A stretch of DNA of 64,000 nucleotides, taken from the NCBI GenBank assembly GCA_963422205.2, contig CAXMWX010000001.1, positions 448,001 to 512,000 on the forward strand. Direction: 5' to 3'. This document shows, piece after piece, positions 1 to 64,000 of this stretch; position 1 is the stretch's first letter; each line of letters opens with the position of its first letter. The stretch is from Gammaproteobacteria bacterium. Lineage in GTDB: Bacteria > Pseudomonadota > Gammaproteobacteria > Eutrophobiales > Eutrophobiaceae. The position numbers and the translations under genes were made by a program. The notes under the pieces are model-generated. The model was not told where the DNA came from and did no database searches. It saw nothing but the letters and a program-made list of their open reading frames with translations.

Positions 1-243
1 CTGGAGGTGTCCTCGCCGGGCATGGATCGGCCCTTGTTCAGTCGGGCGCAACTGGCAGCTTATGTGGGCGAGCAGGTGCATTTGCGGCTGAATGAGAAAA
101 TAAATCAGCGATGCAAGGTCAGCGGTCATCTGGAGCAGGTCAAGGCGGATTCTGTCATCGTCAGTATGGCTGATTTTGTCTGTGAAATTCCGCTGGATGC
201 CATAAAAAAAGCCAATCTGGTATGCCAGACGCAGCGTCCATGA
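1..243 (+). CDS. rimP: Ribosome maturation factor RimP (5'-truncated by window)
   Basis: LEVSSPGMDRPL motif; directly upstream of nusA. Confidence 0.93.
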   Translation: MEVSSPGMDRPLFSRAQLAAYVGEQVHLRLNEKINQRCKVSGHLEQVKADSVIVSMADFVCEIPLDAIKKANLVCQTQRP

Positions 244-270
244 TATGAAGATGCAGGTAAAGAGGAGCCG

Positions 271-1794
271 ATGAATAAAGAGATTTTAATGGTTGTTGAT
301 GTGGTGTCGAATGAGAAGGCCGTGGGCAAAGAGATCATCTTTGAGGCGATTGAGGCCGCCCTGGCCAGTGCCACCAAAAAACGCCATCGCGAGGATATTG
401 AAGTGCGGGTAGCCATTGATCGCAACACCGGGGATTACGAAACCTATCGCCAGTGGCTGGTGGTCGATGAGTCGGCTGATGCCCTGGAAGCCCCTACCCG
501 CGAGATAGGGTTAAGCGATGCCCGGGAAAAAACACCTGACATTGAGCCAGGCGGGGCGATTGAAGCGCCGATGGAGTCGGTGGAATTTGGCCGGATAGCT
601 GCCCAGACGGCCAAGCAGGTCATCGTGCAGAAAGTGCGCGAGGCCAAGCGCAAGCAGGTCTTTGATGCGTACATGCCGCGGGTGGGCGAGATGGTCAGCG
701 GCGTGGTGAAGCGGGTCGAGCGTGGCAATGTCATTCTTGATCTGGGCAACAGCGCCGAGGCGTTTATCCCGCGCGAAGCGATGATCCCGCGCGAGGCCGC
801 CCGGCCGGGCGATCGTCTGCGTGCCTATCTGAAAGCGGTGACGTCGGAGCATCGCGGGCCACAATTATTCCTCAGCCGCACGGTGCCGGGCCTGCTGATT
901 GAGTTGTTCAAGATTGAAGTGCCGGAAATCAACGAGGGGATGATCGACATCCTGGGCGGTGCCCGGGACCCGGGCTCACGGGCAAAGATTGCCGTGCGTG
1001 CCAATGACAGCCGGATCGATCCGGTCGGTGCCTGTGTGGGCATGCGCGGCTCACGGGTGCAGGCGGTCTCGAATGAGCTTAGTGGCGAGCGGGTGGATAT
1101 CATTCTCTGGGATGAGAATCCGGCGCAGTTTGTGATCAACGCGATGGCGCCTGCCGAGGTGGTCTCGATCGTGGTTGATGAGGATGCACATGCCATGGAT
1201 GTTGCCGTGGCCGAGGAGAACCTCTCGCAGGCGATCGGTCGTGGTGGTCAGAATGTCAAGCTGGCCAGCGAGTTGACGCAGTGGGAATTGAATGTGATGT
1301 CGGTCGAACAGGCCGATGAGAAGACCGAGGCCGAGGCACAGACCCTGCACAAGATGTTCATGGAGCAACTGGATGTGGACGAGGAGATCGCCATCATCCT
1401 GGTGCAGGAGGGGTTTTCCAGTGTCGAGGAGGTGGCCTATGTGCCTGAAAATGAAATACTTGATATTGAAGAGTTTGATGAGACGCTGGTCAAAGAACTG
1501 CGTGATCGTGCCCGCGATATCATGTTGACCCGGGCAATCACCAACGAGGAACGTCTGGTTGATGCACAGCCTGCTGATGATTTGCTCACGATGGAGGGCA
1601 TGGACACGGCGCTTGCCTATGAGTTGGCCGGTCACGGTGTGGTGACCAGGGAAGATCTCGCGGAGCAATCGGTTGATGAGCTGCTGGAGATCGAGAGCCT
1701 GGATAAACAGCGCGCCAGCGACTTGATCATGACCGCCCGCCAGCCCTGGTTTGAAGCGGCAGAAAATACCACGGAGGAGCGAATCGATGCCTGA
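271..1794 (+). CDS. nusA: Transcription factor NusA
   Basis: [43 protein letters not shown]; acidic C-terminal repeats. Confidence 0.99.
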
Positions 1795-4279
1795 GGTGAC
1801 GGTGAAACAATATGCCGATGTGATCGGCATCCCGGTCGACAAGCTGCTGCTACAGTTGCAACAGGCCGGGGTCGCCGATAAATCGGCAGAGGATATGATA
1901 TCCGATAATGAGAAGTCCGAGTTACTGGGTTTTTTACGCAGAAAACGCGGGCAGACGGACGGTTCAGAGCCCAGCAGGATCACCTTGCGGCGGAAGAGCG
2001 TGAGTGAGATCAAGGTGCCGATTGCCTCGCCAGGGGGGCGGGTGAATAAATCACGTTCGAAGACGGTCAGCGTTGAATTTCGCCAGCGTCGCACCTACAT
2101 CAAGCGCAGCGTGCTGGAGGAGGAAGAGCAGGAGTTGGCCGCCGAGAAGTCCAGGCAAGAGGCAGCGTTACAGGCACAGCAACAGGCCGAGGAGCAGGCC
2201 CGGCAGGAGCAGGAAAGACAGGAAAAAGCGCGCATTGAAGCCGAGCAGGCCCGTAAGGCAGCACAGGATGAGGCCGCCATACGGGCGGTGGAGGCGGTCA
2301 GATCGGCGGAGGTGCTGCCGGAGGCGCAGACGGCAGAGCGGCGATCAGTGGCCGATGCGCCCAAAAAACCCGATGAGCGGCCATCCAGGGGGAAGGCTTC
2401 CCGCATCCATCGAGAGGAGCTGCACGTTGCCTCTGATAAATCCGGCAAGCGGAGAAAAAAACAACGGCCACGTCCGGTGGTGAAGCGCCCGGCCCAACAC
2501 GCCTTTGAAAAACCGACTGCCCCGGTGGTGCTGAAGGTGGAGATCCCGGAGATCATCACCGTCTCTGAGCTTGCCCAGAGAATGTCAGTGAAGGGCACGG
2601 AAGTGGTCAAGATCATGATGAATCTCGGCAGCATGGTGACGATCAACCAGACCCTCGATCAGGACACGGCAGCGATTGTGGTGGAGGAGATGGGGCATAC
2701 GGCGAAGCTGCTGCAAGAGCATACGCTCGAAGATGAGGTGATGCGTGCCAGTGTGTCGGATGCCGAGGCCGTCACCCGGGCGCCGGTCGTGACCATCATG
2801 GGGCATGTTGATCACGGCAAGACCTCATTGCTTGATCACATACGCAGCAGCCAGGTGGCCGTCAGCGAGGCCGGCGGCATTACCCAGCATATCGGTGCTT
2901 ACAAGGTCAATCATGCCAAAGGCGATATCACTTTTCTGGATACGCCCGGGCATGAGGCGTTTACCGCCATGCGCGCCAGAGGCGCCAAAGTGACGGATAT
3001 CGTCGTGGTGGTGGTGGCCGCCGATGATGGCGTGATGCCGCAGACCGAGGAGGCCGTGCGCCATGCCAGGGCGGGCGAGGTGCCGATCATCATTGCGGTC
3101 AACAAGATAGACAAGCCCGAGGCCGATCCTGAGCGCATCAAACAGGCATTGTCGAAACATGATGTCATCCCGGAGGACTGGGGGGGCGAGACTATGTTTA
3201 TACCGGTTTCGGCGCTGACCGGTCAGGGTGTGGATGCGCTGTTGGATGCCATCTTGTTGCAGGCAGAGGTGCTGGAGCTGAAAGCCAGCGAGCAGGGCAC
3301 GGCCGCCGGGGTGGCGATTGAGTCCCGGCTGGACAGGGGCCGGGGGCCGGTGGCAACGGTCTTGATACAAAATGGTTGCCTGAAAAAAGGTGATGTGATG
3401 TTAAGCGGGCATGCGTTTGGCCGGGTGCGTGCCATGTATGATGAGCATGGCCGGGAGCTTGACGCCGCCGGGCCGTCTACCCCGGTTGAGGTGCTGGGCT
3501 TGTCCGGTACGCCGAATGCAGGCGATGAGGTGATCGTGATCGCCGATGAGAAGAAGGCACGGGAGATCGCCTTGTTTCGCCAGGGCAAGTATCGTGAGGT
3601 CAAGCTCGCCAGGCAGCAGGCGTCCAAGCTGGAGAACGTCATCTCACAGATGGGCAGTGAGCCGGGCGCCACGGTCAATTTGCTGATCAAGGCCGATGTG
3701 CAGGGCTCGGCTGAAGCCCTGGCGGACGCCTTGCAGAAGCTGGGCAATGAAGAGGTCAAGGTCGCTGTTATCAGCAGTGCGGTTGGCGGGATCACAGAGT
3801 CCGATGTGAATCTGGCGCTGGCTTCCCGCGGGGTCGTGATCGGTTTTAATGTGCGTGCCGACAGTGCGGCCAGGAAGGTGGTTGATGAGGAAGGGATTGA
3901 TTTGCGTTATTACAGTGTGATTTATGATGTGATCGAGGATGTGAAGGCTGCGATCAGTGGCCTGCTTGCACCGGAAATCAGAGAGCAGATCATCGGTGTT
4001 GCCGAAGTCAGGGAAGTCTTTCGTTCCCCCAGATTTGGTGATATTGCCGGTTGTATCGTTGCCTCCGGTATTGTACGGCGTACCAACCCTATCCGGGTGC
4101 TGCGAGATAATGTCGTGATCTATGAGGGTGAGCTGGAGTCCTTGCGGCGCTTCAAGGATGATGTCAATGAAGTGAAATCGGGCACCGAATGTGGCATTGG
4201 CGTTAAAAATTATAATAATGTGCAGGCGGGTGATCAGATAGAAGTCTTTGAGCGCATTGAGATCACGCGCAGCGTGTGA
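1787..4279 (+). CDS. infB: Translation initiation factor IF-2
   Basis: [20 protein letters not shown] GTPase motifs; ATG 1787 overlaps nusA end. Confidence 0.99.
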
Positions 4280-4285
4280 TGCCTT

Positions 4286-4648
4286 ATGGCCAGAGAGTAC
4301 GGGCGCAATCAGCGCATTGCCGGGCAGCTGCAACGTGAATTGGCGGTGCTGATCCAGCGGGAAGCTGAGGGCGAGTTGGGCATGATCACCGTATCCGCCG
4401 TGGATGTCAGCCCGGACTTAAAAAATGCCAGGGTGTATTTTACGGCACTTAACCTCAGTGCTGAACAGGACGTACTGGAGAGAGAACTCAATGCCAGGGC
4501 GGGTTTTTTCAGGCATCAGCTGGCCCGGATACTCCCGCTAAAGCTCATGCCGACATTGCGCTTTGTCTTTGATCAGTCAATCGCCAGGGCAAACCATCTC
4601 AATGCGTTGCTCGATTCCGTTGCCGGCGGGAATGCCTCTGAACAGTAA
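4286..4648 (+). CDS. rbfA: Ribosome-binding factor A
   Basis: ITVSAVDVSPDLKNARVY, PTLRFVFD; synteny. Confidence 0.97.
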   Translation: MAREYGRNQRIAGQLQRELAVLIQREAEGELGMITVSAVDVSPDLKNARVYFTALNLSAEQDVLERELNARAGFFRHQLARILPLKLMPTLRFVFDQSIARANHLNALLDSVAGGNASEQ

Positions 4649-4653
4649 GCCCT

Positions 4654-5583
4654 ATGGGCAGGAAAAGGCAAGCTAAAGGCCGCCCGGTGCATGGGCTTGT
4701 GTTACTGGACAAGCCAGCGGGGATCACCTCAAACCAGGCCCTGCAACGGGTCAGGCAGGTGTTCCAGGCACAAAAAGCCGGGCATACCGGCAGCCTGGAT
4801 AAGGGCGCCACCGGCTTGTTGCCGCTGTGTCTGGGCGAGGCGACCAAGCTCTCGGCCTTCTTGCTGGAAGCGGATAAACGCTATGCGGTGGTTTGTCAGT
4901 TAGGCAGCGAGACCAGCACCGGTGATGCGGCGGGCGAGATTACCCGGCAACAGGCAGTGCCGCCCCTGACAACGGCCCGACTGGAGTCCGTGCTGGCCGG
5001 ATTTGTGGGCGAGATGATGCAGATTCCGCCGATGTTCTCGGCCCTGAAACAGCACGGCCAGCCGCTCTACAGGCTGGCCTATGCGGGCAAGGAAGTCAAA
5101 CGCAAGGCGCGCCGGATACGTATTGATGAGATCGTCCTTGAGGGACGGAGCGCCGATACGTTGTCGCTGGAGATCGCCTGCTCAAAAGGCACGTATATCC
5201 GCACCCTGGCAGAGGATATTGGCCGTGCCCTGGGCTGTGGTGCCCATGTCAAGTCTCTGCACAGAACGGCGTCCGGGCCGTTTTCGGCCGCACAGATGAT
5301 CCGCCTCGGCGCACTGGAGGCGACTGCACAACGGGGGCTGGGGCAGTTGGATAAACACCTGTTGCCGGTTGATGCGCTGGTTGCCCACATGCCCTCGGTG
5401 AATGTGCAAGACAGCGTATCGTATTACCTCTGCCAAGGACAGGCGGTGCTGGTGCCGCAGGCCCCTGGCAGTGGTTCTGGCAGGGGCATGGTGCGGCTTT
5501 ACGCTGAGCATCAGCGGTTTCTGGGGATTGGTGAGGTGCTGGATGATGGTCGAGTGGCACCGAGGCGTCTGCTGCATCTTTAG
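4654..5583 (+). CDS. truB: tRNA pseudouridine-55 synthase
   Basis: LLDKPAGITSN, KAGHTGSLD, CSKGTYIRTL. Confidence 0.98.
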   Translation: MGRKRQAKGRPVHGLVLLDKPAGITSNQALQRVRQVFQAQKAGHTGSLDKGATGLLPLCLGEATKLSAFLLEADKRYAVVCQLGSETSTGDAAGEITRQQAVPPLTTARLESVLAGFVGEMMQIPPMFSALKQHGQPLYRLAYAGKEVKRKARRIRIDEIVLEGRSADTLSLEIACSKGTYIRTLAEDIGRALGCGAHVKSLHRTASGPFSAAQMIRLGALEATAQRGLGQLDKHLLPVDALVAHMPSVNVQDSVSYYLCQGQAVLVPQAPGSGSGRGMVRLYAEHQRFLGIGEVLDDGRVAPRRLLHL

Positions 5584-5816
5584 CCTGCTCTTCGCCCCGC
5601 CGCGCCGTTAAGATCACCGCCGGGAAATGATAAAAAAACAGGCGAAATCAGCTGACTATACGGGCGTGTTAAGACCTGTTCAGGTTCGCTCGACACGCGG
5701 TCAGCACGGTGCAGATAAAATTTTGAAATTTGCGTGTTTTATCTTGTGACAGCGATAGTGCGTGGGTACAATACGCCCGTTTTCAGCCGATGAGTCAACT
5801 ATCAGGGGTAGTCAGC

Positions 5817-6086
5817 ATGTCACTCAGTCAGCAGCAAAAAGCTGATATCGTCAAAAATTATCAAACCGGGGGGCGTGATACCGGCTCGCCTGAAGTCCAG
5901 GTCGCCTTGCTTACTGCACGCATCACGGGTCTGTCTGAACACTTCAAAACCCACAGCAAAGACCATCATTCGCGTGAGGGCTTGTTGCGTATGGTCAACC
6001 ACCGCCGCCGGCTGCTTGATTACCTCAAAGCCAGGGACGTCAACCGCTATCGTGCGCTCATCGCCAGGCTGGGTTTACGAAAATAA
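5817..6086 (+). CDS. rpsO: 30S ribosomal protein S15
   Basis: [26 protein letters not shown]. Confidence 0.98.
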
Positions 6087-6257
6087 CATCGCCCGCCACC
6101 CGCAACATCATCCATAACCCCGTATCATGCAGCAGGTCGGTTGAGTTCACTCATGCCACGTTTTTACCGCCGTCATACGATGGCAGCATTTCCACGGCAG
6201 CATTGCAGGCACAGTGCTGTCATCGTCTATTTAAGCTAAACAGTCAGGACACTATCA

Positions 6258-8342
6258 ATGAAACAGGCCAGAAGAGAATTTCAATTCGGTAATACATCGC
6301 TCATCCTGGAGACCGGCAAGATTGCCCGGCAGGCATCGGCGGCGGTGGTGGTGAGCATGGGGGATACAGTGGTACTGGTCACCTGTGTGGCGAGCAAGAC
6401 AGCCAGGGAAGGGCAGGATTTTTTCCCCTTAACGGTAGACTACCAGGAAAAGACCTATGCGGCCGGCAAGATCCCGGGCGGGTTTTTCAAGCGTGAAGGC
6501 CGTCCCTCGGAAAAAGAAACGCTCACTTGCCGGCTGATTGACAGGCCGATCAGACCGCTGTTCCCCAGGGCATTCAGGAATGAGGTGCAGATCATCGCCA
6601 CGGTATTATCACTGGACCCGGAAATCGATCCCGATATCCCCGCCATGATCGGCGCCTCAGCCGCTGTGGTGCTCTCCGGTGCGCCTTTTAACGGGCCTAT
6701 AGGTGCTGCCAGGGTAGGGTATCGTAACGGGCAATATCTGTTAAACCCGACGTTCTCTGATCTAACCACATCACAACTGGATTTGGTCGTGGCGGGCACC
6801 CAGCGCTCTGTCCTGATGGTCGAATCCGAGGCGCGGCTGTTATCGGAAGAGGTGATGCTGGGCGCGGTGACCTACGGGCATGAGCAAATGCAGGTGGTGA
6901 TCGACAACATCCGGCAGTTGGCCGATGCCGCCGGTGTCAAGCCCTGGGACTGGCAACCCCCGGCAGCCGATACGGTGTTGCAGGCGGAAGTGGAAAAACG
7001 CTGTGCTGATCTGCTGCGTGAAGCCTATGCCATCACGGATAAACTGAGCCGCCGAGAGCGCATTGCAGAGATTACCCAGGAGGTCAGCGAGGGCATATTG
7101 GAAGCCTTTGATGAGCGGTGGTCTGAAGCCGCCGTCCACAGCATGATTGAAGCCCTGGAAAGCAGCACTGTGCGTGGCGGCATCATTGCCGGCGAGCCGC
7201 GTATTGATGGCCGTGATAACAAGACCATCCGTGCCGTCTCTGCGGAGGCTGGGGTATTGCCACGTACCCACGGTTCGGCCTTGTTTACCCGTGGTGAAAC
7301 CCAGGCCCTGGTCGTGGTGACCCTGGGCACAGACCGGGATGCACAGATCATTGATGCCATCGAGGGCGAACGCCGAGATCCCTTCATGCTGCACTATAAC
7401 TTTCCGCCTTTCTGTGTGGGGGAGACTGGCCGGGTCGGCTCGCCCAAACGCCGCGAAATCGGCCATGGTCGGCTGGCCAAACGCGGTGTCATGGCCGTCA
7501 TGCCGAAGCCGGAGGATTTTCCCTATGTCATTCGGGTCGTCTCCGAGATCACCGAGTCGAACGGCTCCAGTTCAATGGCGTCTGTGTGTGGTACCAGCCT
7601 GGCCTTGATGGATGCGGGTGTGAACATCAAGGCACCGGTTGCCGGCATTGCGATGGGCTTGATCAAAGAGGGCGAGAAATTCGTGGTCTTGTCGGACATT
7701 ATGGGTGATGAGGATCACCTGGGTGATATGGATTTCAAAGTGGCTGGTTCAGAGGCCGGCATCAGCGCCTTGCAGATGGACATTAAAATAGATGGCATCA
7801 CCAGCGAGATCATGCAGGTTGCCCTGCAACAGGCGAGGGAAGGGCGGCTGCATATTCTGGGCGAGATGAAGCGGGCATTGGCTGCGCCCAGGGAGAAGAT
7901 GTCCGAACATGCCCCGCGTATTACCTCGTTGAAGATCAACCCTGACAAGATTCGCGATGTCATTGGCAAGGGCGGGTCGACGATTCGTGCGATCACCGAG
8001 GAGACCGGCACCACCATCGATATTGATGATGACGGGACGGTGAAGATCTACTCCAGTGACAAGACCGCCAGCGATCAGGCGCGCCAGCGCATTGAGGACT
8101 TAACCGCCGACATTGAGGTCGGCAAGATTTACGAAGGCCGGGTGGCCAAGCTGATGGACTTCGGTGCGTTTGTCAATATTCTGCCCGGTAAAGACGGCCT
8201 GGTGCATATCTCACAAATCTCAGAAGAGCGAGTGGAAAATGTCTCTGATAACCTGGCCGAGGGCGATGCGGTCAAGGTCAAGGTGCTGGAGATCGATCGC
8301 CAGGGCCGGGTGCGCCTGAGCATGAAGGCCGTCAACGGATAG
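6258..8342 (+). CDS. pnp: Polyribonucleotide nucleotidyltransferase
   Basis: [33 protein letters not shown] and S1 domains. Confidence 0.99.
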
Positions 8343-8579
8343 CGGCAAGCCAGCCGTCATGCTCGCCTGCGCTGCGGTTTTTCGAATGGCGCGCTGGTGT
8401 TCATGAGTTAAGGATTAACCGGGGAGTGCTGCATTGGCGGAAATGATAAAAGACGCGCACAGCCGCATGACGGCGGGTGAGAGAAGGCTGGCGCGGCGCG
8501 GATGTCGGTGGGCTAGGGCGGGCGCCTGTTGTTGGTGTCAGGCAGATCCGTCTTCGACTCCAAGCTTCGGGGATGGGCA

Positions 8580-10151
8580 TTAAAATAAACTTGGGACATG
8601 ACAGGCCATACCAGGTTTACGTTTTTGTATTTGGCAGGTGTTTCCCGACATATCCAATGATACACTTTCAATGATACACTTTTCCTCATTGAAGATAAAA
8701 TGGATCGAGAGACAGTTACTAGCATTGCTTTTGCCTAGTGTGATATGCGGTTCGAAAAGTCGTCTTGAACCCTTATAGAGGAATTTGTAACGCTCTCCGT
8801 ATTTGCCTTTGGTGGTTGGCGAAATCCTACGCTTGGCGGGCAAGTTACGTTTCTTGAGATTCTTAATTACACTCCCGATACTCGCCCCGGTATTTTGTTG
8901 TCCCTGCAACTCGCCAGTGATTTCATTGATATCCCTTAGCGCCTCAAATACTTCACCAGGGCGTTGATAAGGACTGTCATTAGCGGCCTCAACGGCTGAT
9001 GGAAGGATTTCTATAGTATCGGAATACAACTCGGCGGCCCTCTCTACCGCTTCAGCGACTGATGAGATAGGAATTTCTTTATCTGTGAGGAATTCATTTA
9101 TCGGATTCGACAATATGACCTGTTGGTTAGCCCGCAGGTTCGCATTCTCATTTTCCAGTTCTTGAATCTTTTTTTCGTATTCATTCAACTTACGCAGATC
9201 ACTTTCGTATTCATCCAAGAATTCGTTAGTATTTTTCTCCTTTATCTCCTCAAGCCTTTTTCGTCGCTCTGCGGCCTCTGCCTCCTGGATTACTTTTGTA
9301 ATTCGCTGATCTGGCACGAAGCCATAGGCTGCCACTGAAAACACTGCACGCTCTATTGCCTTCATGGCAGCAGTTCCACCCACCTGTTTAATCCAGTCGC
9401 CGAAGAATAAACGATGTTTTTTAGGATAATCTTCTTTCGAGAAACCAGGCCAATATATGCGTGCTGCTCCATTAAAACAGGAAAGCTGTTGGCCAACCTT
9501 GTCGCTGAAATTCCATGTAACTCTCGGTTCGTCAAAACAACATACTATCGCCACGCCAGCAAGATTTTCAGCCAGTTTTTTCGCATCAATATGGTTTTTG
9601 TTGACACTATCATACGGCGATAAAAGCACGACTGGAAGCTGTCGGCGGCTACTTGCAAGCAATACCAGCAAATCATCCAAGTCATGCCATCCTAATAGAT
9701 GGAGTGCAGCATGTACCCACCTGTCGTTGACAAAAACAGAGGTTTGCATGCAAATATCACGAACGACACGAGGCGAACCAATAGCCGGCCTCTCAGGCGT
9801 AACCACGTAGTCCAGGAACTCAACATGTATTAGATGTTCAACACTGCAATCATCTTCAAACTGCCCAATCCGAATATTGTTTAACCACTGAAGGTTATCG
9901 TCATTTTGTCTGGGGTAGCGCCATGACAGGCTGATGACATTCCCCGCATCGCTTTCGTATAACCTTGATTCAAGGCGGTGATGTTCGGGTAAATTCTCAG
10001 CTTGAGAGGTCTTTGGGTCGAAATTAAACTCAGTTATCTTGTGGCCTTCACGATAATGGTTTACTACCCAGTCACGGTAGGCATTGGAAACAGTAGTGAT
10101 CCCTGCTTTGTCATGAACTTCAAATCTGCATGCGTAGAGAAGTTGAGCCAT
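8580..10151 (-). CDS. Accessory hypothetical protein with coiled coil and putative RelE-like C-terminal domain; C-terminus frameshifted
   Basis: 523-aa ORF, visibly more AT-rich than flanks; coiled-coil stretch; 14-bp tandem duplication near the 3' end. Confidence 0.75.
   Translation of the reverse strand: MAQLLYACRFEVHDKAGITTVSNAYRDWVVNHYREGHKITEFNFDPKTSQAENLPEHHRLESRLYESDAGNVISLSWRYPRQNDDNLQWLNNIRIGQFEDDCSVEHLIHVEFLDYVVTPERPAIGSPRVVRDICMQTSVFVNDRWVHAALHLLGWHDLDDLLVLLASSRRQLPVVLLSPYDSVNKNHIDAKKLAENLAGVAIVCCFDEPRVTWNFSDKVGQQLSCFNGAARIYWPGFSKEDYPKKHRLFFGDWIKQVGGTAAMKAIERAVFSVAAYGFVPDQRITKVIQEAEAAERRKRLEEIKEKNTNEFLDEYESDLRKLNEYEKKIQELENENANLRANQQVILSNPINEFLTDKEIPISSVAEAVERAAELYSDTIEILPSAVEAANDSPYQRPGEVFEALRDINEITGELQGQQNTGASIGSVIKNLKKRNLPAKRRISPTTKGKYGERYKFLYKGSRRLFEPHITLGKSNASNCLSIHFIFNEEKCIIESVSLDMSGNTCQIQKRKPGMACHVPSLF
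8655..8682. repeat. 14-bp perfect tandem duplication (CAATGATACACTTT)x2
   Basis: Read directly at 8655-8668 and 8669-8682. Confidence 0.95.
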
Positions 10152-10348
10152 TTGGTGATCCCATATTCACAATCGACTGCTTTAATAGTACCACGAAAAG
10201 TGTATGTATAACTTCAGAAACACACTGCACTACTCAGAGAGAAAGCGAGAGCACTATCAGCATATAGGGTATCGAATAAAAGACTTTTATCGCACGGGCA
10301 GCCATGCAATAAGGGCGGACATGAATAATCAAATCGCCGCACAGCGTC

Positions 10349-10375
10349 CCTGCTTGCGTGCTGCGTGCAGGCAAG
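10349..10375. repeat. Palindromic micro-insertion, family A (CCTGCTTGCG..TGCAGGCAAG), 27 bp
   Basis: Removing it restores QRLSVLRFWDKHG. Confidence 0.7.
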
Positions 10376-10432
10376 TCAGTGTGCTTAGATTCTGGGACAA
10401 GCATGGCCTGACCCGCCCTTGACCACAGTGGC

Positions 10433-10455
10433 AGTGGTTCGACAAGCTCACCCAC
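10433..10455 (+). repeat. Micro-insertion, family B (TGGTTCGACAAGCTCACC core)
   Basis: Reverse complement of the copies at 11139 and 11186; removal gives DHSG-QSRRTLY. Confidence 0.8.
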
Positions 10456-10695
10456 CAGAGCCGCCGTACCCTGTATGCCTGGCGCAAAGCCTACCGCGAG
10501 TGGGGACTGTCTGGCTTGTGTCCGACCCCCAAAGCACCGAAGCGCACTCGCCGCTGACCACAAGCGGTTATCCAGCAGATACGCCAACGGCGCCAAGACC
10601 TGCCCAATCTGGATAAAGAGCAGTGTCAGGTACTGCTCAGATCCTGGTGTCAGGCCAGGGGATTGCCCTGTCCCAGTACTTCGACCATTGGCCGC

Positions 10696-10721
10696 CCTGT
10701 CTGTGCGGGTACGCAGACGGG
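10696..10721. repeat. Palindromic micro-insertion, family A (CCTGTCTGTG..CGCAGACGGG), 26 bp
   Basis: Removal restores STIGR-LIAD and repairs a frameshift. Confidence 0.8.
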
Positions 10722-11138
10722 CTGATTGCCGATACCCCCGACAAGAGGCGAATCTCACCCCCGGCCTTGAGCCCGAAGGGGAAAGCCAAAGCCTATCGAA
10801 GAACCCCCGTCACACGCCGCCCTAAAGGCTATCGCCCCAGCCAGATTGGCGAGTGTGTGGGACTGGACGCCATCGAGCGGCGTAGGCAGGTGGCCGGGGG
10901 GTATCTCCTCACCTCTATTGACGAAGCCAGTGGCTATGCCTTAGTCCTGGCGGTGCCGAAACGGAGCAGCCAAGCTGCCAGAGACTTCTTTGAGACGTGT
11001 TTCCGCTTGACCCCCTTCCCCATCCAGCAGGTGATTACCGACAGTGGCGTTACGTTCAAGGGCGCGTTTGACCAACGGCTCAATGATAGTCAGATCCTGC
11101 ATCTATACACCTATCCCAAAACCCCCAAAATGAATGCC

Positions 11139-11161
11139 GTGGCTGGTGAGCTTGCCGAACC
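11139..11161 (-). repeat. Micro-insertion, family B (GGTGAGCTTGCCGAACC)
   Basis: Removal restores KMNA-ICERSNRT. Confidence 0.8.
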
Positions 11162-11185
11162 ATCTGTGAGCGTTCTAATCGCACC

Positions 11186-11210
11186 ATGGTTGGTGAGCCT
11201 GCCGAACCAT
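11186..11210 (-). repeat. Micro-insertion, family B (GGTGAGCCTGCCGAACCA)
   Basis: Removal restores NRT-IQ. Confidence 0.8.
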
Positions 11211-11294
11211 ATCCAGTACAACAAAAAGGGCAATATAGTGGTGGGCGCATACATGGGATTGACTTATTTATCGTAAAAGTGCAGTCTTCACGTC

Positions 11295-11555
11295 ATGAAC
11301 ACGGTGGCTTTTGATACGCATCACTTTGTCAAGCGGCTGACCGAGGCCGGGATGCCGGAGCAACAGGCCGAAGTGCTGGCCGAGGAACAGACGCACCTGA
11401 TCGAAAGCCACCTGGCCACCAAGCAGGACATCAAAGAACTTGAAGCGCGACTCCGGCAAGATATTGCCGAGTGCAAGACGGATATTGTCAAATGGATGTT
11501 TGCCGCGCTGATAGGCCAGGGCGGCCTTATCGTTGCCCTGATCAAGCTGCTCTAG
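11295..11555 (+). CDS. DUF1640/CCDC90-family membrane-anchored coiled-coil protein, short stalk
   Basis: FDTHHFVKRLTEAGM head, LATKQDI neck, KWMFAAL.. C-terminal TM. Confidence 0.88.
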   Translation: MNTVAFDTHHFVKRLTEAGMPEQQAEVLAEEQTHLIESHLATKQDIKELEARLRQDIAECKTDIVKWMFAALIGQGGLIVALIKLL

Positions 11556-11638
11556 GTCGGGCGCCTCTGTCACTGGCTAACGCCCTTTACCTTCCATCGC
11601 CGTTGACTTGTTTATCGTAAAAGTGCAGTCTTCACGTC

Positions 11639-11965
11639 ATGAACACGGTGGCTTTTGATACGCATCACTTCGTCAAGCGGCTGACCGAGGCCGGGATGCC
11701 GGAGCAACAGGCCGAAGTGCTAGCCGAGGAACAGACGCACCTGATCGAAAGCCACCTGGCCACCAAGCAGGATATCATTGAGGTGAAGCGCGAGATCAAG
11801 GCGCTGGAGACGCAGCTGACTACCAACATCAAGGCGCTGGAGACACGCCTAACCGCCGAGATCACCGCGCGGATTGCCGAGTGCAAGACGGATATTGTCA
11901 AATGGATGTTTGCCGCGCTGATAGGCCAGGGCGGCCTTATCGTTGCCCTGATCAAGCTGCTCTAG
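11639..11965 (+). CDS. DUF1640/CCDC90-family protein, long stalk
   Basis: Same head and anchor; 22 extra residues with 11-aa repeats (IKALETQLTTN/IKALETRLTAE). Confidence 0.88.
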   Translation: MNTVAFDTHHFVKRLTEAGMPEQQAEVLAEEQTHLIESHLATKQDIIEVKREIKALETQLTTNIKALETRLTAEITARIAECKTDIVKWMFAALIGQGGLIVALIKLL

Positions 11966-12378
11966 GTCGGGCGCCTCTGTCACTGGCTAACGCCCTGCAC
12001 CTTCAGTAACGCAATAACGCCCGTTGGCCCGCCATCCGTTTCAGGCGCAAGTGACATGCTGCACCATTTTTCGGGATTGCAGTATCCATGCTTTCCCTCA
12101 AGGGGCTGATCACGGGATTGGCCGCCATCGCCGGGCTTTACTGTGGCTTGGGCGGGCAGATGACGCTGACGTTTTTGTCGGATTTTAAGAAGAAGTACCC
12201 AACCAATCCGGTGGCCGCTGGTGAAACAGACAGAGAACAGCGACGGGTTCACGGCAGGCACCCCCATCCATGGATGTGGTTTTAACAGCAGAACACGCTA
12301 CAATAGGATTGAGATGTTGCCAGATACTGCCCGGCATGGGGTTATCCGGCTGATCCGACCTTAAACAGACGATGCGCT

Positions 12379-12849
12379 ATGGCGATTACATTCATCCTTA
12401 ACGGGCGAGAGACGGCAGTTGATGTCGAGCCGGAGATGCCCTTGTTATGGGTGTTGCGCGATGTGCTGAATCTGACCGGCACCAAGTTCGCCTGCGGTAT
12501 TGGTGCTTGCGGGGCCTGCACGGTGCAACTTAACGGCCAGGCAGCACGCAGTTGTGTCTTGCCGGTATCTGCCGTCACCGGGGCTGAGGTCACCACCATT
12601 GAAGGTCTGGCCGAGTATGATGGTTTGAACCCCCTGCAACTGGCCTGGATCGAACACCAGGTGCCGCAGTGTGGCTATTGCCAGTCCGGTCTGCTCATGG
12701 CGGTCAGTGCGCTGCTGAATAAAAACCCTGCTGCTGATACCGAGGAGTTGCGCCAGGCTGTGACGAATATCTGCCGCTGTGGCAGCTATGAGGCGGTGAA
12801 GCGGGCGGTGCAGTCCCTCACAGAGAAAGCGGAAGCGGCAGATGCCTAG
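12379..12849 (+). CDS. (2Fe-2S) small subunit, isoquinoline/aldehyde oxidoreductase (IorA-like)
   Basis: GTKFACGIGACGACTV, QCGYCQSG, NICRCG. Confidence 0.95.
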   Translation: MAITFILNGRETAVDVEPEMPLLWVLRDVLNLTGTKFACGIGACGACTVQLNGQAARSCVLPVSAVTGAEVTTIEGLAEYDGLNPLQLAWIEHQVPQCGYCQSGLLMAVSALLNKNPAADTEELRQAVTNICRCGSYEAVKRAVQSLTEKAEAADA

Positions 12850-15031
12850 ACTAAGTCGGCGCGGTTTTCTGATCAGCGGCGGTGTGGTGGGCGGTGCCAT
12901 GCTGCTGGGCTACCTGTTCATCCCCAGACGCCTGGCCTTGCATCCTGCCGCCAGCAACACGCAGACCTGGCTGACAAGCTGGGTCAGTGTCAATGCGGAT
13001 AATACGATTACGGTGTTAGTGCCACAGGCCGAGATGGGGCAGGGGGTGTTGACTACCTTGCCGATGATGCTGGCCGAGGAGATGGAGGCGGACTGGGACC
13101 TGGTCAGGATCGAGACCGCCCCGGCGTCTGGTTTTTATGTCACCGACAATATCGCCCAGGGATTTACTGTCGGCGAGGTGGCCATGCCAGCCGCCTTGCA
13201 GCGCTTGCTGGATTACGCCTTCTACCAGGCCGCCAATGTGATGGACTTGCAGATCACCGGCGGCAGTGCCAGCGTCAGGTTTACCGGCCAATGGGGTATG
13301 CGTCGGGCGGGGGCGGCTGCCAGGGCGATGCTGATTGAGGCGGCGGCCGAGCGCTGGGCGGTTGACCCGGCGGCATGTTATGCCAGATTGAGTGAGGTCA
13401 GACATGATGGCAGTGGTCGCCATGCGAGCTTTGGCGAGCTGGCAGAGGCGGCGGCGGCAATACCACCTCCCTTGCAGCCGGCGTTAAAACGGCCGGAAGA
13501 TTACACCCTCTGCGGACGCTCTGTTGCCAGGCGTGATGTGCCAGCGAAGGTCACGGGCGAGCAGCACTATGCCATGGATGTGCGGCTTGAGAATATGCAC
13601 TATGCGGCGGTCAGGCATGCGCCGGTGTTTGGCGGCGAGGTCGCCTCCTATGATGCGGAGGCAATCAAAAATGCTCCCGGTATCCGTGATGTGATTCAGA
13701 TCCCCGGCGCCATGGTGGTGACTGCCGATAACTATTGGCGTGCCAGCCAGGCCGTGAATGCCATGTCGATTGAGTTCAGCGATGGTGAACAGGCTGACTT
13801 TAGCACAGCCGCCCTGTTTGAGACCCTGGCCGAGAAGCTGACGGGCGGTGAGGTGGAGGCAGACCTTGAACAAGGCGATGCCAGCCAGCAACTGGCCCTG
13901 ACAGGGTCGCCGATAACGGCGGAATACCGGGTGCCGTTTCTTGCCCATGCCACCATGGAGCCGATGAACTGCACGGCACATTGGGAGGCCAGCAAACTGA
14001 CGCTGTGGGTGGGTACGCAGGATCCGTTAGGCACCCGTGCGCTGGCGGCAAAGGTGGCCGATGTGGCTATGGAGGCGGTGACCCTGAACCCCATGCAACT
14101 GGGCGGCGGCTTCGGTCGCCGAATATCGTTCACGGGCAATTTTGTTGAGGATGCCGTGCATGTGGCAAAACACGTGGATTATCCGGTGCAGGTGATCTGG
14201 TCACGTGAAGAGGATATGCAGCACGATTACTACCGGCCGGCGACCATCAGCCGCTTTGTGGCCGCCCTGAACGCCAAAGGGGCGCCCGAGGCATGGCGCA
14301 ATCACTACACCGACATCGGCGTCAACCAGGCACGGGCGGCGGCCTTCCCGCCATACCAGATAGCCCATCAGGAAATCGGCCGGGTGACCCATGAGACACC
14401 TGTGCCGGTCAGTTACTGGCGCAGCGTGGAGCATTCCTACCAGGGCTTCTTCATCGAGTCTTTTATCGATGAGCTAGCACACCATGCCGCCGTTGATCCG
14501 CTGGCCTATCGCCTGCGCCTGTTGGTTGAGAAGCCACGCTACCAGGCGGTCTTGCGCCTGGCCGCCGATAAGGCAGGCTGGGGCAAGCCCTTGCCGGAGC
14601 GCACGGCCTTAGGCGTGGCGATCGTGGAGAGTTTCGGTACGATTGTTGCCGAAATCGCACGGGTTAAGGTGAGCGATACAGTTGAGGTAGAGCAGATTGT
14701 GGCCGTGGCTGATCCGGGCGAGTTGATCAATCCGGCCACCGCCCGGGCGCAGATCGAGAGCGGCATCCTGTTCGGTTTGACGGCCGCCCTGTATGGCAGG
14801 ATAACCGTGGAGAAGGGCCGGGTGGTGCAGACCAACTTTCCGAATTACCCGATGATCAAGCTGGCCGATGCACCGGATATCGAGGTGTGTTTCATTGAGA
14901 GCAGGGCGGTGATCGGTGGCATGGGCGAAGTCGGCACCCCGCCTGTGGCAGCGGCGGTCACGAATGCGATCTTTGCCGCCACGGGCAAGCGCCTGCGGGA
15001 ATTGCCAATTAAGGATCAGTCCCTGTCCTGA
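12842..15031 (+). CDS. Molybdopterin large subunit, xanthine dehydrogenase family (IorB-like), Tat signal
   Basis: SRRGFL, EMGQG, TGGSASV, HATMEP, GGGFGRR, GMGEVGTPP. Confidence 0.93.
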   Translation: MPRLSRRGFLISGGVVGGAMLLGYLFIPRRLALHPAASNTQTWLTSWVSVNADNTITVLVPQAEMGQGVLTTLPMMLAEEMEADWDLVRIETAPASGFYVTDNIAQGFTVGEVAMPAALQRLLDYAFYQAANVMDLQITGGSASVRFTGQWGMRRAGAAARAMLIEAAAERWAVDPAACYARLSEVRHDGSGRHASFGELAEAAAAIPPPLQPALKRPEDYTLCGRSVARRDVPAKVTGEQHYAMDVRLENMHYAAVRHAPVFGGEVASYDAEAIKNAPGIRDVIQIPGAMVVTADNYWRASQAVNAMSIEFSDGEQADFSTAALFETLAEKLTGGEVEADLEQGDASQQLALTGSPITAEYRVPFLAHATMEPMNCTAHWEASKLTLWVGTQDPLGTRALAAKVADVAMEAVTLNPMQLGGGFGRRISFTGNFVEDAVHVAKHVDYPVQVIWSREEDMQHDYYRPATISRFVAALNAKGAPEAWRNHYTDIGVNQARAAAFPPYQIAHQEIGRVTHETPVPVSYWRSVEHSYQGFFIESFIDELAHHAAVDPLAYRLRLLVEKPRYQAVLRLAADKAGWGKPLPERTALGVAIVESFGTIVAEIARVKVSDTVEVEQIVAVADPGELINPATARAQIESGILFGLTAALYGRITVEKGRVVQTNFPNYPMIKLADAPDIEVCFIESRAVIGGMGEVGTPPVAAAVTNAIFAATGKRLRELPIKDQSLS

Positions 15032-15194
15032 CCGCTGCCATGCGACCGGGCGATGTTCAGGCACAGCACCTGTCATCGGCAGGTTGCACATGATGAGCGA
15101 CGGCGAATGGTATCCGGCCCTGGCCACAGGCAAGCCGTGTATTTTCCCCGGTATTTAGGTAGCATGCATTGTTTTGTAGACGTGAGGCATCACC

Positions 15195-16043
15195 ATGCAG
15201 ATGAGCAGCCGGGAATTTGCCGCCCGGGAGCGCAAGGCGGTCACCTTGCTGGGCATGTCTGGGGTGGGCAAAACCACGCTGGCACGGGTGATACGGCGGG
15301 ATAACTGGTTTCACTATTCAGGTGATTACCGCATCGGCACCCGTTATCTGGATGAGCCGATACTGGACAACATCAAGCAACACGCCATGCAGGTGGCGCT
15401 GCTGCAAGACCTGCTGCGCTCGGATTCGATTCATATTGCCAACAACCTGGACATCGACAACCTGACGCCGCTGTCGACTTTTCTGGGCAAGCTGGGCGAT
15501 CCTGAGATGGGCGGCCTGGCGCTGGATGAGTTTCGCCGCCGTCAACGGCTGCACCACCAGGCCGAGGCGGCCAGCATGCACGATGTGCCGGAGTTCATCA
15601 ACAAAGTCCATACCGTATACGGCTATGCCCATTTCGTCAATGATGCCGGCGGCAGTTTATGTGAAATGGATGACGATGTGTTTGCCGTGCTGGCTGAACA
15701 CACCCTCATTTTGTATATCAAGGCCAGCGCCCAAGATGAGCAGGCGTTGATCAGGCGTGCCGATCAAGCACCCAAGCCGTTATATTATCAGCCGGATTTT
15801 CTGGCCGCTCAACTGGTCGCATACATGCAGGAAAATTCACTGGGCTATGTTGCCGAGATCAACCCGGACGACTTTGTCCGCTGGATCTTTCCGTACCTGT
15901 TGCAGGTTCGTCTGCCACGCTATCAGGCGATAGCCCGCCGCTACGGCTACACCGTAACCAGCGATGAGGCAGCCGCTATTGTCGATGAGCAGAGTTTTAT
16001 CCAGCTCATCTGCCGTGCCATTGACAGACAGGCGAGCGCCTGA
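15195..16043 (+). CDS. P-loop ATPase/kinase-fold protein of unknown function
   Basis: Walker A GMSGVGKT; coupled to metA. Confidence 0.8.
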   Translation: MQMSSREFAARERKAVTLLGMSGVGKTTLARVIRRDNWFHYSGDYRIGTRYLDEPILDNIKQHAMQVALLQDLLRSDSIHIANNLDIDNLTPLSTFLGKLGDPEMGGLALDEFRRRQRLHHQAEAASMHDVPEFINKVHTVYGYAHFVNDAGGSLCEMDDDVFAVLAEHTLILYIKASAQDEQALIRRADQAPKPLYYQPDFLAAQLVAYMQENSLGYVAEINPDDFVRWIFPYLLQVRLPRYQAIARRYGYTVTSDEAAAIVDEQSFIQLICRAIDRQASA

Positions 16044-16044
16044 C

Positions 16045-17130
16045 GTGCCGCTGGTCGCCAACACGGATCTGCCCAGTTTCCAGCGTCTCATCGATGAGGG
16101 GGCGACCGTGCTGTCCAGTGTGGCGGCGCTCAAGCAGGATATACGGGAGCTGCACATCGGCCTGCTGAATATGATGCCAGATGCCGCGCTGGCGGCGACC
16201 GAGCGGCAGTTTTTCCGCTTGATCGGTGAGAGTAACCAGATTGCACAATTCTACCTGCATCCCTTCACGATTGATGAATTGCCGCGCAAGGCTGAGGGCA
16301 GGGCGCATGTCGAACACTACTACACGCCATTCTCGCAGATTAAGGCCGAGGGGCTGGATGCCTTGATCATCACCGGTGCGAATGTCATCGGCCGGGATTT
16401 GGAAGCCCAGGCGTTCTGGCGGCCCTTGATCGAGATCGTGGATTGGGCCTATGAAAATGTCACCTCCACGCTGTGTTCCTGTCTGGCTACCCATGCGGTG
16501 TTGCAATTTCGCTATGGGCAACGGCGGCAGCCGCTGAATAAAAAATGCTGGGGGGTGTATTCGCATCAGGTCATTGACCGGCAACATCCGCTAATCGCTG
16601 GTGTGAATACCCGGTTTGATGTGCCGCATTCACGCTTTAACGTGGTCACCAGGGCGCAGTTTCAGGCGGCCGGATTGCCGGTACTGGTGTTGAGTGATGC
16701 GGGCGATGTGCATCTGGCCGTGAGCGAGGATGGGATCAGGATCGTCTTTTTTCAGGGGCATCCTGAATATGACATCATCAGCTTGCTGAAGGAATACAAG
16801 CGTGAGGTAGGGCGCTATATCGCCAGCGAGACCGATGCCTGGCCGCCGTTTCCAGAGCATTATCTTGGCCTTCGCAGCAAGGCGATTTTAAATGAGTTTC
16901 GTGAGCGTGTCGATCAGGCCAAGATCGATCGGGCCGGGGCGGATAACCTGTCTCTGCCCGATTTTCCCGAACCACTCATCACCCCCCGGCTGCATAACAC
17001 TTGGCATGACAGCGCCGAGGCGGTGCTGAATAACTGGCTTGGCCGGGTTTATCAGCTAACCCACCTGGACCGCAGGATTCCCTTTCGGGATGAGATAGAT
17101 GCCAGCGACCCCCTGGGCTTAAAGTCTTAG
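16045..17130 (+). CDS. metA: Homoserine O-succinyl/acetyltransferase
   Basis: QDIRELHIGLLNMMP, LIITGA, PHSR, QGHPEY. Confidence 0.95.
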   Translation: MPLVANTDLPSFQRLIDEGATVLSSVAALKQDIRELHIGLLNMMPDAALAATERQFFRLIGESNQIAQFYLHPFTIDELPRKAEGRAHVEHYYTPFSQIKAEGLDALIITGANVIGRDLEAQAFWRPLIEIVDWAYENVTSTLCSCLATHAVLQFRYGQRRQPLNKKCWGVYSHQVIDRQHPLIAGVNTRFDVPHSRFNVVTRAQFQAAGLPVLVLSDAGDVHLAVSEDGIRIVFFQGHPEYDIISLLKEYKREVGRYIASETDAWPPFPEHYLGLRSKAILNEFRERVDQAKIDRAGADNLSLPDFPEPLITPRLHNTWHDSAEAVLNNWLGRVYQLTHLDRRIPFRDEIDASDPLGLKS

Positions 17131-17144
17131 GGACTTAAAAGCCC
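17115..17144. terminator. Imperfect hairpin between convergent genes
   Basis: GGGCTT-AAAGTC...GACTT-AAAAGCCC. Confidence 0.35.
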
Positions 17145-17162
17145 TGGCCTGGTGCTACCGGC

Positions 17163-17483
17163 TCATGTCTCTTCGGTCGTCTCCGCTGTGATTTTTTTGT
17201 CCGCTGGTGGCTGTGTTTCTGTGGGCCAGGGGCTGAAAGGAAACGGCCGGGTATCAGACTGGAAGGTGATGTAATGGATGATCTGATATATGTACAGGGC
17301 AAGAGCGGCGCTGAAATTGGCCAGGTGTGTATTCAGTTTGCCGCTGACGACCTTCGTGACAAACTGAAAGACCACCAGCAGAAATAATATCCCGAAGACA
17401 AAGTACAGGATGACACTGAAAACCACGATAAACAGGCCCCGCAACCAGACATCGGGATTTTTGGCGTTTGCTTTTATGTCCAT
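17163..17483 (-). CDS. DUF4389-type small membrane protein
   Basis: WLRGLFIVVF..QF..Y.TF..D.RPFPFSPWP. Confidence 0.85.
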   Translation of the reverse strand: MDIKANAKNPDVWLRGLFIVVFSVILYFVFGILFLLVVFQFVTKVVSGKLNTHLANFSAALALYIYQIIHYITFQSDTRPFPFSPWPTETQPPADKKITAETTEET

Positions 17484-17692
17484 TAAGCTAACTCGTGTTG
17501 GTTGATGAATGTCAATCTGCACATGGTAGCAGACTTTAAGGTGCGCTGACAGCAATTTCAGTCGGGCAGGTTAAGGATGGCAACAGGAATACGCCCGTCC
17601 TGCTTTCGCCTGAACACCCGCACTCATCACCGCCAGCGCGTTATAACTGGCGGGGTAGCCGTACCCCCGGCGGCCAGGCGATGTAAAAGGCT

Positions 17693-18253
17693 TTATGTCG
17701 GGATGATGAGCCGCTGCTCGGTAACGATCACCTCCATCAGCACATCATGCGCCTGCCGGGGTATGGCATCGTGCAGCAGGCACTCATAGCCCAGTGCGAT
17801 CCTTGTTACCCTGGGATGGGTGCTGAACCAGCGATCATAATAGCCTTTGCCATAGCCAAGGCGGCGGCCATCCGTGGAAAAACTCAGGCCGGGGGTGATG
17901 CTGATGTCAATCGTCCCCGGGTAGGCTGTGTTGCTCTGGGGTGTCAGGATCCCCAGCGGGCCTTTTTTCAGGGTATCCCAGCCCGTGAACCGGGTGGCTA
18001 TCATCTTGCCATCTGTGAGTCTCGGCACCAGCAGTGTTTTGTGTTCAGCGAGGCAATGCTCGATCAAGGCACGGGTGCTGATCTCCGCTGCCGTGGCTAA
18101 ATAAATAAACACCACGCTGGCGGCCCTGAACGCATCCAGGGTCTGTAGCCGTTGTGCGATCTGGCGATCGAATGCCGTTTTTTGCTGCACCGTAAGCTGG
18201 CGGCGGCGCCGTTTAAGCTGTACCCGCTGTTGCTGTTTTGCTGTCTGTTTCAT
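17693..18253 (-). CDS. ygfA: 5-formyltetrahydrofolate cyclo-ligase
   Basis: PGLSFSTDGRRLGYGKGYYDR, HDV..IVTE. Confidence 0.95.
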   Translation of the reverse strand: MKQTAKQQQRVQLKRRRRQLTVQQKTAFDRQIAQRLQTLDAFRAASVVFIYLATAAEISTRALIEHCLAEHKTLLVPRLTDGKMIATRFTGWDTLKKGPLGILTPQSNTAYPGTIDISITPGLSFSTDGRRLGYGKGYYDRWFSTHPRVTRIALGYECLLHDAIPRQAHDVLMEVIVTEQRLIIPT

Positions 18254-18506
18254 TGTCGCATCCGCATCAATCCCTGTACTTTGCTTCTTATCCTCATGCC
18301 TCGGTCAAGATAGCCCGGCGGGTCACTGGATAAAGTGACTCACAGCCCGATGTTATTGATGCGAATTGTTTGCCCATGTTCTCTTTAATTGGCTTTCTTT
18401 TTGTGCCGTTTTACGTACAATACCTTCACTTTTTCGAGCAGTTGCCCGAGGCAGTTAAGAAGCAGTCGCCGGGGCGGCGCAACAGTAATTTTTCAGGTAG
18501 CAATTT

Positions 18507-18794
18507 ATGGTCACCATCCGATTAGCACGCGCTGGCGCTAAAAAACGCCCTTTCTATCATATTGTCGTTGCGGATTCACGCAGCCCCCGTGATGGTCGCT
18601 ATATCGAGCGTCTGGGGTTTTATGATTCCGCGCCCGCCGGCCAGCATGATAACCAGAGTGAGGGCCTGCGGCTGAATGTTGAGCGGGTTGATTACTGGCT
18701 GTCTCAGGGGGCGGCGACCTCGGCCCGGGTAGCCAGGCTGATCAAGCATAACCGGCGGTTCTCGGTGCCAGAGGCCCCGGCGACTGCTGAGTAA
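18507..18794 (+). CDS. rpsP: 30S ribosomal protein S16
   Basis: [31 protein letters not shown]. Confidence 0.98.
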
Positions 18795-18795
18795 C

Positions 18796-19317
18796 ATGAT
18801 GCGGCCGGCTGCGCCCTGTCAGCCACAGGTTGTGCTCGGCAAGGTGATGGCCGCCTATGGCATCAAGGGCTGGTTAAAAGTCTACTCATACACCCGGCCG
18901 GCAGAGAATATAGTCAGCTACAGTCCCTGGACTTTGAGGACACAGACCAGGACCCTGCCGGTGGCGGTTTTGGAAGGCAGGATGCAGGGCAAGGGCGTGA
19001 TTGTCAGGCTGGACGGGATCACGGATCGGGAGGCGGCAAGTAATTTGCGGGGGGCAGAGATCCGTATTGTCGGCGAGCAGTTGCCTGCATTGCCAACGGG
19101 ACAATTTTACTGGCATGAGTTGCTGATGCTCGATGTGATTAATCTTGCGGGCGAGAGACTGGGCAGGATCACCGGGATTAAAGAGACGGCCGCCAATGAT
19201 GTGCTGGTCGTTGAAGGCCAGCGGCGCTGCCTCATCCCCTGGGTGTATGCACACTATATCAAGGCGGTGGATCTGGCGGCAGGTGAGTTACGGGTTGACT
19301 GGCCGGCGGCGGAGTGA
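18796..19317 (+). CDS. rimM: Ribosome maturation factor RimM
   Basis: [28 protein letters not shown]. Confidence 0.96.
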
Positions 19318-20153
19318 TGTTGCAAATTGCGCTGGTGAGTCTGTTTCCTGAGATGCTGGCCGCAGTCACCGACTATGGCATGACAAGGCGGGCGGTGCAG
19401 CAAGGCATCTTGCAAGTCTCTGGCTTTAATCCGCGTGATTATGTCGATGATGTGCATGGCAAAGTGGACGACCGGCCCTATGGCGGGGGTGCCGGGATGG
19501 TGATGCAGGTGCAGCCATTACAGGCGGCGATCACCGCTGCCAGGGCCGCCATCAGCGAGGCCAGGGTGGTGTATTTATCCCCGCAGGGCTGTCTGCTCAA
19601 GCAGAATCTGTGTACCGAGATAGCGGCTGCCCGGCAGAATCTGATATTGATAGCGGGGCGTTATGAAGGCATTGATGAGCGCTTGATCGGGCTTGAGGTG
19701 GATGCAGAATGGTCAATAGGCGACTATGTGCTTTCCGGCGGCGAATTGGCGGGCATGGTCGTGATAGATGCTGTTGCCCGCTGTTTGCCTGGTGTGCTGG
19801 GGCATGAGGCCTCTGCCGGGCAGGATTCTTTTGCCGATGGGCTGCTGGATCACCCGCATTATACCCGACCGGAATCGGTGGCAGGTGTGGCTGTTCCCTC
19901 GGTGTTGATGGGCGGCAACCATGAGGCCATCCGCCGCTGGCGCCTGAAGCAGGCCCTGGGGCGCACCTGGCAACGGCGGCCCGAGTTGTTACAGGCGAGA
20001 CCGCTGGATGCTGAACAACGGCAGCTGTTGCAGGAATATCAAGATGAGCAGGGGAGAGGAGAAATGAGCCCGGGAAACATGAGCATGAATCAGATGGCTG
20101 ATGTCAGGACATGCTCCCAGGGTGTGAAATTATTCAGTCATATAAGAGAGTGA
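19317..20153 (+). CDS. trmD: tRNA (guanine-N1) methyltransferase
   Basis: [32 protein letters not shown]. Confidence 0.98.
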
Positions 20154-20167
20154 TGGAGTCTGGCGTG

Positions 20168-20515
20168 ATGAATACGATAGCAGAATTGGAGCAAGAGCAA
20201 CTCAACGGCGACATACCGGCATTTGCCAGCGGTGATACCATCATCGTGCAGGTGAAGGTCAAAGAGGGGCAGCGAGAGCGCTTGCAGGCGTTCGAAGGTG
20301 TGGTGATCGCCAGGAAGAATCGCGGCCTTAATTCATCCTTCACCGTACGCAAGATATCCTATGGCGAAGGCGTGGAAAGGGTGTTTCAGACCCATAGCCC
20401 GGCGATAGCCTCAATTCAAGTGAAGCGCCGTGGTGCTGTACGTCGTGCCAAGCTGTACTATATGCGTGACCGCCGGGGCAAGGCCGCCCGTATCAAGGAA
20501 AAAATCAAATCCTGA
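20168..20515 (+). CDS. rplS: 50S ribosomal protein L19
   Basis: [22 protein letters not shown]. Confidence 0.98.
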
Positions 20516-20546
20516 TGCCGGTCTGCTGCCGGGGAACTCGCTGCTT

Positions 20547-21449
20547 GTGACTGACCAGGAACGCAAGCGGGTGAATCCGCTGATCGATCAGTTTCTTGAT
20601 GCCATCTGGATGGAGCGCGGATTAAGCGAAAATACACTTAGTGCCTACCGTCATGATCTCTCTGCTTTTGCGGCCTGGGCAGCACAGCGCGGTATAACGA
20701 TAGAACAGGCACGGGCCGGGGATGTACAGGCCTGGCTGGCCAGTCAGGCGGCACAATCCAGCCGTACCTCCGCCCGGCGCCTGTCCAGTTTGCGCGGCCT
20801 GTTTCACTACCTGGTGAGGGAGGAGAGGCTGGCGCACGACCCCACGGCACAGATTAGCGCACCCCGCATTGGTCGCCAGTTGCCCAAATCTCTGACCGAG
20901 GCAGAGGTGGACGCCTTGCTGGCGGCGCCTGATACAACCACGGCCACGGGCCTGCGCGACCGGGCCATGCTGGAAGTGCTGTATGCGACTGGCCTGCGGG
21001 TATCAGAGCTGGTGCGGTTGAGCGTGGTGCAGATCAACCTTCGGCAAGAGGTGGTGCGTATCATGGGCAAAGGTGGCAAGGAGCGCCTGGTGCCCCTGGG
21101 CGAGCAGGCGATTGACTGGTTACAGCGCTACATGACCACCGCCCGCCTGGAATTATTTCATGGCCCGCCTGATTTAGTTGTGTTTCCCAGCCGCCGCGGC
21201 ACCATGATGACGCGACAGACTTTTTGGTATGCCATAAAAAAATACGCCACTCTGGCCGGGATCAGCAAGCCCTTATCGCCCCATGTCCTGAGACATGCGT
21301 TTGCCACCCACCTGCTTAATCATGGGGCGGATTTGCGCGTGGTGCAGATGTTATTAGGGCATACAGATATCTCCACCACCCAGATCTATACGCATATCGC
21401 CAGACAGCGATTAAAGGATCTGCATGCAGCACACCATCCACGGGGTTGA
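20547..21449 (+). CDS. xerD: Tyrosine recombinase XerD
   Basis: YATGLRVSEL, GKGGKERLVP, HVLRHAFATHLL, TTQIYTH, HHPRG end; start approximate. Confidence 0.96.
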   Translation: MTDQERKRVNPLIDQFLDAIWMERGLSENTLSAYRHDLSAFAAWAAQRGITIEQARAGDVQAWLASQAAQSSRTSARRLSSLRGLFHYLVREERLAHDPTAQISAPRIGRQLPKSLTEAEVDALLAAPDTTTATGLRDRAMLEVLYATGLRVSELVRLSVVQINLRQEVVRIMGKGGKERLVPLGEQAIDWLQRYMTTARLELFHGPPDLVVFPSRRGTMMTRQTFWYAIKKYATLAGISKPLSPHVLRHAFATHLLNHGADLRVVQMLLGHTDISTTQIYTHIARQRLKDLHAAHHPRG

Positions 21450-21478
21450 CCCATAATCATGACAGATGAGGCGAACAG

Positions 21479-21844
21479 ATGATAAAGACCGCCAATGAAC
21501 TGATTGCCGCCGCGCAGTCACAGATCGATTGCGTGGATGCGGCTGCCGCAAAAGCATTGTATGAACAGGCCGAGGAGGGTGTGATCATTGATGTCAGAGA
21601 GGCCGATGCCGCCGCCGAATCGAAACTCAAAGCCGCCGTGAATATTCCCCGGGGCGTATTGGAGTTGAAGTTACCCGCCTTGTGTGCAACCCCGGAGACC
21701 TTGATCCTGATACATTGTGGCGGCGGTGGCCGGGCATCGTTATCTGCCCTGACACTGCAACAGATGGGCTATGTAAACGTACATGCGATCACCGCCCGGT
21801 ATGAGGACATCAAGGCCGTGTTTGATGGGGAAAAGCCGGAGTAA
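21479..21844 (+). CDS. Rhodanese-like domain protein
   Basis: IIDVRE, NIPRGVLE, HCGGGGRAS. Confidence 0.9.
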   Translation: MIKTANELIAAAQSQIDCVDAAAAKALYEQAEEGVIIDVREADAAAESKLKAAVNIPRGVLELKLPALCATPETLILIHCGGGGRASLSALTLQQMGYVNVHAITARYEDIKAVFDGEKPE

Positions 21845-21911
21845 ATGTCCACTATGCCGCCATGCTGGCGGCAGAGATCGGGCAACTCGTGCAGTTTGCC
21901 GGCAAGTGTCT

Positions 21912-23696
21912 TTAAGTATCCTCCTCATCCCGGTGGGTGGCGAGAGTGGCATACACCTCTTCCAGGCTGGTGTAACCATCCGCCACTTTCTGGGCGCCAC
22001 TGAGAGCGAGCGAGCGCATGCCTTGTTTGCTGGCCGCCTGCTGTATCTCTTCCAGTTCGGCAGAGCGGGTGATCAGCCGCCTTATCGGGTTATCAATCAC
22101 CAGCGTTTCGTAGATGCCGATACGGCCTTGATAACCTGTACCCCGGCAGTCGTCACAGCCCCGGCTGGTGTATACGGTTTTCGGTGCTCGTGTTTTGTAG
22201 GGATAAACCAAATCTGCCCATGCCTGCCTGTCCAGATTGGTTTTGGTTTTACACAACGGGCAGAGTGTTCTGAGCAGACGCTGGGCGATGATGCCCAGTA
22301 GCGTTGCGCTGATTAAGTAAGGCTGGGTACCGAGATCAAGCAGGCGTATGATCGTTGCAGGTGCGTTGTTGGTGTGCAGGCTGGAGAGCACCCGATGGCC
22401 GGTGAGTGCGGCCTGCACCGCCACCTCGGCAGTCTCCCGGTCTCGTATCTCGCCGACCATGATGACGTCAGGGTCCTGCCGCAGTAAGGTTCTCACGCCC
22501 GTGGCAAAGCCGATGTCAAGCTGCGGCTGCACCTGCATTTGATTAAAATGTGGATCAACCAGTTCGATCGGGTCTTCGATGGTGCAGACATTGATATCCG
22601 GCCTGGCGATCTGTTTCAGAGTCGAATACAGCGTGGTGGTTTTACCCGAACCGGTCGGCCCGGTTACCAGCAGGATGCCGTGCGGGTTGGCAATCAGTCC
22701 TTGCCAGCAGGTGTGATCATGTTTGGTGAAGCCCAACTCATGCAGGCTCTTCATCAGCATGTCAGGATCAAAGATCCGCAACACCAGTTTCTCGCCGAAG
22801 GTGGTCGGCATGGTCGACAAGCGCATCTCCACCTCGGTACCGTTCGGGGTAAGCGTCTTTACCCGGCCATCCTGGGGCCGGCGTTTATCCGTGACATCCA
22901 TCCGCCCCAGTGTCTTTAAGCGGCTGGTAATTGCGCCCATGAGTTTAATCGGGAACTCATGCACCTGATGCAGCACGCCATCGATACGAAAACGGACTTT
23001 CCCCTGCTCACGGCGCGGCTCTAAGTGAATATCGCTGGCGCGTTGTTCAAAGGCAAACTGTAACAGCCAGTCCACCAGGCTGACGATATGACGATCATTG
23101 GCATCCGGTTCAATCCGCCCGACCTCAACCAGCGATTCGAAATTTTGTATTTCATTGAGCGAGCGAGTGGCGGTGTCAGAAACCGCCCCCATGATGGTCT
23201 TGCTGACGCCGTAAAATTCAATCAGGTAGCGCGTAACATCTCTGGGGTTGATGATGACGCGTTTGATTTGCCGTTGTGAGATACGTGCCAGTTCATGTTC
23301 CCAATGCGTTATCCAGGGCTCGCAGGTCGCCACGGTCAATTCGTATGCGTTTATCTCAACCGGCAGGATTTGCAGCTTGCTGGCATAGGCTTGGGATACC
23401 AGCCTCGTGATCTCGGCGACATCTGTCTTTAGCGGATCAACACGGAAATAGGGCTGTCCACACTCGGCGGCCAGCCATTTTGTTAATTGCTCCAGCGTCA
23501 GCTCATACGCAGGCCGGGTTATGCTGCGAAAGTTCTGTGCGGCGATTAAGATCAGTGGGTGTTTGTCTTGATCATCTCTGGATAAAGGGGCGGCCAGCAT
23601 CTGTTGCTGTTGTTTGGTGCTGATGATCCTGCTTTGGTATAACGCGGCGATCAGCTCTTGCAGGGTAAGTTTCTGGTTAGTATTGGGTTTCAGCAT
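21912..23696 (-). CDS. GspE/PulE/PilB-family secretion ATPase (orphan)
   Basis: ASDIH, GPTGSGKTT, LRQDPDVIMVGEIRD, CxxC..CxxC. Confidence 0.93.
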   Translation of the reverse strand: MLKPNTNQKLTLQELIAALYQSRIISTKQQQQMLAAPLSRDDQDKHPLILIAAQNFRSITRPAYELTLEQLTKWLAAECGQPYFRVDPLKTDVAEITRLVSQAYASKLQILPVEINAYELTVATCEPWITHWEHELARISQRQIKRVIINPRDVTRYLIEFYGVSKTIMGAVSDTATRSLNEIQNFESLVEVGRIEPDANDRHIVSLVDWLLQFAFEQRASDIHLEPRREQGKVRFRIDGVLHQVHEFPIKLMGAITSRLKTLGRMDVTDKRRPQDGRVKTLTPNGTEVEMRLSTMPTTFGEKLVLRIFDPDMLMKSLHELGFTKHDHTCWQGLIANPHGILLVTGPTGSGKTTTLYSTLKQIARPDINVCTIEDPIELVDPHFNQMQVQPQLDIGFATGVRTLLRQDPDVIMVGEIRDRETAEVAVQAALTGHRVLSSLHTNNAPATIIRLLDLGTQPYLISATLLGIIAQRLLRTLCPLCKTKTNLDRQAWADLVYPYKTRAPKTVYTSRGCDDCRGTGYQGRIGIYETLVIDNPIRRLITRSAELEEIQQAASKQGMRSLALSGAQKVADGYTSLEEVYATLATHRDEEDT

Positions 23697-23851
23697 GTAT
23701 TTTAGTTAAGATACTCGGCTATCAGACAGCTAAACTAATTCACCACAGGGACACTTACAAGTGAATTTTCCAGGTTTATTTTTCTGGATGAAACAGAGAA
23801 CCGATGCTACTGTCCCAATACCACTGCCATTTTTTAAGGAAGCCTTGCCTG

Positions 23852-24610
23852 ATGATAAGCCGATTCCCCCCGCTGTTTTTGACAGCATTATTATTTTGTG
23901 TTGTTGGTCAGAATCCTCTTGCAGATAACGCGTTGGCAGATGCAGCACGGACCGATGAGCAAAATGCCGTGCGCCAGGCGATTGAGAGCGTGTTTGATGA
24001 GGCCAAGGTCAGCCGGATAAGACCATCCGCCGTGCCGGGTTTGTATGAGGTGCTGGTTGGCACTGAGGTGATCTATGCAAGCGGCGATGGTCGTTATATT
24101 CTTCGAGGCGATCTCATTGATTTGCAGGCGCGGATAAATCTGAGTGAGAATCAACGTAGCCAGGCACGGCAGGCGATGCTCAAAGCTGTGCCAGTGGATG
24201 ACTTGGTGACGTTTGCCGCAGAGCATAAGAAGCACGCTGTTTATGTCTTCACCGACACCACCTGTGGTTATTGCCGTAAGCTGCATCAGGATGTGGCCGA
24301 GTTGAACAGACGGGGGGTTGATGTGCATTACCTTGCGTTTCCGCGCACCGGTGTCGGTTCACCGGCTTATCGTGAGATGGCGGCGGTGTGGTGCAGCGAG
24401 GATCAAAATGCCGCCATGACCCGGGCCAAGGCAGGCGGCATGGTCACGGCCAGCACCTGTGCCAATCCGGTGCAGGCGCACTATGAGCTGGGGCATGCGC
24501 TTGGGGTGCGGGGTACGCCGACCATCTATCTGGAGGATGGCACCAGTCTGCCCGGTTACGTGCCGCCACAGGTATTACTGCAAGAGCTACAGCAGAGCAC
24601 CGCCGATTAA
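23852..24610 (+). CDS. dsbC: Thiol:disulfide isomerase DsbC
   Basis: Signal peptide, CGYC, AFPR, GTP. Confidence 0.93.
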   Translation: MISRFPPLFLTALLFCVVGQNPLADNALADAARTDEQNAVRQAIESVFDEAKVSRIRPSAVPGLYEVLVGTEVIYASGDGRYILRGDLIDLQARINLSENQRSQARQAMLKAVPVDDLVTFAAEHKKHAVYVFTDTTCGYCRKLHQDVAELNRRGVDVHYLAFPRTGVGSPAYREMAAVWCSEDQNAAMTRAKAGGMVTASTCANPVQAHYELGHALGVRGTPTIYLEDGTSLPGYVPPQVLLQELQQSTAD

Positions 24611-24700
24611 CACCGGGAGCTTGACGGCACAGGAACGAGGCAGACAACGGGCAGCGGCCTGGTGGTGTACACTGCTGCGATCGGTGATGGCGTGGCGGTA

Positions 24701-25429
24701 TTAATACGCAAGACCGGTCAGAGACTGAATCATCGCCACGGTCTTGTTTCTGTCTTTTTCGATGTTCTCTACCTTGACAGGCAGATAGCGCAGCTTTTCG
24801 GCACACCAGAGTGTTACCGTGCGGGTACGATTGTCTTTATAGCGAATCATCTTGATAGTATCAAACTCACCCAGCGGTGTTTGCAGTCTTTCCCGGCCAA
24901 GTTTCTCAAAGCTGTAGTTTTTGATTTTGCCGCCATCGGCGATCGTATAGGAAGCCCTGGCCTTGCCCGCCTCCAAATCCAGCATGATGGCAAGCTGGTA
25001 TAACAGCTTGTCCATGACTTCCGGTGTGCCGGGCATCTGCCAGGCATCGCCGTTAATGGTATTGATAATTTTCAGTTGCTCCCAGTCAAACTCAACCGAC
25101 ACGCGGCGGTCTTTTTTGCCGCCGGTATGCTGGTAAGTGTACAGGCTTGGTTTCGGTCTGCTGGCCGCAAAATCCCAGATACTTTTTTCAATGATGTGAT
25201 CTTTGCGAAATAACGCAACCAGCCCAACGGTTTTGGTTTCGGAAAAATATTCAAAACGGGCATCTGCCATCGGGGAGATGCGCCGCCGGATTCTGGCCAC
25301 TTTGGCACCAGCACGATACAGGCTGTATTCTGCGGTAAAAACCGGCGGGGCAAGCGGCTTAAGTTCAGGTTCAGCCAGGCTTGTCAGGCTGCCAAGCACT
25401 GCCGCCAGGCTGATAATAATTTTAAGCAT
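24701..25429 (-). CDS. DUF3108-like exported protein
   Basis: Signal peptide; TPLGEFDT, LW.A..LRYLPVK. Confidence 0.75.
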   Translation of the reverse strand: MLKIIISLAAVLGSLTSLAEPELKPLAPPVFTAEYSLYRAGAKVARIRRRISPMADARFEYFSETKTVGLVALFRKDHIIEKSIWDFAASRPKPSLYTYQHTGGKKDRRVSVEFDWEQLKIINTINGDAWQMPGTPEVMDKLLYQLAIMLDLEAGKARASYTIADGGKIKNYSFEKLGRERLQTPLGEFDTIKMIRYKDNRTRTVTLWCAEKLRYLPVKVENIEKDRNKTVAMIQSLTGLAY

Positions 25430-25511
25430 AATCCATATTTACGACAGTAACTATGTGATAAGATTTAATTTTTCCATGACAGAGCAAGCCGCTTTATAGC
25501 ATGCACAACTG

Positions 25512-26951
25512 ATGCAGACAAGCTATCACCCCGCCCGCCGCGCCAGGATCACCGTTATCGGCGATGTCATTTTAGATCGTTATGTGCACGGCACGATCAG
25601 CCGTATTTCCCCGGAAGCGCCGGTGCCGGTTATCCGGGTAGAGCGCGAGGAGGAGCGGGCCGGCGGGGCGGCCAATGTGGCGCTTAATATCAGCCGGCTG
25701 GGTGTGTCGGTACAGCTGCTTGGCATCACGGGCGATGATGTCAGCGCGGTGCGTTTGCAGGCCATGCTGGCAGAACAGGCCGTTGCCTGTGATCTGCTGC
25801 AACAGGATGATTTTCCGACTATCACTAAGATCCGGGTGGTTAGCCAGAATCAACAGTTGTTGCGTATGGATTATGAAGAGTCGCCGCAAACAGCCGATGG
25901 TTCGGCCTTGCTGGGGAGGTGCCTGGCCAGCCTGGATGACAGTGATTTGCTGGTGTTGTCGGATTATGCCAAGGGCAGCTTGCAGTGCGTGCCGGCGATG
26001 ATTGAGGCGGCAAGAGAACGTGATATTCCTATGCTTGTCGATCCCAAAGGCGGTGATTTTGAGCGCTACCGGGGGGCGACAACGCTAACGCCCAATATCA
26101 AGGAATTCGAGGCGGTGGCGGGCTGCTGTCAGACGGAACAGGACCTGGTCGATAAAGCACACGCATTGTGCCATGCGCTGCATATCAGCAGCCTGCTGAT
26201 TACTCGTGGTTCACAGGGGATCAGCCTGATTGAGCCAGCGCATGATCGGGCTTGGCACCTGCCGGCCGTCCGCCAGGAGGTGTTTGATGTCACCGGTGCT
26301 GGCGATACCGTGATAGCCACCTATGCGGCTGCTATCGCTTCGGGCTATGCTGCCCGGCAGGCGGTTGACTTTGCCAACCATGCGGCTGGTATCGTGATCA
26401 CCAGAATCGGCACGGCCAGCGTGACAGCGGCGGAGTTGAACAGTGCCCTGTGCGCCTGCGATTCGACTGCCCGATCCCGGCTGACCGCCGAGGAGGTGAT
26501 TGCGCTGGTCAGGCAGGCAAAAGCGGCCGGGGAGAGAATTGTCTTCACCAACGGCTGCTTTGATATTATTCACGCCGGGCATATCGCTTGTCTGCAACAG
26601 GCCAGGCAGGCTGGCCACCGGCTGGTGGTCGCCCTGAACGATGATGCGTCTGTGAGGCGTCTTAAAGGGGCAGGCCGACCGGTCAATTCCCTGCAACACC
26701 GGGCCGAGGTATTGCTTGCACTGGAAGCGGTGGACTGGGTTGTGCCGTTTGGCGAGGATACGCCGCTGGCATTGCTGAAGATGATCAATCCAGATGTGTT
26801 GGTGAAAGGAGGGGATTATCACGTGGCCGAGATTGTCGGGGCCGAGTACGTGCTAGCAAATGGCGGTGCCGTCAACATCATCCCGCGGCACCCGGGGCTG
26901 TCCACCACGGCCCTGATCGCCGGGATCAACAGCAAGGCGGCGGCTGGATGA
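25512..26951 (+). CDS. hldE: Bifunctional heptose kinase/adenylyltransferase
   Basis: RISPEAPVP, DVTGAGDT, FTNGCFDIIHAGH, LVKGGDY. Confidence 0.97.
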   Translation: MQTSYHPARRARITVIGDVILDRYVHGTISRISPEAPVPVIRVEREEERAGGAANVALNISRLGVSVQLLGITGDDVSAVRLQAMLAEQAVACDLLQQDDFPTITKIRVVSQNQQLLRMDYEESPQTADGSALLGRCLASLDDSDLLVLSDYAKGSLQCVPAMIEAARERDIPMLVDPKGGDFERYRGATTLTPNIKEFEAVAGCCQTEQDLVDKAHALCHALHISSLLITRGSQGISLIEPAHDRAWHLPAVRQEVFDVTGAGDTVIATYAAAIASGYAARQAVDFANHAAGIVITRIGTASVTAAELNSALCACDSTARSRLTAEEVIALVRQAKAAGERIVFTNGCFDIIHAGHIACLQQARQAGHRLVVALNDDASVRRLKGAGRPVNSLQHRAEVLLALEAVDWVVPFGEDTPLALLKMINPDVLVKGGDYHVAEIVGAEYVLANGGAVNIIPRHPGLSTTALIAGINSKAAAG

Positions 26952-27889
26952 TCGTGGTGACGGGTGGGGCCGGTTTTATCGGCAGCAATCTCATCGGCGG
27001 GCTGAATGAGCAGGGCTATCACGATATTCTCGCCGTGGATGATCTGACGGATGGGCATAAATTTCGGAACATGGCCGGCCATAAGATCGCCGATTATATG
27101 GATAAGGAGGATTTTCTGGCTCTGCTGCGAGAAGCGGATGGGTTGCATCAGGTGGAGGCCGTCTTCCATCAGGGGGCTTGTTCGGTCACCACCGAAACGG
27201 ACGGCCGATACATGCTGTACACCAACTATGAATATTCCAAGCGGTTATGGCAGGCGTGTGTGCGCTCGGCTGTGCCATTGATCTACGCATCCAGTGCCGC
27301 TGTCTATGGCACCGGGGCTGTCTTCAGTGAAGCGGATGAGGCGGCAACCCCGGTCAATGTGTATGCGTATTCCAAGTTCCTGTTTGATCAGTACGTGCGC
27401 CGCTCTGCTCACAAGGCAAACAGCCAGGTGGTTGGCCTGCGTTACTTCAATGTGTTCGGCCCGCATGAACAACACAAGGCCGCTATGGCAAGCGTCATCT
27501 ATCATTTTAACCAGCAGCTAAAACACACCGGCAAGGTCAAATTATTCAAGGGCAGCGGGGGTTATGCCGATGGCGAGCAACGGCGCGACTTCATCTTTGT
27601 GGATGATGTGGTCAAGGTCAATCTGTGGTTTCTCCAGCACCCGGAGCTGAGCGGGATTTTTAATGTCGGTACAGGCCAGGCCCACAGTTTTAATGCGGTT
27701 GCTAACGCTGTCATTAGCTGGCATGGGCGGGGAGAGATTGAATACATTGATTTCCCCCAGCACCTGCACGGCAGTTATCAGAGCTTCACCGAGGCTGACA
27801 TCAGCCGCTTGCGAGAGGTGGGCTACCCGCATGAATTTACCGGCCTGGGGCAGGGTGTGCGGTGTTATCTGGATTGGCTCAATCGGTAG
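26948..27889 (+). CDS. hldD: ADP-L-glycero-D-manno-heptose 6-epimerase
   Basis: TGGAGFIGSN, HQGACS, YASSAAVYG, LRYFNV. Confidence 0.97.
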   Translation: MIVVTGGAGFIGSNLIGGLNEQGYHDILAVDDLTDGHKFRNMAGHKIADYMDKEDFLALLREADGLHQVEAVFHQGACSVTTETDGRYMLYTNYEYSKRLWQACVRSAVPLIYASSAAVYGTGAVFSEADEAATPVNVYAYSKFLFDQYVRRSAHKANSQVVGLRYFNVFGPHEQHKAAMASVIYHFNQQLKHTGKVKLFKGSGGYADGEQRRDFIFVDDVVKVNLWFLQHPELSGIFNVGTGQAHSFNAVANAVISWHGRGEIEYIDFPQHLHGSYQSFTEADISRLREVGYPHEFTGLGQGVRCYLDWLNR

Positions 27890-27920
27890 TCAACAGCGCA
27901 TGAAACAGGCGTGATCCTGC

Positions 27921-29207
27921 ATGATGCGTTTTCTCTACAGTGTCTTGCTGTATCTACTTTTACCATTCATCATGATCAAGCTGCTGACAAGCAGCATTAC
28001 GCATACAGGATACAGAAAAAGGCTGGGTGAGCGTTTTGGCCATATTGACTTTCAGCAAAGCGCTCGCCCGGTCATCTGGCTGCATGCCGTCTCCGTCGGG
28101 GAGGTGCAGGCGGCCAGGCCGTTGGCAGACAGGCTGCTGAAACAGTATCCGCACTATCGCCTGCTCATCACCACGACTACCCCCACCGGTGCGGCCACAG
28201 TGCGGCGATTATTTGGCGATGCGGTTGAGCATTTTTATCTGCCTTATGATCTGCCCCATGCGGTCAATAAATTTATCTCCAGCATCAAGCCTGCACTGTT
28301 GATCATTATGGAGACCGAGCTCTGGCCGAATCTGCTGCATTACTGTAAAGCACATGGCACACATACAGCCCTGGTGAATGCGCGCCTGTCCGATCGATCC
28401 TATGCCGGTTATAAAAAATGCGCTGCCCTGGTGTGTCAGACCCTGGCGAAGTTTGATCTGCTGATTGCCCAAACCGACAAAGATGCAAGGCGATTGATCC
28501 GGCTTGGGGCAAGACCCGCCGCGGTACATGTCAGCCCCAATCTTAAATACAACATCACCATTGCCAGCAGTGTGTATGAACAAGGCGAGGCCATGCGCCG
28601 CCTGTTATCCCCGGACCGGCCGGTGTTCATGGCAGCGAGCACCCATGAGGGAGAGGAGCAAATTCTGTTTGAGGCATATCGGGAGATAAGAAAAAACGTG
28701 CCGGATTGTCTGCTGATGCTGGCACCCAGACATCCCGACCGGGCCGCCGCCATCAGGAAGATTGCCCTGGGTTATGGTTTATCTGTGGCCTTGCGTAGCC
28801 AGCCCGGTGATTACCATAAGGACAGCCAGTTATTTTTGATCGACTCCCTCGGTGAATTACCGGTATTTTATGCCTGTGCGGATGTTGCCTTTGTGGGCGG
28901 CAGCCTGGTGCCGCTGGGTGGTCATAATGTGCTGGAGCCGGCGGCTATCGGTTTGCCGGTGATTACCGGCAGGCATGTGGCGAATTTTCAGGAGATAGTT
29001 GACAACTTAAAGCAGCACGAAGCTATCGTTGTGGTGGCCGAAGCCGGTGAGCTGGTGACGGCGGTGTTGCAGTTTATTGCCGATGCCAATAAACGCCATG
29101 GTTACGGTGAACGTGCCAGAGAGGTCATATCGGCCAACCAGGACGGCGCCCGGCGTATCATGGAACGGCTGCAAGCCTTCCTGGCACCTGAGAAGCGGTG
29201 TGTGTAA
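27921..29207 (+). CDS. waaA: Kdo transferase
   Basis: WLHAVSVGE, ETELWPN, ASTHEGEE, PRHP, GGHNVLEPA. Confidence 0.97.
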   Translation: MMRFLYSVLLYLLLPFIMIKLLTSSITHTGYRKRLGERFGHIDFQQSARPVIWLHAVSVGEVQAARPLADRLLKQYPHYRLLITTTTPTGAATVRRLFGDAVEHFYLPYDLPHAVNKFISSIKPALLIIMETELWPNLLHYCKAHGTHTALVNARLSDRSYAGYKKCAALVCQTLAKFDLLIAQTDKDARRLIRLGARPAAVHVSPNLKYNITIASSVYEQGEAMRRLLSPDRPVFMAASTHEGEEQILFEAYREIRKNVPDCLLMLAPRHPDRAAAIRKIALGYGLSVALRSQPGDYHKDSQLFLIDSLGELPVFYACADVAFVGGSLVPLGGHNVLEPAAIGLPVITGRHVANFQEIVDNLKQHEAIVVVAEAGELVTAVLQFIADANKRHGYGERAREVISANQDGARRIMERLQAFLAPEKRCV

Positions 29208-29304
29208 CCTGATTGCTGACACTTGGCTTCGGTAAACGGCTGGTCAATTTTTTCGTATCTGCTACCATGCAGCCATACTGTACATTCTGCGGGGAGGTAT
29301 CGTC

Positions 29305-29688
29305 ATGCGCTATGCGTTTTTATTCGTGGTTGTGTTGTTGCCGGGGGTGGCATTAGCTGCTGCCTACCCGACGATTGAGACCGTCAGGATGGTGGTCACC
29401 TGTATGGCGGCCATGGGCGAGCAGAACGAAGAGAATCTGATCACCTGTGCCTGCAAACACGATGTCCTGCAAGATCAGTTGACGTTCAAGGAGTATGAGG
29501 AGGGTAATTTGATGGAGCGCTATCGAAGTATGCCGGGGGAGAAAGGCGGCATCTTCAGGGAAAATGAATTGGGCGAGGGTTATCTGAGAAAGATAAGCGC
29601 CGCCCGGAAGCTGGCAGATCAGCAGTGTCCAACTGTCAAAAAAATCAGCATCAAGCGAGATAAAGACAATAACATCATCCGGGAATAA
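29305..29688 (+). CDS. Small exported Cys-containing hypothetical protein
   Basis: SD GGAGG, signal peptide, C..CxC..C pattern. Confidence 0.75.
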   Translation: MRYAFLFVVVLLPGVALAAAYPTIETVRMVVTCMAAMGEQNEENLITCACKHDVLQDQLTFKEYEEGNLMERYRSMPGEKGGIFRENELGEGYLRKISAARKLADQQCPTVKKISIKRDKDNNIIRE

Positions 29689-29822
29689 TCTCCCATAAGC
29701 GAAGGTATTGATGCAGCCAATCCGGGGAAATGATCTCTGGGGAGATGGCAGGTGTGCAGGATGATGATCTGCCGACCGGCCCCTTGGATTATGTTAGGAT
29801 TATTTTATTTATGCAGCAACCC

Positions 29823-30707
29823 TCAGCCGGACATCAGATCATGTTCTGACTGCCAGTGGTTGTTGGCGGTATCTCCCACCTTGAACGTCATGGTGCCGGC
29901 CTTGTCGGGCAGGAAAAAGAAGCGCAGGCTGGGGTCCATGCTGACAGAGAAAGTCAGCAGGGCTTTCATGATCATCGTGCCGTTGTAGCTTACTTCCAGC
30001 GAGTTGACAAAATGTGCAGGCGGTCTGACACGTGAGCCAATACGCATGGGTTGCAGGCCGGTAATGTTGGGATGTTTTATCCTCAGCTGGACAAGATTCG
30101 GCTCACCGTATGCCAGCTCGCCGACGGTACGCATCCGCATCTGCCCCATATTGGCGATGGAGTCATCTATGCTTTTGGGCGGCGGTGCAGAGCAGGCCCC
30201 GGTCGCCCGCACAAAACTCTTGCTCATGTACAACTCGCCCGTGTTGAGCTCGGCAATGGCGCGCACAAAGGTAAAATCATCCACCCGAATACGCATGGCC
30301 AAATCGGCTTTGCCGCTGTTTGGTGTGAAGTCAAAAATGCCCACCAGAGGGGTCGGGTTTTTATCCACGAAGACATGTATCTGCTTGATGTATCTGTCGA
30401 CCGCCTGCGGGATTTTTGTGTGTATGGTGAGCGGGACGATGGTCGCATCCTCGGCGCGAAAAGGTGCTTTTAATTGCAGGATTTTATGGCTGGAGTCCTC
30501 AACTATCCCACGCTCACCAAAGGTTTGACCACGTAGCTGCTCTTCCCATACCTGATCGGACTGCTGTTCTCGCCAATCTGTCGGCATGACATCGGCCATC
30601 ACATCGGTATGGCCGCTACCAAGCACCAGCAGAAAGACCAGACAGGGGAATGACATTTCCATGCCCGGGATTTTCAGGGCTGATATTTCTCGTATTGCAT
30701 CTGACAT
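29823..30707 (-). CDS. Quinoprotein dehydrogenase-associated SoxYZ-like fusion carrier
   Basis: APFRAEDATIVP, VDKNPTP, RATGACSAP, HPNITG, SMDPSLRF; divergent from xoxF. Confidence 0.85.
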   Translation of the reverse strand: MSDAIREISALKIPGMEMSFPCLVFLLVLGSGHTDVMADVMPTDWREQQSDQVWEEQLRGQTFGERGIVEDSSHKILQLKAPFRAEDATIVPLTIHTKIPQAVDRYIKQIHVFVDKNPTPLVGIFDFTPNSGKADLAMRIRVDDFTFVRAIAELNTGELYMSKSFVRATGACSAPPPKSIDDSIANMGQMRMRTVGELAYGEPNLVQLRIKHPNITGLQPMRIGSRVRPPAHFVNSLEVSYNGTMIMKALLTFSVSMDPSLRFFFLPDKAGTMTFKVGDTANNHWQSEHDLMSG

Positions 30708-31081
30708 GTGCAGGCCTCCTTCGCTGCCTTTTAAGGGCGCTCGTTATGACATATAACGACTGACTATGCTACTTTGTGTGCATTTGTCAACTATCTTGCC
30801 GCAAGTGCCCTGGAAGTGGTACGGCGTAACGGCTATTGCGAGTGTTGCAATATGCAATAATATCTGGACAAATATTTTGCACGCAGTACGCCCCTAGTGT
30901 AACCCTTAAAAAATATTGAAATAGTTGTCATAAGCTCATGTATTTACTAAGAAAGCCTGGCAATCAAAGCGGAGGGGGTGGCGGCTTTTGGCAGGTTATG
31001 GGAAATTCGCTTGCAGCTTGAGTATGAAAATTTCCTAAGATACCCGCCAGTTGAGTGTGCCAGCGCTGTTTGTGAATCGGT

Positions 31082-31112
31082 GATTACAGTCAGCATAAAT
31101 TTGGATTACAGT
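31082..31112 (+). promoter_or_regulatory. Direct repeat GATTACAGT x2 at 22-bp period upstream of xoxF
   Basis: 31082-31090 and 31104-31112 in the AT-rich intergenic region. Confidence 0.4.
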
Positions 31113-31288
31113 TATCTTACATATAATTTGCATGGCAGCTTTTCTAAAAAATTCAACGCACGATGGTTACGTTTGACATGCAACGTTTTTTAGCCCTTCG
31201 TCTATGCACGGTCTCGGCGTAGTGGGGGGGTGTCTCAACTTAACGAGATCACAATGACTAAACCAACAACTATAGAGAGGAGGAGGTC

Positions 31289-33241
31289 ATGAGTAAATTG
31301 TCCTTCAGTAAGTGGATAATTGCTTGTCTGGCTGTGGTGTTTTCCCTGACAGTGACTGCGAATGACGAAGTTCGCAAGCTGACAGAGAATCCAAACTACT
31401 GGGCTTTTCCAGGCGGCAATTACTGGAACTGGCGTTATTCTGAGTTGAATCAGATTAACAACAAAAATGCCAGTAAAATAGTGACGGCGTGGACGTTCTC
31501 TACCGGACGTCTGCAAGGTCATGAGGGGGGGCCTCTGGTGCTGCCGCCAAGTGCGACAGGGCTGGAGTCCGATCATCTGTACATCCATTCTTCGTTCCCG
31601 AATGATGTTTTTGCCGTCAATCTGGATGATCTGACCATCACCTGGGCGTATGAACCACAGCAGAATGAGGCAGAGACCGTGCCGGTGATGTGTTGTGACA
31701 TCGTCAACCGCGGCCTGGGTTACAGCATGGGGCAGATCTACCTGCAACAGGCAGATACCAAGCTGGTGGCGCTGAACGCCAAGACCGGTAAAGAGGTCTG
31801 GTCAACCTGGAATGGTGGCGACATCCCTGAATCGCAAGGCGGCCCTTATGGCCCCAAGAAGGGTATGACCAACACCAACGCACCGCACCCCATTAAGGAC
31901 AAGGTCATTACGGGGTGTTCCGGGGCGGAGTTTGGTGTGCGTTGCTGGCTGGCCGCTTACAATGCGAAAGATGGCTCGCTGGCCTGGCGTGCTTTCAGCA
32001 TGGGGCCGGATGAGGACATCCTGTTTGATGCCAACACCACCTCATTAGGCAAGAAGGTCGGCAAGGACTCATCCCTACGCACCTGGTGTGTGGATGAGCC
32101 GGGTGCATGGGGCGCGCTGCGTGCCAACTCGGCCAAGGAGCGCGAGTGTGAAAACCGCAGCGACCAGTGGAAGCTGGGCGGTGGTTCAACCTGGGGCTGG
32201 TGGCCTGCTGACTTCAAAGAGAACCTGGTGTATTACGGCTCCGGCAATCCAGGCACGTGGAACCCGGTTGTTCGTCCGGGCGATAACAGGTGGTCTATGA
32301 GCGTCTTCGCCCGTGACATTGACACCGGTATGGCTCGCTGGGTCTACCAGATGACGCCGCATGATGAGTGGGATTACGATGGTGTGAACGAGATGATCCT
32401 GGTCGACATGAAGGTGAAAGGCAAGCAGACGCCAGCACTGGTGCATTTCGACCGTAATGGATTTGCTTATACCATGAACCGCGTGAATGGTGCCTTGCTG
32501 GTGGCCGAGAAGTACGACCCGTCTGTCAACTGGGCAACCCATGTCGACATGAAAACGGGTTATCCGCAGGTCGTCAATGCCTACAGCACCGCTTATAACG
32601 GTGAGGATGTTGTCTCCAAGGACATCTGTCCTGCTGCCTTGGGTACCAAAGACCAGCAGCCGGCGGCCTACTCGCCACGGACTAATCTGTTCTATGTACC
32701 CACCAACCATGTGTGCATGACCTACGAGCCGGTCAGTTATGCTGCTGGCGGTAATCAGTACACCGCAGGTCAAGCCTTTGTGAATGCCAACCTGACCATG
32801 TATCCGGCTGGTGCTGTCACGAAGGATGGCACTGATAACATGGGTAACTTCATCGCCTGGAACGCTGACACTGGCAAGATAGTCTGGTCAATCCCTGAGC
32901 AGTGGTCGGTGTGGAGTGGCGTGTTGGCCACCGCAGGTGACGTGGCGTTCTATGGTACGCTCGATGGCTACGCCAAGGCGGTGGATGCGAAAACCGGCAA
33001 GCTGCTGTGGAAGTTTAAGGCGCCGTCCGGCATCATCGGCAACTTCCACACCTGGGCGCATAAAGGCAAGCAGTACGTCGGTGTGCTTTCTGGTATCGGC
33101 GGTTGGGCTGGTGCGGTCGTTGCTATTCCGGGTCTGGCCGCTGCGCCTGACACGGCGGCCCTGGGTGCTGTCGGTGGCTACCGCAAACTGCTGAATGTAT
33201 CGCGTAATGCGGGTGTCTTGATGGTGTTCAGCCTGCCGTAG
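31289..33241 (+). CDS. xoxF: PQQ-dependent, lanthanide-type methanol dehydrogenase
   Basis: Signal peptide, MCCD vicinal disulfide, [21 protein letters not shown] (D-x-D lanthanide motif); no mxaI nearby. Confidence 0.93.
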
Positions 33242-33306
33242 GCATTCGCTCATAGCGATAGCGTTACAGTAAGCTACTAATAAGAAACGTTGTTGTAGCT
33301 TTGCAT

Positions 33307-33342
33307 AAATCCCCGGTGTCCTGAGATGCCGGGGATTTTTTT
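33307..33342 (+). terminator. Rho-independent terminator after xoxF
   Basis: AAATCCCCGGTGTC-CTGA-GATGCCGGGGATTT followed by T run. Confidence 0.85.
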
Positions 33343-33478
33343 ATGACGTTAAGATCAGGGAAAAATTCCTGTATAACACAAGAACGTAAATTATCTTACC
33401 GAGTCTTTAGTCATACTGTCACAAGCATCAGGCAGGCGATGATCCTGCACATGCAGGCTGTTTGAAACCCGGAGGACT

Positions 33479-33924
33479 ATGATGAAAATAAAATATATCG
33501 ATATACTGCTTGCCAGTCTGTCGGGGCTGTTATTCTTGCCCGGTGTATTTGCGGCAGAGCATATCATCAATGCCGAGGCGCGCCGGTTTAACCCCGATAT
33601 CGTTTACATACAGCCAGGTGATACCGTTGGCTTTATCAACATGACCTCACACAATGCGGTTTCTGAGGATGGCCTGTTACCTGAAGGCGCCGCACCGTTT
33701 CGCTCGGATCTGGGGAGAATCTGAAATTAACGCTGGATGTGGAGGGCATTTATCCTTATGTCTGTGAACCACATATCGGTTTCGGCATGGTCGGGGTGAT
33801 TGTGGTCGGGGCGCCCGTCAATGTTGATGAGGTGATGGCGAAGGCCAGAGAAACGCTGGAGGGGCCCAAGCGTCGTTTAATTGGCAAGATATTAAAGGTG
33901 CAGCGTGCAGCAAAAAAACAGTAA
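33479..33924 (+). pseudogene. Pseudoazurin/plastocyanin-like type-1 copper protein split by a 1-bp frameshift (or homopolymer error)
   Basis: Signal peptide, FNPDIVYIQPGDTV, SHN, Y.C.PH....M; adding one G to the run at 33712-33715 joins the two ORFs. Confidence 0.88.
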
Positions 33925-33979
33925 AATACGAGCGCACAAACCATAGTGTTAAGATGACCAGTTCAACGGGAGAGTTAAG

Positions 33980-34894
33980 ATGAATGCGGCTGTTAGACCC
34001 TGCGGCTTTTTGCTGTTAATGATGGCAGTGACCCTGATGGTGAGTGCCCAGGAGAGAGTTGACGGAAAAGCCGGAGGAGAAGCGCAGCAAGCTGAGTTAA
34101 TGACGGTGCTTAAAGTCTGTGCTGATCCGTTTATGTTGCCTTTTTCCAATCGCAAGGAAGAGGGTTTTGAGAACCGGATTGCCGAATTGTTTGCCGAGAG
34201 ATTGGGCGTGCCTGTTCGCTATGAGTTTTTCCCGCAGCGCATGGGCTTTATCAGGAACACCTTGCGGGCAGAGTCCGATGCTGGCCCGGGCTATAAATGC
34301 GATCTGGTCATCAATGTGCCGGAATCGTTTGAACTGGCTGCCACCACAGATTCTTATTACACCACGTCTTATGTGCTGGTCTTTGCCAGGGGCCGGGGCA
34401 TGGACAGCGTGACCTCGGCAGAGATGCTGGGGGAGTTGGTGAACACGCAGGGCGTGAAGATCAGGTTCGGGCTGGCCGATCGTGGCCCGGCCCAGTTCTG
34501 GGTCTCTAAGCATGGCTTGATGGGCAGCATCGTGCCTTATCAGGGGCAGCCCGGTGATGCCCGGGTCAATCCCGGAGAGCAACTGATCAAGGATATTCTG
34601 GCGGGCAAGATTGATGCCGCTATCGCCTGGGGGCCGACGGCCGGTTATTTTGCCAGCCAGGCAGATGCCAAAGACAAACTGGTGATCTTGCCGCTGCGGG
34701 ATGATCCGGATTCCCCTCGGATCAAGTTTGAATACAGCATGGCCATGGGCGTACGTTATGGTGAGAAAGCCTGGAAGGATAAAATCAACGGCCTGATTGC
34801 GGCCAATCAGGATGAGATCAATGCGATCCTGCAAGCATACGGCGTACCCTTGCTGCCGCTTAAACACGCCGCCGAACAAGATGATGATGACTGA
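33980..34894 (+). CDS. xoxJ: XoxJ/MxaJ-like periplasmic binding protein
   Basis: LKVCADP..LPFSN..EEGFEN, QRMGFIRNTL, AWGPTAGY, MGVR. Confidence 0.92.
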   Translation: MNAAVRPCGFLLLMMAVTLMVSAQERVDGKAGGEAQQAELMTVLKVCADPFMLPFSNRKEEGFENRIAELFAERLGVPVRYEFFPQRMGFIRNTLRAESDAGPGYKCDLVINVPESFELAATTDSYYTTSYVLVFARGRGMDSVTSAEMLGELVNTQGVKIRFGLADRGPAQFWVSKHGLMGSIVPYQGQPGDARVNPGEQLIKDILAGKIDAAIAWGPTAGYFASQADAKDKLVILPLRDDPDSPRIKFEYSMAMGVRYGEKAWKDKINGLIAANQDEINAILQAYGVPLLPLKHAAEQDDDD

Positions 34895-34898
34895 GACC

Positions 34899-35690
34899 AT
34901 GAAGATACACAAAAATATTTATGCTGGCATGATGGCCTTCGGGCTGTTGCTTACCGTGCTGGTCACCGTTCAGGCACAGGAACAAAATGCCGTTGAGGTG
35001 GAGGTACAAGAAGATGGCGTTGTTGAGATTCCAGGGGCAACCATAGGCCGTATGGGTGATGCCGTGAGGGTTGATCCGGACACGTTTGAATTTGCCGAGG
35101 CGGAAACCAAACTCTGGCTGGATGATCATTTGCATAATATCGATAAACCCGCCAGGCTCTATTATGAGTTTGTCAAATCCGGCAGCTATGAAGAAGGATT
35201 CACCGACTCGGTCTATCTGGATATCATCGCTGTCAATGCCGATGGCAGCAAGAATGCCAATCTGGAGTTCTTCGCAGCTGAGAGGCGTCAGATAGCAGAG
35301 CCTGATAACCTGACCAACATCATCGGCAACCCCGTGCTGGTGTTGTACATGCAGGGCGATGTATATGAAATGAGCCGCTTGACGAGCGGCAGCTGGCGTT
35401 ATTTTCAGCGTCGTATCAAGCTGGCATTCAGCGAAGCGGCTAGGATCGAACCGGTGACTTTTACCTTTGCCGGCAAAGAGTTGACAGGTGAGAAAATATC
35501 GATTGCGCCTTACCTGAACGATCCCAGACGCCGACAGTTTGAGCAGTTTGCGGTCAAATCCTATGAGTTCATCTTATCCGATGCTGTGCCCGGCAAGGTC
35601 TATCAGATAAAAACCGTGGTGCCAGACAGCAAAAATCCCGACCAGCCCCTGCTTGAGGAAGTGCTGACACTGCAAAGTGTGAAGTCCTAG
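34899..35690 (+). CDS. Exported hypothetical protein coupled to xoxJ
   Basis: Signal peptide, long ORF abutting xoxJ. Confidence 0.75.
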   Translation: MKIHKNIYAGMMAFGLLLTVLVTVQAQEQNAVEVEVQEDGVVEIPGATIGRMGDAVRVDPDTFEFAEAETKLWLDDHLHNIDKPARLYYEFVKSGSYEEGFTDSVYLDIIAVNADGSKNANLEFFAAERRQIAEPDNLTNIIGNPVLVLYMQGDVYEMSRLTSGSWRYFQRRIKLAFSEAARIEPVTFTFAGKELTGEKISIAPYLNDPRRRQFEQFAVKSYEFILSDAVPGKVYQIKTVVPDSKNPDQPLLEEVLTLQSVKS

Positions 35691-35699
35691 CCTGAAATC

Positions 35700-38435
35700 T
35701 CAAGCCGCTTCCAGCTTGACGGCGCAGTATTTAAATTCCGGTATCTTGCCGTAAGGGTCCAGTGCTTCAATGGTCAACAGGTTGGCCGCTGCCTCATGGT
35801 AGCAAAACGCCATGAAGACGTTGCCCGGTTGCAGTCTCGTATCTGCCCGGCTAATGGCCTCTACCGCCCCTCTTCTTGAACTGATATGTACCCGCTTGCC
35901 CGCATCCAGTGCAAGCCGGTCAAGATCATCGGGATGCACGCTGACCACCGGCAAGGGTTCCAGTTGGTTCAATATGCTGGCACGCCGGGTCATGCTGCCG
36001 GTGTGCCAATGTTCAAGCTGCCTGCCCGTGATGAAGATGAACGGGAATGCCTGATCCGGCAGTTCGGCGGCCATCTCATAGTCCGCTGAGACAAAACGGC
36101 CACGTTTGTCGTCGGTAGGGAAGCCCTCGGTAAAGATCACCGCCGTGCCGGGATCGCCTGTATTTAACAAGGGATAAGTTAAGGAATGTGCCTTGTCCAG
36201 TCTGTCCCATGTCATGCCCGCCATGCTGGGTGTTGCCTGTCTGATCTCGTTGAAGACAGATCCCGCTGAAGGGTAGTCCCAATCCAGCCCCAGGCGTTTT
36301 GCCAGTTCCTGGATGATCCATAAGTCCTGTCGGGCCTGGCCGGGCGGTTCGATGGCCTGTCTGCCGAGTTGTACCCGTCTGTCAGTGTTGGTAAACGTAC
36401 CGGTTTTCTCAGGGAAGGCAGAGGCGGGCAAAATCACATCGGCAAAGCCGGCGGTCTCGGTGAAAAAAATATCCTGCACGATGAGATGCCTTAATCTCGC
36501 CAGGGCAGCACGTGCATGGTGTAAATTGGGATCGGACATGGCCGGGTTTTCACCCATAATATACATCCCGTCCAACTCACCATCATGGATGGCGTGCATG
36601 ATCTCAACCACGGTCAGGCCGGGCTCTCTATCCAGTTCCGTGTGCCATAATTGTTCGAATTTTTGCTGTACCTGCTGATCGTTGACCGGCTGATAATCCG
36701 GGTAGACCATGGGGATGAGGCCAACATCGGATGCGCCTTGGACGTTGTTCTGTCCTCGCAATGGATGCAGGCCAGCCCCGGGGCGTCCAATCTGACCGGT
36801 CATCAAGGCCAGCGAGATAAGGCAGCGGGCATTGTCTGTGCCGTGCGTATGCTGGGAGATCCCCATGCCCCAGAAGATCATGGCGGCATCGGCCTTGGCA
36901 TAGATGCGGGCGACTTGTTTTAAGGTAGCGGCGTCAATACCGCAGATGGCAGCGACAGACTCCGGGCGGTATTTCGCTACGGCCGCTGTCAGCTCGGCAA
37001 AACCGTCCGTGTATTGCTCAATATAATCACGATCATAAAGCTCTTCTGTAATGATGGTGTGTATCATGGCATTGAGCATGGGAACATCGGTATCCGGCCG
37101 GAATTGCAAAAAGTAATCGGCATGACGGGCCAGATCAGAGCGATAGGGATCCATCAGGATGAGAGTCTTGCCGGCCTTGCTCGCATTCTTCATAAACGTA
37201 GCCGCCACCGGATGATTGACCGTCGGCCTGGCGCCAATGACGATGATGACCTCGGCCTCGCTGACATCGGTGACCGGATTGGATACTGCCCCTGAGCCGA
37301 TCGTCTCCAGCAGTGCGGCCACGGAAGAGGCATGACATAAACGGGTACAATGATCGACATTGTTTGAACGAAAGCCCGTTCTGATGAGTTTCTGAAACAG
37401 ATACGCCTCTTCATTGCTGCCCTTGGCCGAACCAAACCCCGCCAGTGCGCGTGCACCTTTGCCATCACGTATTGCCAATAACCCGGCGGCGGCAACATCC
37501 AGTGCCTCCTCCCAGCTTGCCTCAGTAAAGTAATCCATCCTGTTCTCAGGGGCGATCACCTCGGCGGTCTTGGGCGCATCCGGCTTGCGAATTAATGGCG
37601 TGGTGAGCCGGTCGGGATGATGCACATAATCAAAACCGTAACGGCCCTTGACACAAAGCCGGCCTTTATTGGCTGGCCCGTCTTTGCCGTTGACGGCGTG
37701 AATCCGGTTGTCCTTGACGTGATAGGTGAGCAGGCAGCCCACACCGCAGTAGGGGCAGACGGAATCCACCTGCTTATCGGCATCCTCCCCGGCCCGCCCA
37801 TTGACCGACATCAGGGCGCCGGTAGGGCAGGCTTGCACGCATTCCCCGCAGCTAACGCAGCTGCTCTCACCCAAGGGGTCATCACTATCGAAGACAATTT
37901 TTGCCTGCTCCCCCCGGAAGGCATAACCGATGACATCATTCACTTGCTCTTCCCGGCAGGCCCTGATGCAGCGTGTGCAGTGAATGCAGGTATCCAGGTT
38001 GACCTGGATTGCCGGGTGGCTTGAATCGGCAGCAACAGGCTTTCGAGCCGGGAGGCGTGGCCGGCCCACCGCCATCTCCCTGGCCCAGTAGTCCAGCTCT
38101 GATTGGCTGGTGTGTGGTGAGCCGCCCTGATCAGGCATATCCGCCAGTAACAACTCAAGGATCATTTTCTGTGCCTGCACCGCCCGTTCGCTGTCCGTGC
38201 TGACCTTCATGCCTGCCTGTGGCTGGCGGCAGCAGGCGGCGGCCAGCACCCGCTCGCCATCGATCTCGACCATGCAGGCCCGGCAGTTGCCATCAGCACG
38301 GTAGCCCGGTTTGTAGCAGAGATACGGGATAGCGACATGCAGGCGTTTTGCCGTTTGCAAAATGCTCTCACCGGCCAGAGCCTGCACGGGTTTGTCGTTT
38401 AAGTAAAAAGCAACCGGGTTTTCCTGTAAGGTCAT
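35700..38435 (-). CDS. fdhA: Formate dehydrogenase alpha subunit (Fdh1A-like, W/Mo-bisPGD)
   Basis: N-terminal FeS motifs, CPYCGVGC, DHCTRLCH, LRGQNNVQG, IPEFKYCAV. Confidence 0.95.
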   Translation of the reverse strand: MTLQENPVAFYLNDKPVQALAGESILQTAKRLHVAIPYLCYKPGYRADGNCRACMVEIDGERVLAAACCRQPQAGMKVSTDSERAVQAQKMILELLLADMPDQGGSPHTSQSELDYWAREMAVGRPRLPARKPVAADSSHPAIQVNLDTCIHCTRCIRACREEQVNDVIGYAFRGEQAKIVFDSDDPLGESSCVSCGECVQACPTGALMSVNGRAGEDADKQVDSVCPYCGVGCLLTYHVKDNRIHAVNGKDGPANKGRLCVKGRYGFDYVHHPDRLTTPLIRKPDAPKTAEVIAPENRMDYFTEASWEEALDVAAAGLLAIRDGKGARALAGFGSAKGSNEEAYLFQKLIRTGFRSNNVDHCTRLCHASSVAALLETIGSGAVSNPVTDVSEAEVIIVIGARPTVNHPVAATFMKNASKAGKTLILMDPYRSDLARHADYFLQFRPDTDVPMLNAMIHTIITEELYDRDYIEQYTDGFAELTAAVAKYRPESVAAICGIDAATLKQVARIYAKADAAMIFWGMGISQHTHGTDNARCLISLALMTGQIGRPGAGLHPLRGQNNVQGASDVGLIPMVYPDYQPVNDQQVQQKFEQLWHTELDREPGLTVVEIMHAIHDGELDGMYIMGENPAMSDPNLHHARAALARLRHLIVQDIFFTETAGFADVILPASAFPEKTGTFTNTDRRVQLGRQAIEPPGQARQDLWIIQELAKRLGLDWDYPSAGSVFNEIRQATPSMAGMTWDRLDKAHSLTYPLLNTGDPGTAVIFTEGFPTDDKRGRFVSADYEMAAELPDQAFPFIFITGRQLEHWHTGSMTRRASILNQLEPLPVVSVHPDDLDRLALDAGKRVHISSRRGAVEAISRADTRLQPGNVFMAFCYHEAAANLLTIEALDPYGKIPEFKYCAVKLEAA

Positions 38436-40096
38436 TTTGCAAACTCCTGAGGGAAATGGTTGATGGCCGAGCGCAGGGGATTAGGCGCCGCCTGACCCAG
38501 CCCGCAGATAGAGGCATCGGCCATGGCGGCACAAAGCTCCTCCAATAAGGCGACATCCCATTTTTCCCGTTGCATCAGCTTGACCGCCTTGGCCGTGCCG
38601 ACACGGCAGGGCGTACATTGGCCGCAGGATTCGTGGGCGAAAAAACGCATGCAGTTCAGCGCCAGCTGCCTTGCGGAGTCATGTTGTGACAACACAATAA
38701 TGGCCGCCGAGCCAATAAAACAGCCGGCCTCATGCAGCGTGTCGAAATCCAGCGGCAGATCCGCCAGGCTTGCCGGCAGGATGCCGCCTGAAGCACCGCC
38801 CGGAAAATAGCCATACAACTGATGCCCGGCGAGCATACCGCCGCAATACTCGGCAATCAATTCATTCAGTGTGATCCCGGCCGGGGCGAGATGGACTCCA
38901 GGCCGGTTGATGCGACCGCTGACAGAGAACGAGCGCAGACCCTGCCTGCCGTTGCGCCCATGCGATAAAAACCACGCCGGGCCCCTCTCCAGAATATCCC
39001 GCACCCAGTACAGGGTTTCCATGTTGTGTTCCAGGGTCGGCTTGCCAAACAAACCCACCTCGGCCACGAACGGCGGCCTTAGCCTTGGCATACCACGTTT
39101 GCCTTCGATGGATTCGATCATGGCCGACTCCTCCCCACAGATATAGGCACCCGCCCCCCGGCGCAGAATGATCTGTGGTGTTTGCAGGGTTTTATCGTTC
39201 GCCAGGGCCGCCAGCTCATGCTGCATTATCTGTCGGCATTCTGCATACTCATCACGTAAATACATATAGATCGCCTCGGCCTCTATTGCCCAGGCAGCGA
39301 TCAATACCCCCTCAAGCAGGCGGTGCGGGTCGCGCTCCAGATAATACCGATCCTTGAATGTGCCTGGCTCCCCCTCATCAATATTGACGGCGATCAGGCG
39401 CGGCTTTTTCTGCTGGCTGAGTATATCCCACTTCTTGCCGGCCGGAAATCCGGCACCCCCCAGGCCGCGCAAGCCGGCCGCCTGCATTTGCGAGATCACG
39501 TATGCACGTGTCAGGTCGCCGTCATGGCATTTTTTCAGCAGTTGATACCCCGCCGTGCGGCGATACGCATCCAGCGTGATATACGGCCTGAGTGTTGTCA
39601 CGGCTGTCTCGCCGCGCGCTATCATGGCGGTGATTTTTTTCGCCGTTGCCTGTTCTGCCGGGTTTGTCCCGACAACGGCCACGGGCGCACTATGGCATCG
39701 GCCGACACATGGCACAGGCTGAATACGTACCTTGTGGCGAGGGAGTTGTTGCTCAAGCTCGGCCATGAGGTGTTCAGCCCCGTACATCTCGCAGGTGATG
39801 GACTGACAGACCCGGACTGTCAACTCGGGCGGGGCGGGGTGCTGGTCTTTGACGACATCAAAATGATGATAGAAGGTGGCCACTTCATAAACCTCGGTGG
39901 TGGAGAGTTTTAACTCCTCAGCCAGTGCGGTGATGTGATCGGCGGAGATATGGTGATATTCATCCTGTAGCCGATGCAGAAATTCGATCAGCAGGTCTCT
40001 TCGTCTCGGCATACCTTCCAGCAGCTGTGTGATGGCCTGCCGTGATTGTGCATCGGCCTCCCGCCCGCGAAATTGATTGTTGATTTTTTTATTCAT
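38432..40096 (-). CDS. fdhB: Formate dehydrogenase beta subunit (NuoE/NuoF-like, FMN/NADH)
   Basis: GLRGLGGAGFP, DEGEPGTFKDR, GAGAYICGEE, ESCGQCTPCR. Confidence 0.93.
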   Translation of the reverse strand: MNKKINNQFRGREADAQSRQAITQLLEGMPRRRDLLIEFLHRLQDEYHHISADHITALAEELKLSTTEVYEVATFYHHFDVVKDQHPAPPELTVRVCQSITCEMYGAEHLMAELEQQLPRHKVRIQPVPCVGRCHSAPVAVVGTNPAEQATAKKITAMIARGETAVTTLRPYITLDAYRRTAGYQLLKKCHDGDLTRAYVISQMQAAGLRGLGGAGFPAGKKWDILSQQKKPRLIAVNIDEGEPGTFKDRYYLERDPHRLLEGVLIAAWAIEAEAIYMYLRDEYAECRQIMQHELAALANDKTLQTPQIILRRGAGAYICGEESAMIESIEGKRGMPRLRPPFVAEVGLFGKPTLEHNMETLYWVRDILERGPAWFLSHGRNGRQGLRSFSVSGRINRPGVHLAPAGITLNELIAEYCGGMLAGHQLYGYFPGGASGGILPASLADLPLDFDTLHEAGCFIGSAAIIVLSQHDSARQLALNCMRFFAHESCGQCTPCRVGTAKAVKLMQREKWDVALLEELCAAMADASICGLGQAAPNPLRSAINHFPQEFAK

Positions 40097-40105
40097 GAGA
40101 CAAGT

Positions 40106-40924
40106 TTATTTTGGTGTGTTTAACAGGACAAGTAACTCCCCTTTGCCGTTCTCCGCCATATCGCCGGCATAGCGATGCACCTCAGGCCCGTAGTGCTTGA
40201 AGCGGCGATACCTGCTGCCCATGCGCGATAGCTGCTTGAAGAACAGCCGTAAATAGGCCATCTTCAAATGGCCGCAACTGACCATGCCCGCCCCCATCAG
40301 GGCCGGGGCAGATTGCATGATAATCGTGCCTCTTTTCATGCCATAGCCGGGCAGGTGGCCGCACTTGCCCAGCACCACTACCGTACCGGCAATCATATTC
40401 GCCCCCGTATAATCGCCAGCATCTTTAGCGATCAGGATCATCCCGCGGCGCATCTTCTGCCCGGCCCGATCACCGGCATTTCCCCACACCGTGATCAGGC
40501 CATCATCCATGCCGTGCCTGCCACAGCCGATAGCGTGACCGGCATCGCCCATCACCTCGATCCTGCCCCAGCGCATCTGCCACCCCAGCCAGTTGCCGCA
40601 GTGACCATGCACATGAATGCTGCCGCCCTGCATGGCTTCGCCCAGGTAATCGCCAGCGTGTGATTTGACAGTGATACGGCCCTTGGTCATGCCATAACCA
40701 ATACGCTGCACATATTCGTTAGTGCGCCGTATTTCGATGTCATTGGCATCGTTGCCCTGTAGGGTAAACAGCTCGCCAATGCGAATTTTCTCATTGCCAA
40801 GCCGTACCTTGAGCGCGGCGATGGCGTGTCGATCCCCGGCCCGGGCGAGCAGGTCCGGCGTCAACACCGATAAATCCAGCGTTTTATCCGGTTTGCTTAA
40901 CAGGGTAAAGATCATGCGGCTCAT
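40106..40924 (-). CDS. fhcC: Formyltransferase/hydrolase complex subunit C
   Basis: GxxMxxG beta-helix repeats, GKGELL end. Confidence 0.92.
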   Translation of the reverse strand: MSRMIFTLLSKPDKTLDLSVLTPDLLARAGDRHAIAALKVRLGNEKIRIGELFTLQGNDANDIEIRRTNEYVQRIGYGMTKGRITVKSHAGDYLGEAMQGGSIHVHGHCGNWLGWQMRWGRIEVMGDAGHAIGCGRHGMDDGLITVWGNAGDRAGQKMRRGMILIAKDAGDYTGANMIAGTVVVLGKCGHLPGYGMKRGTIIMQSAPALMGAGMVSCGHLKMAYLRLFFKQLSRMGSRYRRFKHYGPEVHRYAGDMAENGKGELLVLLNTPK

Positions 40925-41817
40925 GTCAGTATATCCCTTAAATGAAAGTGGTACGGCCCCAGTTTGCCGCCATAGTTCCCGGCGCTGATCCGGTAAATGC
41001 CCTTCTCCGGGCCATACTGACAGACCGCTTCAACCCCGGCCTTGATCGCGGCTTTTATTGCCGCTTCGCTCATACCATCGATCACGATCTCCAGCACCGA
41101 GCCGATCTCCTCGGTCAACATGCTGTCCACCTGGCCCTTTAGTGTCGGACAAAAGGCTTCGTTGGTGGAGGCGGGCAGGAAGGTGTATTTGGAGCCAACC
41201 TTTGAACCAGAACCGACAATGCCGCCGGGAAAGGTGGTGACCGCCCCGGGTATGTTGCTGATCGCTTTGACGGCTTTTTCACAGGCGAGCAGGCCCTGGC
41301 GTGATGTCCTGGCCATGACCATGAAATTACCACCACCGATCGCCGGCACCACGCCGGTAGACTCCTCGCACAGGAACTCGCCGTGCATCACCGGAATCCG
41401 CCAGTATCTGATCCCGGCCAGCACCTTGGCGATCTGATAACCATCACCAAAATACCGGAGATTTTTACCCAGTGGCAGCATGGTGTTGCTTCTGATGCCA
41501 GCAAAACATGCACTGGTGGCGGTGGTCATCACCGATTGCCCGACGCGCCGGGTGAGTTGGTCGGCCAGCTGAGTTTTTGACATGGCAAAGATCAAAACCG
41601 CCAGCCCGGGCCTGCCGTCCGGGGTTTCTGCCGGTTTTAATTCGCATTCAATGTCCGACTCGCAACCACAGGCGATGACCGAGGAGGCAAAGCCGGTCAG
41701 CGAGTTGGCCGCCCGGTACGCCCATTGCAGCGACATCGCCGTGATGATGATACGGGTGGCCTGCATCGGGAAGCCCTCGGCAAAGGTATCGTCTATGACT
41801 ATGCCGTTGATCTTCAT
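40921..41817 (-). CDS. fhcD: Formylmethanofuran:H4MPT formyltransferase (copy 1)
   Basis: DTFAE, GFASSVIACGCE, GSKVGSKY, SAGNYGGKLG. Confidence 0.95.
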   Translation of the reverse strand: MKINGIVIDDTFAEGFPMQATRIIITAMSLQWAYRAANSLTGFASSVIACGCESDIECELKPAETPDGRPGLAVLIFAMSKTQLADQLTRRVGQSVMTTATSACFAGIRSNTMLPLGKNLRYFGDGYQIAKVLAGIRYWRIPVMHGEFLCEESTGVVPAIGGGNFMVMARTSRQGLLACEKAVKAISNIPGAVTTFPGGIVGSGSKVGSKYTFLPASTNEAFCPTLKGQVDSMLTEEIGSVLEIVIDGMSEAAIKAAIKAGVEAVCQYGPEKGIYRISAGNYGGKLGPYHFHLRDILT

Positions 41818-41818
41818 A

Positions 41819-43471
41819 TTACCTGCCGGGCTGTACTGTCAAGGCGCTCTCATTGTAGCTTTCCAGCTCCGCTGTGCTTAACTTGAAATTACCCAGGCGC
41901 ATGGTCATGTAGTCATCGAAATAACGTTTTAACGAGCGCTCAATACCGGCATCGTAATCGGGCCTGAGCACGTGTGTGGTTGTTTTCGGCAGGGCGCAGA
42001 CCTTGCCGTCTTTCACCACCCGCTCGCCATTTTTAAATACATACGCTGGTCGGCTGAACATTCTCTCGACATTCTTATCGGGGCTGTAGACCGCGATATC
42101 AGCCCGTGCGCCAGCGCCCAGATGCCCGCTGTCAGTCAGCCCCAGGCTCCTGGCGGGGGCGGCACGGGTCAGGATGGCGATTTCATGCAGCGTGTATTCC
42201 CGGGTGATGCTGGCCAGATGGCTGGCCCCGGCGGCCTCTGGATGAATGCGCTTGAGCATATCGTTGCGAAAGCTCTTGTCCATCAATAGACGAATCAGAT
42301 GAGGGTATGAGGTGAACGGCGCACCATTGGGGTGATCGGTGGTTAAAAAAACACGCCAGGGATCGTCCACCAGCAAAAAGATCTCAAGGCCAATACACCA
42401 TTGCAAGGCGTTCACAAAACGCATGTCTCGATACTTGAACGGCACCACCCCGCAGCCGGCATCACATTCAATATCCATACAGACCCACTTATTCGGGTGT
42501 GCATGGGCATGGCCGGCATACTGCATCATGGTATCCGCCGATGTGGTGGCTGTCTGGCCGAACATGATCTGACCCACATCAATGGAAATATTGGGATTGC
42601 TGTTGACCGCTTCGGCAATCTCTGCGGCGGCTGAGGAGAAATTTCTGTCGCCCTCCTGTCCATAGCTGTGAAACTGGACATGCGTTAAGTGCATGGGCCG
42701 TCCCTGTGCGGCGGCGATGGTATCTAACGTGGTCTTGACATTCCCCGGCACGCCCAGGTTACAGCCGTGTACATGCAGCGGGTGGGGTATGGCGATGTCG
42801 GCCACGGCGGTGAGTAATGCCGTCAAGATCGTGCGCGGCGTCAGGCCATAGTGGCGATTTTTCTCATCCAGATCGAGCTGGCGCTGATTAAATTTAAAGG
42901 CACTGATGCCGCCGGGGTTGACCGTCTTTACCCCCATTGCCTGGGTAGCTTGAATAGTCCAGGCGATGTAATCGTTGATGAGTTGCTGATCACGCCCGGC
43001 TTTAAGCAGGCGCAAAAAAAAGTCATCATTGCCTAACAACACATAGGCCCCGGTGTCCAGCATCGGTGTGTCCGCCATCTCCATGTGCGTCTGGCGTGCA
43101 TTGACCGGCAACATGGCTGGTTCAAAGCAGGAGGTATAACCCATCTCAGCATAGCGATAGCCGGTAATGAAGCTGGAGGGCGTACACCGCCCGGAGCCGG
43201 AGCGGGTCAAGCGCCCCCTCCTGACTCTGTTGTCTGCGTGATCCTCGGCCAGCAGCATGCGCCCGATATTGACCTTGCCGCCGCCTATGTGCGTATGGAT
43301 ATCAATCCCTCCCGCCATCACTATCTTGCCGCTGACATCAATAACGGCATCGATCTTTTGATTCCTACCGGGCTTGACCAGCCTGCCATCCTCAATAAAC
43401 ACATCACGTTTTTTACCCGTATCCGCATTCGCCGGATCATAAATGCGACCGCCTTTCAGTCGCATCAGCAT
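41819..43471 (-). CDS. fhcA: Formyltransferase/hydrolase complex subunit A
   Basis: DIHTHIGGGKVN, HLTHVQFHSY, TTDHPNGAPF. Confidence 0.95.
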   Translation of the reverse strand: MLMRLKGGRIYDPANADTGKKRDVFIEDGRLVKPGRNQKIDAVIDVSGKIVMAGGIDIHTHIGGGKVNIGRMLLAEDHADNRVRRGRLTRSGSGRCTPSSFITGYRYAEMGYTSCFEPAMLPVNARQTHMEMADTPMLDTGAYVLLGNDDFFLRLLKAGRDQQLINDYIAWTIQATQAMGVKTVNPGGISAFKFNQRQLDLDEKNRHYGLTPRTILTALLTAVADIAIPHPLHVHGCNLGVPGNVKTTLDTIAAAQGRPMHLTHVQFHSYGQEGDRNFSSAAAEIAEAVNSNPNISIDVGQIMFGQTATTSADTMMQYAGHAHAHPNKWVCMDIECDAGCGVVPFKYRDMRFVNALQWCIGLEIFLLVDDPWRVFLTTDHPNGAPFTSYPHLIRLLMDKSFRNDMLKRIHPEAAGASHLASITREYTLHEIAILTRAAPARSLGLTDSGHLGAGARADIAVYSPDKNVERMFSRPAYVFKNGERVVKDGKVCALPKTTTHVLRPDYDAGIERSLKRYFDDYMTMRLGNFKLSTAELESYNESALTVQPGR

Positions 43472-44715
43472 CCGCTTATCGCCTGTAGCCGGGCTATGAT
43501 CTGTTTAAGCACAGCACCTGTGCTGTACAGTTCGCTGTCACGCAGCTTTTTTAATGGCAGATTGATCACCGCATCGGCACGAAACAGGTTGCCTGCATGA
43601 TCGATGCCGGGCGTGCCTACCGGCAGGTATATCGTGGCACCTTTGCGAACGGCCTGATTGTTCGAGATGATGATGCCTGGCACATCCAGGGTCGGCGGGG
43701 TATCTCTCTCCAGGCTGGAAATCCAGACCAGGGCATCACACTCGGCCGGGTATGGCGTGTACGGGTCGGGTTGGCTGTCGGGGAAGCCATCGGTAAAACG
43801 CAGCCCGGCGGGGAAACCGGTTTGCCAGGTGGCGACTTGTTGTAACGATCCACCGGCATTATTATCCGTCAGTGCCAGCCCGGCGGCCCGTTGGCGTTGA
43901 TTCAGTTTGGCGATCAGATCGGTGATCGTGCGGATAAGCAAATCGGCACTGTCTGCCGGCAGGGCGGCGGCCGACCAGATAAAAACCGGATAGTGCGCTG
44001 CCTGGATCAGGGCGCTTGCCTGCTTGAGTTTTTTCAGTTTTTCTCTGGCAATGTTTTGATCCGTACCGCGCTGACCAAGCAGCGTGCATTTAAGTAATGT
44101 CAGCAGGTTGAGCAGCCCGTTGCCAGTGGCCGGTATGTGCAGTAAAGATTCGCCCAGTTTGATTTTCTCCTGCCGGCTCGCCTGCCCGATACAGATCAGT
44201 TTTCTCCGCTGTCCTTTGGGAAGAAACTGCGCCTGCCTGGTGGTGATAAACCTGTCGAGCAGGCGGGGGTACTTCGTGGTGATTTTATCGCCGATGAACA
44301 CCACCACATCGGCGCGATTTTTCAACTCGGCAAACGTGGTCATCATCCCGCCGCCGGTCTGCATCACATTGAGATTGTGTAATGTGCTGTCCTCGTATTT
44401 GTGTCGGATCACCGCATTGGTTAATTCGGCGAGATGAAGCGCCGCACGGAGCCCGTTTATGTCTGTCCCGAGATCGGCAATCAGCGGTCGCCTGGATTTT
44501 TTCAGCAGGATGGCGGCGTGTTTTACCGCCTCTGTATGTGATACGGGTTGTTGGTGTGCATAGGCTTGTGCTCCTGGCGGGGCCTGCTTAAAGCCCCGGG
44601 CGGCAAGTACACAGCCATGATTGACGACCTGCAATCGCCTCTGCCGTGCCTGCACGGACAGATCATCACATAATAGACTGCAAAAAGGGCAGGTTATGTC
44701 ATGCAATGTCGTCAC
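43465..44715 (-). CDS. fhcB: Formyltransferase/hydrolase complex subunit B (non-catalytic)
   Basis: CPFCSLLCDD, ELKNRADV, WQTGFP; lacks catalytic Cys-His and RGH. Confidence 0.9.
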   Translation of the reverse strand: MTTLHDITCPFCSLLCDDLSVQARQRRLQVVNHGCVLAARGFKQAPPGAQAYAHQQPVSHTEAVKHAAILLKKSRRPLIADLGTDINGLRAALHLAELTNAVIRHKYEDSTLHNLNVMQTGGGMMTTFAELKNRADVVVFIGDKITTKYPRLLDRFITTRQAQFLPKGQRRKLICIGQASRQEKIKLGESLLHIPATGNGLLNLLTLLKCTLLGQRGTDQNIAREKLKKLKQASALIQAAHYPVFIWSAAALPADSADLLIRTITDLIAKLNQRQRAAGLALTDNNAGGSLQQVATWQTGFPAGLRFTDGFPDSQPDPYTPYPAECDALVWISSLERDTPPTLDVPGIIISNNQAVRKGATIYLPVGTPGIDHAGNLFRADAVINLPLKKLRDSELYSTGAVLKQIIARLQAISGC

Positions 44716-44822
44716 TATGGCCTCTGTCTCGGTACGGCTTACGGTTATCCATCAGGAGCAACAGCCTGGCTTATCGCAGGCTGTGCGTGGGTGCGGAGAG
44801 TTAAGAGTTGTCTACGGCGGCG

Positions 44823-46196
44823 TCAGTCCAACAAGGCCAGCATGGCAGAGATGTCGGTATATTTTTCTCGGGGCTTTCCCGCTGCCTGGCCTCGCTCTAT
44901 CTCGCTTGCGTCAATTTTTTTCCAATCCTCAAAACTGACGTATCGTATGTTACGTTCAGTCAGGATCGTATAACAGCCTTCAGCCCCGGTTTTCGCCTCG
45001 CCTGTGTCAAGCCGGTCGATGTCGTCAAGTAAACAACCGACAGTCTCAACACTGTCTGCGCGGTTGGTGCCGATGATACCAGTTGCCCCCCGTTTTATCC
45101 ATCCTGCGGTATACAGCCCGGGCATGAGGCCATCGGCAGCGTGAATACGCCCCATCTGGTTGGCAAAGACCCCGCTGCTCTCATCAAACGGCACACCGGG
45201 CATCGCCCGTCCCTGATAGCCGATGCTGCGAAACACGAGGCCTGTTTCTATCTCATACCTTGCCCCCGTCCCGTGTGCTTTTTGGGAGAAGGGTTCGCCC
45301 GCCAGCCGGTTACTCTCCAGCACGATGCGCTGCACCCGGCCATTGCCAGTGATGGCCACCGGGCTGTTAAGAAAGGTAAATCGGCATTGTCTTGCCTTGG
45401 TGGTGCGGCGTTCGGAGAATTGTTTGAATAGATCCACCACCTTCCGACTGCCAGCGTTGGTTTTCTCGGCAAGTTCGGCCTTGCTTTCGGGATTAAGCTG
45501 CAAGTCCTCTGTGGCAACCACCGGATCGCACATGGCCAGCTCTCCAAATTCCTTCAGCTCTTTTGAGGTAAATTTCGCCTGTGCCGGCCCCCGCCGGCCA
45601 ATCACATACACCTGCTTGATTTTGCTCATCGCCAGGGCATCCAGTGCATGTTGGGCGATGTCGGTGTGTTTTAACTCATCGATCGTCTTGCTGAGGATAC
45701 GGCTGACATCGGCTGCCACATTCCCCTGGCCGATGATGACCGCCGTCTCATGGGAAAGATCAAATTGCCGATCACGGTAATCCGGGTGACCGTTATACCA
45801 GCCGACAAACTCGGTTGCCGTATGACTGCCGGGCAGGTCTTCACCCGGAATCTCCAGCCGGCGGTCGGTCTCGGCACCACAACTTAAAATGACCGCATGG
45901 TGGGTTTGTTGCAACTCTGTGATGCTGATATCCCGGCCCACAGTCACGTTGCCGAGGTAGTTGAATTGGCTCGCCTCGGCGATGCGGGCATAGACCTTGA
46001 TCACCTGCTTTAACTTGGGATGATCCGGGGCGACTCCGCTACGCACCAGACCATAAGGAGTGGGCAGGCGTTCCAGCAGGGTAATGTTCACCGTCAAGGC
46101 GGATTTAAGCAGTGCCTCGGCGGCATAAAAACCGCTGGGGCCGCTGCCGACGATAGCGACCTGAAGCGGGTTAGCCGGCGTGCCTGTGTGACTCAT
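44823..46196 (-). CDS. Ferredoxin-NADP+ reductase (FprA/adrenodoxin reductase type)
   Basis: GSGPSG, GLVRSGVAPDH, IGQGNVAADV, GWIKRG, GKPREK. Confidence 0.92.
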   Translation of the reverse strand: MSHTGTPANPLQVAIVGSGPSGFYAAEALLKSALTVNITLLERLPTPYGLVRSGVAPDHPKLKQVIKVYARIAEASQFNYLGNVTVGRDISITELQQTHHAVILSCGAETDRRLEIPGEDLPGSHTATEFVGWYNGHPDYRDRQFDLSHETAVIIGQGNVAADVSRILSKTIDELKHTDIAQHALDALAMSKIKQVYVIGRRGPAQAKFTSKELKEFGELAMCDPVVATEDLQLNPESKAELAEKTNAGSRKVVDLFKQFSERRTTKARQCRFTFLNSPVAITGNGRVQRIVLESNRLAGEPFSQKAHGTGARYEIETGLVFRSIGYQGRAMPGVPFDESSGVFANQMGRIHAADGLMPGLYTAGWIKRGATGIIGTNRADSVETVGCLLDDIDRLDTGEAKTGAEGCYTILTERNIRYVSFEDWKKIDASEIERGQAAGKPREKYTDISAMLALLD

Positions 46197-46249
46197 GGCC
46201 TGTCGTGTTTTTTAACCGATGCCAGGGCGAGACTGCCTTGACAGCGTGG

Positions 46250-46555
46250 TCATAAACCCAGGGCGGCCTTCTTCTCATCGGCACCGGGCAGGGGTTCCAT
46301 GGAATCGGCGCAAACGGGCAGGGCAGGTGCTCTCTGGGCATTGATGTCAATCCACTCCAGCTTGTCTTCCGGCAAGTCATCTTCCTCATAAATGGCCTGC
46401 ACCGGGCATTCCGGGATACAGGCGCTACAGTCAATGCAGACATCGGGATCGATGTAGAGCATCTGCTCATCATAGTGAAAACACTCTACCGGGCAGACAG
46501 TCACGCAGTCTGTGTAACGGCAGTCTTTACAATTATCGGTGACAACGGTCGTCAT
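46250..46555 (-). CDS. Dicluster ferredoxin (FdxA/7Fe type)
   Basis: CxxCxxxxCxxxCP and CIDCSACIPECP. Confidence 0.93.
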   Translation of the reverse strand: MTTVVTDNCKDCRYTDCVTVCPVECFHYDEQMLYIDPDVCIDCSACIPECPVQAIYEEDDLPEDKLEWIDINAQRAPALPVCADSMEPLPGADEKKAALGL

Positions 46556-46638
46556 GTTTCTCTCCTTAAAGCCGGGTGCTGAACGATGCAGATTCTAACC
46601 TGCCTGCAGGGGGTAATGATAGCTTAAAAATAAAAATC

Positions 46639-47451
46639 TCAGCCGGCGTAAAGTAATATTTCACCTTTATTTAACTCCACGCCATCCCCGCAAAAACGCC
46701 TGTAGCTGCCGGCTTTATGTGCTGCCGTCAAGGCCAGCCCCAGCTGTTGCAGATAAATAAAATACATACGCAGAAAGGCCGGCGGCCAGGTGCAGGCGTA
46801 AGTGAAGGTCGGTAACAACTCCGCCTGCTTGAGCGATACGATAGACCCTCTTTTCATGCCGGCCCCGGTGCGAAGCCCCAGCTCTCCCAACACCATGATC
46901 GTACCGGCCAGCATGTTCACGCCGGTGAAGTCGCCGCTGTTGCCGGCGATGGCGATCAGCCCATTACGCATGGCATGACCCACTTCGTTACGGGCGCTGC
47001 CGTGGATGATGATCTCCCCGCCACACATGCCCGTGGCCGCCCCCCGGTAGGCACTGCCAATCATGTGGCCAGCATCACCATAGATGATGATGCGACCGCC
47101 GGACATCTCCGGCCCGACCCAGTCGTCAGCGTTGCCCTCTACCCGTATCTCACCGCCCCGCATCCCCGCCCCCAGATGCGGGCCGACATCGCCCTCAATA
47201 TGCAGGCTGCCATGGGTCATCTGGGCGCCCAGGAATTTAACTTTGGACAGATCGCCAGAGATACGCACCGTGCGGTCATCTGCATTGCCTGAAACAGCAA
47301 AAAAATCGGCCAGCAGGCAGGGCTGATTGCCATAGTGCAGGGGCAGTTTTTCAATCTCGGTATGGCCTAACCCAGATAATCTGTCGGGGGTGATGGTATC
47401 GGCTTCCAGCGGCACATCAGGGCAGACCCGTTGTGTAAGTTCCAGTGCCAT
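46639..47451 (-). CDS. fwdC: Formylmethanofuran dehydrogenase subunit C (copy 2)
   Basis: GxxMxGG repeats, KGEILL end. Confidence 0.9.
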   Translation of the reverse strand: MALELTQRVCPDVPLEADTITPDRLSGLGHTEIEKLPLHYGNQPCLLADFFAVSGNADDRTVRISGDLSKVKFLGAQMTHGSLHIEGDVGPHLGAGMRGGEIRVEGNADDWVGPEMSGGRIIIYGDAGHMIGSAYRGAATGMCGGEIIIHGSARNEVGHAMRNGLIAIAGNSGDFTGVNMLAGTIMVLGELGLRTGAGMKRGSIVSLKQAELLPTFTYACTWPPAFLRMYFIYLQQLGLALTAAHKAGSYRRFCGDGVELNKGEILLYAG

Positions 47452-47452
47452 G

Positions 47453-48340
47453 TCAACCGGCCATGAGTTCATGTAAGTGAATTTTATATTGCCCCAGGCT
47501 GCCGCCATAATTCCCTGCACTGATCTTGACCACCCCTGGCCGGGCGGCGGCCTCCACACCTGCCTGCATTGCCGCCCTGATGGCAGCTTCTGTGAGTCCG
47601 TCGATGACTATCTCCAGTACACAGTTGACCTCATCGGGTAATGCCGTGCTGGTGAGGGCCTTTAAGGTGGGGCAATAGGCTTCGTTGGTTGAGGCGGGCA
47701 GCCCCTTGTAGCGAGAGCCGACCTTGCTGCCGCTACGTACCACACCATCCGGGAAAGGCAGGATGATATCGCCGCACATACGCATGGCCTGCACCGCTGC
47801 CGTGGCGGCGGACAGGCCCTGTTCTGCATCGGTTGCCATCAGGATAATATTGCCGCCTGCCACGGCCTCCTGCACGGCAAAACTCTCGGCCACGGTAAAC
47901 TCACCATCCATCACCGGAATACGCCAGTAGCGCCGGCCGGCAAGTTGTTTACTGGCCTGGAAGCCATCGCCGAAATAGCGCAGTTGGGAGCCAACCTGCA
48001 CAGTCTGTTCATTCTCAAGCCCGCTGAAACATGCCGTGGTCGGGCAGGTCATCACACACTGGCCGATGCGTTCCACCAGCCGTTTGCCAACCGCTGCCTT
48101 GTCCATCGCAAATAACAAGACACTGACGCCAGGCCGCTCGTCCGGTGTTTGTTCGGGCGATAATGTGGTTTCAATGCCGGCTTCGCATTGGCAGCCAATG
48201 ATGGAGGTGGCGAATCCGGTCATTGTCTGTGCGGCGGCCAGCGCCCATTGTTCAGTCGCCGCGGTGATGATCACACGTGTGCCCCACAGTGCGAAGGCCT
48301 CAGCAAAGGTATCTGCTATGTCGGTGGTTCTGAGCCTCAT
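47453..48340 (-). CDS. ftr: Formylmethanofuran:H4MPT formyltransferase (copy 2)
   Basis: DTFAEAF, RIGQCVMTCPTT, RSGSKVGS, SAGNYGG. Confidence 0.95.
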   Translation of the reverse strand: MRLRTTDIADTFAEAFALWGTRVIITAATEQWALAAAQTMTGFATSIIGCQCEAGIETTLSPEQTPDERPGVSVLLFAMDKAAVGKRLVERIGQCVMTCPTTACFSGLENEQTVQVGSQLRYFGDGFQASKQLAGRRYWRIPVMDGEFTVAESFAVQEAVAGGNIILMATDAEQGLSAATAAVQAMRMCGDIILPFPDGVVRSGSKVGSRYKGLPASTNEAYCPTLKALTSTALPDEVNCVLEIVIDGLTEAAIRAAMQAGVEAAARPGVVKISAGNYGGSLGQYKIHLHELMAG

Positions 48341-49980
48341 CCTGGCACGGTTGCAATGATTTGGTGATCATGCAGGTAGCTGTCGTTGACGGCATAGTTA
48401 TCGAACTCAATGGAGTAATAGTTCTCAAAGAACGGCCTCACCTGCCGAACAATGCCATCATCATAACCGGGTTCGACATGTAAAAATTTACCGCTGTGAT
48501 CCTGGCGGAACTCATGATCTTCTATCACCGGTATGCCGGCCTTGAAGACATACCGCGGTGCATTGAACATGGCCTCTTTGTCTTCCATGTCATCATAGAC
48601 GGTGATGTCGGCATCGGCACCGGCCGCCAAATGCCCCTTGTTGTTCAAACCCAGCGCCCGGGCCGGGCCGGCGCGGGTGATGATGGCGATCTCGTTTAGG
48701 GTATATTCCCGATCTAGCTCGTTCAGCATGGTCTGGTTGATCGCCTTTTGGTTCACCCGCTTGATCTCCTCGGCACGAAACGCGCTGTCCATCAGCAGCC
48801 GGATCAGTTTAGGATAGCTCATGAACGAGCCGCCGTTGGGGTGATCCGTTGACAGCACGATGCGCCAGGGATCGTTTGACAGCAGGAATAATTCGAGACC
48901 AATCGCCCATTGCAGGGCGTGTACGTAGACATGTTCCTGGTAGTTGAACGGCACGATGCCGCAGCCGCTTTCACATTCGGTATCCGCATTGACCCATTTG
49001 CCCTTCTTAAACCCCCGCAACATGTACGCCAGGGGTGCATCGGCGGTCATGATGGTGGATTTGCCAAACATGACCTGGCCGACATCGCAGGTAATGTTCG
49101 GATGGGCATTGACATACTCGGCTATTTCTCTGGCGGCTGATTTCGGGTTTTTACCCAACTCGCCGGCATAGCTGTGAAACTGGATATGGGCGAGGTGGAC
49201 CCGTCTGTCAGCGGCGGTTTTCATGGTCTCCAGCGTGGTGGTGACATTGCCGCTGTGGCCGAGGTTGTTGCAATGAATGTGCGGCGGGTGAGGCAGGCCC
49301 AGTGCATTGACGCTGTCAATAAACGCCTCAATAATCTGCCGTGGCGTGATCTCAAAGACATCGCTCTGCTCATCAATGTGGGTAACATTGGCATTTTTTT
49401 TGCCCTTCCAGGGCTCATCGCCGCCCGGGTTGACCAGCTTGGTCGTGTAGGCCTTGGTTGCATTGATCCACCAGGCAACCGCCTGTTTGAACTCCTCTGT
49501 GCGCTTTTCCCTGAGCAGTTGCTGTAGAAAGATATTATTGCCGAGCAACACATAAAAGCCTTTATCGATCACGGGTGTGTCGTGCAATTCCTCAATGGTA
49601 TGGCGAGCGCCAATGGGCGTGACGGCAGCTTCCATGGCCGTGGTGTAACCCAGGGCGGCATAGCGGTAGCCCGTGGCAAAGGTTGAGGGGACGGTGCCGC
49701 CTGAGCCAGACCGGGTACAAGCGGTGGCCGGATGGGGATCATGCCGATGATCCTCCGGCTGGAGTTTGCGCGCCAGATTGACCTTCGGGCCGGCGATATG
49801 GCAATGAATGTCCACCCCGCCGGGCATGACGACCATGCCATCAAGGGCATATCTTCTCGGCGTAGCAGAGGGTGATTTAACGATTATGCCGTTTTCAATA
49901 AAGAGGTCTTTGACCTGGCCGTTGATACCATTGCCAGGGTCATATACCCGGCCGCCAGCAAGCTGTATGCAGTCTGTCAT
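48337..49980 (-). CDS. fwdA: Formylmethanofuran dehydrogenase subunit A
   Basis: DIHCHIAGPKVN, KLVNPGG, HIHCNNLG, STDHPNGG. Confidence 0.93.
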   Translation of the reverse strand: MTDCIQLAGGRVYDPGNGINGQVKDLFIENGIIVKSPSATPRRYALDGMVVMPGGVDIHCHIAGPKVNLARKLQPEDHRHDPHPATACTRSGSGGTVPSTFATGYRYAALGYTTAMEAAVTPIGARHTIEELHDTPVIDKGFYVLLGNNIFLQQLLREKRTEEFKQAVAWWINATKAYTTKLVNPGGDEPWKGKKNANVTHIDEQSDVFEITPRQIIEAFIDSVNALGLPHPPHIHCNNLGHSGNVTTTLETMKTAADRRVHLAHIQFHSYAGELGKNPKSAAREIAEYVNAHPNITCDVGQVMFGKSTIMTADAPLAYMLRGFKKGKWVNADTECESGCGIVPFNYQEHVYVHALQWAIGLELFLLSNDPWRIVLSTDHPNGGSFMSYPKLIRLLMDSAFRAEEIKRVNQKAINQTMLNELDREYTLNEIAIITRAGPARALGLNNKGHLAAGADADITVYDDMEDKEAMFNAPRYVFKAGIPVIEDHEFRQDHSGKFLHVEPGYDDGIVRQVRPFFENYYSIEFDNYAVNDSYLHDHQIIATVPG

Positions 49981-50037
49981 TATCTTTTGGGATGATTATG
50001 TTTATGGCGGGTCAGCCGCCGGTTGCTGTCCGCCAGC

Positions 50038-51414
50038 TCATGGCATGGCGGCGGTCATCTGCTCATCTGCATCAGCACGCCGAACGATGTGACTGCTCTC
50101 GCTTCTGGCCTGTACCAACTCCTGCACACGCTGTTTGATGGCCGTGAGTATCTCCTCATCGGTGGGGAAGGGCGAATCATAGACCTTACGCAGGGTGATG
50201 GGGACATCGTCCATGCGATAGACCGTGCCGGTGGTGTTGATGCCGTAGGTTGCCGTCCGAAAAGCGACATGTGCCAGCCTGCTGGTCAGGGTTTCCTTGG
50301 TATCCAGGCAGATCACCGGTATGTTGGACAGATGATCGATCGCTGCCCTGGGGAAATTAGCCGCCGGATCACTGGCGATAATCAAGGCGGCATCAGCATC
50401 TTGTTTTGCCAGGACATCGACCGTGGTAAATTCGCCCGGGTTAAACCGCGGGAAGCCGCGGCTGAAATTCACGCCAAAGGGATACCCTGTCTGCCAGGAC
50501 AGGACGTTATCAGCACCGGTCACGTTGCCATGACCACGCACTGGCTTGGCGACAAAATGGGTATATTCGTTTAAGTCTGTTGCCAGTGCCAACAGGGCGC
50601 CTGAGTTGAAATGTCGGCCGCGGGTCATGGTCAGCCCCATGCCAAAAAACAGCACGCCGTAGCGACAGTTCCTCATCATCTCCACCAGCATCTGCATCAC
50701 CTGCTGGCTGACGCCGGTAATCGCTTCAATATTCTCGGCCAGTGATCGGCCTTTGAGCAAGGCACGCAGCGCCCACAGCAATTCAAAATCCTTACCCGGT
50801 TTGACCTGCACAAAATGATTGGCCGCCGGTGCGCTGGGCGTCTTGCGTACATCCACCACCACGACCGTGCGATCTTTCTTGCCTTTGGGGGTGAACATCC
50901 CCTTGGCCGTGACGGCATAGCGACCGAAATGGCGCGGGTGCGATTCCGCCGGATTGCCGCCCCAGTAGATGACCAGATCGGCGCGGTTTTTAACCTCGCC
51001 CAGCGTCATGGTGCTCTCCCCTACCCCCTGAAAGGCCAGGCCTGATGGCCCGTGGCAGACCGAGGTGGTGGTGTCTATGTTGCCCCGGCTAATATCGGCA
51101 ATCGCCACCGCCTGTCGCTGTGCCTCGCAGGTGGTATCACTCAGGCCATAGATGATCGGGAACCTCGCCCGGGCGAGGGTCTGTGCGGCCTGTTCAATGG
51201 CCTCATCCAGCGATGCCGGCTGGCCGTCGATCAACGCCGCCGGGGCAGCTTCGTCGATCGTATGTTCAGCAAACCAGGCACGACCCAGCACGCAGGCATT
51301 TTTTGATTTGATAATGCGTTTCGCCTCCTCATCCACACTCAAGATCATGTCATCACACACACAGCCACAGAAGGTGCAGGTGGCGTTTTTGATCACGTTG
51401 ATATTGGCGCTCAT
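50038..51414 (-). CDS. fwdB: Formylmethanofuran dehydrogenase subunit B, catalytic residues intact
   Basis: CTFCGCVCDD..C, SVCHGP, HPRH, RGHGNVTG, VYRMD. Confidence 0.93.
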   Translation of the reverse strand: MSANINVIKNATCTFCGCVCDDMILSVDEEAKRIIKSKNACVLGRAWFAEHTIDEAAPAALIDGQPASLDEAIEQAAQTLARARFPIIYGLSDTTCEAQRQAVAIADISRGNIDTTTSVCHGPSGLAFQGVGESTMTLGEVKNRADLVIYWGGNPAESHPRHFGRYAVTAKGMFTPKGKKDRTVVVVDVRKTPSAPAANHFVQVKPGKDFELLWALRALLKGRSLAENIEAITGVSQQVMQMLVEMMRNCRYGVLFFGMGLTMTRGRHFNSGALLALATDLNEYTHFVAKPVRGHGNVTGADNVLSWQTGYPFGVNFSRGFPRFNPGEFTTVDVLAKQDADAALIIASDPAANFPRAAIDHLSNIPVICLDTKETLTSRLAHVAFRTATYGINTTGTVYRMDDVPITLRKVYDSPFPTDEEILTAIKQRVQELVQARSESSHIVRRADADEQMTAAMP

Positions 51415-51420
51415 GGTGTT

Positions 51421-51777
51421 TTACGTTACCGGTTGAATTGATGAGATTTTCTCTACATCCACTGCCAGGTGTTTTGAGAGCGGCATACCGCTGCCCGCCG
51501 TATCGCTTTCCATAAGCTGGCTGGACTGGGGGCCGTAGGGAATGAACAGCATACCGGCGGGCAGACCGGTGCCCGCCGTACAGGTGACGATTGCCTCGCC
51601 GATGGCATTGCTTAACCGCAGGCGATCGCCCTCGCTGAACCCCAGGTGCTGCATATCCTCCTGACTCATCTCGACAGTGGAGGTGACTTGCTGGTAGTCC
51701 GCTTTCAGCTTACCTTTGTTGAGTGTGGTGCCCTGTTGTTTCGAACGCCCGGGCACCAGGAGCATATTTGTTGGCAT
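51421..51777 (-). CDS. fwdD: Formylmethanofuran dehydrogenase subunit D (pterin dinucleotide-binding)
   Basis: GRSKQQG, GMLFIPYGP, TAGSGMP. Confidence 0.88.
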   Translation of the reverse strand: MPTNMLLVPGRSKQQGTTLNKGKLKADYQQVTSTVEMSQEDMQHLGFSEGDRLRLSNAIGEAIVTCTAGTGLPAGMLFIPYGPQSSQLMESDTAGSGMPLSKHLAVDVEKISSIQPVT

Positions 51778-51958
51778 AGATTGGCTCCGTTGCAGCGCAA
51801 CATAAATTATTGATATTATGCAGGTATTACGCTCGGAAACATGCCATCGCTACTGTCCCCTGATACGGGTTTCAGTAATATCACTTTCAGCGATGAGCGT
51901 CAAATTAAGACCAATACAACGCGATGGCAGAGAAAACCATGACAGATCATACCAGAGC

Positions 51959-52969
51959 ATGAAGACGGCAGTCCGTGTTACGGCACCTGCCCGCCTGCAC
52001 CTGGGGTTTTTGGATTTGAACGGTGGGATGGGCAGGCGTTTTGGCAGTATCGGTGTGGGCATACAAGGCATCGCTACTCGTCTTCGGCTGCACCACAGCC
52101 GGGAGGTACGCATCATCGGGGCAGATGATCATGGCCTGGTTGAGGCTGTCCGCCGTTTGCTGGATCACTTCGCCATCAAGACCGGTGTGGCGGTACAGGT
52201 GGAACAGCAGATCCCCGCCCATCAGGGTTTGGGCTCTGGCACACAGATGGCGCTGGCGCTGGGGGTGGCGATAAGCCGTTTGTTTGGTATACACGCCAGG
52301 GTTGAACACATCGCTGCGGCCATGGGCCGGGGCCGGCGCTCCGGTATTGGTATCGGCGTGTTCAACCATGGCGGTTTTATTGTGGACAGCGGCCGGGCTG
52401 GGCGGCAGGCTGTGCCTTGCGTGATCTCGCATTTGCCGTTTCCAGAGGGCTGGCCGTTTGCACTGATAGGCGATAGCTCGGTGAGGGGGATCAGCGGCCT
52501 TGCCGAGACCGATGCCTTCGCTGCATTGCCCGCTATCGGCGGTGATTTGGCCGCCGAAGTCTGCCGTCTGGTGCTGATGCAGACCCTGCCTGGCATTATC
52601 GAAAGGGACTGTGTACAGTTTGGCCGCTCGGTCAGCCGGATACAGCAGATTTATGGCGAGTACTTCAGGCCGGCACAAGGCGGCGCCTATGCCAGCGAGC
52701 GGGTAGCGCAGGCGGTGGGGTTTTTGCAGGCTAGGGGGGCAACCGGTGGCGGGCAGACTTCCTGGGGGCCGACAGGTTTTGCGATCTTCCCCGATCAGAT
52801 AACAGCACAACGTGCGCTCACTGAGCTTGCCGGGCAGAGCGGTGCGGACAGCACGCTGCATGTGCAATTAACGGCGGCTGAAAACAGGCCGGCGCGTATC
52901 CACAGCGAGCCGGATGATTCTGGTAACAGAGCGGCTAACAGGGTTGCACAGGTAAAGACTCATGAATAA
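51959..52969 (+). CDS. mptG: Beta-ribofuranosylaminobenzene 5'-phosphate synthase
   Basis: PARLHLGFLDL, HQGLGSGTQ, RSGIG, QTSWGPT. Confidence 0.93.
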   Translation: MKTAVRVTAPARLHLGFLDLNGGMGRRFGSIGVGIQGIATRLRLHHSREVRIIGADDHGLVEAVRRLLDHFAIKTGVAVQVEQQIPAHQGLGSGTQMALALGVAISRLFGIHARVEHIAAAMGRGRRSGIGIGVFNHGGFIVDSGRAGRQAVPCVISHLPFPEGWPFALIGDSSVRGISGLAETDAFAALPAIGGDLAAEVCRLVLMQTLPGIIERDCVQFGRSVSRIQQIYGEYFRPAQGGAYASERVAQAVGFLQARGATGGGQTSWGPTGFAIFPDQITAQRALTELAGQSGADSTLHVQLTAAENRPARIHSEPDDSGNRAANRVAQVKTHE

Positions 52970-53978
52970 ACCAGAGACAGTAGAAATAACGGCCGCTGCC
53001 CTCACCGCATTGCCCAGTATTAATGCGTTGTCTAACCAGCGTATCGCTGACTTGCTGGCGGCCCGGCAGGCATGTCGTCTGTCAGTCACCACCCTGGCCG
53101 GCGGGACGACATTGATTGATGCCGGGATTGACGTACCGGGCGGCCTTGAGGCAGGTCGTCAGATCGCCGAGATCTGCATGGGCGGGCTTGGCTCGGTGTC
53201 ATTGCGTGCCGCCAGTGCTGGCGAGCGGTGGTGCTGGTATGTCGATGTACACAGCAATCATCCGGTGCTGGCTTGCCTCGCCAGCCAGTATGCCGGCTGG
53301 CAGTTAGCCTGTGGTGAAGGTGAACAGGCATTTAACGCCCTCGGCTCTGGCCCCGGCAGGGCGCTTGGCAGCAAGGAGGCGTTATTTGACGAGCTGGCTT
53401 ACCGGGACCGGGCAGATAAGACATCGCTGGTGCTGGAAGTCGGTAAGGTGCCGCCGTCAGCGCTGATCGAAGAGATCGCCGCGGCATGTCAGGTTGAACC
53501 TGCCGGATTGACCTTGATCCTCACGCCCACCTTGAGCTTGGCCGGCAGCGTACAGATCGTTGCCCGGGTGTTGGAGACGGCGCTGCACAAAGCCCATGAA
53601 CTGGGTTTTCCACTGGATCAGATCGTGGATGGCATGGGCAGTGCGCCGCTGTGTCCGCCTGCCGGTGATTTTTTAACTGGCATGAGCCGGGCCAACGATG
53701 CCATTTTGTTTGCCGGTCAGGTACAGTTGTTTGTGGCAGCGGATGATGTAGCGTGTGAGCACCTGGCAGCACGCCTGCCCAGCAGCACATCGCCTGATTA
53801 TGGGCGGCCGTTTGCCGAGGTCTTCAAGGCGGTGGACTATGATTTCTATCGGGTCGATCCCATGCTGTTCAGCCCGGCAAAGGTGACCGTGAGTTCGCTC
53901 AACACTGGCCACAGTTTTCATGCCGGGAGGCTCGATATCGATTTGCTGGATCACTCATTCAGCCAGACTTTCAGTTGA
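52962..53978 (+). CDS. mch: Methenyl-H4MPT cyclohydrolase
   Basis: ACLASQYAGW, GSGPGRA, QIVARVLE, DPMLFSPA. Confidence 0.96.
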   Translation: MNKPETVEITAAALTALPSINALSNQRIADLLAARQACRLSVTTLAGGTTLIDAGIDVPGGLEAGRQIAEICMGGLGSVSLRAASAGERWCWYVDVHSNHPVLACLASQYAGWQLACGEGEQAFNALGSGPGRALGSKEALFDELAYRDRADKTSLVLEVGKVPPSALIEEIAAACQVEPAGLTLILTPTLSLAGSVQIVARVLETALHKAHELGFPLDQIVDGMGSAPLCPPAGDFLTGMSRANDAILFAGQVQLFVAADDVACEHLAARLPSSTSPDYGRPFAEVFKAVDYDFYRVDPMLFSPAKVTVSSLNTGHSFHAGRLDIDLLDHSFSQTFS

Positions 53979-54000
53979 TGTAAGGCCGGGCAGGGTGGCG

Positions 54001-54846
54001 GTGAGCGGCTCCTTGCAGGATAGGGTGTTTAGCAGTTTTATCATGGAAATCAAGGCGTTGAAACCCGGCAATGTGAGCCGCTACTGTGCCGGGCATGGTA
54101 TGGCGTATGCGGATTTTTATCGCAGTGCCGAGTTGGTCAGTCCTATCCTGTGCGATCCGGCATCATCGATGGGCGAGCGCTTGTTGCAGGCTGTGGAGGT
54201 GACCATGACCGAGGTCGGCTGCAATACCAACTTAGGTATGTTGCTGCTGTTTCTGCCCATTATTCGGGTATACGAACAGCGAGTGCCGCCGCCCGGGGCC
54301 TGGTCGGCCCGCCTTCATGCGCTTGTGGTTGGGGTGCAGGCAGCGGAATCGGCTTTGTTTTTTGCCGCTATCGGCCGGGCGAATCCGGGCGGCCTGGGTA
54401 CGGTTGAGCGCTATGATGTGACTAAAAAACCGTCAGTTACGCTGTCAACAGCCATGCAGGCGGCCAGGGACAGGGACTGGATAGCTGCCCAGTATTGCAA
54501 TGGCTATGCCCAGGTGCTTGATTTTGGACTTTCTGCTCTTAATGACTACGTTCAGCGTTGGAATAGTGTAGAATGGGCGACTGTGGGCTGTTATCTTTCC
54601 TATATGGCGACGCTGAATGACTCGCATATTGTCAGGAAATCCGGTCTGCTTGTGGCAGAGCAGACAAGACAGCAGGCGGCGCCGGTTTTAGCCCAGTTTG
54701 ATAATTATAACAATCCAGAGCGGGCAGCAGATCTGTTACTGGCGTTCGATAAAACACTTAAAAGAGCAGGCATTAATCCTGGCACCAGTGCTGATCTGAC
54801 GGCCGCCACGCTGCTGCTGTATCAGTTGGGTGTCAGACCGTTTTAA
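54001..54846 (+). CDS. CitG-like Orf7 of H4MPT clusters
   Basis: [25 protein letters not shown]; start approximate. Confidence 0.88.
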
Positions 54847-54914
54847 TCTGTAGTATGACCCGGGCATTTGCCCTCGATAAAAACCTTGAAGTTTCTAACA
54901 GGAGGAGACGAAAA

Positions 54915-55427
54915 ATGGCAGTAGTAGATAAAGTACTTGTAGGTGAGGCATTGGTGGGTGAGGGCAATGAAGTTGCTCATATCGATCTGATTATGGGGCC
55001 TCGAGGGAGTGCTGCTGAGACGGCAGCATGTAATGCACTGACCAATAACAAAGATGGTTTTACCTCACTCTTGGCGGTGGTCTCGCCCAACCTGGCCTGT
55101 AAACCCACCACGGTGATGTTTAACAAGGTGACGATTAAAGGCGCAACACAGGCGGTGCAGATGTTCGGCCCGGCCCAGCGCGCTGTCTCAATGGCGGTGA
55201 TGGATTGTGTGGAAGATGGCACTATCCCGGCCGATGAGGCGGATGATATTTATGTCTGTGTCGGGGTGTTTATCCACTGGCTGGCTGAGGATGATGCCAA
55301 GATTCAGGATTATAACTATGAAGCCACCAAGCTCTCTATCAAGCGGGCTGTGGCGGGCGAGCCGAAGGCCTCTGAGGTGTTGAGCAAGCGCGGCGATGCC
55401 GATCATCCTTTCCAGGCACACTCCTAG
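54915..55427 (+). CDS. fae: Formaldehyde-activating enzyme
   Basis: [36 protein letters not shown]. Confidence 0.97.
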
Positions 55428-55483
55428 GGCGCACGCTTGTAAGGACACCCCGGCGTTGTTGCCAGCATTGTTGTTAAGGGTAG

Positions 55484-55514
55484 AAGGGACGGGCGTTATG
55501 CTCGTCCCTTTTTA
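55484..55514 (+). terminator. Rho-independent terminator after fae
   Basis: AAGGGACGGGC-GTTAT-GCTCGTCCCTT plus T run. Confidence 0.8.
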
Positions 55515-55517
55515 TTT

Positions 55518-55547
55518 GGGGTTAAGGACAGGGGGGTTAAGGACAGG
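55518..55547. repeat. 15-bp tandem duplication (GGGGTTAAGGACAGG)x2
   Basis: Read directly. Confidence 0.85.
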
Positions 55548-55553
55548 CGTGTT

Positions 55554-56252
55554 TTATCCGCTGCTCTCCAGTGCTGTGATCTCAGCCGGTGTGAGGCGCA
55601 TCTCATGCAGGCAGGTGCCAACCAAGGCCCCGGCCGCTGCCTGTTGTTGCAGCCGCCAGAGGTCTTCATAGCCTCGCACACCGCCGGCCATAAAGAGTCT
55701 TTTGCCGGTCTGTTTCAGCGCTGCCAGCCTTGCCAGGTCCGGCCCGTTGCGACTGCCGACAGCGTCCATGCACATCACAATGATCTCATCGGTGAGCCCC
55801 GGCTTTAGTTCGGCCAGGGCATAGGATCCGAGCAACTCGCCGTTGCGGTAATCCAGCGACAGGATGCAGTCAAAGCGATGGCATAGCCTCTGGTAGGTGC
55901 TGAGTTGGAAATCTGTCTCTGTACCCAGCACGATGCTGACCCGCCGGGGGAAATCGACATACAGCCTGTGCGGGTAGTCATGTCGCCCGGCATCCAGCCA
56001 GAGCTGAATTGCCGGATACGCCTGAAGCAGGTCACGGATGGGCAGATAGTTATCGCCAGTGTTGCTTAATGCATCAAGATCGGCGATATAAATCCGGGAA
56101 AAACAGTAATAGTTCAGATAAGCGGCCACCAGATGGTGTATGTCAGCGCTGGGACAGAGCCGACTGTTGACCGGCTGGTAGTGGTCACGTTCCCCTGGCA
56201 TCGCCTGCACCGCCTGTTGCTGCCTGATGTCAATGACAGGAATGATTTGCAT
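55554..56252 (-). CDS. HisA/HisF-related TIM barrel (Orf17 of H4MPT clusters)
   Basis: IIPVIDI, YIADLDA, WLDAG, AGGVRG. Confidence 0.88.
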   Translation of the reverse strand: MQIIPVIDIRQQQAVQAMPGERDHYQPVNSRLCPSADIHHLVAAYLNYYCFSRIYIADLDALSNTGDNYLPIRDLLQAYPAIQLWLDAGRHDYPHRLYVDFPRRVSIVLGTETDFQLSTYQRLCHRFDCILSLDYRNGELLGSYALAELKPGLTDEIIVMCMDAVGSRNGPDLARLAALKQTGKRLFMAGGVRGYEDLWRLQQQAAAGALVGTCLHEMRLTPAEITALESSG

Positions 56253-56297
56253 ATTCGGGGTATATACTGATCAGATGTGCATAGTGTACCTGCCGAG

Positions 56298-57362
56298 ATG
56301 ACAGAGCAAGCCATCATCGCCTGGGATATTGGTGGGGCGCATTTGAAGGTGGCGAGCCTTGAAAGCGGACGCCTTGCGGCAACCTGGCAGTACGCCACGC
56401 CCTTGTGGCAGGGGCTGTCTGTGCTGGATCAGGCAATCGCTGAGATAAAACAGCAAGTCGAATCGGCTGTCTGTACCCATGTCGTGACCATGACGGGCGA
56501 GCTGGTCGATGTGTTCAAACACCGCTACCAGGGCGTCGCAGAGATTATAAAGCACCTTGCGAACAGCCATGATAGTGGCAGCCATACGTTTGTTTATGCC
56601 GGTCGCCATGGTTTTGTGACAGCAGAGAAAAGCGCTCGGTATTATGCCGATATTGCCTCGGCGAACTGGCATGCCACCGCATCATTGCTGTCCCGAGCGC
56701 TGGTTTCAGGGTATCTGATCGATATCGGTACCACCACCACGGACATCATTCCATTTCATGCAGGACAGGTATGTCATCAGGGCTACACCGATCAACAGCG
56801 CATGCGTACGGATGAGCTGATCTATACCGGCGTGGTGCGTACCCCGGTGATGGCTATCGTTGATCGGGTGTTGTTTCAGGGCCAATGGCAGTCGCTTGCC
56901 GCCGAGTGCTTTGCCACCATGGCAGATGTCTACCGGCTGACGGGCGAGCTGGCGGAGCAATGTGATGTCTTGCCGACGGCCGATGGGGCGGGCAAGAGGT
57001 TGGCCGATAGCCGCCGCCGCCTGGCCAGGATGTTAGGTACCGATGTCGAAGATGACAGCACACCCGGGCAGTGGCAGGCGTTGGCACATTTCATTGCCGG
57101 CAAGCAGTATGGGCGGGTGGCGGCAGGTTTCTCGCAGGTCAAGTCCCGGCAACAGCACGTTGCTGACTGTATCGTTGCGGCCGGTGCCGGTGCTTTTCTG
57201 GTGGATAAACTGGCGCAGGAGCATGGCTGCAGGCTGTATGCGTTTGAGGACATCGTTGCATCAGGCAATCTACACGGGGGCAAGCTGCACGAGATGGCAA
57301 CGCCTAATTGCGCCAGCGCCATCGCATTGGCACAGTTATTTCACGCCTGTAACACCCCATGA
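56298..57362 (+). CDS. Hydantoinase/oxoprolinase-like Orf9 (MfnF-like, methanofuran synthesis)
   Basis: WDIGGAHLK, TMTGELVD, SANWHA, DIGTTTTDI. Confidence 0.9.
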   Translation: MTEQAIIAWDIGGAHLKVASLESGRLAATWQYATPLWQGLSVLDQAIAEIKQQVESAVCTHVVTMTGELVDVFKHRYQGVAEIIKHLANSHDSGSHTFVYAGRHGFVTAEKSARYYADIASANWHATASLLSRALVSGYLIDIGTTTTDIIPFHAGQVCHQGYTDQQRMRTDELIYTGVVRTPVMAIVDRVLFQGQWQSLAAECFATMADVYRLTGELAEQCDVLPTADGAGKRLADSRRRLARMLGTDVEDDSTPGQWQALAHFIAGKQYGRVAAGFSQVKSRQQHVADCIVAAGAGAFLVDKLAQEHGCRLYAFEDIVASGNLHGGKLHEMATPNCASAIALAQLFHACNTP

Positions 57363-58732
57363 AAATATCGGAATTACCCTATAGCAGAGACAGCGTCTCG
57401 TTATTTAACAGCATAGCGGCGGAGGAGTGGGCGGTGTTTCTTGATAGCGGTTATCCGATGATAGATCGTGGCCGCTATGACATTCTTGCCGCCCGCCCGT
57501 GGAAGACGCTGACCACCTGCGGCAGGCAAACGACTATCGTGGTTGGGGATAAATGCCGCCTTAGCCATGTCGACCCATTTCATCTGATTGCACAACACCT
57601 GGGCACGGCACAGCGCAACCTGTCCGGGTTGCCGTTCTGCGGGGGGGTGCTGGGGTATTTTTCCTATGATCTTGGCCGATGTATAGAGACCCTGCCAGTG
57701 CAGGCGGAAGATGATATTGCCCTGCCTGATATGGCGATCGGTTTTTATGACTGGTGTGTGATTGTCGATCATCATCGCCGGCGTTCCTGGCTGTATGGGG
57801 TGGGGCAATCTGACCGGACTTTTGCCGAATGGGGCGAGTTACAGGCATTGTTCAACAGCCATACCCGCCCGGTCACCCCGACACAACCCATCGATGCCGA
57901 TATCGTGGCACAAACAAGCAAACAACAATACGCCCGGGCATTTAACAAGATAAAACACTATATCCATGAAGGCGACTGTTACCAGGTGAATCTGGCACAG
58001 CGCTTCTCGGCCACGGTCAGGGAGGATCCCTGGACAGTCTATCAGCACCTGCGCCAGTCCAATCCGGCGCCATTCGCCGCCTATATGCGCCTCGCCGATC
58101 ATGCGGTGTTAAGCTCATCGCCCGAGCGGTTCATCGCCGTTACCGATCGCCTGGTGGAAGCCAAACCCATCAAGGGCACGGTAAGACGTTCCAATTTTGC
58201 CTACGAAGACAAGGCGCTGGCCGAGCAGTTACTGGAGAGCGAAAAAGACCGGGCGGAGAATTTGATGATCGTTGATCTGTTACGCAATGACATCGGCAAG
58301 AGTTGTGCAGTTGGTAGTATCAACGTGCCTCGCTTGTTTGCGCTGGAGAGCTACGCCAGTGTCCATCATCTGGTGAGCACCGTATCAGGCCGGCTGGATG
58401 CGAATAAATCGGTGCTAGACCTGCTGCGGGGGGCGTTTCCGGGCGGCTCTATTACCGGTGCGCCGAAGCGACGGGCGATGGAGATCATCGAGGAGCTGGA
58501 ACCGTCTCGTCGAAAAATCTACTGCGGTGCTATCGGCTATATTGGTCTGGATGGAAACATGGATACCAACATCGCTATCCGCACCATGATCCAGAAGGCA
58601 GACCGGCTGTATTACTGGGCCGGCGGCGGCATTGTTGCTGATTCTGATCTGGACAGTGAATACCAGGAATGCTTTGCCAAGGCCGCCGCCATGGCCGGGG
58701 TTTTTCGATGCAGCGATATCCGGTATGGGTAG
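57359..58732 (+). CDS. pabB: Aminodeoxychorismate synthase component I
   Basis: GDCYQVNL, SSSPERF, KPIKGT, AENLMIVDL, SITGAPK. Confidence 0.95.
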   Translation: MKISELPYSRDSVSLFNSIAAEEWAVFLDSGYPMIDRGRYDILAARPWKTLTTCGRQTTIVVGDKCRLSHVDPFHLIAQHLGTAQRNLSGLPFCGGVLGYFSYDLGRCIETLPVQAEDDIALPDMAIGFYDWCVIVDHHRRRSWLYGVGQSDRTFAEWGELQALFNSHTRPVTPTQPIDADIVAQTSKQQYARAFNKIKHYIHEGDCYQVNLAQRFSATVREDPWTVYQHLRQSNPAPFAAYMRLADHAVLSSSPERFIAVTDRLVEAKPIKGTVRRSNFAYEDKALAEQLLESEKDRAENLMIVDLLRNDIGKSCAVGSINVPRLFALESYASVHHLVSTVSGRLDANKSVLDLLRGAFPGGSITGAPKRRAMEIIEELEPSRRKIYCGAIGYIGLDGNMDTNIAIRTMIQKADRLYYWAGGGIVADSDLDSEYQECFAKAAAMAGVFRCSDIRYG

Positions 58733-59337
58733 TTAAGCTGGGCGGCAGCTTGGAATCTTCTTTGCCGTTGCGAGAGCTGCTGGCTCAACTCATTGTGAGC
58801 ACCGCCGGTAAGGCGGTTATCGTGCCGGGCGGGGGATGTTTTGCTGATCAGGTGCGGCAGGCGCAGTCGAAGCACCAGTTCGATGACAGCACGGCACATG
58901 CGATGGCGATTGCCGCTATGGATCAATATGGCCTGATGTTGTGTGCGTTGCATCCCCGGTTACGGCCTTTGCTTGATCTGCATGAATTACCCGGGCTGTT
59001 GCAGGGCGATCAGGTGCCGGTCTGGTTGCCTTATACCCATCGGCGGCGATTGCAAGGTGTACCGGCCACCTGGCAGGCAAGTTCAGACAGCCTCGCCCTG
59101 TGGCTGGCCGGGCAGATAGCGGATGCGGTTTTGCTGTTGCTGAAATCGACGACAGCGCCCAGTCGCTCGGTACATGAGCTGTCGAAGTCCGGCTTTCTCG
59201 ATGACCATTTCCCACGGCTCTTTGCCCGCCTCCTGCGGCCGGTGGTGTGTATCAATGCCAACACGCCGCCTGCTCTGCAAGCCGTGCTGGAAGATCCAAC
59301 CATCATCCACCAGCACTGCCTGCTGGATGGCGACTAG
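58708..59337 (+). CDS. Amino-acid kinase family Orf21 (MfnE-like)
   Basis: VVKLGGSL, VPGGGCFAD, W.ASSDSLA. Confidence 0.88.
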   Translation: MQRYPVWVVKLGGSLESSLPLRELLAQLIVSTAGKAVIVPGGGCFADQVRQAQSKHQFDDSTAHAMAIAAMDQYGLMLCALHPRLRPLLDLHELPGLLQGDQVPVWLPYTHRRRLQGVPATWQASSDSLALWLAGQIADAVLLLLKSTTAPSRSVHELSKSGFLDDHFPRLFARLLRPVVCINANTPPALQAVLEDPTIIHQHCLLDGD

Positions 59338-59433
59338 GATCACCTGCTTCCTTATCTTGGCCGGTGTTATCGACCTGTCGCTTGCGTGCGGCTTAACGCT
59401 GACTTCGACTTTGGGCGGTCTTTGGCGGTCATG

Positions 59434-60156
59434 TTAATCACCCTCAATCAGGGTATGCAGCTTCTGGCCAATCTGGTCAAGAAGCCCAAACCAGTTTGGA
59501 TCGTTGGTCATTAAGACTTTGGGTGTACGCGGAATAACGCCATCGTCGCTGGCAATACTGGCAGGCAAACATACACGCCAATCATCATAGGTGCATCTAC
59601 GTAATTCTGCGTTTGACTCAACGCCATAATACGCTTTAAGCCACCGCAGGGCATCAGTGTCCTGGATTAAAGGTAAGCCACGGTCAAGAGACTTCCTGCG
59701 AAAAATCGAGTTAGATACATTGCATAGCAAAACATCAAAGTCGCCTGCTAGGTAACGGTCATTATGCTTTCTGCTCAAATGGCTTCTTGATTTGTGGCAT
59801 TTGACGGTAAAATGCGGGCCTGGCGTTCTGTGGGTGCCTGTCTTGAAGCTACCACGCACCGCATTCTTGGTCTCGGCCTTCAAACGCCTTCCCGTCCTTC
59901 GATAAGTTATGCTTACGTCCTCATCTATCGATCCTGGTTGCGGGTTTAGATTCAGCTTATCAACTGACCAGTCTCTCCGATCAAGGGATTGTTTGAGTAC
60001 CACCGCCCCGATATATTCGGTGGCTTTGCCCCGTATCATCGGCAGGACTTTCTGATCCTCCAGAATATTTATCAGATTTTCCAGAGGAATATTATAGGTT
60101 GAACAGTATTCCTGAATGCTGCGATAGACGTGCAAGGCAGCGTTTTGATCAGACAT
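59434..60156 (-). CDS. Putative type II restriction endonuclease (PD-(D/E)xK-like)
   Basis: DEDV..AETKN candidate motif; start overlaps the MTase stop. Confidence 0.65.
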   Translation of the reverse strand: MSDQNAALHVYRSIQEYCSTYNIPLENLINILEDQKVLPMIRGKATEYIGAVVLKQSLDRRDWSVDKLNLNPQPGSIDEDVSITYRRTGRRLKAETKNAVRGSFKTGTHRTPGPHFTVKCHKSRSHLSRKHNDRYLAGDFDVLLCNVSNSIFRRKSLDRGLPLIQDTDALRWLKAYYGVESNAELRRCTYDDWRVCLPASIASDDGVIPRTPKVLMTNDPNWFGLLDQIGQKLHTLIEGD

Positions 60157-61030
60157 GATAATTGCGAATAAACACTTCCCGCCCTTTATGCCGCCCCCGT
60201 GTAAAGCCATCCTTTAACTGTAAGCCGTTGCGTTGGTCATCCGTTCTGTTAATGGTGTAATTCCAGGTGCGATTGTGGATTTCTGAAACCCATCGGTATT
60301 TTTCACGGATGGCTGCATGATCATCATAGGTCAACAAAAACAGAATACGGTGGGCGTTACGCTGCAAACACGCCGCCAGGCGGTCATGATCTTTCTCTGC
60401 AAAAGTCACGTTGTAAAATTTTTGTTGATCTGCATCATAATAAGGCGGGTCAACAAATGCGAAACAGCCATCCGGCAAGGCATCAATGATGTCTTCAAAA
60501 TCCAGTGCGGTGAGTTCCACCCCCTGCAATCGATCCGATACGGTACGCAAATGCGGCGGCCAGTTTTCAGGTCGCATTGAATATTTATGGCCATAGCCCC
60601 AGTAACAATTCTGGGGTCGCATAATGCCGGAATAAGAAGTGCGGTTTAGGTAGAACCAACGTAAAGCCCGCCCCAGCCCGCACTTGGGCTGGTAATGGTT
60701 TTTGTAGAAAGCATGGTTCTGCTTTGTGGCCGGGATGCCTTCAAGCATTGCAATTAAATCTTCAACCCTATCCCTAATCTGCCGAAGTGTATTGATTACG
60801 GCCTCATCTCGATCATTGAGCATTGATGATTGTGCTGACTGTTTGGCAAAGAACACACTTGCACCGCCACAAAAGGGTTCAGCATAGACAGCATGAGGGG
60901 GTATCTCGCCAAGGATCAAACTGCGGGCATAAAACTTACCGCCCGGATACCGGAAAGGTGAGTTTGAACGATTTGATCTCGGCAGTTGTTTCTGCACGAT
61001 GTTGTTTGCAATTATCTCCAAAGCACTCAT
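60149..61030 (-). CDS. N6-adenine DNA methyltransferase (Dam/D12 class)
   Basis: FRYPGGK, EPFCGGASV, FVDPPY. Confidence 0.93.
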   Translation of the reverse strand: MSALEIIANNIVQKQLPRSNRSNSPFRYPGGKFYARSLILGEIPPHAVYAEPFCGGASVFFAKQSAQSSMLNDRDEAVINTLRQIRDRVEDLIAMLEGIPATKQNHAFYKNHYQPKCGLGRALRWFYLNRTSYSGIMRPQNCYWGYGHKYSMRPENWPPHLRTVSDRLQGVELTALDFEDIIDALPDGCFAFVDPPYYDADQQKFYNVTFAEKDHDRLAACLQRNAHRILFLLTYDDHAAIREKYRWVSEIHNRTWNYTINRTDDQRNGLQLKDGFTRGRHKGREVFIRNYHV

Positions 61031-61155
61031 GGAAATTACGCTGTTAAATCCGTGTGCTTCACTTGCTCGATGAACTCCCCGACATAGCGACTCAGGTACT
61101 TCCCGGTCATGTGGTGGAAGGCAGCATGATGCCGGCGTCCGAAGCAGTCATTGCC

Positions 61156-62442
61156 TTAGTCCCAGTTCAAGGTCCCGCCGGTCTGATATTCGGTCACACG
61201 GGTTTCAAAGAAGTTCTTTTCTTTTTTCAGATCCATGACTTCACTCATCCAGGGGAAGGGATTGCTCGCCCCCGGATACTGTTCGGCCAAGCCAATCTGG
61301 GCACAGCGGCGGTTGGCGATGAACTGGAGGTAATCTGCAAACATATTGGCATTTAAACCCAGCACCCCTCGTGGCATGGTGTCATGGGCATAGCGGGTCT
61401 CCAGCACCACGGCTTCTCTGATGATGGTGATCATTTCCTGCTGAAATGCTGGCGTCCACAGATGGGGATTTTCGATTTTGATCTGATTGATGACATCAAT
61501 ACCAAAATTCATGTGCATGGACTCATCACGCAGAATGTACTGGAACTGTTCGGCACAGCCGGTCATTTTGTTTCTGCGTCCCATGGACAGCATCTGCACA
61601 AAGCCAACGTAGAAGAAGATGCCTTCAAAGACGATATAAAAAGCGATCAAGTCTCGCAGCAAGCGCTGATCCGCCTCGGGCGTACCGGTGTTAAAACCGG
61701 CATCCCCTAGGCTGTCGGTGAAGCGCATTGCCCAGGCCGCCTTGTCATGAATAGCAGGCACCTCACGGTACATGTTGAACACCTCGGCCTCATCCAGCCC
61801 TAAGGATTCAATACAATACTGATAGGCATGGGTGTGCAATGCTTCCTCAAAAGCCTGCCTCAGCAGGTACTGACGACACTCCGGATTGGTGATGTGCCGG
61901 TAGACCGCCAGCACCAGGTTGTTTGCCACCAGGGAATCGGCCGAGGCGAAAAACCCCAGGTTACGCTTGATGATCGTCCTCTCATCCTCACTCAGCCCAT
62001 CCGGGTTTTTCCACAGGGCAATGTCTGCTGTCATGTTGACTTCCTGCGGCATCCAGTGGTTGGCACAGGCATCCAGGTATTTCTGCCAGGCCCATTTGTA
62101 CTTGAAAGGCACGAGCTGATTCAGATCCGCCCGGCAGTTGATCATCTGCTTGTCATCAACGCTGATCCGGGCGGCGCCGAATTCGACGTTCTCCAGCCCG
62201 GTAACACCGGCATGATCGGCGCCTGGCTGCTCTGCCCGGGTGCTGGTCGGTGGCACGGGAGCAGGGGAAGGGGTGGCCGACGGTGCCACCGAATGATGCT
62301 CTGCCATGTTCGCCCGGGCCATGTTCCTCCTGGCCGTGTTGACCTGGGCCAGGGTCTGGTGGATGACTTCCGGGGCATCTGCAATCGGTGTTTTTTGCTG
62401 GCGTTTTAAGGTGGCGATGGGATCATCCCAATCAGCTAACAT
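61156..62442 (-). CDS. nrdB: Ribonucleotide reductase class Ia beta subunit
   Basis: [15 protein letters not shown] (radical Tyr), EGIFF, RDESMH, NFFETRV. Confidence 0.97.
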
Positions 62443-62522
62443 AGTCTCTCTCCTCCGGTTTTTATCCGGTGTTGTTGTTGCTTGTTTCTCTGTGCGGCTT
62501 GGTATTATTTTGCTGGTTTATT

Positions 62523-64000
62523 TCACTGGCAGGCATCGCAGTCAGAGGCGTTGATGGTGCATTGCCCCAGCGTGGATTGCATTGACTCGCCTGCCGTATT
62601 GCGTGCTACGGCGGCCAGCTTATTGCCCCGGGCATCATCGCTCAGGGTGCTTTTCTCTACGTGGGTGGCCCCCATGCTGCGTAGGTAATACGTGGTCTTC
62701 AGGCCACGTATCCAGGCGAGTTTGTACAGCGTGTCCATTTTTCTCCCATCCGGTGCGGCCATGTACAGGTTTAATGACTGTGCCTGATCGATCCACTTCT
62801 GCCGCCGTGAGCCGGCCTCAACCAGCCAGCGCGGATCGATCTCAAACGCTGTGGCATAGAGGGATTTCAGATCCTCCGGGATACGATCGATCTCCTGTGC
62901 GCTGCCATCAAAATATTTCAGATCGCTGACCATGACCTCATCCCAGAGCCCGCGTGCCTTTAAATCCTGCACCAGATACGGGTTCACCACGGTAAACTCG
63001 CCGGACAAGTTGGATTTGACGAACAGGTTTTGGTAGGTCGGCTCAATGGACTGGCTGACACCACAAATATTGGAGATGGTCGCTGTCGGGGCAATCGCCA
63101 TACAGTTCGAGTTACGCATCCCCGCTTTCTGCACCCGGCGGCGCAATGCGTCCCAATCCAGGCGCTGGCTGGTGTCCACATCCAGATAACCACAACGGCT
63201 CTTCGCCAGCAGTTGCAACGAATCAACCGGCAGTATCCCCTGGCTCCAGAGTGAGCCTTCAAAGCTGGAATATGGCCCGCGCTCCTCGGCCAACCTGGTC
63301 GATGCGCTGATGGCATAGTAACTGATGACCTCCATGCTGTGATCGGCAAACCTGACTGCCTCCTCCGAGGCATAGGCGATACGCAGCTTGTACAGCGCAT
63401 CCTGAAAACCCATGATCCCTAAGCCCACGGGGCGATGCTTGAGGTTGGAACGGCGCGCCTGTGGTACGCTGTAGTAGTTGTAATCAATGACGTTATCGAG
63501 CATACGCATGGCCGTGCTGATGGTCTGCTCCAGCCTGGCCTCATTCAGGCCGTCCTCATCCACATGCTGTGCCAGGTTGATCGAGCCGAGGTTACACACG
63601 GCAATCTCATCATCGGAGGTGTTCAAGGTGATCTCCGTGCACAGGTTGGACGAATGCACCACGCCAGCATGTTGCTGTGGCGAGCGCAGGTTGCACGGGT
63701 CCTTAAAAGTGAACCACGGATGACCGGTTTCATACAGCATGGATAACATGCGCCGCCACAGGTCGGTCGCCCGGACGGTTTTGAAATTGCGAATCTTGCC
63801 CTCTGCCGCCAGATGCTCATACTCCACATATCGCCGGTCGAACGCAAGGCCGTACAACTCGTGCAGATCAGGCACCTCATCCGGTGAGAACAGCGTCCAG
63901 TTATCCTCTTCGGCCACCCGCCGCATGAACATATCCGGAATCCAGTTGGCGGTATTCATGTCATGGGTACGGCGGCGATCATCGCCCGTGTTTTTACGTA
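62523..64000 (-). CDS. nrdA: Ribonucleotide reductase alpha subunit (5' part outside window)
   Basis: [30 protein letters not shown]-terminal CDACQ. Confidence 0.97.

Follow-up and report, generated by a model that had tools for sequence, protein, structure and literature searches.

Several kinds of short repeat in bacterial DNA form the background to the segments described here. The SDRs of heterocystous cyanobacteria, which Elhai and colleagues are said to have described in 2008, are reportedly 21–27 nt long, share a hairpin, nest within one another, lie inside minitransposons, and are confined to one cyanobacterial subgroup. The Rickettsia palindromic elements (RPEs), said to go back to Ogata and colleagues in 2000, are reportedly ~100–150 nt long and occur only in Rickettsia. 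REP and REPIN elements are mobilized by RAYT (HUH Y1) transposases (Bertels & Rainey 2011, PMC3116915; Di Nocera et al. 2013, PMC3733652), and the second of these sources places REPs within coding regions in several species. The Ssn GIY-YIG single-strand nucleases are paired with hairpin repeats of ~30 nt (NTS/SRM) that occur in many phyla and are recognized as ssDNA (Chenal et al. 2025, PMC11893778).

The DNA analysed here is a stretch of 64,000 nt (the window) from a gammaproteobacterial genome, G000, in which the transposase gene of an IS481-like element is interrupted by segments of two families, A and B. We consider it likely that these segments are fossils of two ultra-small, gene-less mobile families, which would have been inserted in trans through hairpin or single-stranded DNA. 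Family A is 26–30 nt long, mostly 27 or 30, and has CCTG at its 5' end, ahead of an imperfect hairpin. Units of family B are 23 nt long, with TGGTT/AACCA ends that enclose the core GAGCYTGYCGAA. Both families have exact insertion edges and are free of target duplication.

Comparison with Known Repeat Systems

Like REP/REPIN elements, family A is a short imperfect palindrome that follows an unpaired tetranucleotide, is dispersed, lacks a target duplication, and is sometimes intragenic. Folding of family A DNA gives −6.3 to −9.3 kcal/mol (z −2.1 to −3.1; −8.1 kcal/mol and z −2.06 for A1, z −2.75 for A2), whereas family B gives −1 to −3 kcal/mol (z +0.35 to −1.2) with pairing confined to the TGGTT/AACCA ends. 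The single-strand folding that marks REPs is therefore found in A and not in B, and the description of both families as palindromic in an earlier note on this DNA is accurate for A but for B extends only to the ends. Family A differs from REPs in lacking the GTAG/CGTC tag, since it starts with CCTG; among the matches listed, GTAG lies near the ends of A at 1 of 114 loci, CGTC at 3, and GACG at 3. A REP has a cognate RAYT, whereas G000 has none and A does not flank Y1 genes elsewhere. REPs number hundreds of copies per genome, are extragenic, and are mostly inverted doublets (REPIN), whereas A reaches 13–61 copies, crosses phyla, and consists of single hairpins that are often nested; in G000, moreover, all copies of A and B lie inside insertion sequences (IS) or a prophage.

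By their reported description, the SDRs resemble family A in nested self-insertion, which was found in 29 of 114 genome copies of A among the matches listed, in the loop of the receiving A. The SDRs reportedly have a range limited to a single cyanobacterial subgroup, whereas A and B are spread over many phyla and are also present in phage contigs. The RPEs differ in size from A (26–30 nt) and from B (23 nt, frame-shifting). The Ssn/SRM repeats are also ~30-nt hairpin repeats spread across phyla and offer a model for an enzyme-repeat pair; the degenerate SRM motif published there (PMC11893778) matched 0 of 151 A and 0 of 121 B among the matches listed, and nothing in the IS. The GTAG, CGTC, and SRM repeat classes accommodate neither A nor B, and we rate REP/SDR as the nearest kind. 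An exact-string literature search for A and B matched 46 papers; the 20 listed contained strings of family A alone, in unrelated primers, and none of these dealt with bacterial repeats. A peptide-motif search returned no relevant paper, and keyword searches returned only general papers on REP, MITE, and HIP1. A sequencing-adapter artefact was considered and dropped; A and B presumably bear no resemblance to sequencing adapters.

The IS481-like Element and Its Inserts

The features of the window copy are as follows; the caret marks the insertion point within the protein motif.

10205..11253 (+): IS481-like insertion sequence, one internally deleted copy; ends from the copy alignment
10349..10375 (+): A1, in-frame family A hairpin of 27 nt; site AQR^L..FW, between R and L
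10420..10422 (+): TGA stop due to loss of 2 nt ~28 nt upstream of B1 (C12 copy as reference)
10435..10457 (−): B1, 23-nt family B unit, orientation opposite to B2–B4; site HSG^.SRRT
10555..10557 (+): in-frame TGA, next base C; Trp in intact homologues G036, P0001, and P0003
10696..10721 (+): A2, family A hairpin, 26 nt, frame-shifting; site IGR^LIAD
10722..11139 (+): transposase catalytic-core segment, 139 codons; frame differs from both flanking segments
11140..11162 (+): B2, family B unit, 23 nt, frame-shifting, three codons before the catalytic Glu; site KMNA^.CER
11187..11209 (+): B3/B4 hybrid unit, flanked as B3 on its left side and as B4 on its right; from alignment with long copies C3:325640-326925 and C3:436400-437010
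10436-10452 (−), 11145-11161 (+), 11192-11208 (+): family B cores

The ends of the element, TGTAYAAGTYCA... and ...ATACA, are common to copies with differing flanks; like other insertion sequences, it has terminal inverted repeats and multiple dispersed copies. At least seven near-full copies at 96–100% identity, plus fragments, were found in G000 with blastn; no clear target duplications were seen by eye around the copies in the alignment. The transposase core fragment scores 29.4 bits against Pfam rve, under the cut-off of 32.6, and its top NCBIfam model is NF033577 IS481 at 63.5 bits (cut-off 224). The same model is the top match for the homologues G036 (113.6) and P0001 (188.2), again below 224, and the homologue P0002 is labelled 'IS481 family transposase' in one source. 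The IS481-like element and the element arrays match no Rfam family, and chance miRNA and sRNA scores lie far below the gathering thresholds.

The five short segments of two families reported earlier are real: the window holds two matches to family A where 0.00 are expected (100 shuffles) and three to the family B core where shuffles give 0.01. Their reported positions were right to within 1–2 nt, B does occur in both orientations, with B1 opposite to the others, and two B units flank the catalytic-Glu motif. The third B is a B3/B4 recombinant at a deletion of ~209 nt that also removed A3 and A4, and the same joint (224->434) appears in contigs of sequencing runs. The full-length form of the element has eight sites, namely A1, B1, A2, B2, B3 (polymorphic), A3, A4, and B4.

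Empty Sites in Intact Homologues and the Age of the Inserts

All eight insert sites are empty in all three intact homologues (the G036 ORF in L004, P0001, and P0002). Excision of each element of the window copy restores motifs that are uninterrupted in the same three proteins, as had been claimed from the window alone, with the junctions AQR^L..FW, HSG^.SRRT, IGR^LIAD, KMNA^.CER.NR, and RT^.QEQ. The comparison with intact IS elements that the earlier note had called for thus came out in favor of insertion. It also refutes the idea that the segments belong to the IS by origin and serve a function in it, for example as internal sites bound by the transposase. We give this idea practically no credence: the segments are kept in all copies and B is confined to the IS481-like element within G000, but their sequences recur in unrelated genes, in phages, and across phyla, and B3 is present in some copies and absent from others. 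No intact IS481-like copy was found in G000 by tblastn, no homologue above 67% identity was found in a set of 5.8 billion proteins of the 'longer' length class, and DNA of the element had no match in 39 of 40 relatives, G036 being the sole match at 65–91% identity.

In the copy alignment, A1, B1, A2, and B2 are occupied wherever a copy extends across the site, B3 is empty in copies C3:325.9k and C7:403.4k, and the eight sites are common to IS subfamilies that differ at ~20% of synonymous sites. Inserts common to all IS copies imply acquisition before the IS multiplied in G000. Judging from the aligned copies, the inserts in this genome are fossils older than the spread of the IS, and the present copy number of A and B in G000 is a result of hitch-hiking on it.

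Distribution in the Host Genome and Its Order

Family A has 34 matches in G000, of which 26 lie in the IS481-like element, six in an IS1595-like element, and two in a prophage, while all 32 family B matches (≤2 mismatches) lie inside the IS481-like element. A genome-wide search found neither A nor B in any other DNA of G000, other non-coding DNA included. Twelve distinct sites fall within ~2.1 kb of unique IS sequence, and the rest of the ~3-Mb genome, the prophage excepted, has none. Among 126 genomes of the order, family B has 32 sites in G000 and at most one in each of nine other matching genomes; family A is present in four. In relatives, A was found within IS1595 elements, in a DNA-methylase-like frame, and in a CRISPR ring-nuclease gene. 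It sits in frame in an otherwise open 423-aa Csm6-type (CRISPR ring-nuclease) ORF and in a 201-aa IS1595 ORF. The enrichment of A and B in mobile DNA is documented mainly in G000 and three relatives.

Since other non-coding DNA of G000 is free of A and B, it is a poor fit to suppose that the IS died first and then passively gathered ordinary genomic repeats. This neutral accumulation, offered as an alternative when the segments were first noticed, would account for a gene that also has a 2-nt deletion and TGA stops, but the eight sites are common to subfamilies ~20% apart at synonymous sites, and we regard it as very improbable. Repeats equally dense in all unselected DNA were likewise not found, as 34 of 34 A and 32 of 32 B matches in G000 lie in the two IS families or the prophage.

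The concentration in mobile DNA invites another reading, proposed in the earlier note, that a REP-like system places hairpins preferentially in mobile DNA and may inactivate it. In the form weighed here, the system would be a dedicated one that disables mobile DNA as a host defence against IS and phages. All G000 copies lie in IS or prophage, with the twelve sites crowded into ~2.1 kb; the locations of A in relatives and at 37 viral loci point the same way. Against this, the inserts are older than the IS spread and so did not stop the IS, the majority of A copies, at 27 or 30 nt, do not close the reading frame, the copies inspected in A-rich genomes lie between long reading frames or in other A, and a candidate enzyme is absent from G000. 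Mobile DNA also crosses many hosts, which means greater exposure to such elements. Because A is in frame in open ring-nuclease and IS1595 frames, between genes, or nested, deliberate inactivation is not supported, and host defence seems to us unlikely. What stands of the original proposal is that these are genuine REP-like micro-element insertions; activity and targeting in G000 are unsupported.

Distribution Across Phyla and Target Preference

Family A occurs at at least 114 genome loci in more than 25 phyla, as judged by record titles, and at 37 viral loci. Among the matches listed, only ten pairs of family A genome loci share flanks. Five A-rich genomes carry 54, 61, 31, 34, and 13 copies, and the dominant variant differs per genome. 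In A-rich genome regions 11 of 18 copies are nested, and the inspected copies sit either in the gaps that separate long reading frames or in another A. The base before A is G at 98 of 114 genome loci and the base after it is C or T at 91 of 114, in both cases among the matches listed. Family B occurs at at least 121 metagenome loci, with directly abutting (tandem) 23-nt copies at seven of 121 among the matches listed. In phage contig L087, a filled and an empty B site lie side by side, differing in length by exactly 23 nt, with the insertion at a palindrome centre.

A length of 27 or 30 nt was found in 98 of 114 genome copies of A among the matches listed and in 36 of 37 viral ones. The stronger proposition that the length is always a multiple of three is contradicted by G148, whose dominant variant is 26 nt. 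Among the matches listed, open frames of at least 70 codons span A equally often whether its length is a multiple of three (69 of 98) or not (11 of 16). The idea that a consensus free of stops in six frames is special was dropped, as composition-matched shuffles give this with a frequency of ~0.3. Pfam names one of 80 frames spanning A (Transposase_mut), in which the mid-frame insert lowers sensitivity, against 23 of 40 random window fragments, a control that consists of the first 40 of 80 prepared fragments from a single genome.

The arm sequences of the elements recur unchanged across bacterial phyla and phages. Together with the lack of target duplication and the nesting in their own loops, this implies a widespread DNA-insertion activity, which probably acts on hairpins or single strands.

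A Proposed Mechanism and the Mobilizing Enzyme

The comparisons show that A and B came into an ancestor of the IS481-like element at eight places, with exact edges and free of target duplication, and that the IS then multiplied in G000 with the inserts aboard. In the reading that we prefer, insertion would act on single-stranded or extruded hairpin DNA, with a preference for the hairpin apex and for a G^Y step, and would be catalysed in trans by an enzyme not encoded in G000, which would leave the elements inert in this genome. Our best guess for the enzyme is a nuclease-ligase of the HUH/Y1 type, or another one specific for hairpins, that phages or other hosts would carry.

At the eight IS sites themselves, hairpin-apex targeting is not an obvious fit, and by eye only A1 lies in a possible local hairpin loop.

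No mobilizing enzyme had been seen in the window, and this extends to the whole of G000, where no Y1_Tnp (PF01797) or RAYT gene was matched in an assembly that is 98% complete. Y1_Tnp genes are present in all five A-rich genomes and also in six of 14 control genomes, while G057 carries family A without a Y1 gene. Of 20 Y1 loci from the five A-rich genomes, none has A repeats bracketing an intact Y1 gene; in the sole Y1 locus with A, two A copies enclose a truncated IS200-like ORF. In G000, GIY-YIG occurs as a domain within a methylase, in a SprT fusion, and in an ORF of UvrC size, and neither A nor B lies close to any of these genes. No association of A or B with small ssnA-like GIY-YIG genes was found in G000 and the A-rich genomes, and G149, an incomplete assembly, has 31 A copies and no GIY-YIG match.

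Selection on Insert-Bearing Copies

Among diverged copies that share inserts, pooled pN/pS is 0.28 in the true frame versus 1.51 and 0.99 in the wrong frames, and substitutions by codon position number 29, 40, and 62. The pN/pS of 0.28 is a further argument against a long neutral history of the kind weighed above.

As a separate observation, purifying selection in diverged insert-bearing copies is not predicted by a simple history in which the gene has been dead since insertion.

These figures count in favor of an alternative in which the micro-inserts are removable intervening sequences, eliminated by precise DNA excision, transcript removal, or translational bypass, so that the IS is throttled and some transposase is made. 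Such an account is unlikely in our judgement, although several other details would suit it. The main group and the C12 copy have the same derived TGGC variant of B2, a point in favor of a single origin of that insert by descent. B4 is 24 nt and in frame, and the 23 nt of B1 are offset by the 2-nt deletion in the main group. At least seven near-identical copies exist, yet an intact copy is absent from the assembly, and all four in-frame TGA codons of the gene are followed by C, two of them replacing Trp codons. Set against these points, B1 is inverted relative to B2–B4, which argues against recognition at the RNA level; neither a slippery heptamer upstream of A2 nor matching take-off and landing codons were seen by eye; a TGA follows the 2-nt deletion ahead of B1; and the catalytic core is in another frame than both adjoining segments. 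Patchy gene conversion from diverged, once-intact relatives could also mimic the selection signal, and copy C7:280k does show mosaic patches. Programmed frameshifting and ribosome hopping were set aside as specific mechanisms when no motifs were seen by eye.

Contigs of three runs with the IS held no joint that skips one single 23–30 nt element; contigs drop rare variants, so that this absence is uninformative on excision. The run contigs do show the known deletion joints, with skips of 209, 632, and 582 nt. A search of sequencing runs for the IS481-like element matched no RNA run. If the inserts were removable, they would be the bacterial equivalent of the tiny internal eliminated sequences found in ciliates, and they would keep transposase expression at a trickle under protein-level selection.

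Significance and Recombination at the Inserts

If A and B are fossils of mobile families, then at 23–30 nt they are among the smallest mobile-looking pieces of DNA. Identification of the enzyme would account for one class of the smallest mobile DNAs and could provide a new site-specific tool for ssDNA. In annotation, the elements account for 'shattered' transposase genes and short spurious ORFs. Such elements ride in IS and phages, break or pad genes, and seed recombination that reshapes IS families. As the joints in the IS copies show, the inserts in G000 now act as short recombination homologies that give rise to deleted and chimeric IS copies, the window copy included. Deletions in IS481-like copies of G000 run between B3 and B4, B2 and B4, and A3 and A4, and in an IS481/IS1595 chimera the two parts meet at an A element. 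A deletion between two A elements was also found in G057.

The Interrupted IS481-like Element

Window bases 10205–11253, which hold the interrupted transposase gene, correspond to one copy of a repeated element about 1.05–1.27 kb long, whose ends were fixed by aligning its copies. A blastn search of the assembly from which the window comes (14 contigs totaling 2.99 Mb, 98% complete) found seven near-full copies at 96–100% identity, together with about a dozen fragments. The central open segment of the transposase matches Pfam rve, and its best NCBIfam model is IS481 with a score under the curated cut-off; the element is therefore named IS481-like. It carries inserts of two families: family A, a hairpin of 26–30 nt starting CCTG, and family B, a 23-nt unit with TGGTT/AACCA ends.

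Inserts in the window copy
10349–10375: family A, A1, 27 nt
10435–10457: family B, B1, inverted, 23 nt
10696–10721: family A, A2, 26 nt
11140–11162: family B, B2, 23 nt
11187–11209: family B, third unit, a B3/B4 recombinant, 23 nt

Insert sizes in the full-length element
A1, 27 nt; B1, 23 nt; A2, 26 nt; B2, 23 nt; A3, 30 nt; A4, 30 nt
B4, effectively 24 nt, in frame; B3, 23 nt, present in some copies only

Shuffling of the window gives an expectation of 0.00 matches for family A and 0.01 for family B. The transposase of an intact homologue in the relative G036 (323 aa, another family of the same class) is uninterrupted at every insert site, as are those of two database proteins (P0001 and P0002, 64–65% identity), and the segments are thus true insertions. 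With a slash at the insert, the homologue motifs read AQR/L, HSG/.SRRT, IGR/LIAD, KMNA/.CER.NR, RT/.QEQ, EQ/.VD, LAD/WLV, and VQ.I/I. An earlier note had described five micro-insertions of two families whose excision restores transposase motifs; the homologues, continuous across every site, bear this out, and the insertions are confirmed and extended to eight sites in the longest copies (e.g., contig C3:325640–326925). In folding tests family A forms a hairpin (z −2.1 to −3.1) that leaves the four leading bases, CCTG, unpaired, and family B shows no significant fold.

The inserts divide the transposase into three frames. Main-group copies also have in-frame TGA codons and, relative to the copy on contig C12, a 2-nt deletion 5′ of B1, and tblastn with an intact homologue as query found no intact transposase copy in the assembly. 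The gene is dead by ordinary criteria. All four in-frame TGA codons seen across the copies (window 10555–10557; also the long C3 copy and the C3:301.5k copy) are followed by C, a readthrough-prone context; two of the four replace Trp codons of intact homologues, and the one in the C-terminal segment is common to diverged subfamilies.

The left end of the element adjoins an ORF of 523 aa (8580–10151, minus strand) that has a coiled-coil middle and matches no convincing Pfam family. Just 3′ of the element lies a tandemly duplicated coiled-coil gene (11259–12004; Pfam CCDC90-like, E 2.6e-10), with ORFs at 11295–11555 and 11639–11965 and flanks repeated at 95–98% identity.

Distribution in the Source Genome and Its Relatives

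In the source genome, all 32 matches to the family B core (two mismatches or fewer) fall within copies or fragments of the IS481-like element. There are 34 strict family A matches, of which 26 are in the same element, six are in an element named IS1595 by NCBIfam (four distinct sites in about 0.83 kb), and two are in a prophage, adjoining baseplate and tail-completion genes. The genome-wide match found no copy of either family in housekeeping genes, nor any in ordinary intergenic DNA, so for this genome the enrichment in mobile DNA proposed in the earlier note is upheld, the repeats being confined to two IS families and a prophage. A1, B1, A2, and B2 are common to every copy of the element, and the inserts are consequently older than its spread; their present number is due to hitch-hiking, not to activity in this genome. 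The proposal of a REP-like system depositing hairpins into mobile DNA and inactivating it therefore survives in part: the inserts are REP-like mobile micro-elements and here occur strictly in mobile DNA, but they are ancient passengers rather than products of a system that is active or visible in this genome, and purposeful inactivation is not borne out. Nor did RAYT/Y1 or GIY-YIG genes flanked by the repeats, suggested as mobilizers, come to light: the genome has no Y1_Tnp match, and its three GIY-YIG ORFs (a methylase fusion, a SprT fusion, and a UvrC-sized protein) have no A or B repeats nearby.

Among 126 genomes of the order, family B has 32 sites in the source genome versus at most one in each of nine other matching genomes, and family A was found in four genomes. 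Family A occurs in frame in relatives, with two copies in an open 201-aa IS1595 frame and another insert in an open 423-aa CRISPR ring-nuclease (Csm6-type) gene. A methylase-like frame of the relative G057 carries a 27-nt copy, and its counterpart in the source genome is free of it. This insert-free counterpart is the N-terminal region of a DNA methyltransferase of 821 aa (C14:104455–107655) in which a GIY-YIG domain is embedded.

Diverged Copies and Recombination

Compared with the main group, diverged copies and fragments of the IS481-like element have changes at about 18% of synonymous sites, and the inserts are present at every site covered. The pooled pN/pS between the two is 0.28 in the true frame (0.15–0.45 per copy) versus 1.51 and 0.99 when either wrong frame is used; the pooled Fisher p of about 1e-16 is overstated as the pairs are not independent, though the frame control is still clear. 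Distinct substitutions total 29, 40, and 62 at the first, second, and third codon positions (p = 0.0016). One derived variant of B2 is common to two subfamilies, B4, at 24 nt, keeps the frame, and B1 is offset by the 2-nt deletion. This selection signal has three possible explanations. The inserts may have spread by gene conversion between copies that had already diverged, and mosaic patches are visible in the copy alignment. Repeated insertion at the same sites is also possible, as is a third reading, in which the interrupted gene kept some function since the inserts were removable.

The inserts now provide short stretches of homology at which recombination takes place. In the window copy, the third B unit has the left flank of B3 and the right flank of B4 and is a recombinant that lost about 209 nt, A3 and A4 among them; its joint is also found in public-run contigs. 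B3/B4 recombinants comprise the window copy and three more, B2/B4 recombinants occur on C8 and C12, and A3/A4 recombinants on C12 and at C9:98k. In a chimera at C3:59288–59352, 1.0 kb from the left of the IS481-like element is joined to an IS1595-like right end exactly on an A hairpin, and G057 has a similar A–A deletion inside its IS1595. A separate copy (C3:301472–302102) is deleted from just 5′ of A2 to just 3′ of A4, with no A copy at the junction and a diverged right flank; it may derive from a lineage without A4.

The Two Families in Other Genomes and Viruses

IMG/VR contains 37 family A loci, with lengths of 27 nt (24 loci), 30 nt (12), and 26 nt (1), and on reading, some viral copies appear to lie within capsid-, terminase-, or exonuclease-like frames. 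A one-genome-per-species scan gave at least 114 loci with record titles from more than 25 phyla. Lengths among the 114 listed are 27 nt (59), 30 nt (39), 29 nt (9), 26 nt (5), and 28 nt (2), and only 10 flank-sharing pairs occur among them, so most of the listed loci are independent insertions. The base 5′ of the insert is G in 98 of the 114 listed loci and the base 3′ is C or T in 91, while in 29 the insert is nested in another A, in either orientation and typically at the loop. Five A-rich genomes carry 54, 61, 31, 34, and 13 copies (the 34 being from G150, flagged unpublished), each with its own dominant variant, which indicates that family A proliferated within them. The copies inspected in G148 form the core of concentric A half-sites located between long reading frames; in G147 many copies are within 300 nt of contig ends, which suggests that they ride on multicopy carriers.

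Family B was found at seven loci in IMG/VR and at least 121 in a metagenome scan. A phage contig (L087) has a repeat unit without B beside the same unit with B, and the filled and empty sites differ by exactly 23 nt, at the center of a 20-nt palindrome and with no duplication. Seven of the 121 listed metagenome loci have directly abutting 23-nt copies, and 32 have neighboring units with the core TCGRCARGCTC and different, complementary flanks. Family B falls within a broader class of units, each about 21–24 nt long, with this core and covarying complementary flanks (L215, L228, L236, L244, and other metagenome loci), often in arrays of two or three abutting units.

Mechanism and Candidate Enzymes

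Insertion edges are exact, with no target duplication. Insertion occurred independently in many lineages, the elements nest in their own hairpin loops and prefer a G^Y step, and their architecture is a 5′ tetranucleotide plus hairpin; all of this is shown. Enzymes of the IS200/IS605 and REP/RAYT systems act on single-stranded hairpin DNA and, judged by this established knowledge, the above features suggest that the mobilizing enzyme would do likewise. Y1_Tnp genes occur in 5 of 5 A-rich genomes, a count partly resting on the unpublished G150, but also in 6 of 14 control genomes. Only one of 20 Y1 loci fetched has A copies, which bracket a truncated IS200-like ORF, and no Y1 gene was found in G057, which carries family A, or in five viral records with several A copies. 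GIY-YIG genes showed no link to A copies. The one bracketed ORF (L339, G149:C156:7237–10356, at about 1290–1925) is a truncated IS200-like TnpA of 88 aa that adjoins a different, CGTC-tagged hairpin of NTS/SRM style, and several micro-repeat families are piled in one spacer there.

Comparison with Known Systems

As mobile micro-elements of REP-like type, the A and B inserts come closest to two known kinds: REP/REPIN elements with RAYTs, among which intragenic REPs are described (PMC3733652), and cyanobacterial small dispersed repeats (SDRs). Family A works like a REP but lacks the features that define that family, having no tag, cognate RAYT, or extragenic high-copy doublets. The Ssn/SRM system is a model of an enzyme–repeat pair whose motif does not fit either family: 0 of 151 A and 0 of 121 listed B copies fit the published SRM motif (PMC11893778). 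Neither family has GTAG or CGTC tags, the elements have no Rfam match, and a literature string and keyword search found no description of the A or B sequences, although the supplements of the cited papers may list related motifs. Rickettsia palindromic elements, which are several times longer, insert in frame, as some family A copies do. SDRs, reportedly described by Elhai in 2008 as small, self-nesting, and of limited host range, resemble family A in size and self-nesting and differ from it in host range. At two loci of the genome G151 (L368 and L369), A copies are embedded in tandem repeats of an 8-nt word, and these repeats resemble the short tandem repeats that reportedly surround cyanobacterial SDRs.

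Follow-up and report, generated by a model that had tools for sequence, protein, structure and literature searches.

Among the described systems closest to the locus reported here, the archaeal FwdABCD(FG) complex (M. wolfeii, 5T5I) combines a separate FwdD and a beta-helix FwdC with FwdF/FwdG polyferredoxins, and its catalytic residues are given as Cys/Sec118, His119 and Arg288 (M. wolfeii numbering; Hemmann et al., 2019, PMC6926001). The Fhc complex of Methylorubrum extorquens (6S6Y; Hemmann et al., 2019, PMC6926001) has lost the dehydrogenase; in that account its FhcB is without the N-terminal FeS domain, and the C-terminal helix-loop-helix of FhcC is described as holding FhcD. Oxidative use of the enzyme is reported for the F420-reducing Fmd of ‘Ca. 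Ethanoperedens’ (8RJA; PMC11493965, PMC11656701), which is archaeal and anaerobic and in which, according to PMC11656701, a reductase wired to the complex reduces F420, a far more positive acceptor that serves as thermodynamic pull. Bacterial fmdD-fmdB-fmdA-fmdC operons with an intact FmdB (Sec or Cys) and an fmdD gene have been described from a Rhodopirellula-like planctomycete, a Lake Washington fosmid and ‘Ca. Methylomirabilis oxyfera’ (Kim et al., 2016, PMC4807772); as presented there, they have no ftr, ferredoxin or FNR gene, are not from Proteobacteria and do not lie beside Fhc.

The locus lies in a 64,000-nucleotide stretch of DNA (the window, meaning the whole stretch that we analysed) from an uncultured, aerobic, methylotrophic gammaproteobacterium, and apparently holds a second, redox-active-type version of the archaeal CO2-forming enzyme beside the usual bacterial formate-releasing enzyme. 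Its Fwd set shares with the archaeal complex the FwdB motifs, the separate FwdD and the beta-helix core of FwdC, and its FwdA resembles the archaeal subunit more than it does FhcA; it differs in that ftr is inside the operon, FwdC has an FhcC-type tail, a free 7Fe ferredoxin and an FprA-type flavoprotein stand in place of the polyferredoxins, and the host is an aerobic bacterium. The fhcBADC genes of the window have the gene order of M. extorquens Fhc, and the Fwd set follows the same B-A-formyltransferase-C order, but retains the dehydrogenase lost in Fhc. An intact FwdB accompanied by FwdD recalls the bacterial fmd operons. Where the reductase of ‘Ca. Ethanoperedens’ is part of the complex, the route proposed here would use a soluble ferredoxin and an NADPH-type flavoprotein.

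A methanofuran island in an aerobic host

Thirteen co-oriented minus-strand ORFs fill positions 35700-51777 of the window, in the order fwdD-fwdB-fwdA-ftr-fwdC-fdx-fnr(FprA-type)-fhcB-fhcA-fhcD-fhcC-fdhB-fdhA (Table 1), and ORF calling and family profile matches agree on the order given in an earlier reading of this DNA (hereafter, the original prediction). The run is part of an H4MPT/methanofuran island of an aerobe; divergent H4MPT/methanofuran genes with NCBIfam matches lie on one side, and on the other a PQQ dehydrogenase/MoxJ-like/SoxYZ-like block (29823..34894; TIGR03075, 625.3 bits; TIGR04557, 223.5 bits; TIGR03871, 257.1 bits). The host had been called apparently aerobic, which is backed by two haem-copper oxidases, a class I RNR and the PQQ dehydrogenase in the genome; the last of these would feed formaldehyde into the H4MPT pathway. 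The second half of the run, predicted as Fhc with an NAD-linked FDH, is likewise borne out by family matches: the FDH alpha subunit has the Pfam domains Fer2_4, Fer4, Molybdop_Fe4S4, Molybdopterin and Molydop_binding and, together with a NuoE/NuoF-type diaphorase (391.1 bits to TIGR01959, under the cut-off), points to an NAD-dependent Mo/W enzyme of the FdsABG-like type.

Table 1. Predicted genes of the 13-gene run and its surroundings (window positions)
Feature	Coordinates	Strand	Length (aa)	Family match or remark
fwdD, cap (fourth) domain subunit of pterin site	51421..51777	-	118	PF01568, 44.4 bits
fwdB, catalytic W/Mo-pterin subunit with N-terminal [4Fe-4S] motif	50038..51414	-	458	TIGR03129, 523.1 bits (cut-off 327.8)
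fwdA, amidohydrolase subunit (formyl-MFR to formate + MFR)	48337..49980	-	547	TIGR03121, 706.7 bits
ftr, formylmethanofuran:H4MPT formyltransferase within fwd operon	47453..48340	-	295	PF01913, PF02741
fwdC, beta-helix subunit with FhcC-type C-terminal helix-loop-helix	46639..47451	-	270	TIGR03122, 271.5 bits
fdx, Azotobacter FdI-type 7Fe ferredoxin	46250..46555	-	101	1frk_A, 107.7 bits over residues 4-95
fnr, fprA-like NADPH:ferredoxin flavoprotein (adrenodoxin-reductase family)	44823..46196	-	457	family match
fhcB, pterin-less scaffold subunit with four-Cys FeS motif	43465..44715	-	416	TIGR03129, 226.1 bits (under cut-off); GTG start
fhcA, formyl-MFR hydrolase subunit	41819..43471	-	550	TIGR03121, 754.8 bits
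fhcD, formyltransferase subunit	40921..41817	-	298	NF002554, 438.7 bits; 6s6y_D, 320.7 bits
fhcC	40106..40924	-	272	TIGR03122, 209.2 bits
fdhB, FDH diaphorase subunit, NuoE-like + NuoF-like fusion	38432..40096	-	554	PF01257, PF01512, PF10589
fdhA, FDH alpha, Mo/W-bisPGD NAD-type formate dehydrogenase	35700..38435	-	911	TIGR01591, 744.5 bits (cut-off 666.25)
beta-RFAP synthase, mch, CitG-like, fae, MfnF-like (TIGR03123), pabB, MfnE-like	51818..59337	+		divergent H4MPT/methanofuran genes, NCBIfam
HisA/F-related gene	55554-56252	-		amid the divergent genes, NCBIfam
PQQ methanol/ethanol-family dehydrogenase	31289-33241	+		in 29823..34894 block
MoxJ-like binding protein	33980-34894	+
SoxYZ-like carrier	29823-30707	-

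The Fwd and Fhc sets compared

FwdB matches its M. wolfeii counterpart (5t5i_B, 391.5 bits) from end to end, and its FeS cysteines (C13/C16/C20/C41, CxxCxxxC..C) and its catalytic motifs (SVCHGPS, with Cys120-His121; R293-G-H295) align with those of that chain. Both had been picked out in the original prediction, as had FwdD, here recognized as a separate subunit, and they recur across relatives: the Cys-His pair and RGH in 81/81 sequences, and the four FeS cysteines in 80/81. FwdD scores 70.1 bits against NF042908 (under the equivalog cut-off of 175); it is present in 79/80 related loci, the remaining one (L055) starting at fwdB, at 53-71% identity, and can also be aligned. The best solved relatives of FwdA are archaeal (8rja_A of ‘Ca. 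Ethanoperedens’, 464.2 bits; 5t5i_A, 448 bits; vs. 373 bits for M. extorquens FhcA), and its six binuclear-metal ligands, mapped from 6s6y_A, are all kept in 74/74 sequences. In the FwdB tree the protein falls in a bacterial clade, not beside the two archaeal-labelled rows, and the labelled sequences nearest to the gammaproteobacterial clade are FwdB with planctomycete labels (97/87 support), in which the four Cys, the Cys-His pair and RG(H/Y) were found in 120/120 examined.

On the Fhc side, FhcB scores 92.2 bits against 5t5i_B and has no Pfam match. The claim that it lacks both the FeS cysteines and the catalytic residues stood only in part: a Leu occupies the position of the catalytic Cys and RGH is absent, but a CPFCSLLCDD...C motif supplies all four FeS cysteines, and among gammaproteobacterial FhcB the catalytic Cys, His and Arg occur in 0/39 whereas the four N-terminal Cys occur in 38/39. 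FhcB of M. extorquens differs in this respect, as 6s6y_B aligns to the window FhcB only from query residue 62. FhcA is closest to M. extorquens FhcA among solved structures (6s6y_A, 459.3 bits), the reciprocal of the archaeal match of FwdA, and keeps all six metal ligands in 37/37 sequences. No D-cap subunit was found in the fhc set; the sole PF01568-type small ORF of the run belongs to the fwd set. Identity between paired subunits is 46% for A, 23% for B, 36% for C (whole length) and 53% for Ftr, which rules out a recent redundant duplication, an outcome entertained in the original prediction; the two sets are instead old paralogues.

The remaining Fwd genes bear on how the complex may be built. 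Ftr is matched by NF002554 (437 bits), 6s6y_D (323.7 bits) and 1ftr (308.4 bits). The fwdC reading frame stays open as far as a GTG at 47559, and its start is most likely the ATG at 47451, because the family match begins at residue 39 and 40 relatives begin at the aligned Met. FwdC aligns with archaeal FwdC only to approximately residue 222, but with FhcC (6s6y_C) over residues 8-267, so its C-terminal 45 residues are common to FhcC only. In an AF2 model (pLDDT 94.3) this tail forms helices at 225-236 and 243-247, and the modelled chain is nearer to 6s6y_C (TM-score 0.91) than to 5t5i_C/5t61 (0.87-0.88). Given the helix-loop-helix of FwdC and the ftr gene inside the operon, the Fwd module would be an Fhc-style complex, with Ftr docked on FwdC and the dehydrogenase half working.

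A bolder version of this reading, which we consider possible but on balance doubtful, holds that Ftr-FwdABCD would be an oxygen-tolerant, self-contained complex that takes formyl-H4MPT to CO2 with no free intermediates and passes electrons by its own ferredoxin to NADP+. It would be the surviving ancestral state from which methylotroph Fhc derives by loss of the pterin, with the FeS-bearing, pterin-less FhcB as a halfway form. Archaeal Fwd enzymes are oxygen-labile, which speaks against a working Fwd in this aerobe.

Distribution of the module among relatives

Two samples were used, 80 related MAG loci and, separately, 400 genomes of the class Gammaproteobacteria. The seven-gene Fwd-Fdx-FNR module is conserved across the 80 loci, with FwdB and FwdA as its best-conserved proteins (73-83% identity), and fdx and fnr directly follow fwdC in 51/53 loci with room for them. 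The genes downstream of fnr vary (fhcB at 33 loci, fdhB at 3 and unrelated genes at 12), which marks fnr as the last gene of the unit, and in several families the seven genes stay together while their flanks change. Its recurrence in dozens of independent genomes places the arrangement far beyond chance; genomes related to each other are no independent cases, and in them the adjacency could persist by descent. In the class sample FwdB is present in 21 of 400 genomes (~5%), and an FNR orthologue (at least 59% identity) accompanies it in 20/21 vs. 3/379 FwdB-negative genomes; four of the FwdB-positives (G063, G165, G319, G331) are unpublished genomes, and leaving them out gives 16/17. G034, a genome that is 75% complete, has FwdB and no FNR, and the three with FNR and no FwdB (G143, G227, G403) all come from families with FwdB in other members. 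The module is common in related uncultured bacteria, yet hardly described.

The two sets can also be separated. Both occur in 18/19 family members having FwdB; Fwd-only genomes (G007, G423, G424, G426) are complete or near-complete, have no FhcB-like gene, so that Fwd is their sole formyl-methanofuran enzyme, and all carry fae and mch over the cut-off; other relatives are Fhc-only (G001, G002, G011, G022). These relatives with both sets, only Fwd or only Fhc support the proposal of two parallel exits from formyl-methanofuran. The tie proposed between Fwd and the ferredoxin/NADPH reductase pair gains support from near-strict synteny and co-distribution, but it is not exclusive: a genome of the same genus (G001) has fdx-fnr-fhcBADC-fdhBA and no fwd genes, and a further relative (G018) has nrdAB-fdx-fnr with neither fwd nor fhc, the whole island being missing.

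We had predicted that formate-H4F ligase would track Fhc; this prediction failed, since each of the four Fwd-only genomes has the ligase. As a separate observation, FDH genes lie right after fnr in several Fwd-only loci (G007, L054, L057, L065), which is odd if Fwd never frees formate.

Proposed direction and electron acceptor of the Fwd route

We reasoned that the Fwd module could oxidise formyl-H4MPT to CO2, with electrons passing by ferredoxin to NADP+, alongside the route of Fhc and FDH, and we give this reading slightly better than even odds (roughly 0.55). The observations behind it are the gene content, the retention of the catalytic and ligand residues tested, the synteny, the co-distribution and the Fwd-only genomes. 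Ftr would transfer formyl from H4MPT to methanofuran, FwdA would hydrolyse formyl-methanofuran, and the resulting formate would be oxidised to CO2 by FwdBD at a W- or Mo-pterin. The 7Fe ferredoxin would accept the electrons from the [4Fe-4S] cluster of FwdB, and the FprA-type reductase would hand them to NADP+, for a net conversion of formyl-H4MPT + NADP+ to CO2 + NADPH in which formate never becomes free. The Fhc complex, on the other hand, would release free formate, to be oxidised by the adjacent NAD-type FDH or captured by formate-tetrahydrofolate ligase, and there may be some regulation between the two routes, as in the switchable branch point of the original prediction. The potential of NADP(H) is approximately -0.32 V. 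Relative to the CO2/formyl-MFR couple, placed at -0.53 V in PMC11656701, this drop of ~0.2 V would pull the Fwd route forward; a precedent for such a downhill acceptor is the F420-coupled Fmd of the ethane oxidiser.

The two proposed electron carriers are recognizable from their families. Fdx scores 115.1 bits against NF045490 FdxA (under the cut-off of 135), and its nine cysteines (C9, C12, C17, C21, C25, C40, C43, C46, C50), which we take to be divided between a 3Fe-4S and a 4Fe-4S cluster as in the A. vinelandii FdI type, are invariant in 21/21 sequences. FNR matches M. tuberculosis FprA (1lqt_A, 355.6 bits over residues 10-453) and adrenodoxin reductase (1cjc_A, 348.6 bits), and by family membership would be specific for NADPH. 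No FwdF/FwdG polyferredoxin gene was found in the run, and archaeal FwdG (5t5i_G) matches the 101-aa Fdx with just 24.6 bits. Predicted docking of Fdx on FwdB+FwdD scored 0.38, against 0.05 for the best of three controls, with 87% or more of contacts shared between runs and a partner pLDDT of at least 87. The mark that we applied was reached by 58/80 solved complexes and 2/110 mismatched pairs, but scores of 0.60 or less that passed it included only 7/80 solved complexes, yet both passing mismatches; furthermore, a similar complex, FwdG on FwdB, has a solved structure, so the pass may reflect memorisation by the predictor. The docking lends weak support to Fdx as the partner of FwdB+FwdD.

That weak docking result also leaves some weight on an alternative in which Fwd works, but fdx and the FprA-type reductase are a housekeeping NADPH:ferredoxin pair, adjacent by inherited order, while Fwd electrons would go elsewhere (another ferredoxin, the FDH diaphorase or the respiratory chain). 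Persistence of fdx-fnr with fhc in G001, beside nrdAB in G018, and of FNR in the three FwdB-negative genomes fits such a pair, as do a genome with the Fwd genes and fdx but no fnr (G005) and the Fwd-only G007, whose fnr is split in two frames (residues 1-351 and 359-457). However, 376/379 FwdB-negative class genomes yielded no FNR orthologue, which is therefore not general housekeeping in the class; the three exceptions, sitting as they do in FwdB-bearing families, fit recent loss of fwd, and the seven genes hold together despite changing flanks. We consider this alternative unlikely.

A reductive role, in which Fwd would fix CO2 onto methanofuran with reduced ferredoxin as a reversible entry into the H4MPT pathway, has in its favour a catalytic apparatus that is the same as in the CO2-reducing archaeal enzyme, and a 7Fe ferredoxin family that includes very low-potential clusters. 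The reaction is also described as reversible in principle (PMC11656701). Nevertheless, the sole dedicated reductase is of the NADPH type, ~0.2 V too positive for the couple, so CO2 reduction would be steeply uphill, and profile searches of the run found no bifurcating partner, hydrogenase or polyferredoxin within the module. The aerobic host, with its PQQ dehydrogenase supplying formaldehyde, argues in the same direction; neither RuBisCO nor hexulose-phosphate synthase was found over the cut-off in the genome, leaving no use for the reductive product, and Fwd-only genomes would have no oxidative exit. We therefore think the reversible CO2 entry offered in the original prediction unlikely, and a reductive role as such very improbable.

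We find it hardly credible that the Fwd proteins form another Fhc-like hydrolase with a disused pterin site (a scaffold or relic), both sets freeing formate in plain redundancy: Fhc is a case of redox function lost within the family (Hemmann et al., 2019, PMC6926001) and some Fwd-only loci do have FDH genes right behind the module, but the catalytic and FeS residues of FwdB are kept almost throughout while FhcB paralogues in the same genomes have lost the catalytic ones in 39/39, FwdD, needed only for pterin capping, is retained, and the high conservation of FwdB, with FwdA, is not the pattern of a relic. The genome also has ModA (137.5 bits, over the cut-off) and a TupA-like protein (235.5 bits, under the cut-off of 400).

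The thirteen-gene run and its host genome

Thirteen minus-strand ORFs, separated by short gaps or overlaps, span positions 35700-51777 of the window, and their Pfam and NCBIfam names agree with the run described in the original prediction: the genes of an archaeal-type formylmethanofuran (formyl-MFR) dehydrogenase (Fwd), a ferredoxin and an FprA-like flavoprotein (fwdD-fwdB-fwdA-ftr-fwdC-fdx-fnr), the fhcB-A-D-C set for the pterin-free formyltransferase/hydrolase of methylotrophs (Fhc), and the formate dehydrogenase (FDH) genes fdhB-fdhA. A scan of positions 35300-52100 gave 7 promoter-like sites (11.2 expected) and 20 terminator-like sites (13.6 expected); none of either kind lay in the intergenic gaps, and the scan therefore yields no operon boundaries.

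Features of the gene run and its flanks, with best family matches
Feature	Position in window	Strand	Family match
PQQ methanol/ethanol-family dehydrogenase and partners	29823-34894		
297-aa ORF at island edge	34797-35690	+	no Pfam/NCBIfam family
FwdD	in 35700-51777 run	-	PF01568
FwdB	in 35700-51777 run	-	TIGR03129, 523.1 bits (cut-off 327.8)
FwdA	in 35700-51777 run	-	TIGR03121, 706.7 bits
Ftr, FwdC	in 35700-51777 run	-	Pfam/NCBIfam
Small ferredoxin, then pyridine-nucleotide flavoprotein	in 35700-51777 run	-	Pfam/NCBIfam
FhcB	43465-44715	-	TIGR03129, 226.1 bits (below the cut-off); no Pfam match
FhcA, FhcD, FhcC	in 35700-51777 run	-	Pfam/NCBIfam
FDH subunit, NuoE+NuoF-like	in 35700-51777 run	-	Pfam/NCBIfam
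FDH alpha	in 35700-51777 run	-	TIGR01591, 744.5 bits (cut-off 666.25)
258-aa ORF at island edge	59434-60210	-	no Pfam/NCBIfam family

Upstream and divergent from the run lie genes for the synthesis or use of H4MPT and methanofuran (beta-RFAP synthase, mch, fae, MfnF-like, pabB and MfnE-like). On its other side, the PQQ dehydrogenase has MoxJ-like and SoxYZ-like partners, the latter annotated as a 'quinoprotein dehydrogenase-associated SoxYZ-like carrier'. A small subunit was not seen there, which suits an enzyme of XoxF type. Together, the xoxF cluster, FDH, Fhc, Fwd and H4MPT genes form a methylotrophy island bounded by waaA (27921) and nrdB (61156); fdx-fnr lie in the middle of this island.

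The window's genome (2.99 Mb, 14 contigs, 98% complete) carries one FwdB and one FhcB, two haem-copper oxidases, a class I ribonucleotide reductase and a formate-tetrahydrofolate ligase. RuBisCO was not found in it, and no hexulose-phosphate synthase exceeded the cut-off; this gene content points to an aerobic methylotroph or C1 oxidiser. An AMO/PmoA family search for signs of methanotrophy gave no match, but its control search likewise matched nowhere, so the negative is no evidence of absence. The genome may be able to import both tungstate and molybdate, as it encodes ModA (G000:C3:259610-260218) and a TupA/TupB-like ABC transporter operon (G000:C11:323364-325554, positions 1423-3613 of locus L092) whose TupA-like protein scores 235.5 bits, below the 400 cut-off of the TupA model.

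Catalytic residues and relationships of the two sets

Alignment of FwdB to the M. wolfeii FwdB structure covers the full protein (391.5 bits) and places CxxCxxxC...C, SVCHGPS and RGH all in register; across the window and related loci, Cys-His and Arg-Gly-His were kept in 81/81 FwdB and the four FeS cysteines in 80/81. FhcB aligned weakly with the same structure (92.2 bits); Leu replaces the catalytic Cys and RGH is missing, and the catalytic Cys, His and Arg were kept in 0/39 FhcB (window plus loci L002-L086), which bears out the loss of catalytic residues that had been read from the sequence. The accompanying claim that FhcB also lacks the FeS cysteines was wrong: the window protein keeps CPFCSLLCDD...C, and all four cysteines are present in 38 of the same 39 proteins. 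M. extorquens FhcB is described as missing the whole N-terminal FeS domain (Hemmann 2019, PMC6926001), and alignment of its chain starts at residue 62 of the window FhcB. The FhcB of these Gammaproteobacteria may be an FeS-bearing scaffold, or a halfway stage of Fwd-to-Fhc evolution. The six metal ligands mapped from the solved FhcA were kept in 74/74 FwdA and 37/37 FhcA.

Two FhcB-type proteins (G425:C1:275690-276922, locus L085; G427:C1:3076125-3077348, locus L086) score 330.9 and 302 bits to the FwdB family model, the first exceeding its 327.8 cut-off. The catalytic Cys, His and Arg are missing from both, and an automatic pipeline would name them formylmethanofuran dehydrogenase subunit B. 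A FwdB match of 67% identity in another genome (G383:C33:130714-132027) has three in-frame stops (two TGA, one TAG), and may be a pseudogene, or the stops may partly be selenocysteine codons. The 120 examined relatives of one planctomycete FwdD-FwdB fusion protein all keep the full residue set when RG(H/Y) is counted; Arg-Gly-Tyr replaces Arg-Gly-His in four of them, which are planctomycete-labelled FwdD-FwdB fusions (database proteins P0123 and P0299-P0301, 578-614 aa).

A recent redundant duplication, named in the original prediction as one of the outcomes that would undo it, is ruled out by divergence: the window's Fwd and Fhc counterparts are 46% (A), 23% (B), 36% (C) and 53% (Ftr/FhcD) identical, whereas orthologues in other families are 65-84% (FwdA) and 73-83% (FwdB) identical to the window's. 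For FwdA, archaeal FwdA/FmdA gave the highest scores (464-409 bits) and M. extorquens FhcA the lowest (373), and FhcA did the opposite (459 bits against FhcA; 414-378 against archaeal chains). Both window formyltransferases match FhcD slightly best, the Fwd-linked Ftr being nearer to archaeal Ftr than the window's FhcD is (308 vs. 287 bits).

We built an IQ-TREE phylogeny of 37 B-subunit sequences: those whose organism was named by a source, to which gammaproteobacterial and FhcB rows were added. The labels used include Firmicutes, NC10 and Euryarchaeota, and one of ten cluster representatives was named (Methanoculleus). Gammaproteobacterial FwdB formed one clade (support 100/99) whose sister was planctomycete-labelled FwdB (97/87), with a Caldinitratiruptor sequence branching next (95/93); a bacterial clade (100/98) encloses them all, and the two archaeal-labelled rows fell outside it, grouped with Clostridia. 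The root is unsure because the FhcB outgroup sits on a long branch; judged by its placement, the window FwdB seems unlikely to have come recently from a methanogen.

The build of the Fwd set also resembles Fhc. Its B-A-formyltransferase-C order equals that of fhcBADC, and window FwdC aligns with archaeal FwdC only to about residue 222, whereas M. extorquens FhcC aligns with it over residues 8-267. The AlphaFold model of window FwdC (pLDDT 94.3) has helices at 225-236 and 243-247 and its best TM-score is to FhcC (0.91; M. wolfeii FwdC, 0.87-0.88); the Foldseek E-value ranking, contrary to the TM-score, put archaeal chains first. In Fhc, a helix-loop-helix of this kind is reported to stand in for the FwdC beta-hairpin and to carry the formyltransferase. 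From the shared gene order and the FhcC-like tail of the model, we read the Fwd module as a putative Fhc-type assembly that still has its dehydrogenase.

Spread and natural variants of the seven-gene module

A scan with one genome per species gave 556 relatives, the best 80 of which were taken as loci; these 80 were all MAGs, mostly labelled Gammaproteobacteria (one USCg_Taylor, two Ca. Oxydemutatoraceae). The order fwdD-B-A-ftr-C was constant across these 80 loci, and ferredoxin and flavoprotein genes followed fwdC in 51/53 loci with room for them (exceptions L046 and L071). Downstream of fnr came fhcBADC in 33 loci, fdhBA directly in three and unrelated genes in 12; since fdx-fnr is nearly constant and what follows is variable, the conserved unit is seven genes. 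In loci without fhc, the genes after fnr included a Cache sensor, chorismate synthase, MFS and ABC permeases, DsbA and DNA polymerase III tau, with no cofactor or metal genes among them.

The flavoprotein is an FprA/adrenodoxin-reductase family member, scoring 355.6 bits to M. tuberculosis FprA. Its partner is a 7Fe ferredoxin of the FdI type known from A. vinelandii, with nine invariant cysteines. FwdB and the orthologous reductase (FNR) occurred together in 21 of 41 relatives, FwdB alone in two (G005, G034), FNR alone in two (G001, G018) and neither in 16; in the class sample, FNR accompanied 20/21 FwdB (exception G034) and occurred in only 3/379 FwdB-negative genomes, the rest having neither. 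These counts describe a pattern and are not a statistical test, because related genomes are not independent. Complex prediction of ferredoxin with FwdB+FwdD lends weak support to their contact (score 0.38, best of three controls 0.05; runs agreeing in at least 87% of contacts, partner pLDDT at least 87); the mark is reached by 58/80 solved complexes and 2/110 mismatched pairs, and at scores of 0.60 or under by only seven of the 80 solved complexes and both passing mismatches. The pass may reflect what the predictor learned from known structures, because the comparable complex of FwdG with FwdB has been solved.

Natural variants separate the two exits that the original prediction had placed in parallel. 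One genome (G007) has fwdDBA-ftr-fwdC-fdx-fnr-fdhBA without fhc, and three complete chromosomes (G423, G424, G426) have FwdB and no FhcB-like gene; mch and fae exceed the cut-off in all four, and Fwd would thus be the only enzyme there able to remove formyl from methanofuran. The G007 fnr is split over two frames (residues 1-351 and 359-457; locus L089, G007:C1 4124-5493), so that either the gene is a frameshifted pseudogene or the assembly is in error there. Conversely, a genome of the window's genus (G001) has fdx-fnr-fhcBADC-fdhBA; at 5844-7315 of its locus (L087, G001:C102), a 289-aa NAD-epimerase-family ORF flanked by two repeat-like copies takes the place of fwdDBA-ftr-fwdC, which suggests a recent replacement or deletion. 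In G018, the whole island is missing and nrdA-nrdB-fdx-fnr-waaA remains, continuing with DUF3108 and a pilB-like gene (locus L088, G018:C1:272000-289000, set against window positions 27921-63959); either the island was lost in two pieces that spared fdx-fnr, or it was built around them. G005 has Fwd genes and fdx and no fnr. As gene contents, these variants show that either predicted formyl-MFR exit can stand alone and that the ferredoxin-reductase pair can outlive Fwd. A role of fdx-fnr in serving ribonucleotide reductase, beside whose genes they lie in G018, was rejected: nrdB lay within 10 kb of fwdB in 7/86 loci, all close relatives, and this proximity is family-level synteny only.

Beyond these loci, a true FwdB (E below 1e-200) was found in 19/24 other genera sampled from the window's own family, 18 of the 19 also having an FhcB-like gene. 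An even sample of the class had FwdB (E 1e-100 or better) in 21/400 genomes (~5%, about 12 families), including four unpublished ones (G063, G165, G319, G331), or 17/396 without them; the module thus recurs, answering the original proposal to survey its spread. Planctomycetota is the commonest database label among FwdB neighbours, and sequences labelled Firmicutes and NC10 exist. By sequence, aerobic and uncultured Gammaproteobacteria commonly carry FwdDBAC in intact form.

Chistoserdova 2016 reports fwdD absent from Proteobacteria and Planctomycetes (PMC5020050) and the Wells 2020 phylogeny writes of bacterial FwdB/FmdB as absent (PMC7331816), statements with which the gammaproteobacterial fwd genes are at odds. 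Other work records an fmdD-B-A-C operon in a planctomycete, a lake fosmid and M. oxyfera (PMC4807772), and a MopB survey table holds 149 bacterial 'FwdB' hits, there without comment (PMC10100899). We found no description of fwdD or of a Fwd-ferredoxin-FNR module in Gammaproteobacteria in the open-access papers searched, where Chistoserdova 2016 was the only paper found to combine fwdD, Gammaproteobacteria and formaldehyde; MAG annotations in subscription papers or supplementary tables may list these genes.

Proposed direction of the Fwd route

Redox-active Fwd/Fmd is conventionally assigned to anaerobic archaea and pterin-free Fhc to aerobic methylotrophic bacteria, and the NADP+ couple lies at about -0.32 V. 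The CO2/formyl-MFR couple lies at -0.53 V, and a precedent for thermodynamic pull is offered by an ethane oxidiser, whose F420-coupled Fmd has been solved (both from a review, PMC11656701). Oxidation through ferredoxin to NADP+ would therefore be strongly downhill, and the seven-gene module contains no bifurcating enzyme, hydrogenase or polyferredoxin. On these grounds we favour an oxidative route parallel to Fhc plus NAD-linked FDH, in which Fwd would oxidise the formyl group past formate and pass the electrons via ferredoxin to form NADPH. The reverse use of Fwd, as a CO2 entry into the H4MPT pathway, is unlikely: NADPH-driven reduction would be strongly uphill, and the module lacks those same partners.

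If the oxidative enzyme is active, models of methylotroph carbon flux would need a formate-bypassing, NADPH-yielding branch, and Fwd would be a concrete intermediate in the evolution of Fhc and a candidate oxygen-compatible, NADP-linked relative of the biotechnologically interesting 'all-in-one' CO2-capturing enzyme. One FwdB match comes from a MAG whose label names an upland-soil-cluster gamma atmospheric methane oxidiser.

Formate-tetrahydrofolate ligase (FtfL) was considered as a gene that might track Fhc, feeding free formate into assimilation, and was rejected, being present in 22/24 family genomes and in all four Fwd-only ones. FDH genes directly follow the module in Fwd-only loci, and the ligase is kept there too; Fwd may leak formate in these genomes, or they may have other formate sources.

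Follow-up and report, generated by a model that had tools for sequence, protein, structure and literature searches.

The window analysed here, the whole stretch of 64,000 nucleotides from a gammaproteobacterial contig, carried a minus-strand array in the order fwdD-fwdB-fwdA-ftr-fwdC-fdxA-fprA, followed by an fhc set and by the genes of an NAD-linked formate dehydrogenase (Table 1). The formyltransferase gene ftr was placed within the fwd operon. The open reading frame of fwdC, as listed, overlapped ftr; as its family match began at residue 39, the true start of fwdC was presumed to lie near 47445. An earlier note, made from the letters alone, had claimed that a ferredoxin gene and a reductase gene directly follow fwdC. 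Indeed, both lay on the same strand, with spacers of 83 nt between fwdC and fdxA and 53 nt between fdxA and fprA. The genes around fwd formed an oxidative C1 island with PQQ dehydrogenase, fae, mch, Fhc and NAD-linked formate dehydrogenase, and the PQQ methanol dehydrogenase suggested that the host, a methanol user, probably lives with oxygen. The domains Complex1_51K, 2Fe-2S_thioredx and NADH_4Fe-4S were detected at the formate dehydrogenase locus, to which formate released by Fhc would be passed.

Table 1. Positions in the window and family matches of the fwd array and of the genes following it
Feature	Coordinates	Strand	Predicted product and evidence
fwdD	51421..51777	-	molybdopterin-dinucleotide-binding cap subunit; PF01568, E 1.9e-11
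fwdB	50038..51414	-	catalytic W/Mo-pterin subunit; TIGR03129, 523.1 bits (cut-off 327.8)
fwdA	48337..49980	-	amidohydrolase subunit; TIGR03121, 706.7 bits (cut-off 392.75)
ftr	47453..48340	-	formyl-MFR:H4MPT formyltransferase; PF01913 + PF02741; TIGR03119, 432.4 bits
fwdC	46639..47559	-	TIGR03122, 271.5 bits (cut-off 130.65), residues 39-302
fdxA	46250..46555	-	7Fe ([3Fe-4S]+[4Fe-4S]) ferredoxin, 101 aa
fprA	44823..46196	-	FAD-dependent NADPH:ferredoxin reductase of the FprA/adrenodoxin-reductase type, 457 aa
fhcB-fhcA-fhcD-fhcC	40106..44715	-	second, formate-releasing formyltransferase/hydrolase set
NuoE/NuoF-like fusion + FdhA	35700..40096	-	NAD-linked formate dehydrogenase; TIGR01591, 744.5 bits (cut-off 666.25)

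A possible internal -10 element had also been pointed out ahead of fdxA. The hexamer TAGAAT was present at 46592-46597 of the minus strand, within the spacer between fwdC and fdxA, but its function as a promoter found little support. The consensus scan listed 6 promoter-like sites where 8.2 were expected, none of them at TAGAAT, and the -35 region upstream of the hexamer was poor when judged by eye. The window contained 3 copies of TAGAAT, where shuffles predicted 14.25, and a single such hexamer is no evidence for a promoter. A similar GGTAnAnT-like element was seen in the same spacer of five of the nine relatives inspected (L001, L003 and L005-L007) and was absent from that of L002 (spacer of about 28 nt), L009 and L010. 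The same scan detected 18 terminator-like sites against 10.1 expected; when the scan coordinates were read against the gene coordinates, none fell into the fwdC-fdxA, fdxA-fprA or fprA-fhcB spacers. The pair fdxA-fprA is presumably transcribed together with fwd.

Subunits of Fwd and the adjoining electron-transfer proteins

FwdB was aligned with PDB 5t5i_B over residues 7-433 (E 3.4e-116), including the N-terminal Cys motif and the catalytic Cys-His in 'SVCHGPS', and its residues C13, C16, C20, C41, C120, H121 and R293 were invariant among 29 orthologues. The passage by Hemmann et al. on the features lost in FhcB (PMC6926001) lists Cys118, His119, Arg288, the N-terminal [4Fe-4S] domain and FwdD, and every feature on this list was retained by the FwdB set of the window. 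FwdA and FwdC were both present with scores over their NCBIfam cut-offs, and FwdD matched NF042908 (E 1.8e-19) with 70.1 bits, under a cut-off of 175 that is an archaeal one. As the [4Fe-4S] cysteines, the catalytic Cys-His and the Arg of FwdB were kept and FwdD was present, the Fwd set looks redox-competent, unlike the Fhc set after it. FhcB reached 226.1 bits against TIGR03129, under the cut-off of 327.8, and had a residue other than Cys at the catalytic position in the alignment to 5t5i_B. FhcA, FhcD and FhcC passed TIGR03121, TIGR03119 and TIGR03122, respectively, and the search of the genome found no second fwdD. The four-Cys motif was kept in the FhcB of the window and in 21 of the 21 FhcB-type orthologues read, in contrast to FhcABCD of Methylorubrum extorquens, in which FhcB is without the N-terminal [4Fe-4S] domain.

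The claim that polyferredoxin genes are missing was borne out for both the window and the assembly by a motif scan of the assembly (14 contigs, 97.97% complete) that covered every open reading frame with 50 aa or more. More than two C-x2-C-x2-C-x3-C motifs were found in no such frame except one of 175 aa. The latter, located on contig C1 with four Cys motifs, was rejected as a polyferredoxin, having no Pfam or NCBIfam match and overlapping longer frames. The sole frame of the window with two motifs encoded the alpha subunit of formate dehydrogenase. Neither the FwdF polyferredoxin nor the FwdG electron wire of the archaeal holoenzyme was found in the assembly by the motif scan and Pfam.

The assignment of FdxA to the 7Fe type of Azotobacter ferredoxin I was confirmed, with all nine Cys in register. 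The best solved relatives were Azotobacter 7Fe ferredoxin I entries, and residues 4-95 of FdxA were aligned onto residues 3-94 of 106 in 1frk (E 3.4e-30). The cysteines followed the pattern C9-x2-C12-x4-C17-x3-C21-P ... C25 ... C40-x2-C43-x2-C46-x3-C50-P and were invariant among 30 orthologues; their distribution over the two clusters is presumably that of the ferredoxin I structures. FdxA scored 115.1 bits against NF045490, the proteobacterial FdxA equivalog, without reaching the cut-off of 135. A second copy in the genome (G000:C5:300020-300343), 50% identical to it, scored 164 bits, indicating that the fwd-linked gene is a divergent paralogue and not the canonical FdxA. The match between FdxA and FwdG was limited to one Fer4 motif (E 2.2e-4); FdxA is not an orthologue of FwdG. 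A search for FdxA within longer proteins yielded 20 extended ferredoxins of 184-277 aa but no fusion with FprA or with any subunit of Fwd, an empty result that is weak evidence.

The reductase likewise proved to be of the FprA type, as had been proposed, with a full-length match to FprA of M. tuberculosis (1lqt; E 4.3e-105, residues 10-453 onto 3-451) and a match to bovine adrenodoxin reductase (1cjc; E 5.6e-103). The dinucleotide-binding motifs for FAD/NADP, GSGPSG (17-22), GQGNVA (155-160) and GRRGP, were conserved with the mycobacterial protein, and we take the Arg pair of GRRGP to bind the 2'-phosphate. The gene is thus predicted to encode an NADPH:ferredoxin reductase. It was present as a single copy in the assembly, and the only other genomic match was a GltD-like protein with 31% identity.

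Co-folding of FwdB with FdxA gave a median ipSAE of 0.42 (0.42, 0.02 and 0.66 in the individual runs; best control 0.00), a value within the range up to 0.60 in which 18 of 157 solved complexes of the calibration passed and both passing mismatched pairs also fell. The partner pLDDT was at least 86 and the contact agreement at least 38%. Since the solved structure has the ferredoxin-like FwdG on FwdB, the pass may reflect memory. A physical contact between FwdB and FdxA is conceivable, with weak support from the fold.

Linkage of fdxA and fprA to fwd in relatives

In the search starting from FprA, fwd adjoined fprA in 31 of the best 80 genome loci. The order fwdDBA-ftr-fwdC-fdxA-fprA was found in 29 of these 31, and the remaining loci, L034 and L036, had the order fdxA-fprA-fwdD. 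True FwdB was detected in 21 of 400 scored Gammaproteobacteria, the genome of the window among them. Fifteen of the other 20 carried fdxA-fprA beside fwd, counting L113, in which fprA was seen at a contig end. In L108 the pair was missing downstream of fwdC, and the contig ended on the upstream side. Another four of the 20 loci were cut by contig ends, leaving 16 assessable. The linkage to fwd, whose absence from relatives the earlier note had named beforehand as a refutation of its proposal, was found at 15 of 16 assessable gammaproteobacterial loci and at five of six loci in Gemmatimonadota, an outcome clearly in the proposal's favour. When the four unpublished genomes were left out, the gammaproteobacterial count was 13 loci with the linkage, 0 without it and 3 that could not be assessed.

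The Gemmatimonadota loci came from a sample of 301 genomes, six of which encoded FwdB with 67-73% identity. The fprA gene was located directly upstream of fwdD in five of the six, in two of them together with fdxA. As L123, L124 and L125 had fprA without adjacent fdxA, the two genes are not an obligate unit; L126 had neither. Among five fetched loci with Fhc only, fdxA or fprA was found in none within about 8 kb, and the pair remained with fwd where no fhc lay downstream. The linkage spans two phyla and two gene orders and tracks the redox-competent Fwd, not Fhc, in relatives that are not independent samples, many of the loci coming from one gammaproteobacterial radiation. A tree of FprA placed all 47 fwd-linked rows in one clade of 56 rows (SH-aLRT 99), with the rows of Gemmatimonadota nested among gammaproteobacterial ones (support 100), a pattern consistent with transfer of the whole module. 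A sample around a record labelled Planctomycetales gave 0 matches in 301 genomes of 0.7-2.7 Mb, sizes at which the result has no bearing on Planctomycetes.

The fdxA-fprA pair also occurred without fwd, at L028, L030, L033, L035, L044, L051, L053, L066 and L070. It adjoined another ferredoxin-dependent enzyme in five of the eight such loci examined, and the cassette was seen beside OOR-like 2-oxoacid:ferredoxin oxidoreductases and Mo-enzymes. These neighbours suggested a general module, and the direction of electron flow is not fixed by the cassette itself.

Proposed electron path and its alternatives

We lean, with modest confidence, toward the array encoding a redox-active formyl-methanofuran dehydrogenase in a bacterium, together with an electron outlet dedicated to it. 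To much the same degree we favour the path in which formyl-MFR is converted to CO2 with electrons passing from FwdB through FdxA and FprA to NADP+. Methanofuran would receive its formyl group from H4MPT through Ftr, FwdA would hydrolyse formyl-MFR to formate inside the complex, and oxidation of this formate to CO2 would take place at the W/Mo-pterin site of FwdB/D. The two electrons would exit singly from the [4Fe-4S] cluster of FwdB to the 7Fe ferredoxin FdxA, and FprA would gather them on FAD and reduce NADP+, presumably the final acceptor. The net reaction would be formyl-MFR + NADP+ -> CO2 + MFR + NADPH, with a driving force of about 0.2 V. In this path, FdxA and FprA would take the role of the archaeal FwdG/FwdF polyferredoxins, Hdr supercomplexes or F420 reductase, standing in functionally for FwdG/FwdF.

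The NADP+/NADPH couple lies at -0.32 V. Set against the value of about -0.53 V that a passage of PMC11656701 gives for the formyl-MFR/CO2 couple, this points to the oxidative direction for Fwd-FdxA-FprA. The FdxA-FprA pair is a known redox couple, which in Mycobacterium runs from NADPH to ferredoxin. According to the passage on M. tuberculosis FprA (PMC6208970; structure 1LQT), the enzyme prefers NADPH and passes electrons to a 7Fe FdxA and on to P450s; the same two protein families are linked here to a low-potential dehydrogenase, and the flow is expected toward NADP+.

Among the alternatives, the one that survives best, though we consider it unlikely, is that FdxA accepts electrons from Fwd but feeds mainly other ferredoxin-dependent reactions, FprA being a valve that balances the ferredoxin and NADP(H) pools. 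The same cassette beside unrelated low-potential enzymes and the Gemmatimonadota with fprA lacking an adjacent fdxA would agree with such a role. However, the greater fidelity of fprA than of fdxA to fwd in the linkage counts given above argues against it, as does the separate canonical FdxA, which covers general duties, and no further ferredoxin consumer was found in the operon. Somewhat less probable still is that FprA and FdxA are no catalytic outlet but a maintenance system of an aerobe, which uses NADPH to keep the W/Mo-pterin and Fe-S centres of Fwd, sensitive as they are to oxygen, reduced or to reactivate them. The direction of the mycobacterial couple, the probable presence of oxygen and the weak co-fold support are in line with this, but it would leave Fwd without any identified acceptor in a genome where no polyferredoxin was found, and a stoichiometric linkage within the operon, seen in two phyla, would rather be expected of a catalytic partner.

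We give very little weight to the reverse flow, in which NADPH would reduce FdxA through FprA and Fwd would bind CO2 to methanofuran as a step of carbon assimilation. The Fwd of methanogens is reversible and record titles label some relatives as sulfur-oxidiser lineages, but two electrons would have to be lifted by about 0.2 V (about +40 kJ/mol), the operon has neither a bifurcating nor an ion-coupled component, and the neighbourhood is the oxidative C1 island. That fdxA-fprA is a housekeeping pair lying by chance between two C1 operons, with no function in them, is equally improbable: the pair does occur without fwd at nine loci, but the linkage is retained in two phyla and under two gene orders and goes with Fwd and not Fhc, fdxA is a dedicated paralogue, and even the fwd-less pair has another ferredoxin-dependent enzyme beside it at five of the eight loci examined.

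Relation to known systems

Our preferred reading, Fwd oxidising formyl-MFR through FdxA and FprA, probably describes a known enzyme system with a new electron outlet. The tungsten enzyme FwdABCDFG of M. wolfeii (Methanothermobacter; PDB 5T5I) shares homologues of FwdA, FwdB, FwdC and FwdD with the array, but has the FwdF polyferredoxin and FwdG, neither of which was found here. Here, in turn, ftr lies within the operon, a 7Fe ferredoxin and a FAD reductase follow fwdC, the host is bacterial and the direction is presumably oxidative. Closer in use is the F420-reducing enzyme of the archaeon Candidatus Ethanoperedens thermophilum, for which the abstract of PMC11493965 and a passage of the review PMC11656701 describe oxidative operation with an acceptor far more positive than ferredoxin and, in the authors' words, a thermodynamic pull. 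That enzyme reaches F420 via an electronically connected reductase, whereas NADP+ is proposed here, via a 7Fe ferredoxin of the soluble type and a flavoenzyme of the adrenodoxin-reductase type.

FhcABCD of M. extorquens (PDB 6S6Y), as described in the passage of PMC6926001, occupies the same pathway position as the fwd set and likewise has the formyltransferase within the operon, but is redox-dead and releases formate, whereas the fwd set retains every dehydrogenase feature and FwdD. The same five-gene order fwdDBA-ftr-fwdC, with no fwdE/F/G, is reported for an actinobacterial operon in a passage of PMC7325909, which notes the catalytic Cys and the [4Fe-4S] domain. Its host is an anaerobe in a Wood-Ljungdahl context, and the passage names no electron partner for Fwd.

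The literature search found no paper on Fwd coupled to FprA or to a 7Fe ferredoxin; 'formylmethanofuran dehydrogenase' and 'fprA' appeared together only in an F420 review (PMC8498797). The term 'fwdD' in a Hyphomicrobium preprint was a primer name, and a passage of a 2016 overview states that fwdD is not present in Proteobacteria (PMC5020050).

We see about an even chance that FwdABCD-Ftr, together with a 7Fe ferredoxin dedicated to it and an FprA of the adrenodoxin-reductase type, is a fourth kind of electron module for Fwd, one that is oxygen-tolerant and NADP+-linked and that transfer has distributed among Gammaproteobacteria and Gemmatimonadota of sea and soil. In this broader proposal, fdxA-fprA would be a portable cassette through which aerobes connect several low-potential oxidoreductases, namely Fwd, OOR-like 2-oxoacid:ferredoxin oxidoreductases and Mo-enzymes of the cytoplasm, to their NADP(H) pool. 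If the coupling is true, the NADP-linked module would join the polyferredoxin, Hdr and F420 modules, would be of interest for engineering CO2/formate conversion, and would explain how aerobic bacteria came to accommodate an archaeal enzyme of very low potential. It would also provide a direct route from formyl to CO2 that yields NADPH (or reduced ferredoxin) in place of NADH. The usual teaching has H4MPT-linked C1 oxidation in bacteria end with the redox-dead Fhc and a formate dehydrogenase; the complete and apparently active Fwd found in 21 of the 400 sampled Gammaproteobacteria is nearly always accompanied by the same two-gene outlet.

The fwd-linked ferredoxin and reductase genes

The Fwd set (fwdDBA-ftr-fwdC) of formyl-methanofuran (MFR) dehydrogenase (FMD), the cassette fdxA-fprA, the formate-releasing Fhc set and two formate dehydrogenase-related genes formed a block of 13 co-directional genes on the minus strand, extending from 51777 to 35700 of the window. 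The spacers were 83 nt (fwdC-fdxA), 53 nt (fdxA-fprA) and 107 nt (fprA-fhcB). A MoxJ-like protein gene accompanied a PQQ-dependent dehydrogenase gene near the block, and mch, fae and genes for H4MPT and methanofuran biosynthesis also surrounded it, so that the region was regarded as a C1-oxidation island. The stretches 29823-33241 and 33980-34894 contained, in addition to the PQQ dehydrogenase, a MoxJ_2-type binding protein and a 'quinoprotein dehydrogenase-associated SoxYZ-like carrier' (TIGR04557). The window was a piece of a gammaproteobacterial chromosome, and the nearest FprA relatives among the matches listed were Gammaproteobacteria MAGs. A short ORF at 10623-11276 (plus strand), a partial match to IS481-family transposases (62 bits, cut-off 224), is probably a remnant in a lower-G+C stretch (0.487 at 8001-10000).

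Positions of the genes in the window and of cassette regions in relatives lacking adjacent fwd genes
Feature	Position	Strand	Remark
fwdD	51421-51777	-	
fwdB	50038-51414	-	
fwdA	48337-49980	-	
ftr	47453-48340	-	
fwdC	46639 to ~47445	-	
fdxA	46250-46555	-	
fprA	44823-46196	-	
fhcB	43465-44715	-	
fhcA	41819-43471	-	
fhcD	40921-41817	-	
fhcC	40106-40924	-	
NuoE/NuoF-like fusion	38432-40096	-	
Formate dehydrogenase alpha subunit	35700-38435	-	
PQQ methanol/ethanol-family dehydrogenase	31289-33241		650 aa; near the block
Cassette + OOR-like region	L030:1605-6928		
Cassette + OOR-like region	L035:6197-11595		
Cassette + Mo-enzyme	L070:7491-11344		
Cassette + Mo-enzyme	L053:6407-11353		
Cassette + Mo-enzyme	L044:6163-11347		

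The stretch 44823..46555, which the earlier note had read as a 7Fe-type ferredoxin and an FprA-type reductase replacing the FwdF/FwdG polyferredoxins, corresponded exactly to fprA and fdxA, and both family assignments were borne out. In FdxA (101 aa), the Cys residues are spaced as in Azotobacter ferredoxin I; the protein matched those structures over 92 residues (E 3.4e-30), and its nine Cys were unchanged across 30 orthologues. FprA (457 aa) matched M. tuberculosis FprA (E 4.3e-105) and adrenodoxin reductase (E 5.6e-103) over the full length, with conserved glycine motifs and 'GRRGP'. FprA was present in single copy in the genome. A second FdxA (107 aa, 50% identical to the fwd-linked copy) was encoded at G000:C5:300020-300343 of the same genome (L132:4024-4344, minus strand); it passed the NCBIfam FdxA equivalog NF045490 with 164 bits against a cut-off of 135, which the fwd-linked FdxA failed with 115 bits. 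Judging from sequence, fdxA-fprA is a dedicated module, given this separate canonical FdxA.

As had been claimed, polyferredoxin genes were found neither in the window nor in the 2.99-Mb, 14-contig assembly. The proposed internal -10 hexamer TAGAAT was present at 46592-46597 (minus strand), but a consensus scan reported no promoter there. A similar element occurred in the same spacer of five of nine relatives inspected, and was not seen in the relative's locus L002, whose spacer is only ~28 nt. The spacer of the window may hold an internal promoter.

Redox competence of the Fwd and Fhc sets

FwdB scored 523 bits against the TIGR03129 cut-off of 328 and aligned to M. wolfeii FwdB (E 3.4e-116). 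Its N-terminal C13, C16, C20 and C41, the catalytic pair C120-H121 and R293 were invariant across 29 orthologues; such residues, together with FwdD, are listed as features lost in FhcB in passages of Hemmann et al. (PMC6926001). The FhcB of the window scored 226 bits with the same model and had no Cys at the catalytic position, and a genome search found no second fwdD. As the two sets differ in score, catalytic Cys and FwdD, they are not redundant: the Fwd set should yield CO2 and electrons, while the Fhc set is predicted to supply formate for the downstream NAD-linked formate dehydrogenase.

The N-terminal C-x2-C-x3-C...C motif of FwdB was kept in the redox-dead FhcB and in all 21 FhcB-type orthologues read (from L002-L025, L037 and L057), unlike in M. 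extorquens FhcB, which lacks the whole N-terminal domain. The motif could mark an intermediate stage of evolution or a cluster with a structural role.

Linkage of the cassette to fwd in relatives

In a survey started from FprA, fwd genes adjoined fprA in 31 of the best 80 genome loci, 29 of them with the gene order of the window; L034 (Gammaproteobacteria) and L036 (Gemmatimonadales) had the order fdxA-fprA-fwdD.... Another 12 loci carried fdxA without fwd, four of which (L024, L025, L028 and L051) were at contig ends or on very short contigs, and 37 had neither. A survey started from FwdB, using an even sample of Gammaproteobacteria (400 genomes scored, one more unscored), detected true FwdB (E <= 1e-60) in 21. 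Flanks were fetched for 20 of these, excluding the window's own genome, and the linkage to fwd, on whose absence the earlier note would have given up its proposal, was found in 15, including L113, where fprA alone was visible at a contig end. L108 had neither gene in the 6.6 kb downstream of fwdC, its contig ending 0.4 kb upstream of fwdD, and four loci (L107, L111, L112 and L115) were not assessable. Without the unpublished genomes G296, G039, G308 and G141, 13 loci were linked, none unlinked and three not assessable.

Among 301 Gemmatimonadota genomes, six had FwdB (67-73% identical) and ~33 an FhcB-type match (33-40%). Directly upstream of fwdD, fprA was found in five of the six FwdB loci, accompanied by fdxA in L036 and L122; it was in pieces in L123, fdxA was not found beside it in L124 and L125, and L126 had neither gene nearby. 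Neither gene lay within ~8 kb in any of the five Fhc-type loci fetched (of ~33). Because fdxA-fprA was linked to fwd and absent from these Fhc loci, it goes with the redox-active Fwd in both phyla and in either gene order. In L126 (G551:C3), the fwdDBA-ftr-fwdC block was nested within an fhc set (fhcB-A-D ... fhcC). In the gammaproteobacterial L121 (G361:C33), fwdB, fwdA and fwdC contained stop codons or frame breaks, and the upstream fdxA-fprA looked intact; the breaks may stem from decay of the fwd operon or from assembly errors.

The FprA tree (93 rows; quick method, SH-aLRT support only) included every locus from these surveys whose FprA match was stop-free and 400 aa or longer, leaving out those of unpublished genomes. 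Every one of the 47 rows with fwd linkage fell in one clade (support 99), as did 9 of the 11 rows with fdxA only, and FprA without adjacent fdxA sat outside it. Gemmatimonadota rows were nested among gammaproteobacterial ones (support 100). Cassette neighbours were annotated in eight loci without fwd. In L030 and L035, a different low-potential enzyme came after the cassette: an OOR-like 2-oxoacid:ferredoxin oxidoreductase of three subunits, nearest to oxalate oxidoreductase models yet below their cut-offs. In L070, L053 and L044 (hosts Methylopila, a Burkholderiales MAG and Bradyrhizobium), it adjoined unassigned cytoplasmic DMSO-reductase-family Mo-enzymes of ~720-750 aa with an Fe4S4 domain, with a MoaA gene between in L044. 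Neither enzyme was seen beside the cassette in L033, L052 and L066.

Predicted electron route to NADP+

FwdG and FwdF reportedly continue the electron wire from FwdB (5T5I work). The potential of NADP+/NADPH is -0.32 V, and those of Azotobacter FdI are ~ -0.42 V ([3Fe-4S]) and ~ -0.65 V ([4Fe-4S]). According to passages of the respective reports, the [4Fe-4S] cluster of M. wolfeii FwdB exchanges electrons with the tungstopterin centre (PMC6926001), and M. tuberculosis FprA, whose Km is 71-fold lower for the favoured NADPH, has a 7Fe FdxA as its partner in electron exchange (PMC6208970). Here, FdxA would dock on FwdB and accept single electrons at its [3Fe-4S] cluster, and the FAD of FprA would pair them for the reduction of NADP+. 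Co-folding of FwdB and FdxA gave a median ipSAE of 0.42 against 0.00 for controls, weak support that may echo the solved FwdB-FwdG interface. Comparative genomics and thermodynamics support this predicted route from Fwd through FdxA and FprA to NADP+.

The 2024 FMD review describes polyferredoxin, Hdr-supercomplex and F420-reductase modules, and 'NADP' appears nowhere in its text (PMC11656701). Passages of Chistoserdova (2016) describe a fwdD homologue as absent from Planctomycetes and Proteobacteria (PMC5020050), and those of Merino et al. (2020) report actinobacterial fwdDBA-ftr-fwdC lacking fwdFG, with the electron partner unnamed (PMC7325909). In the full-text literature searched, which mostly omits subscription journals, no paper was found that linked FMD to FprA or a 7Fe ferredoxin. 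Identified in the genome sequence are the parts, their intact residues and the fwd linkage.

With the formyl-MFR/CO2 couple placed at ~ -0.53 V in parts of the review (PMC11656701), the drop of ~0.2 V (~ -40 kJ/mol) would drive the reaction oxidatively and make it all but irreversible. The proposed NADP+ drain parallels the 'thermodynamic pull' that the review describes as proposed for Ca. Ethanoperedens, whose FMD is coupled to F420. Substituting an air-stable 7Fe ferredoxin for a 32-iron polyferredoxin would also fit an aerobic host.
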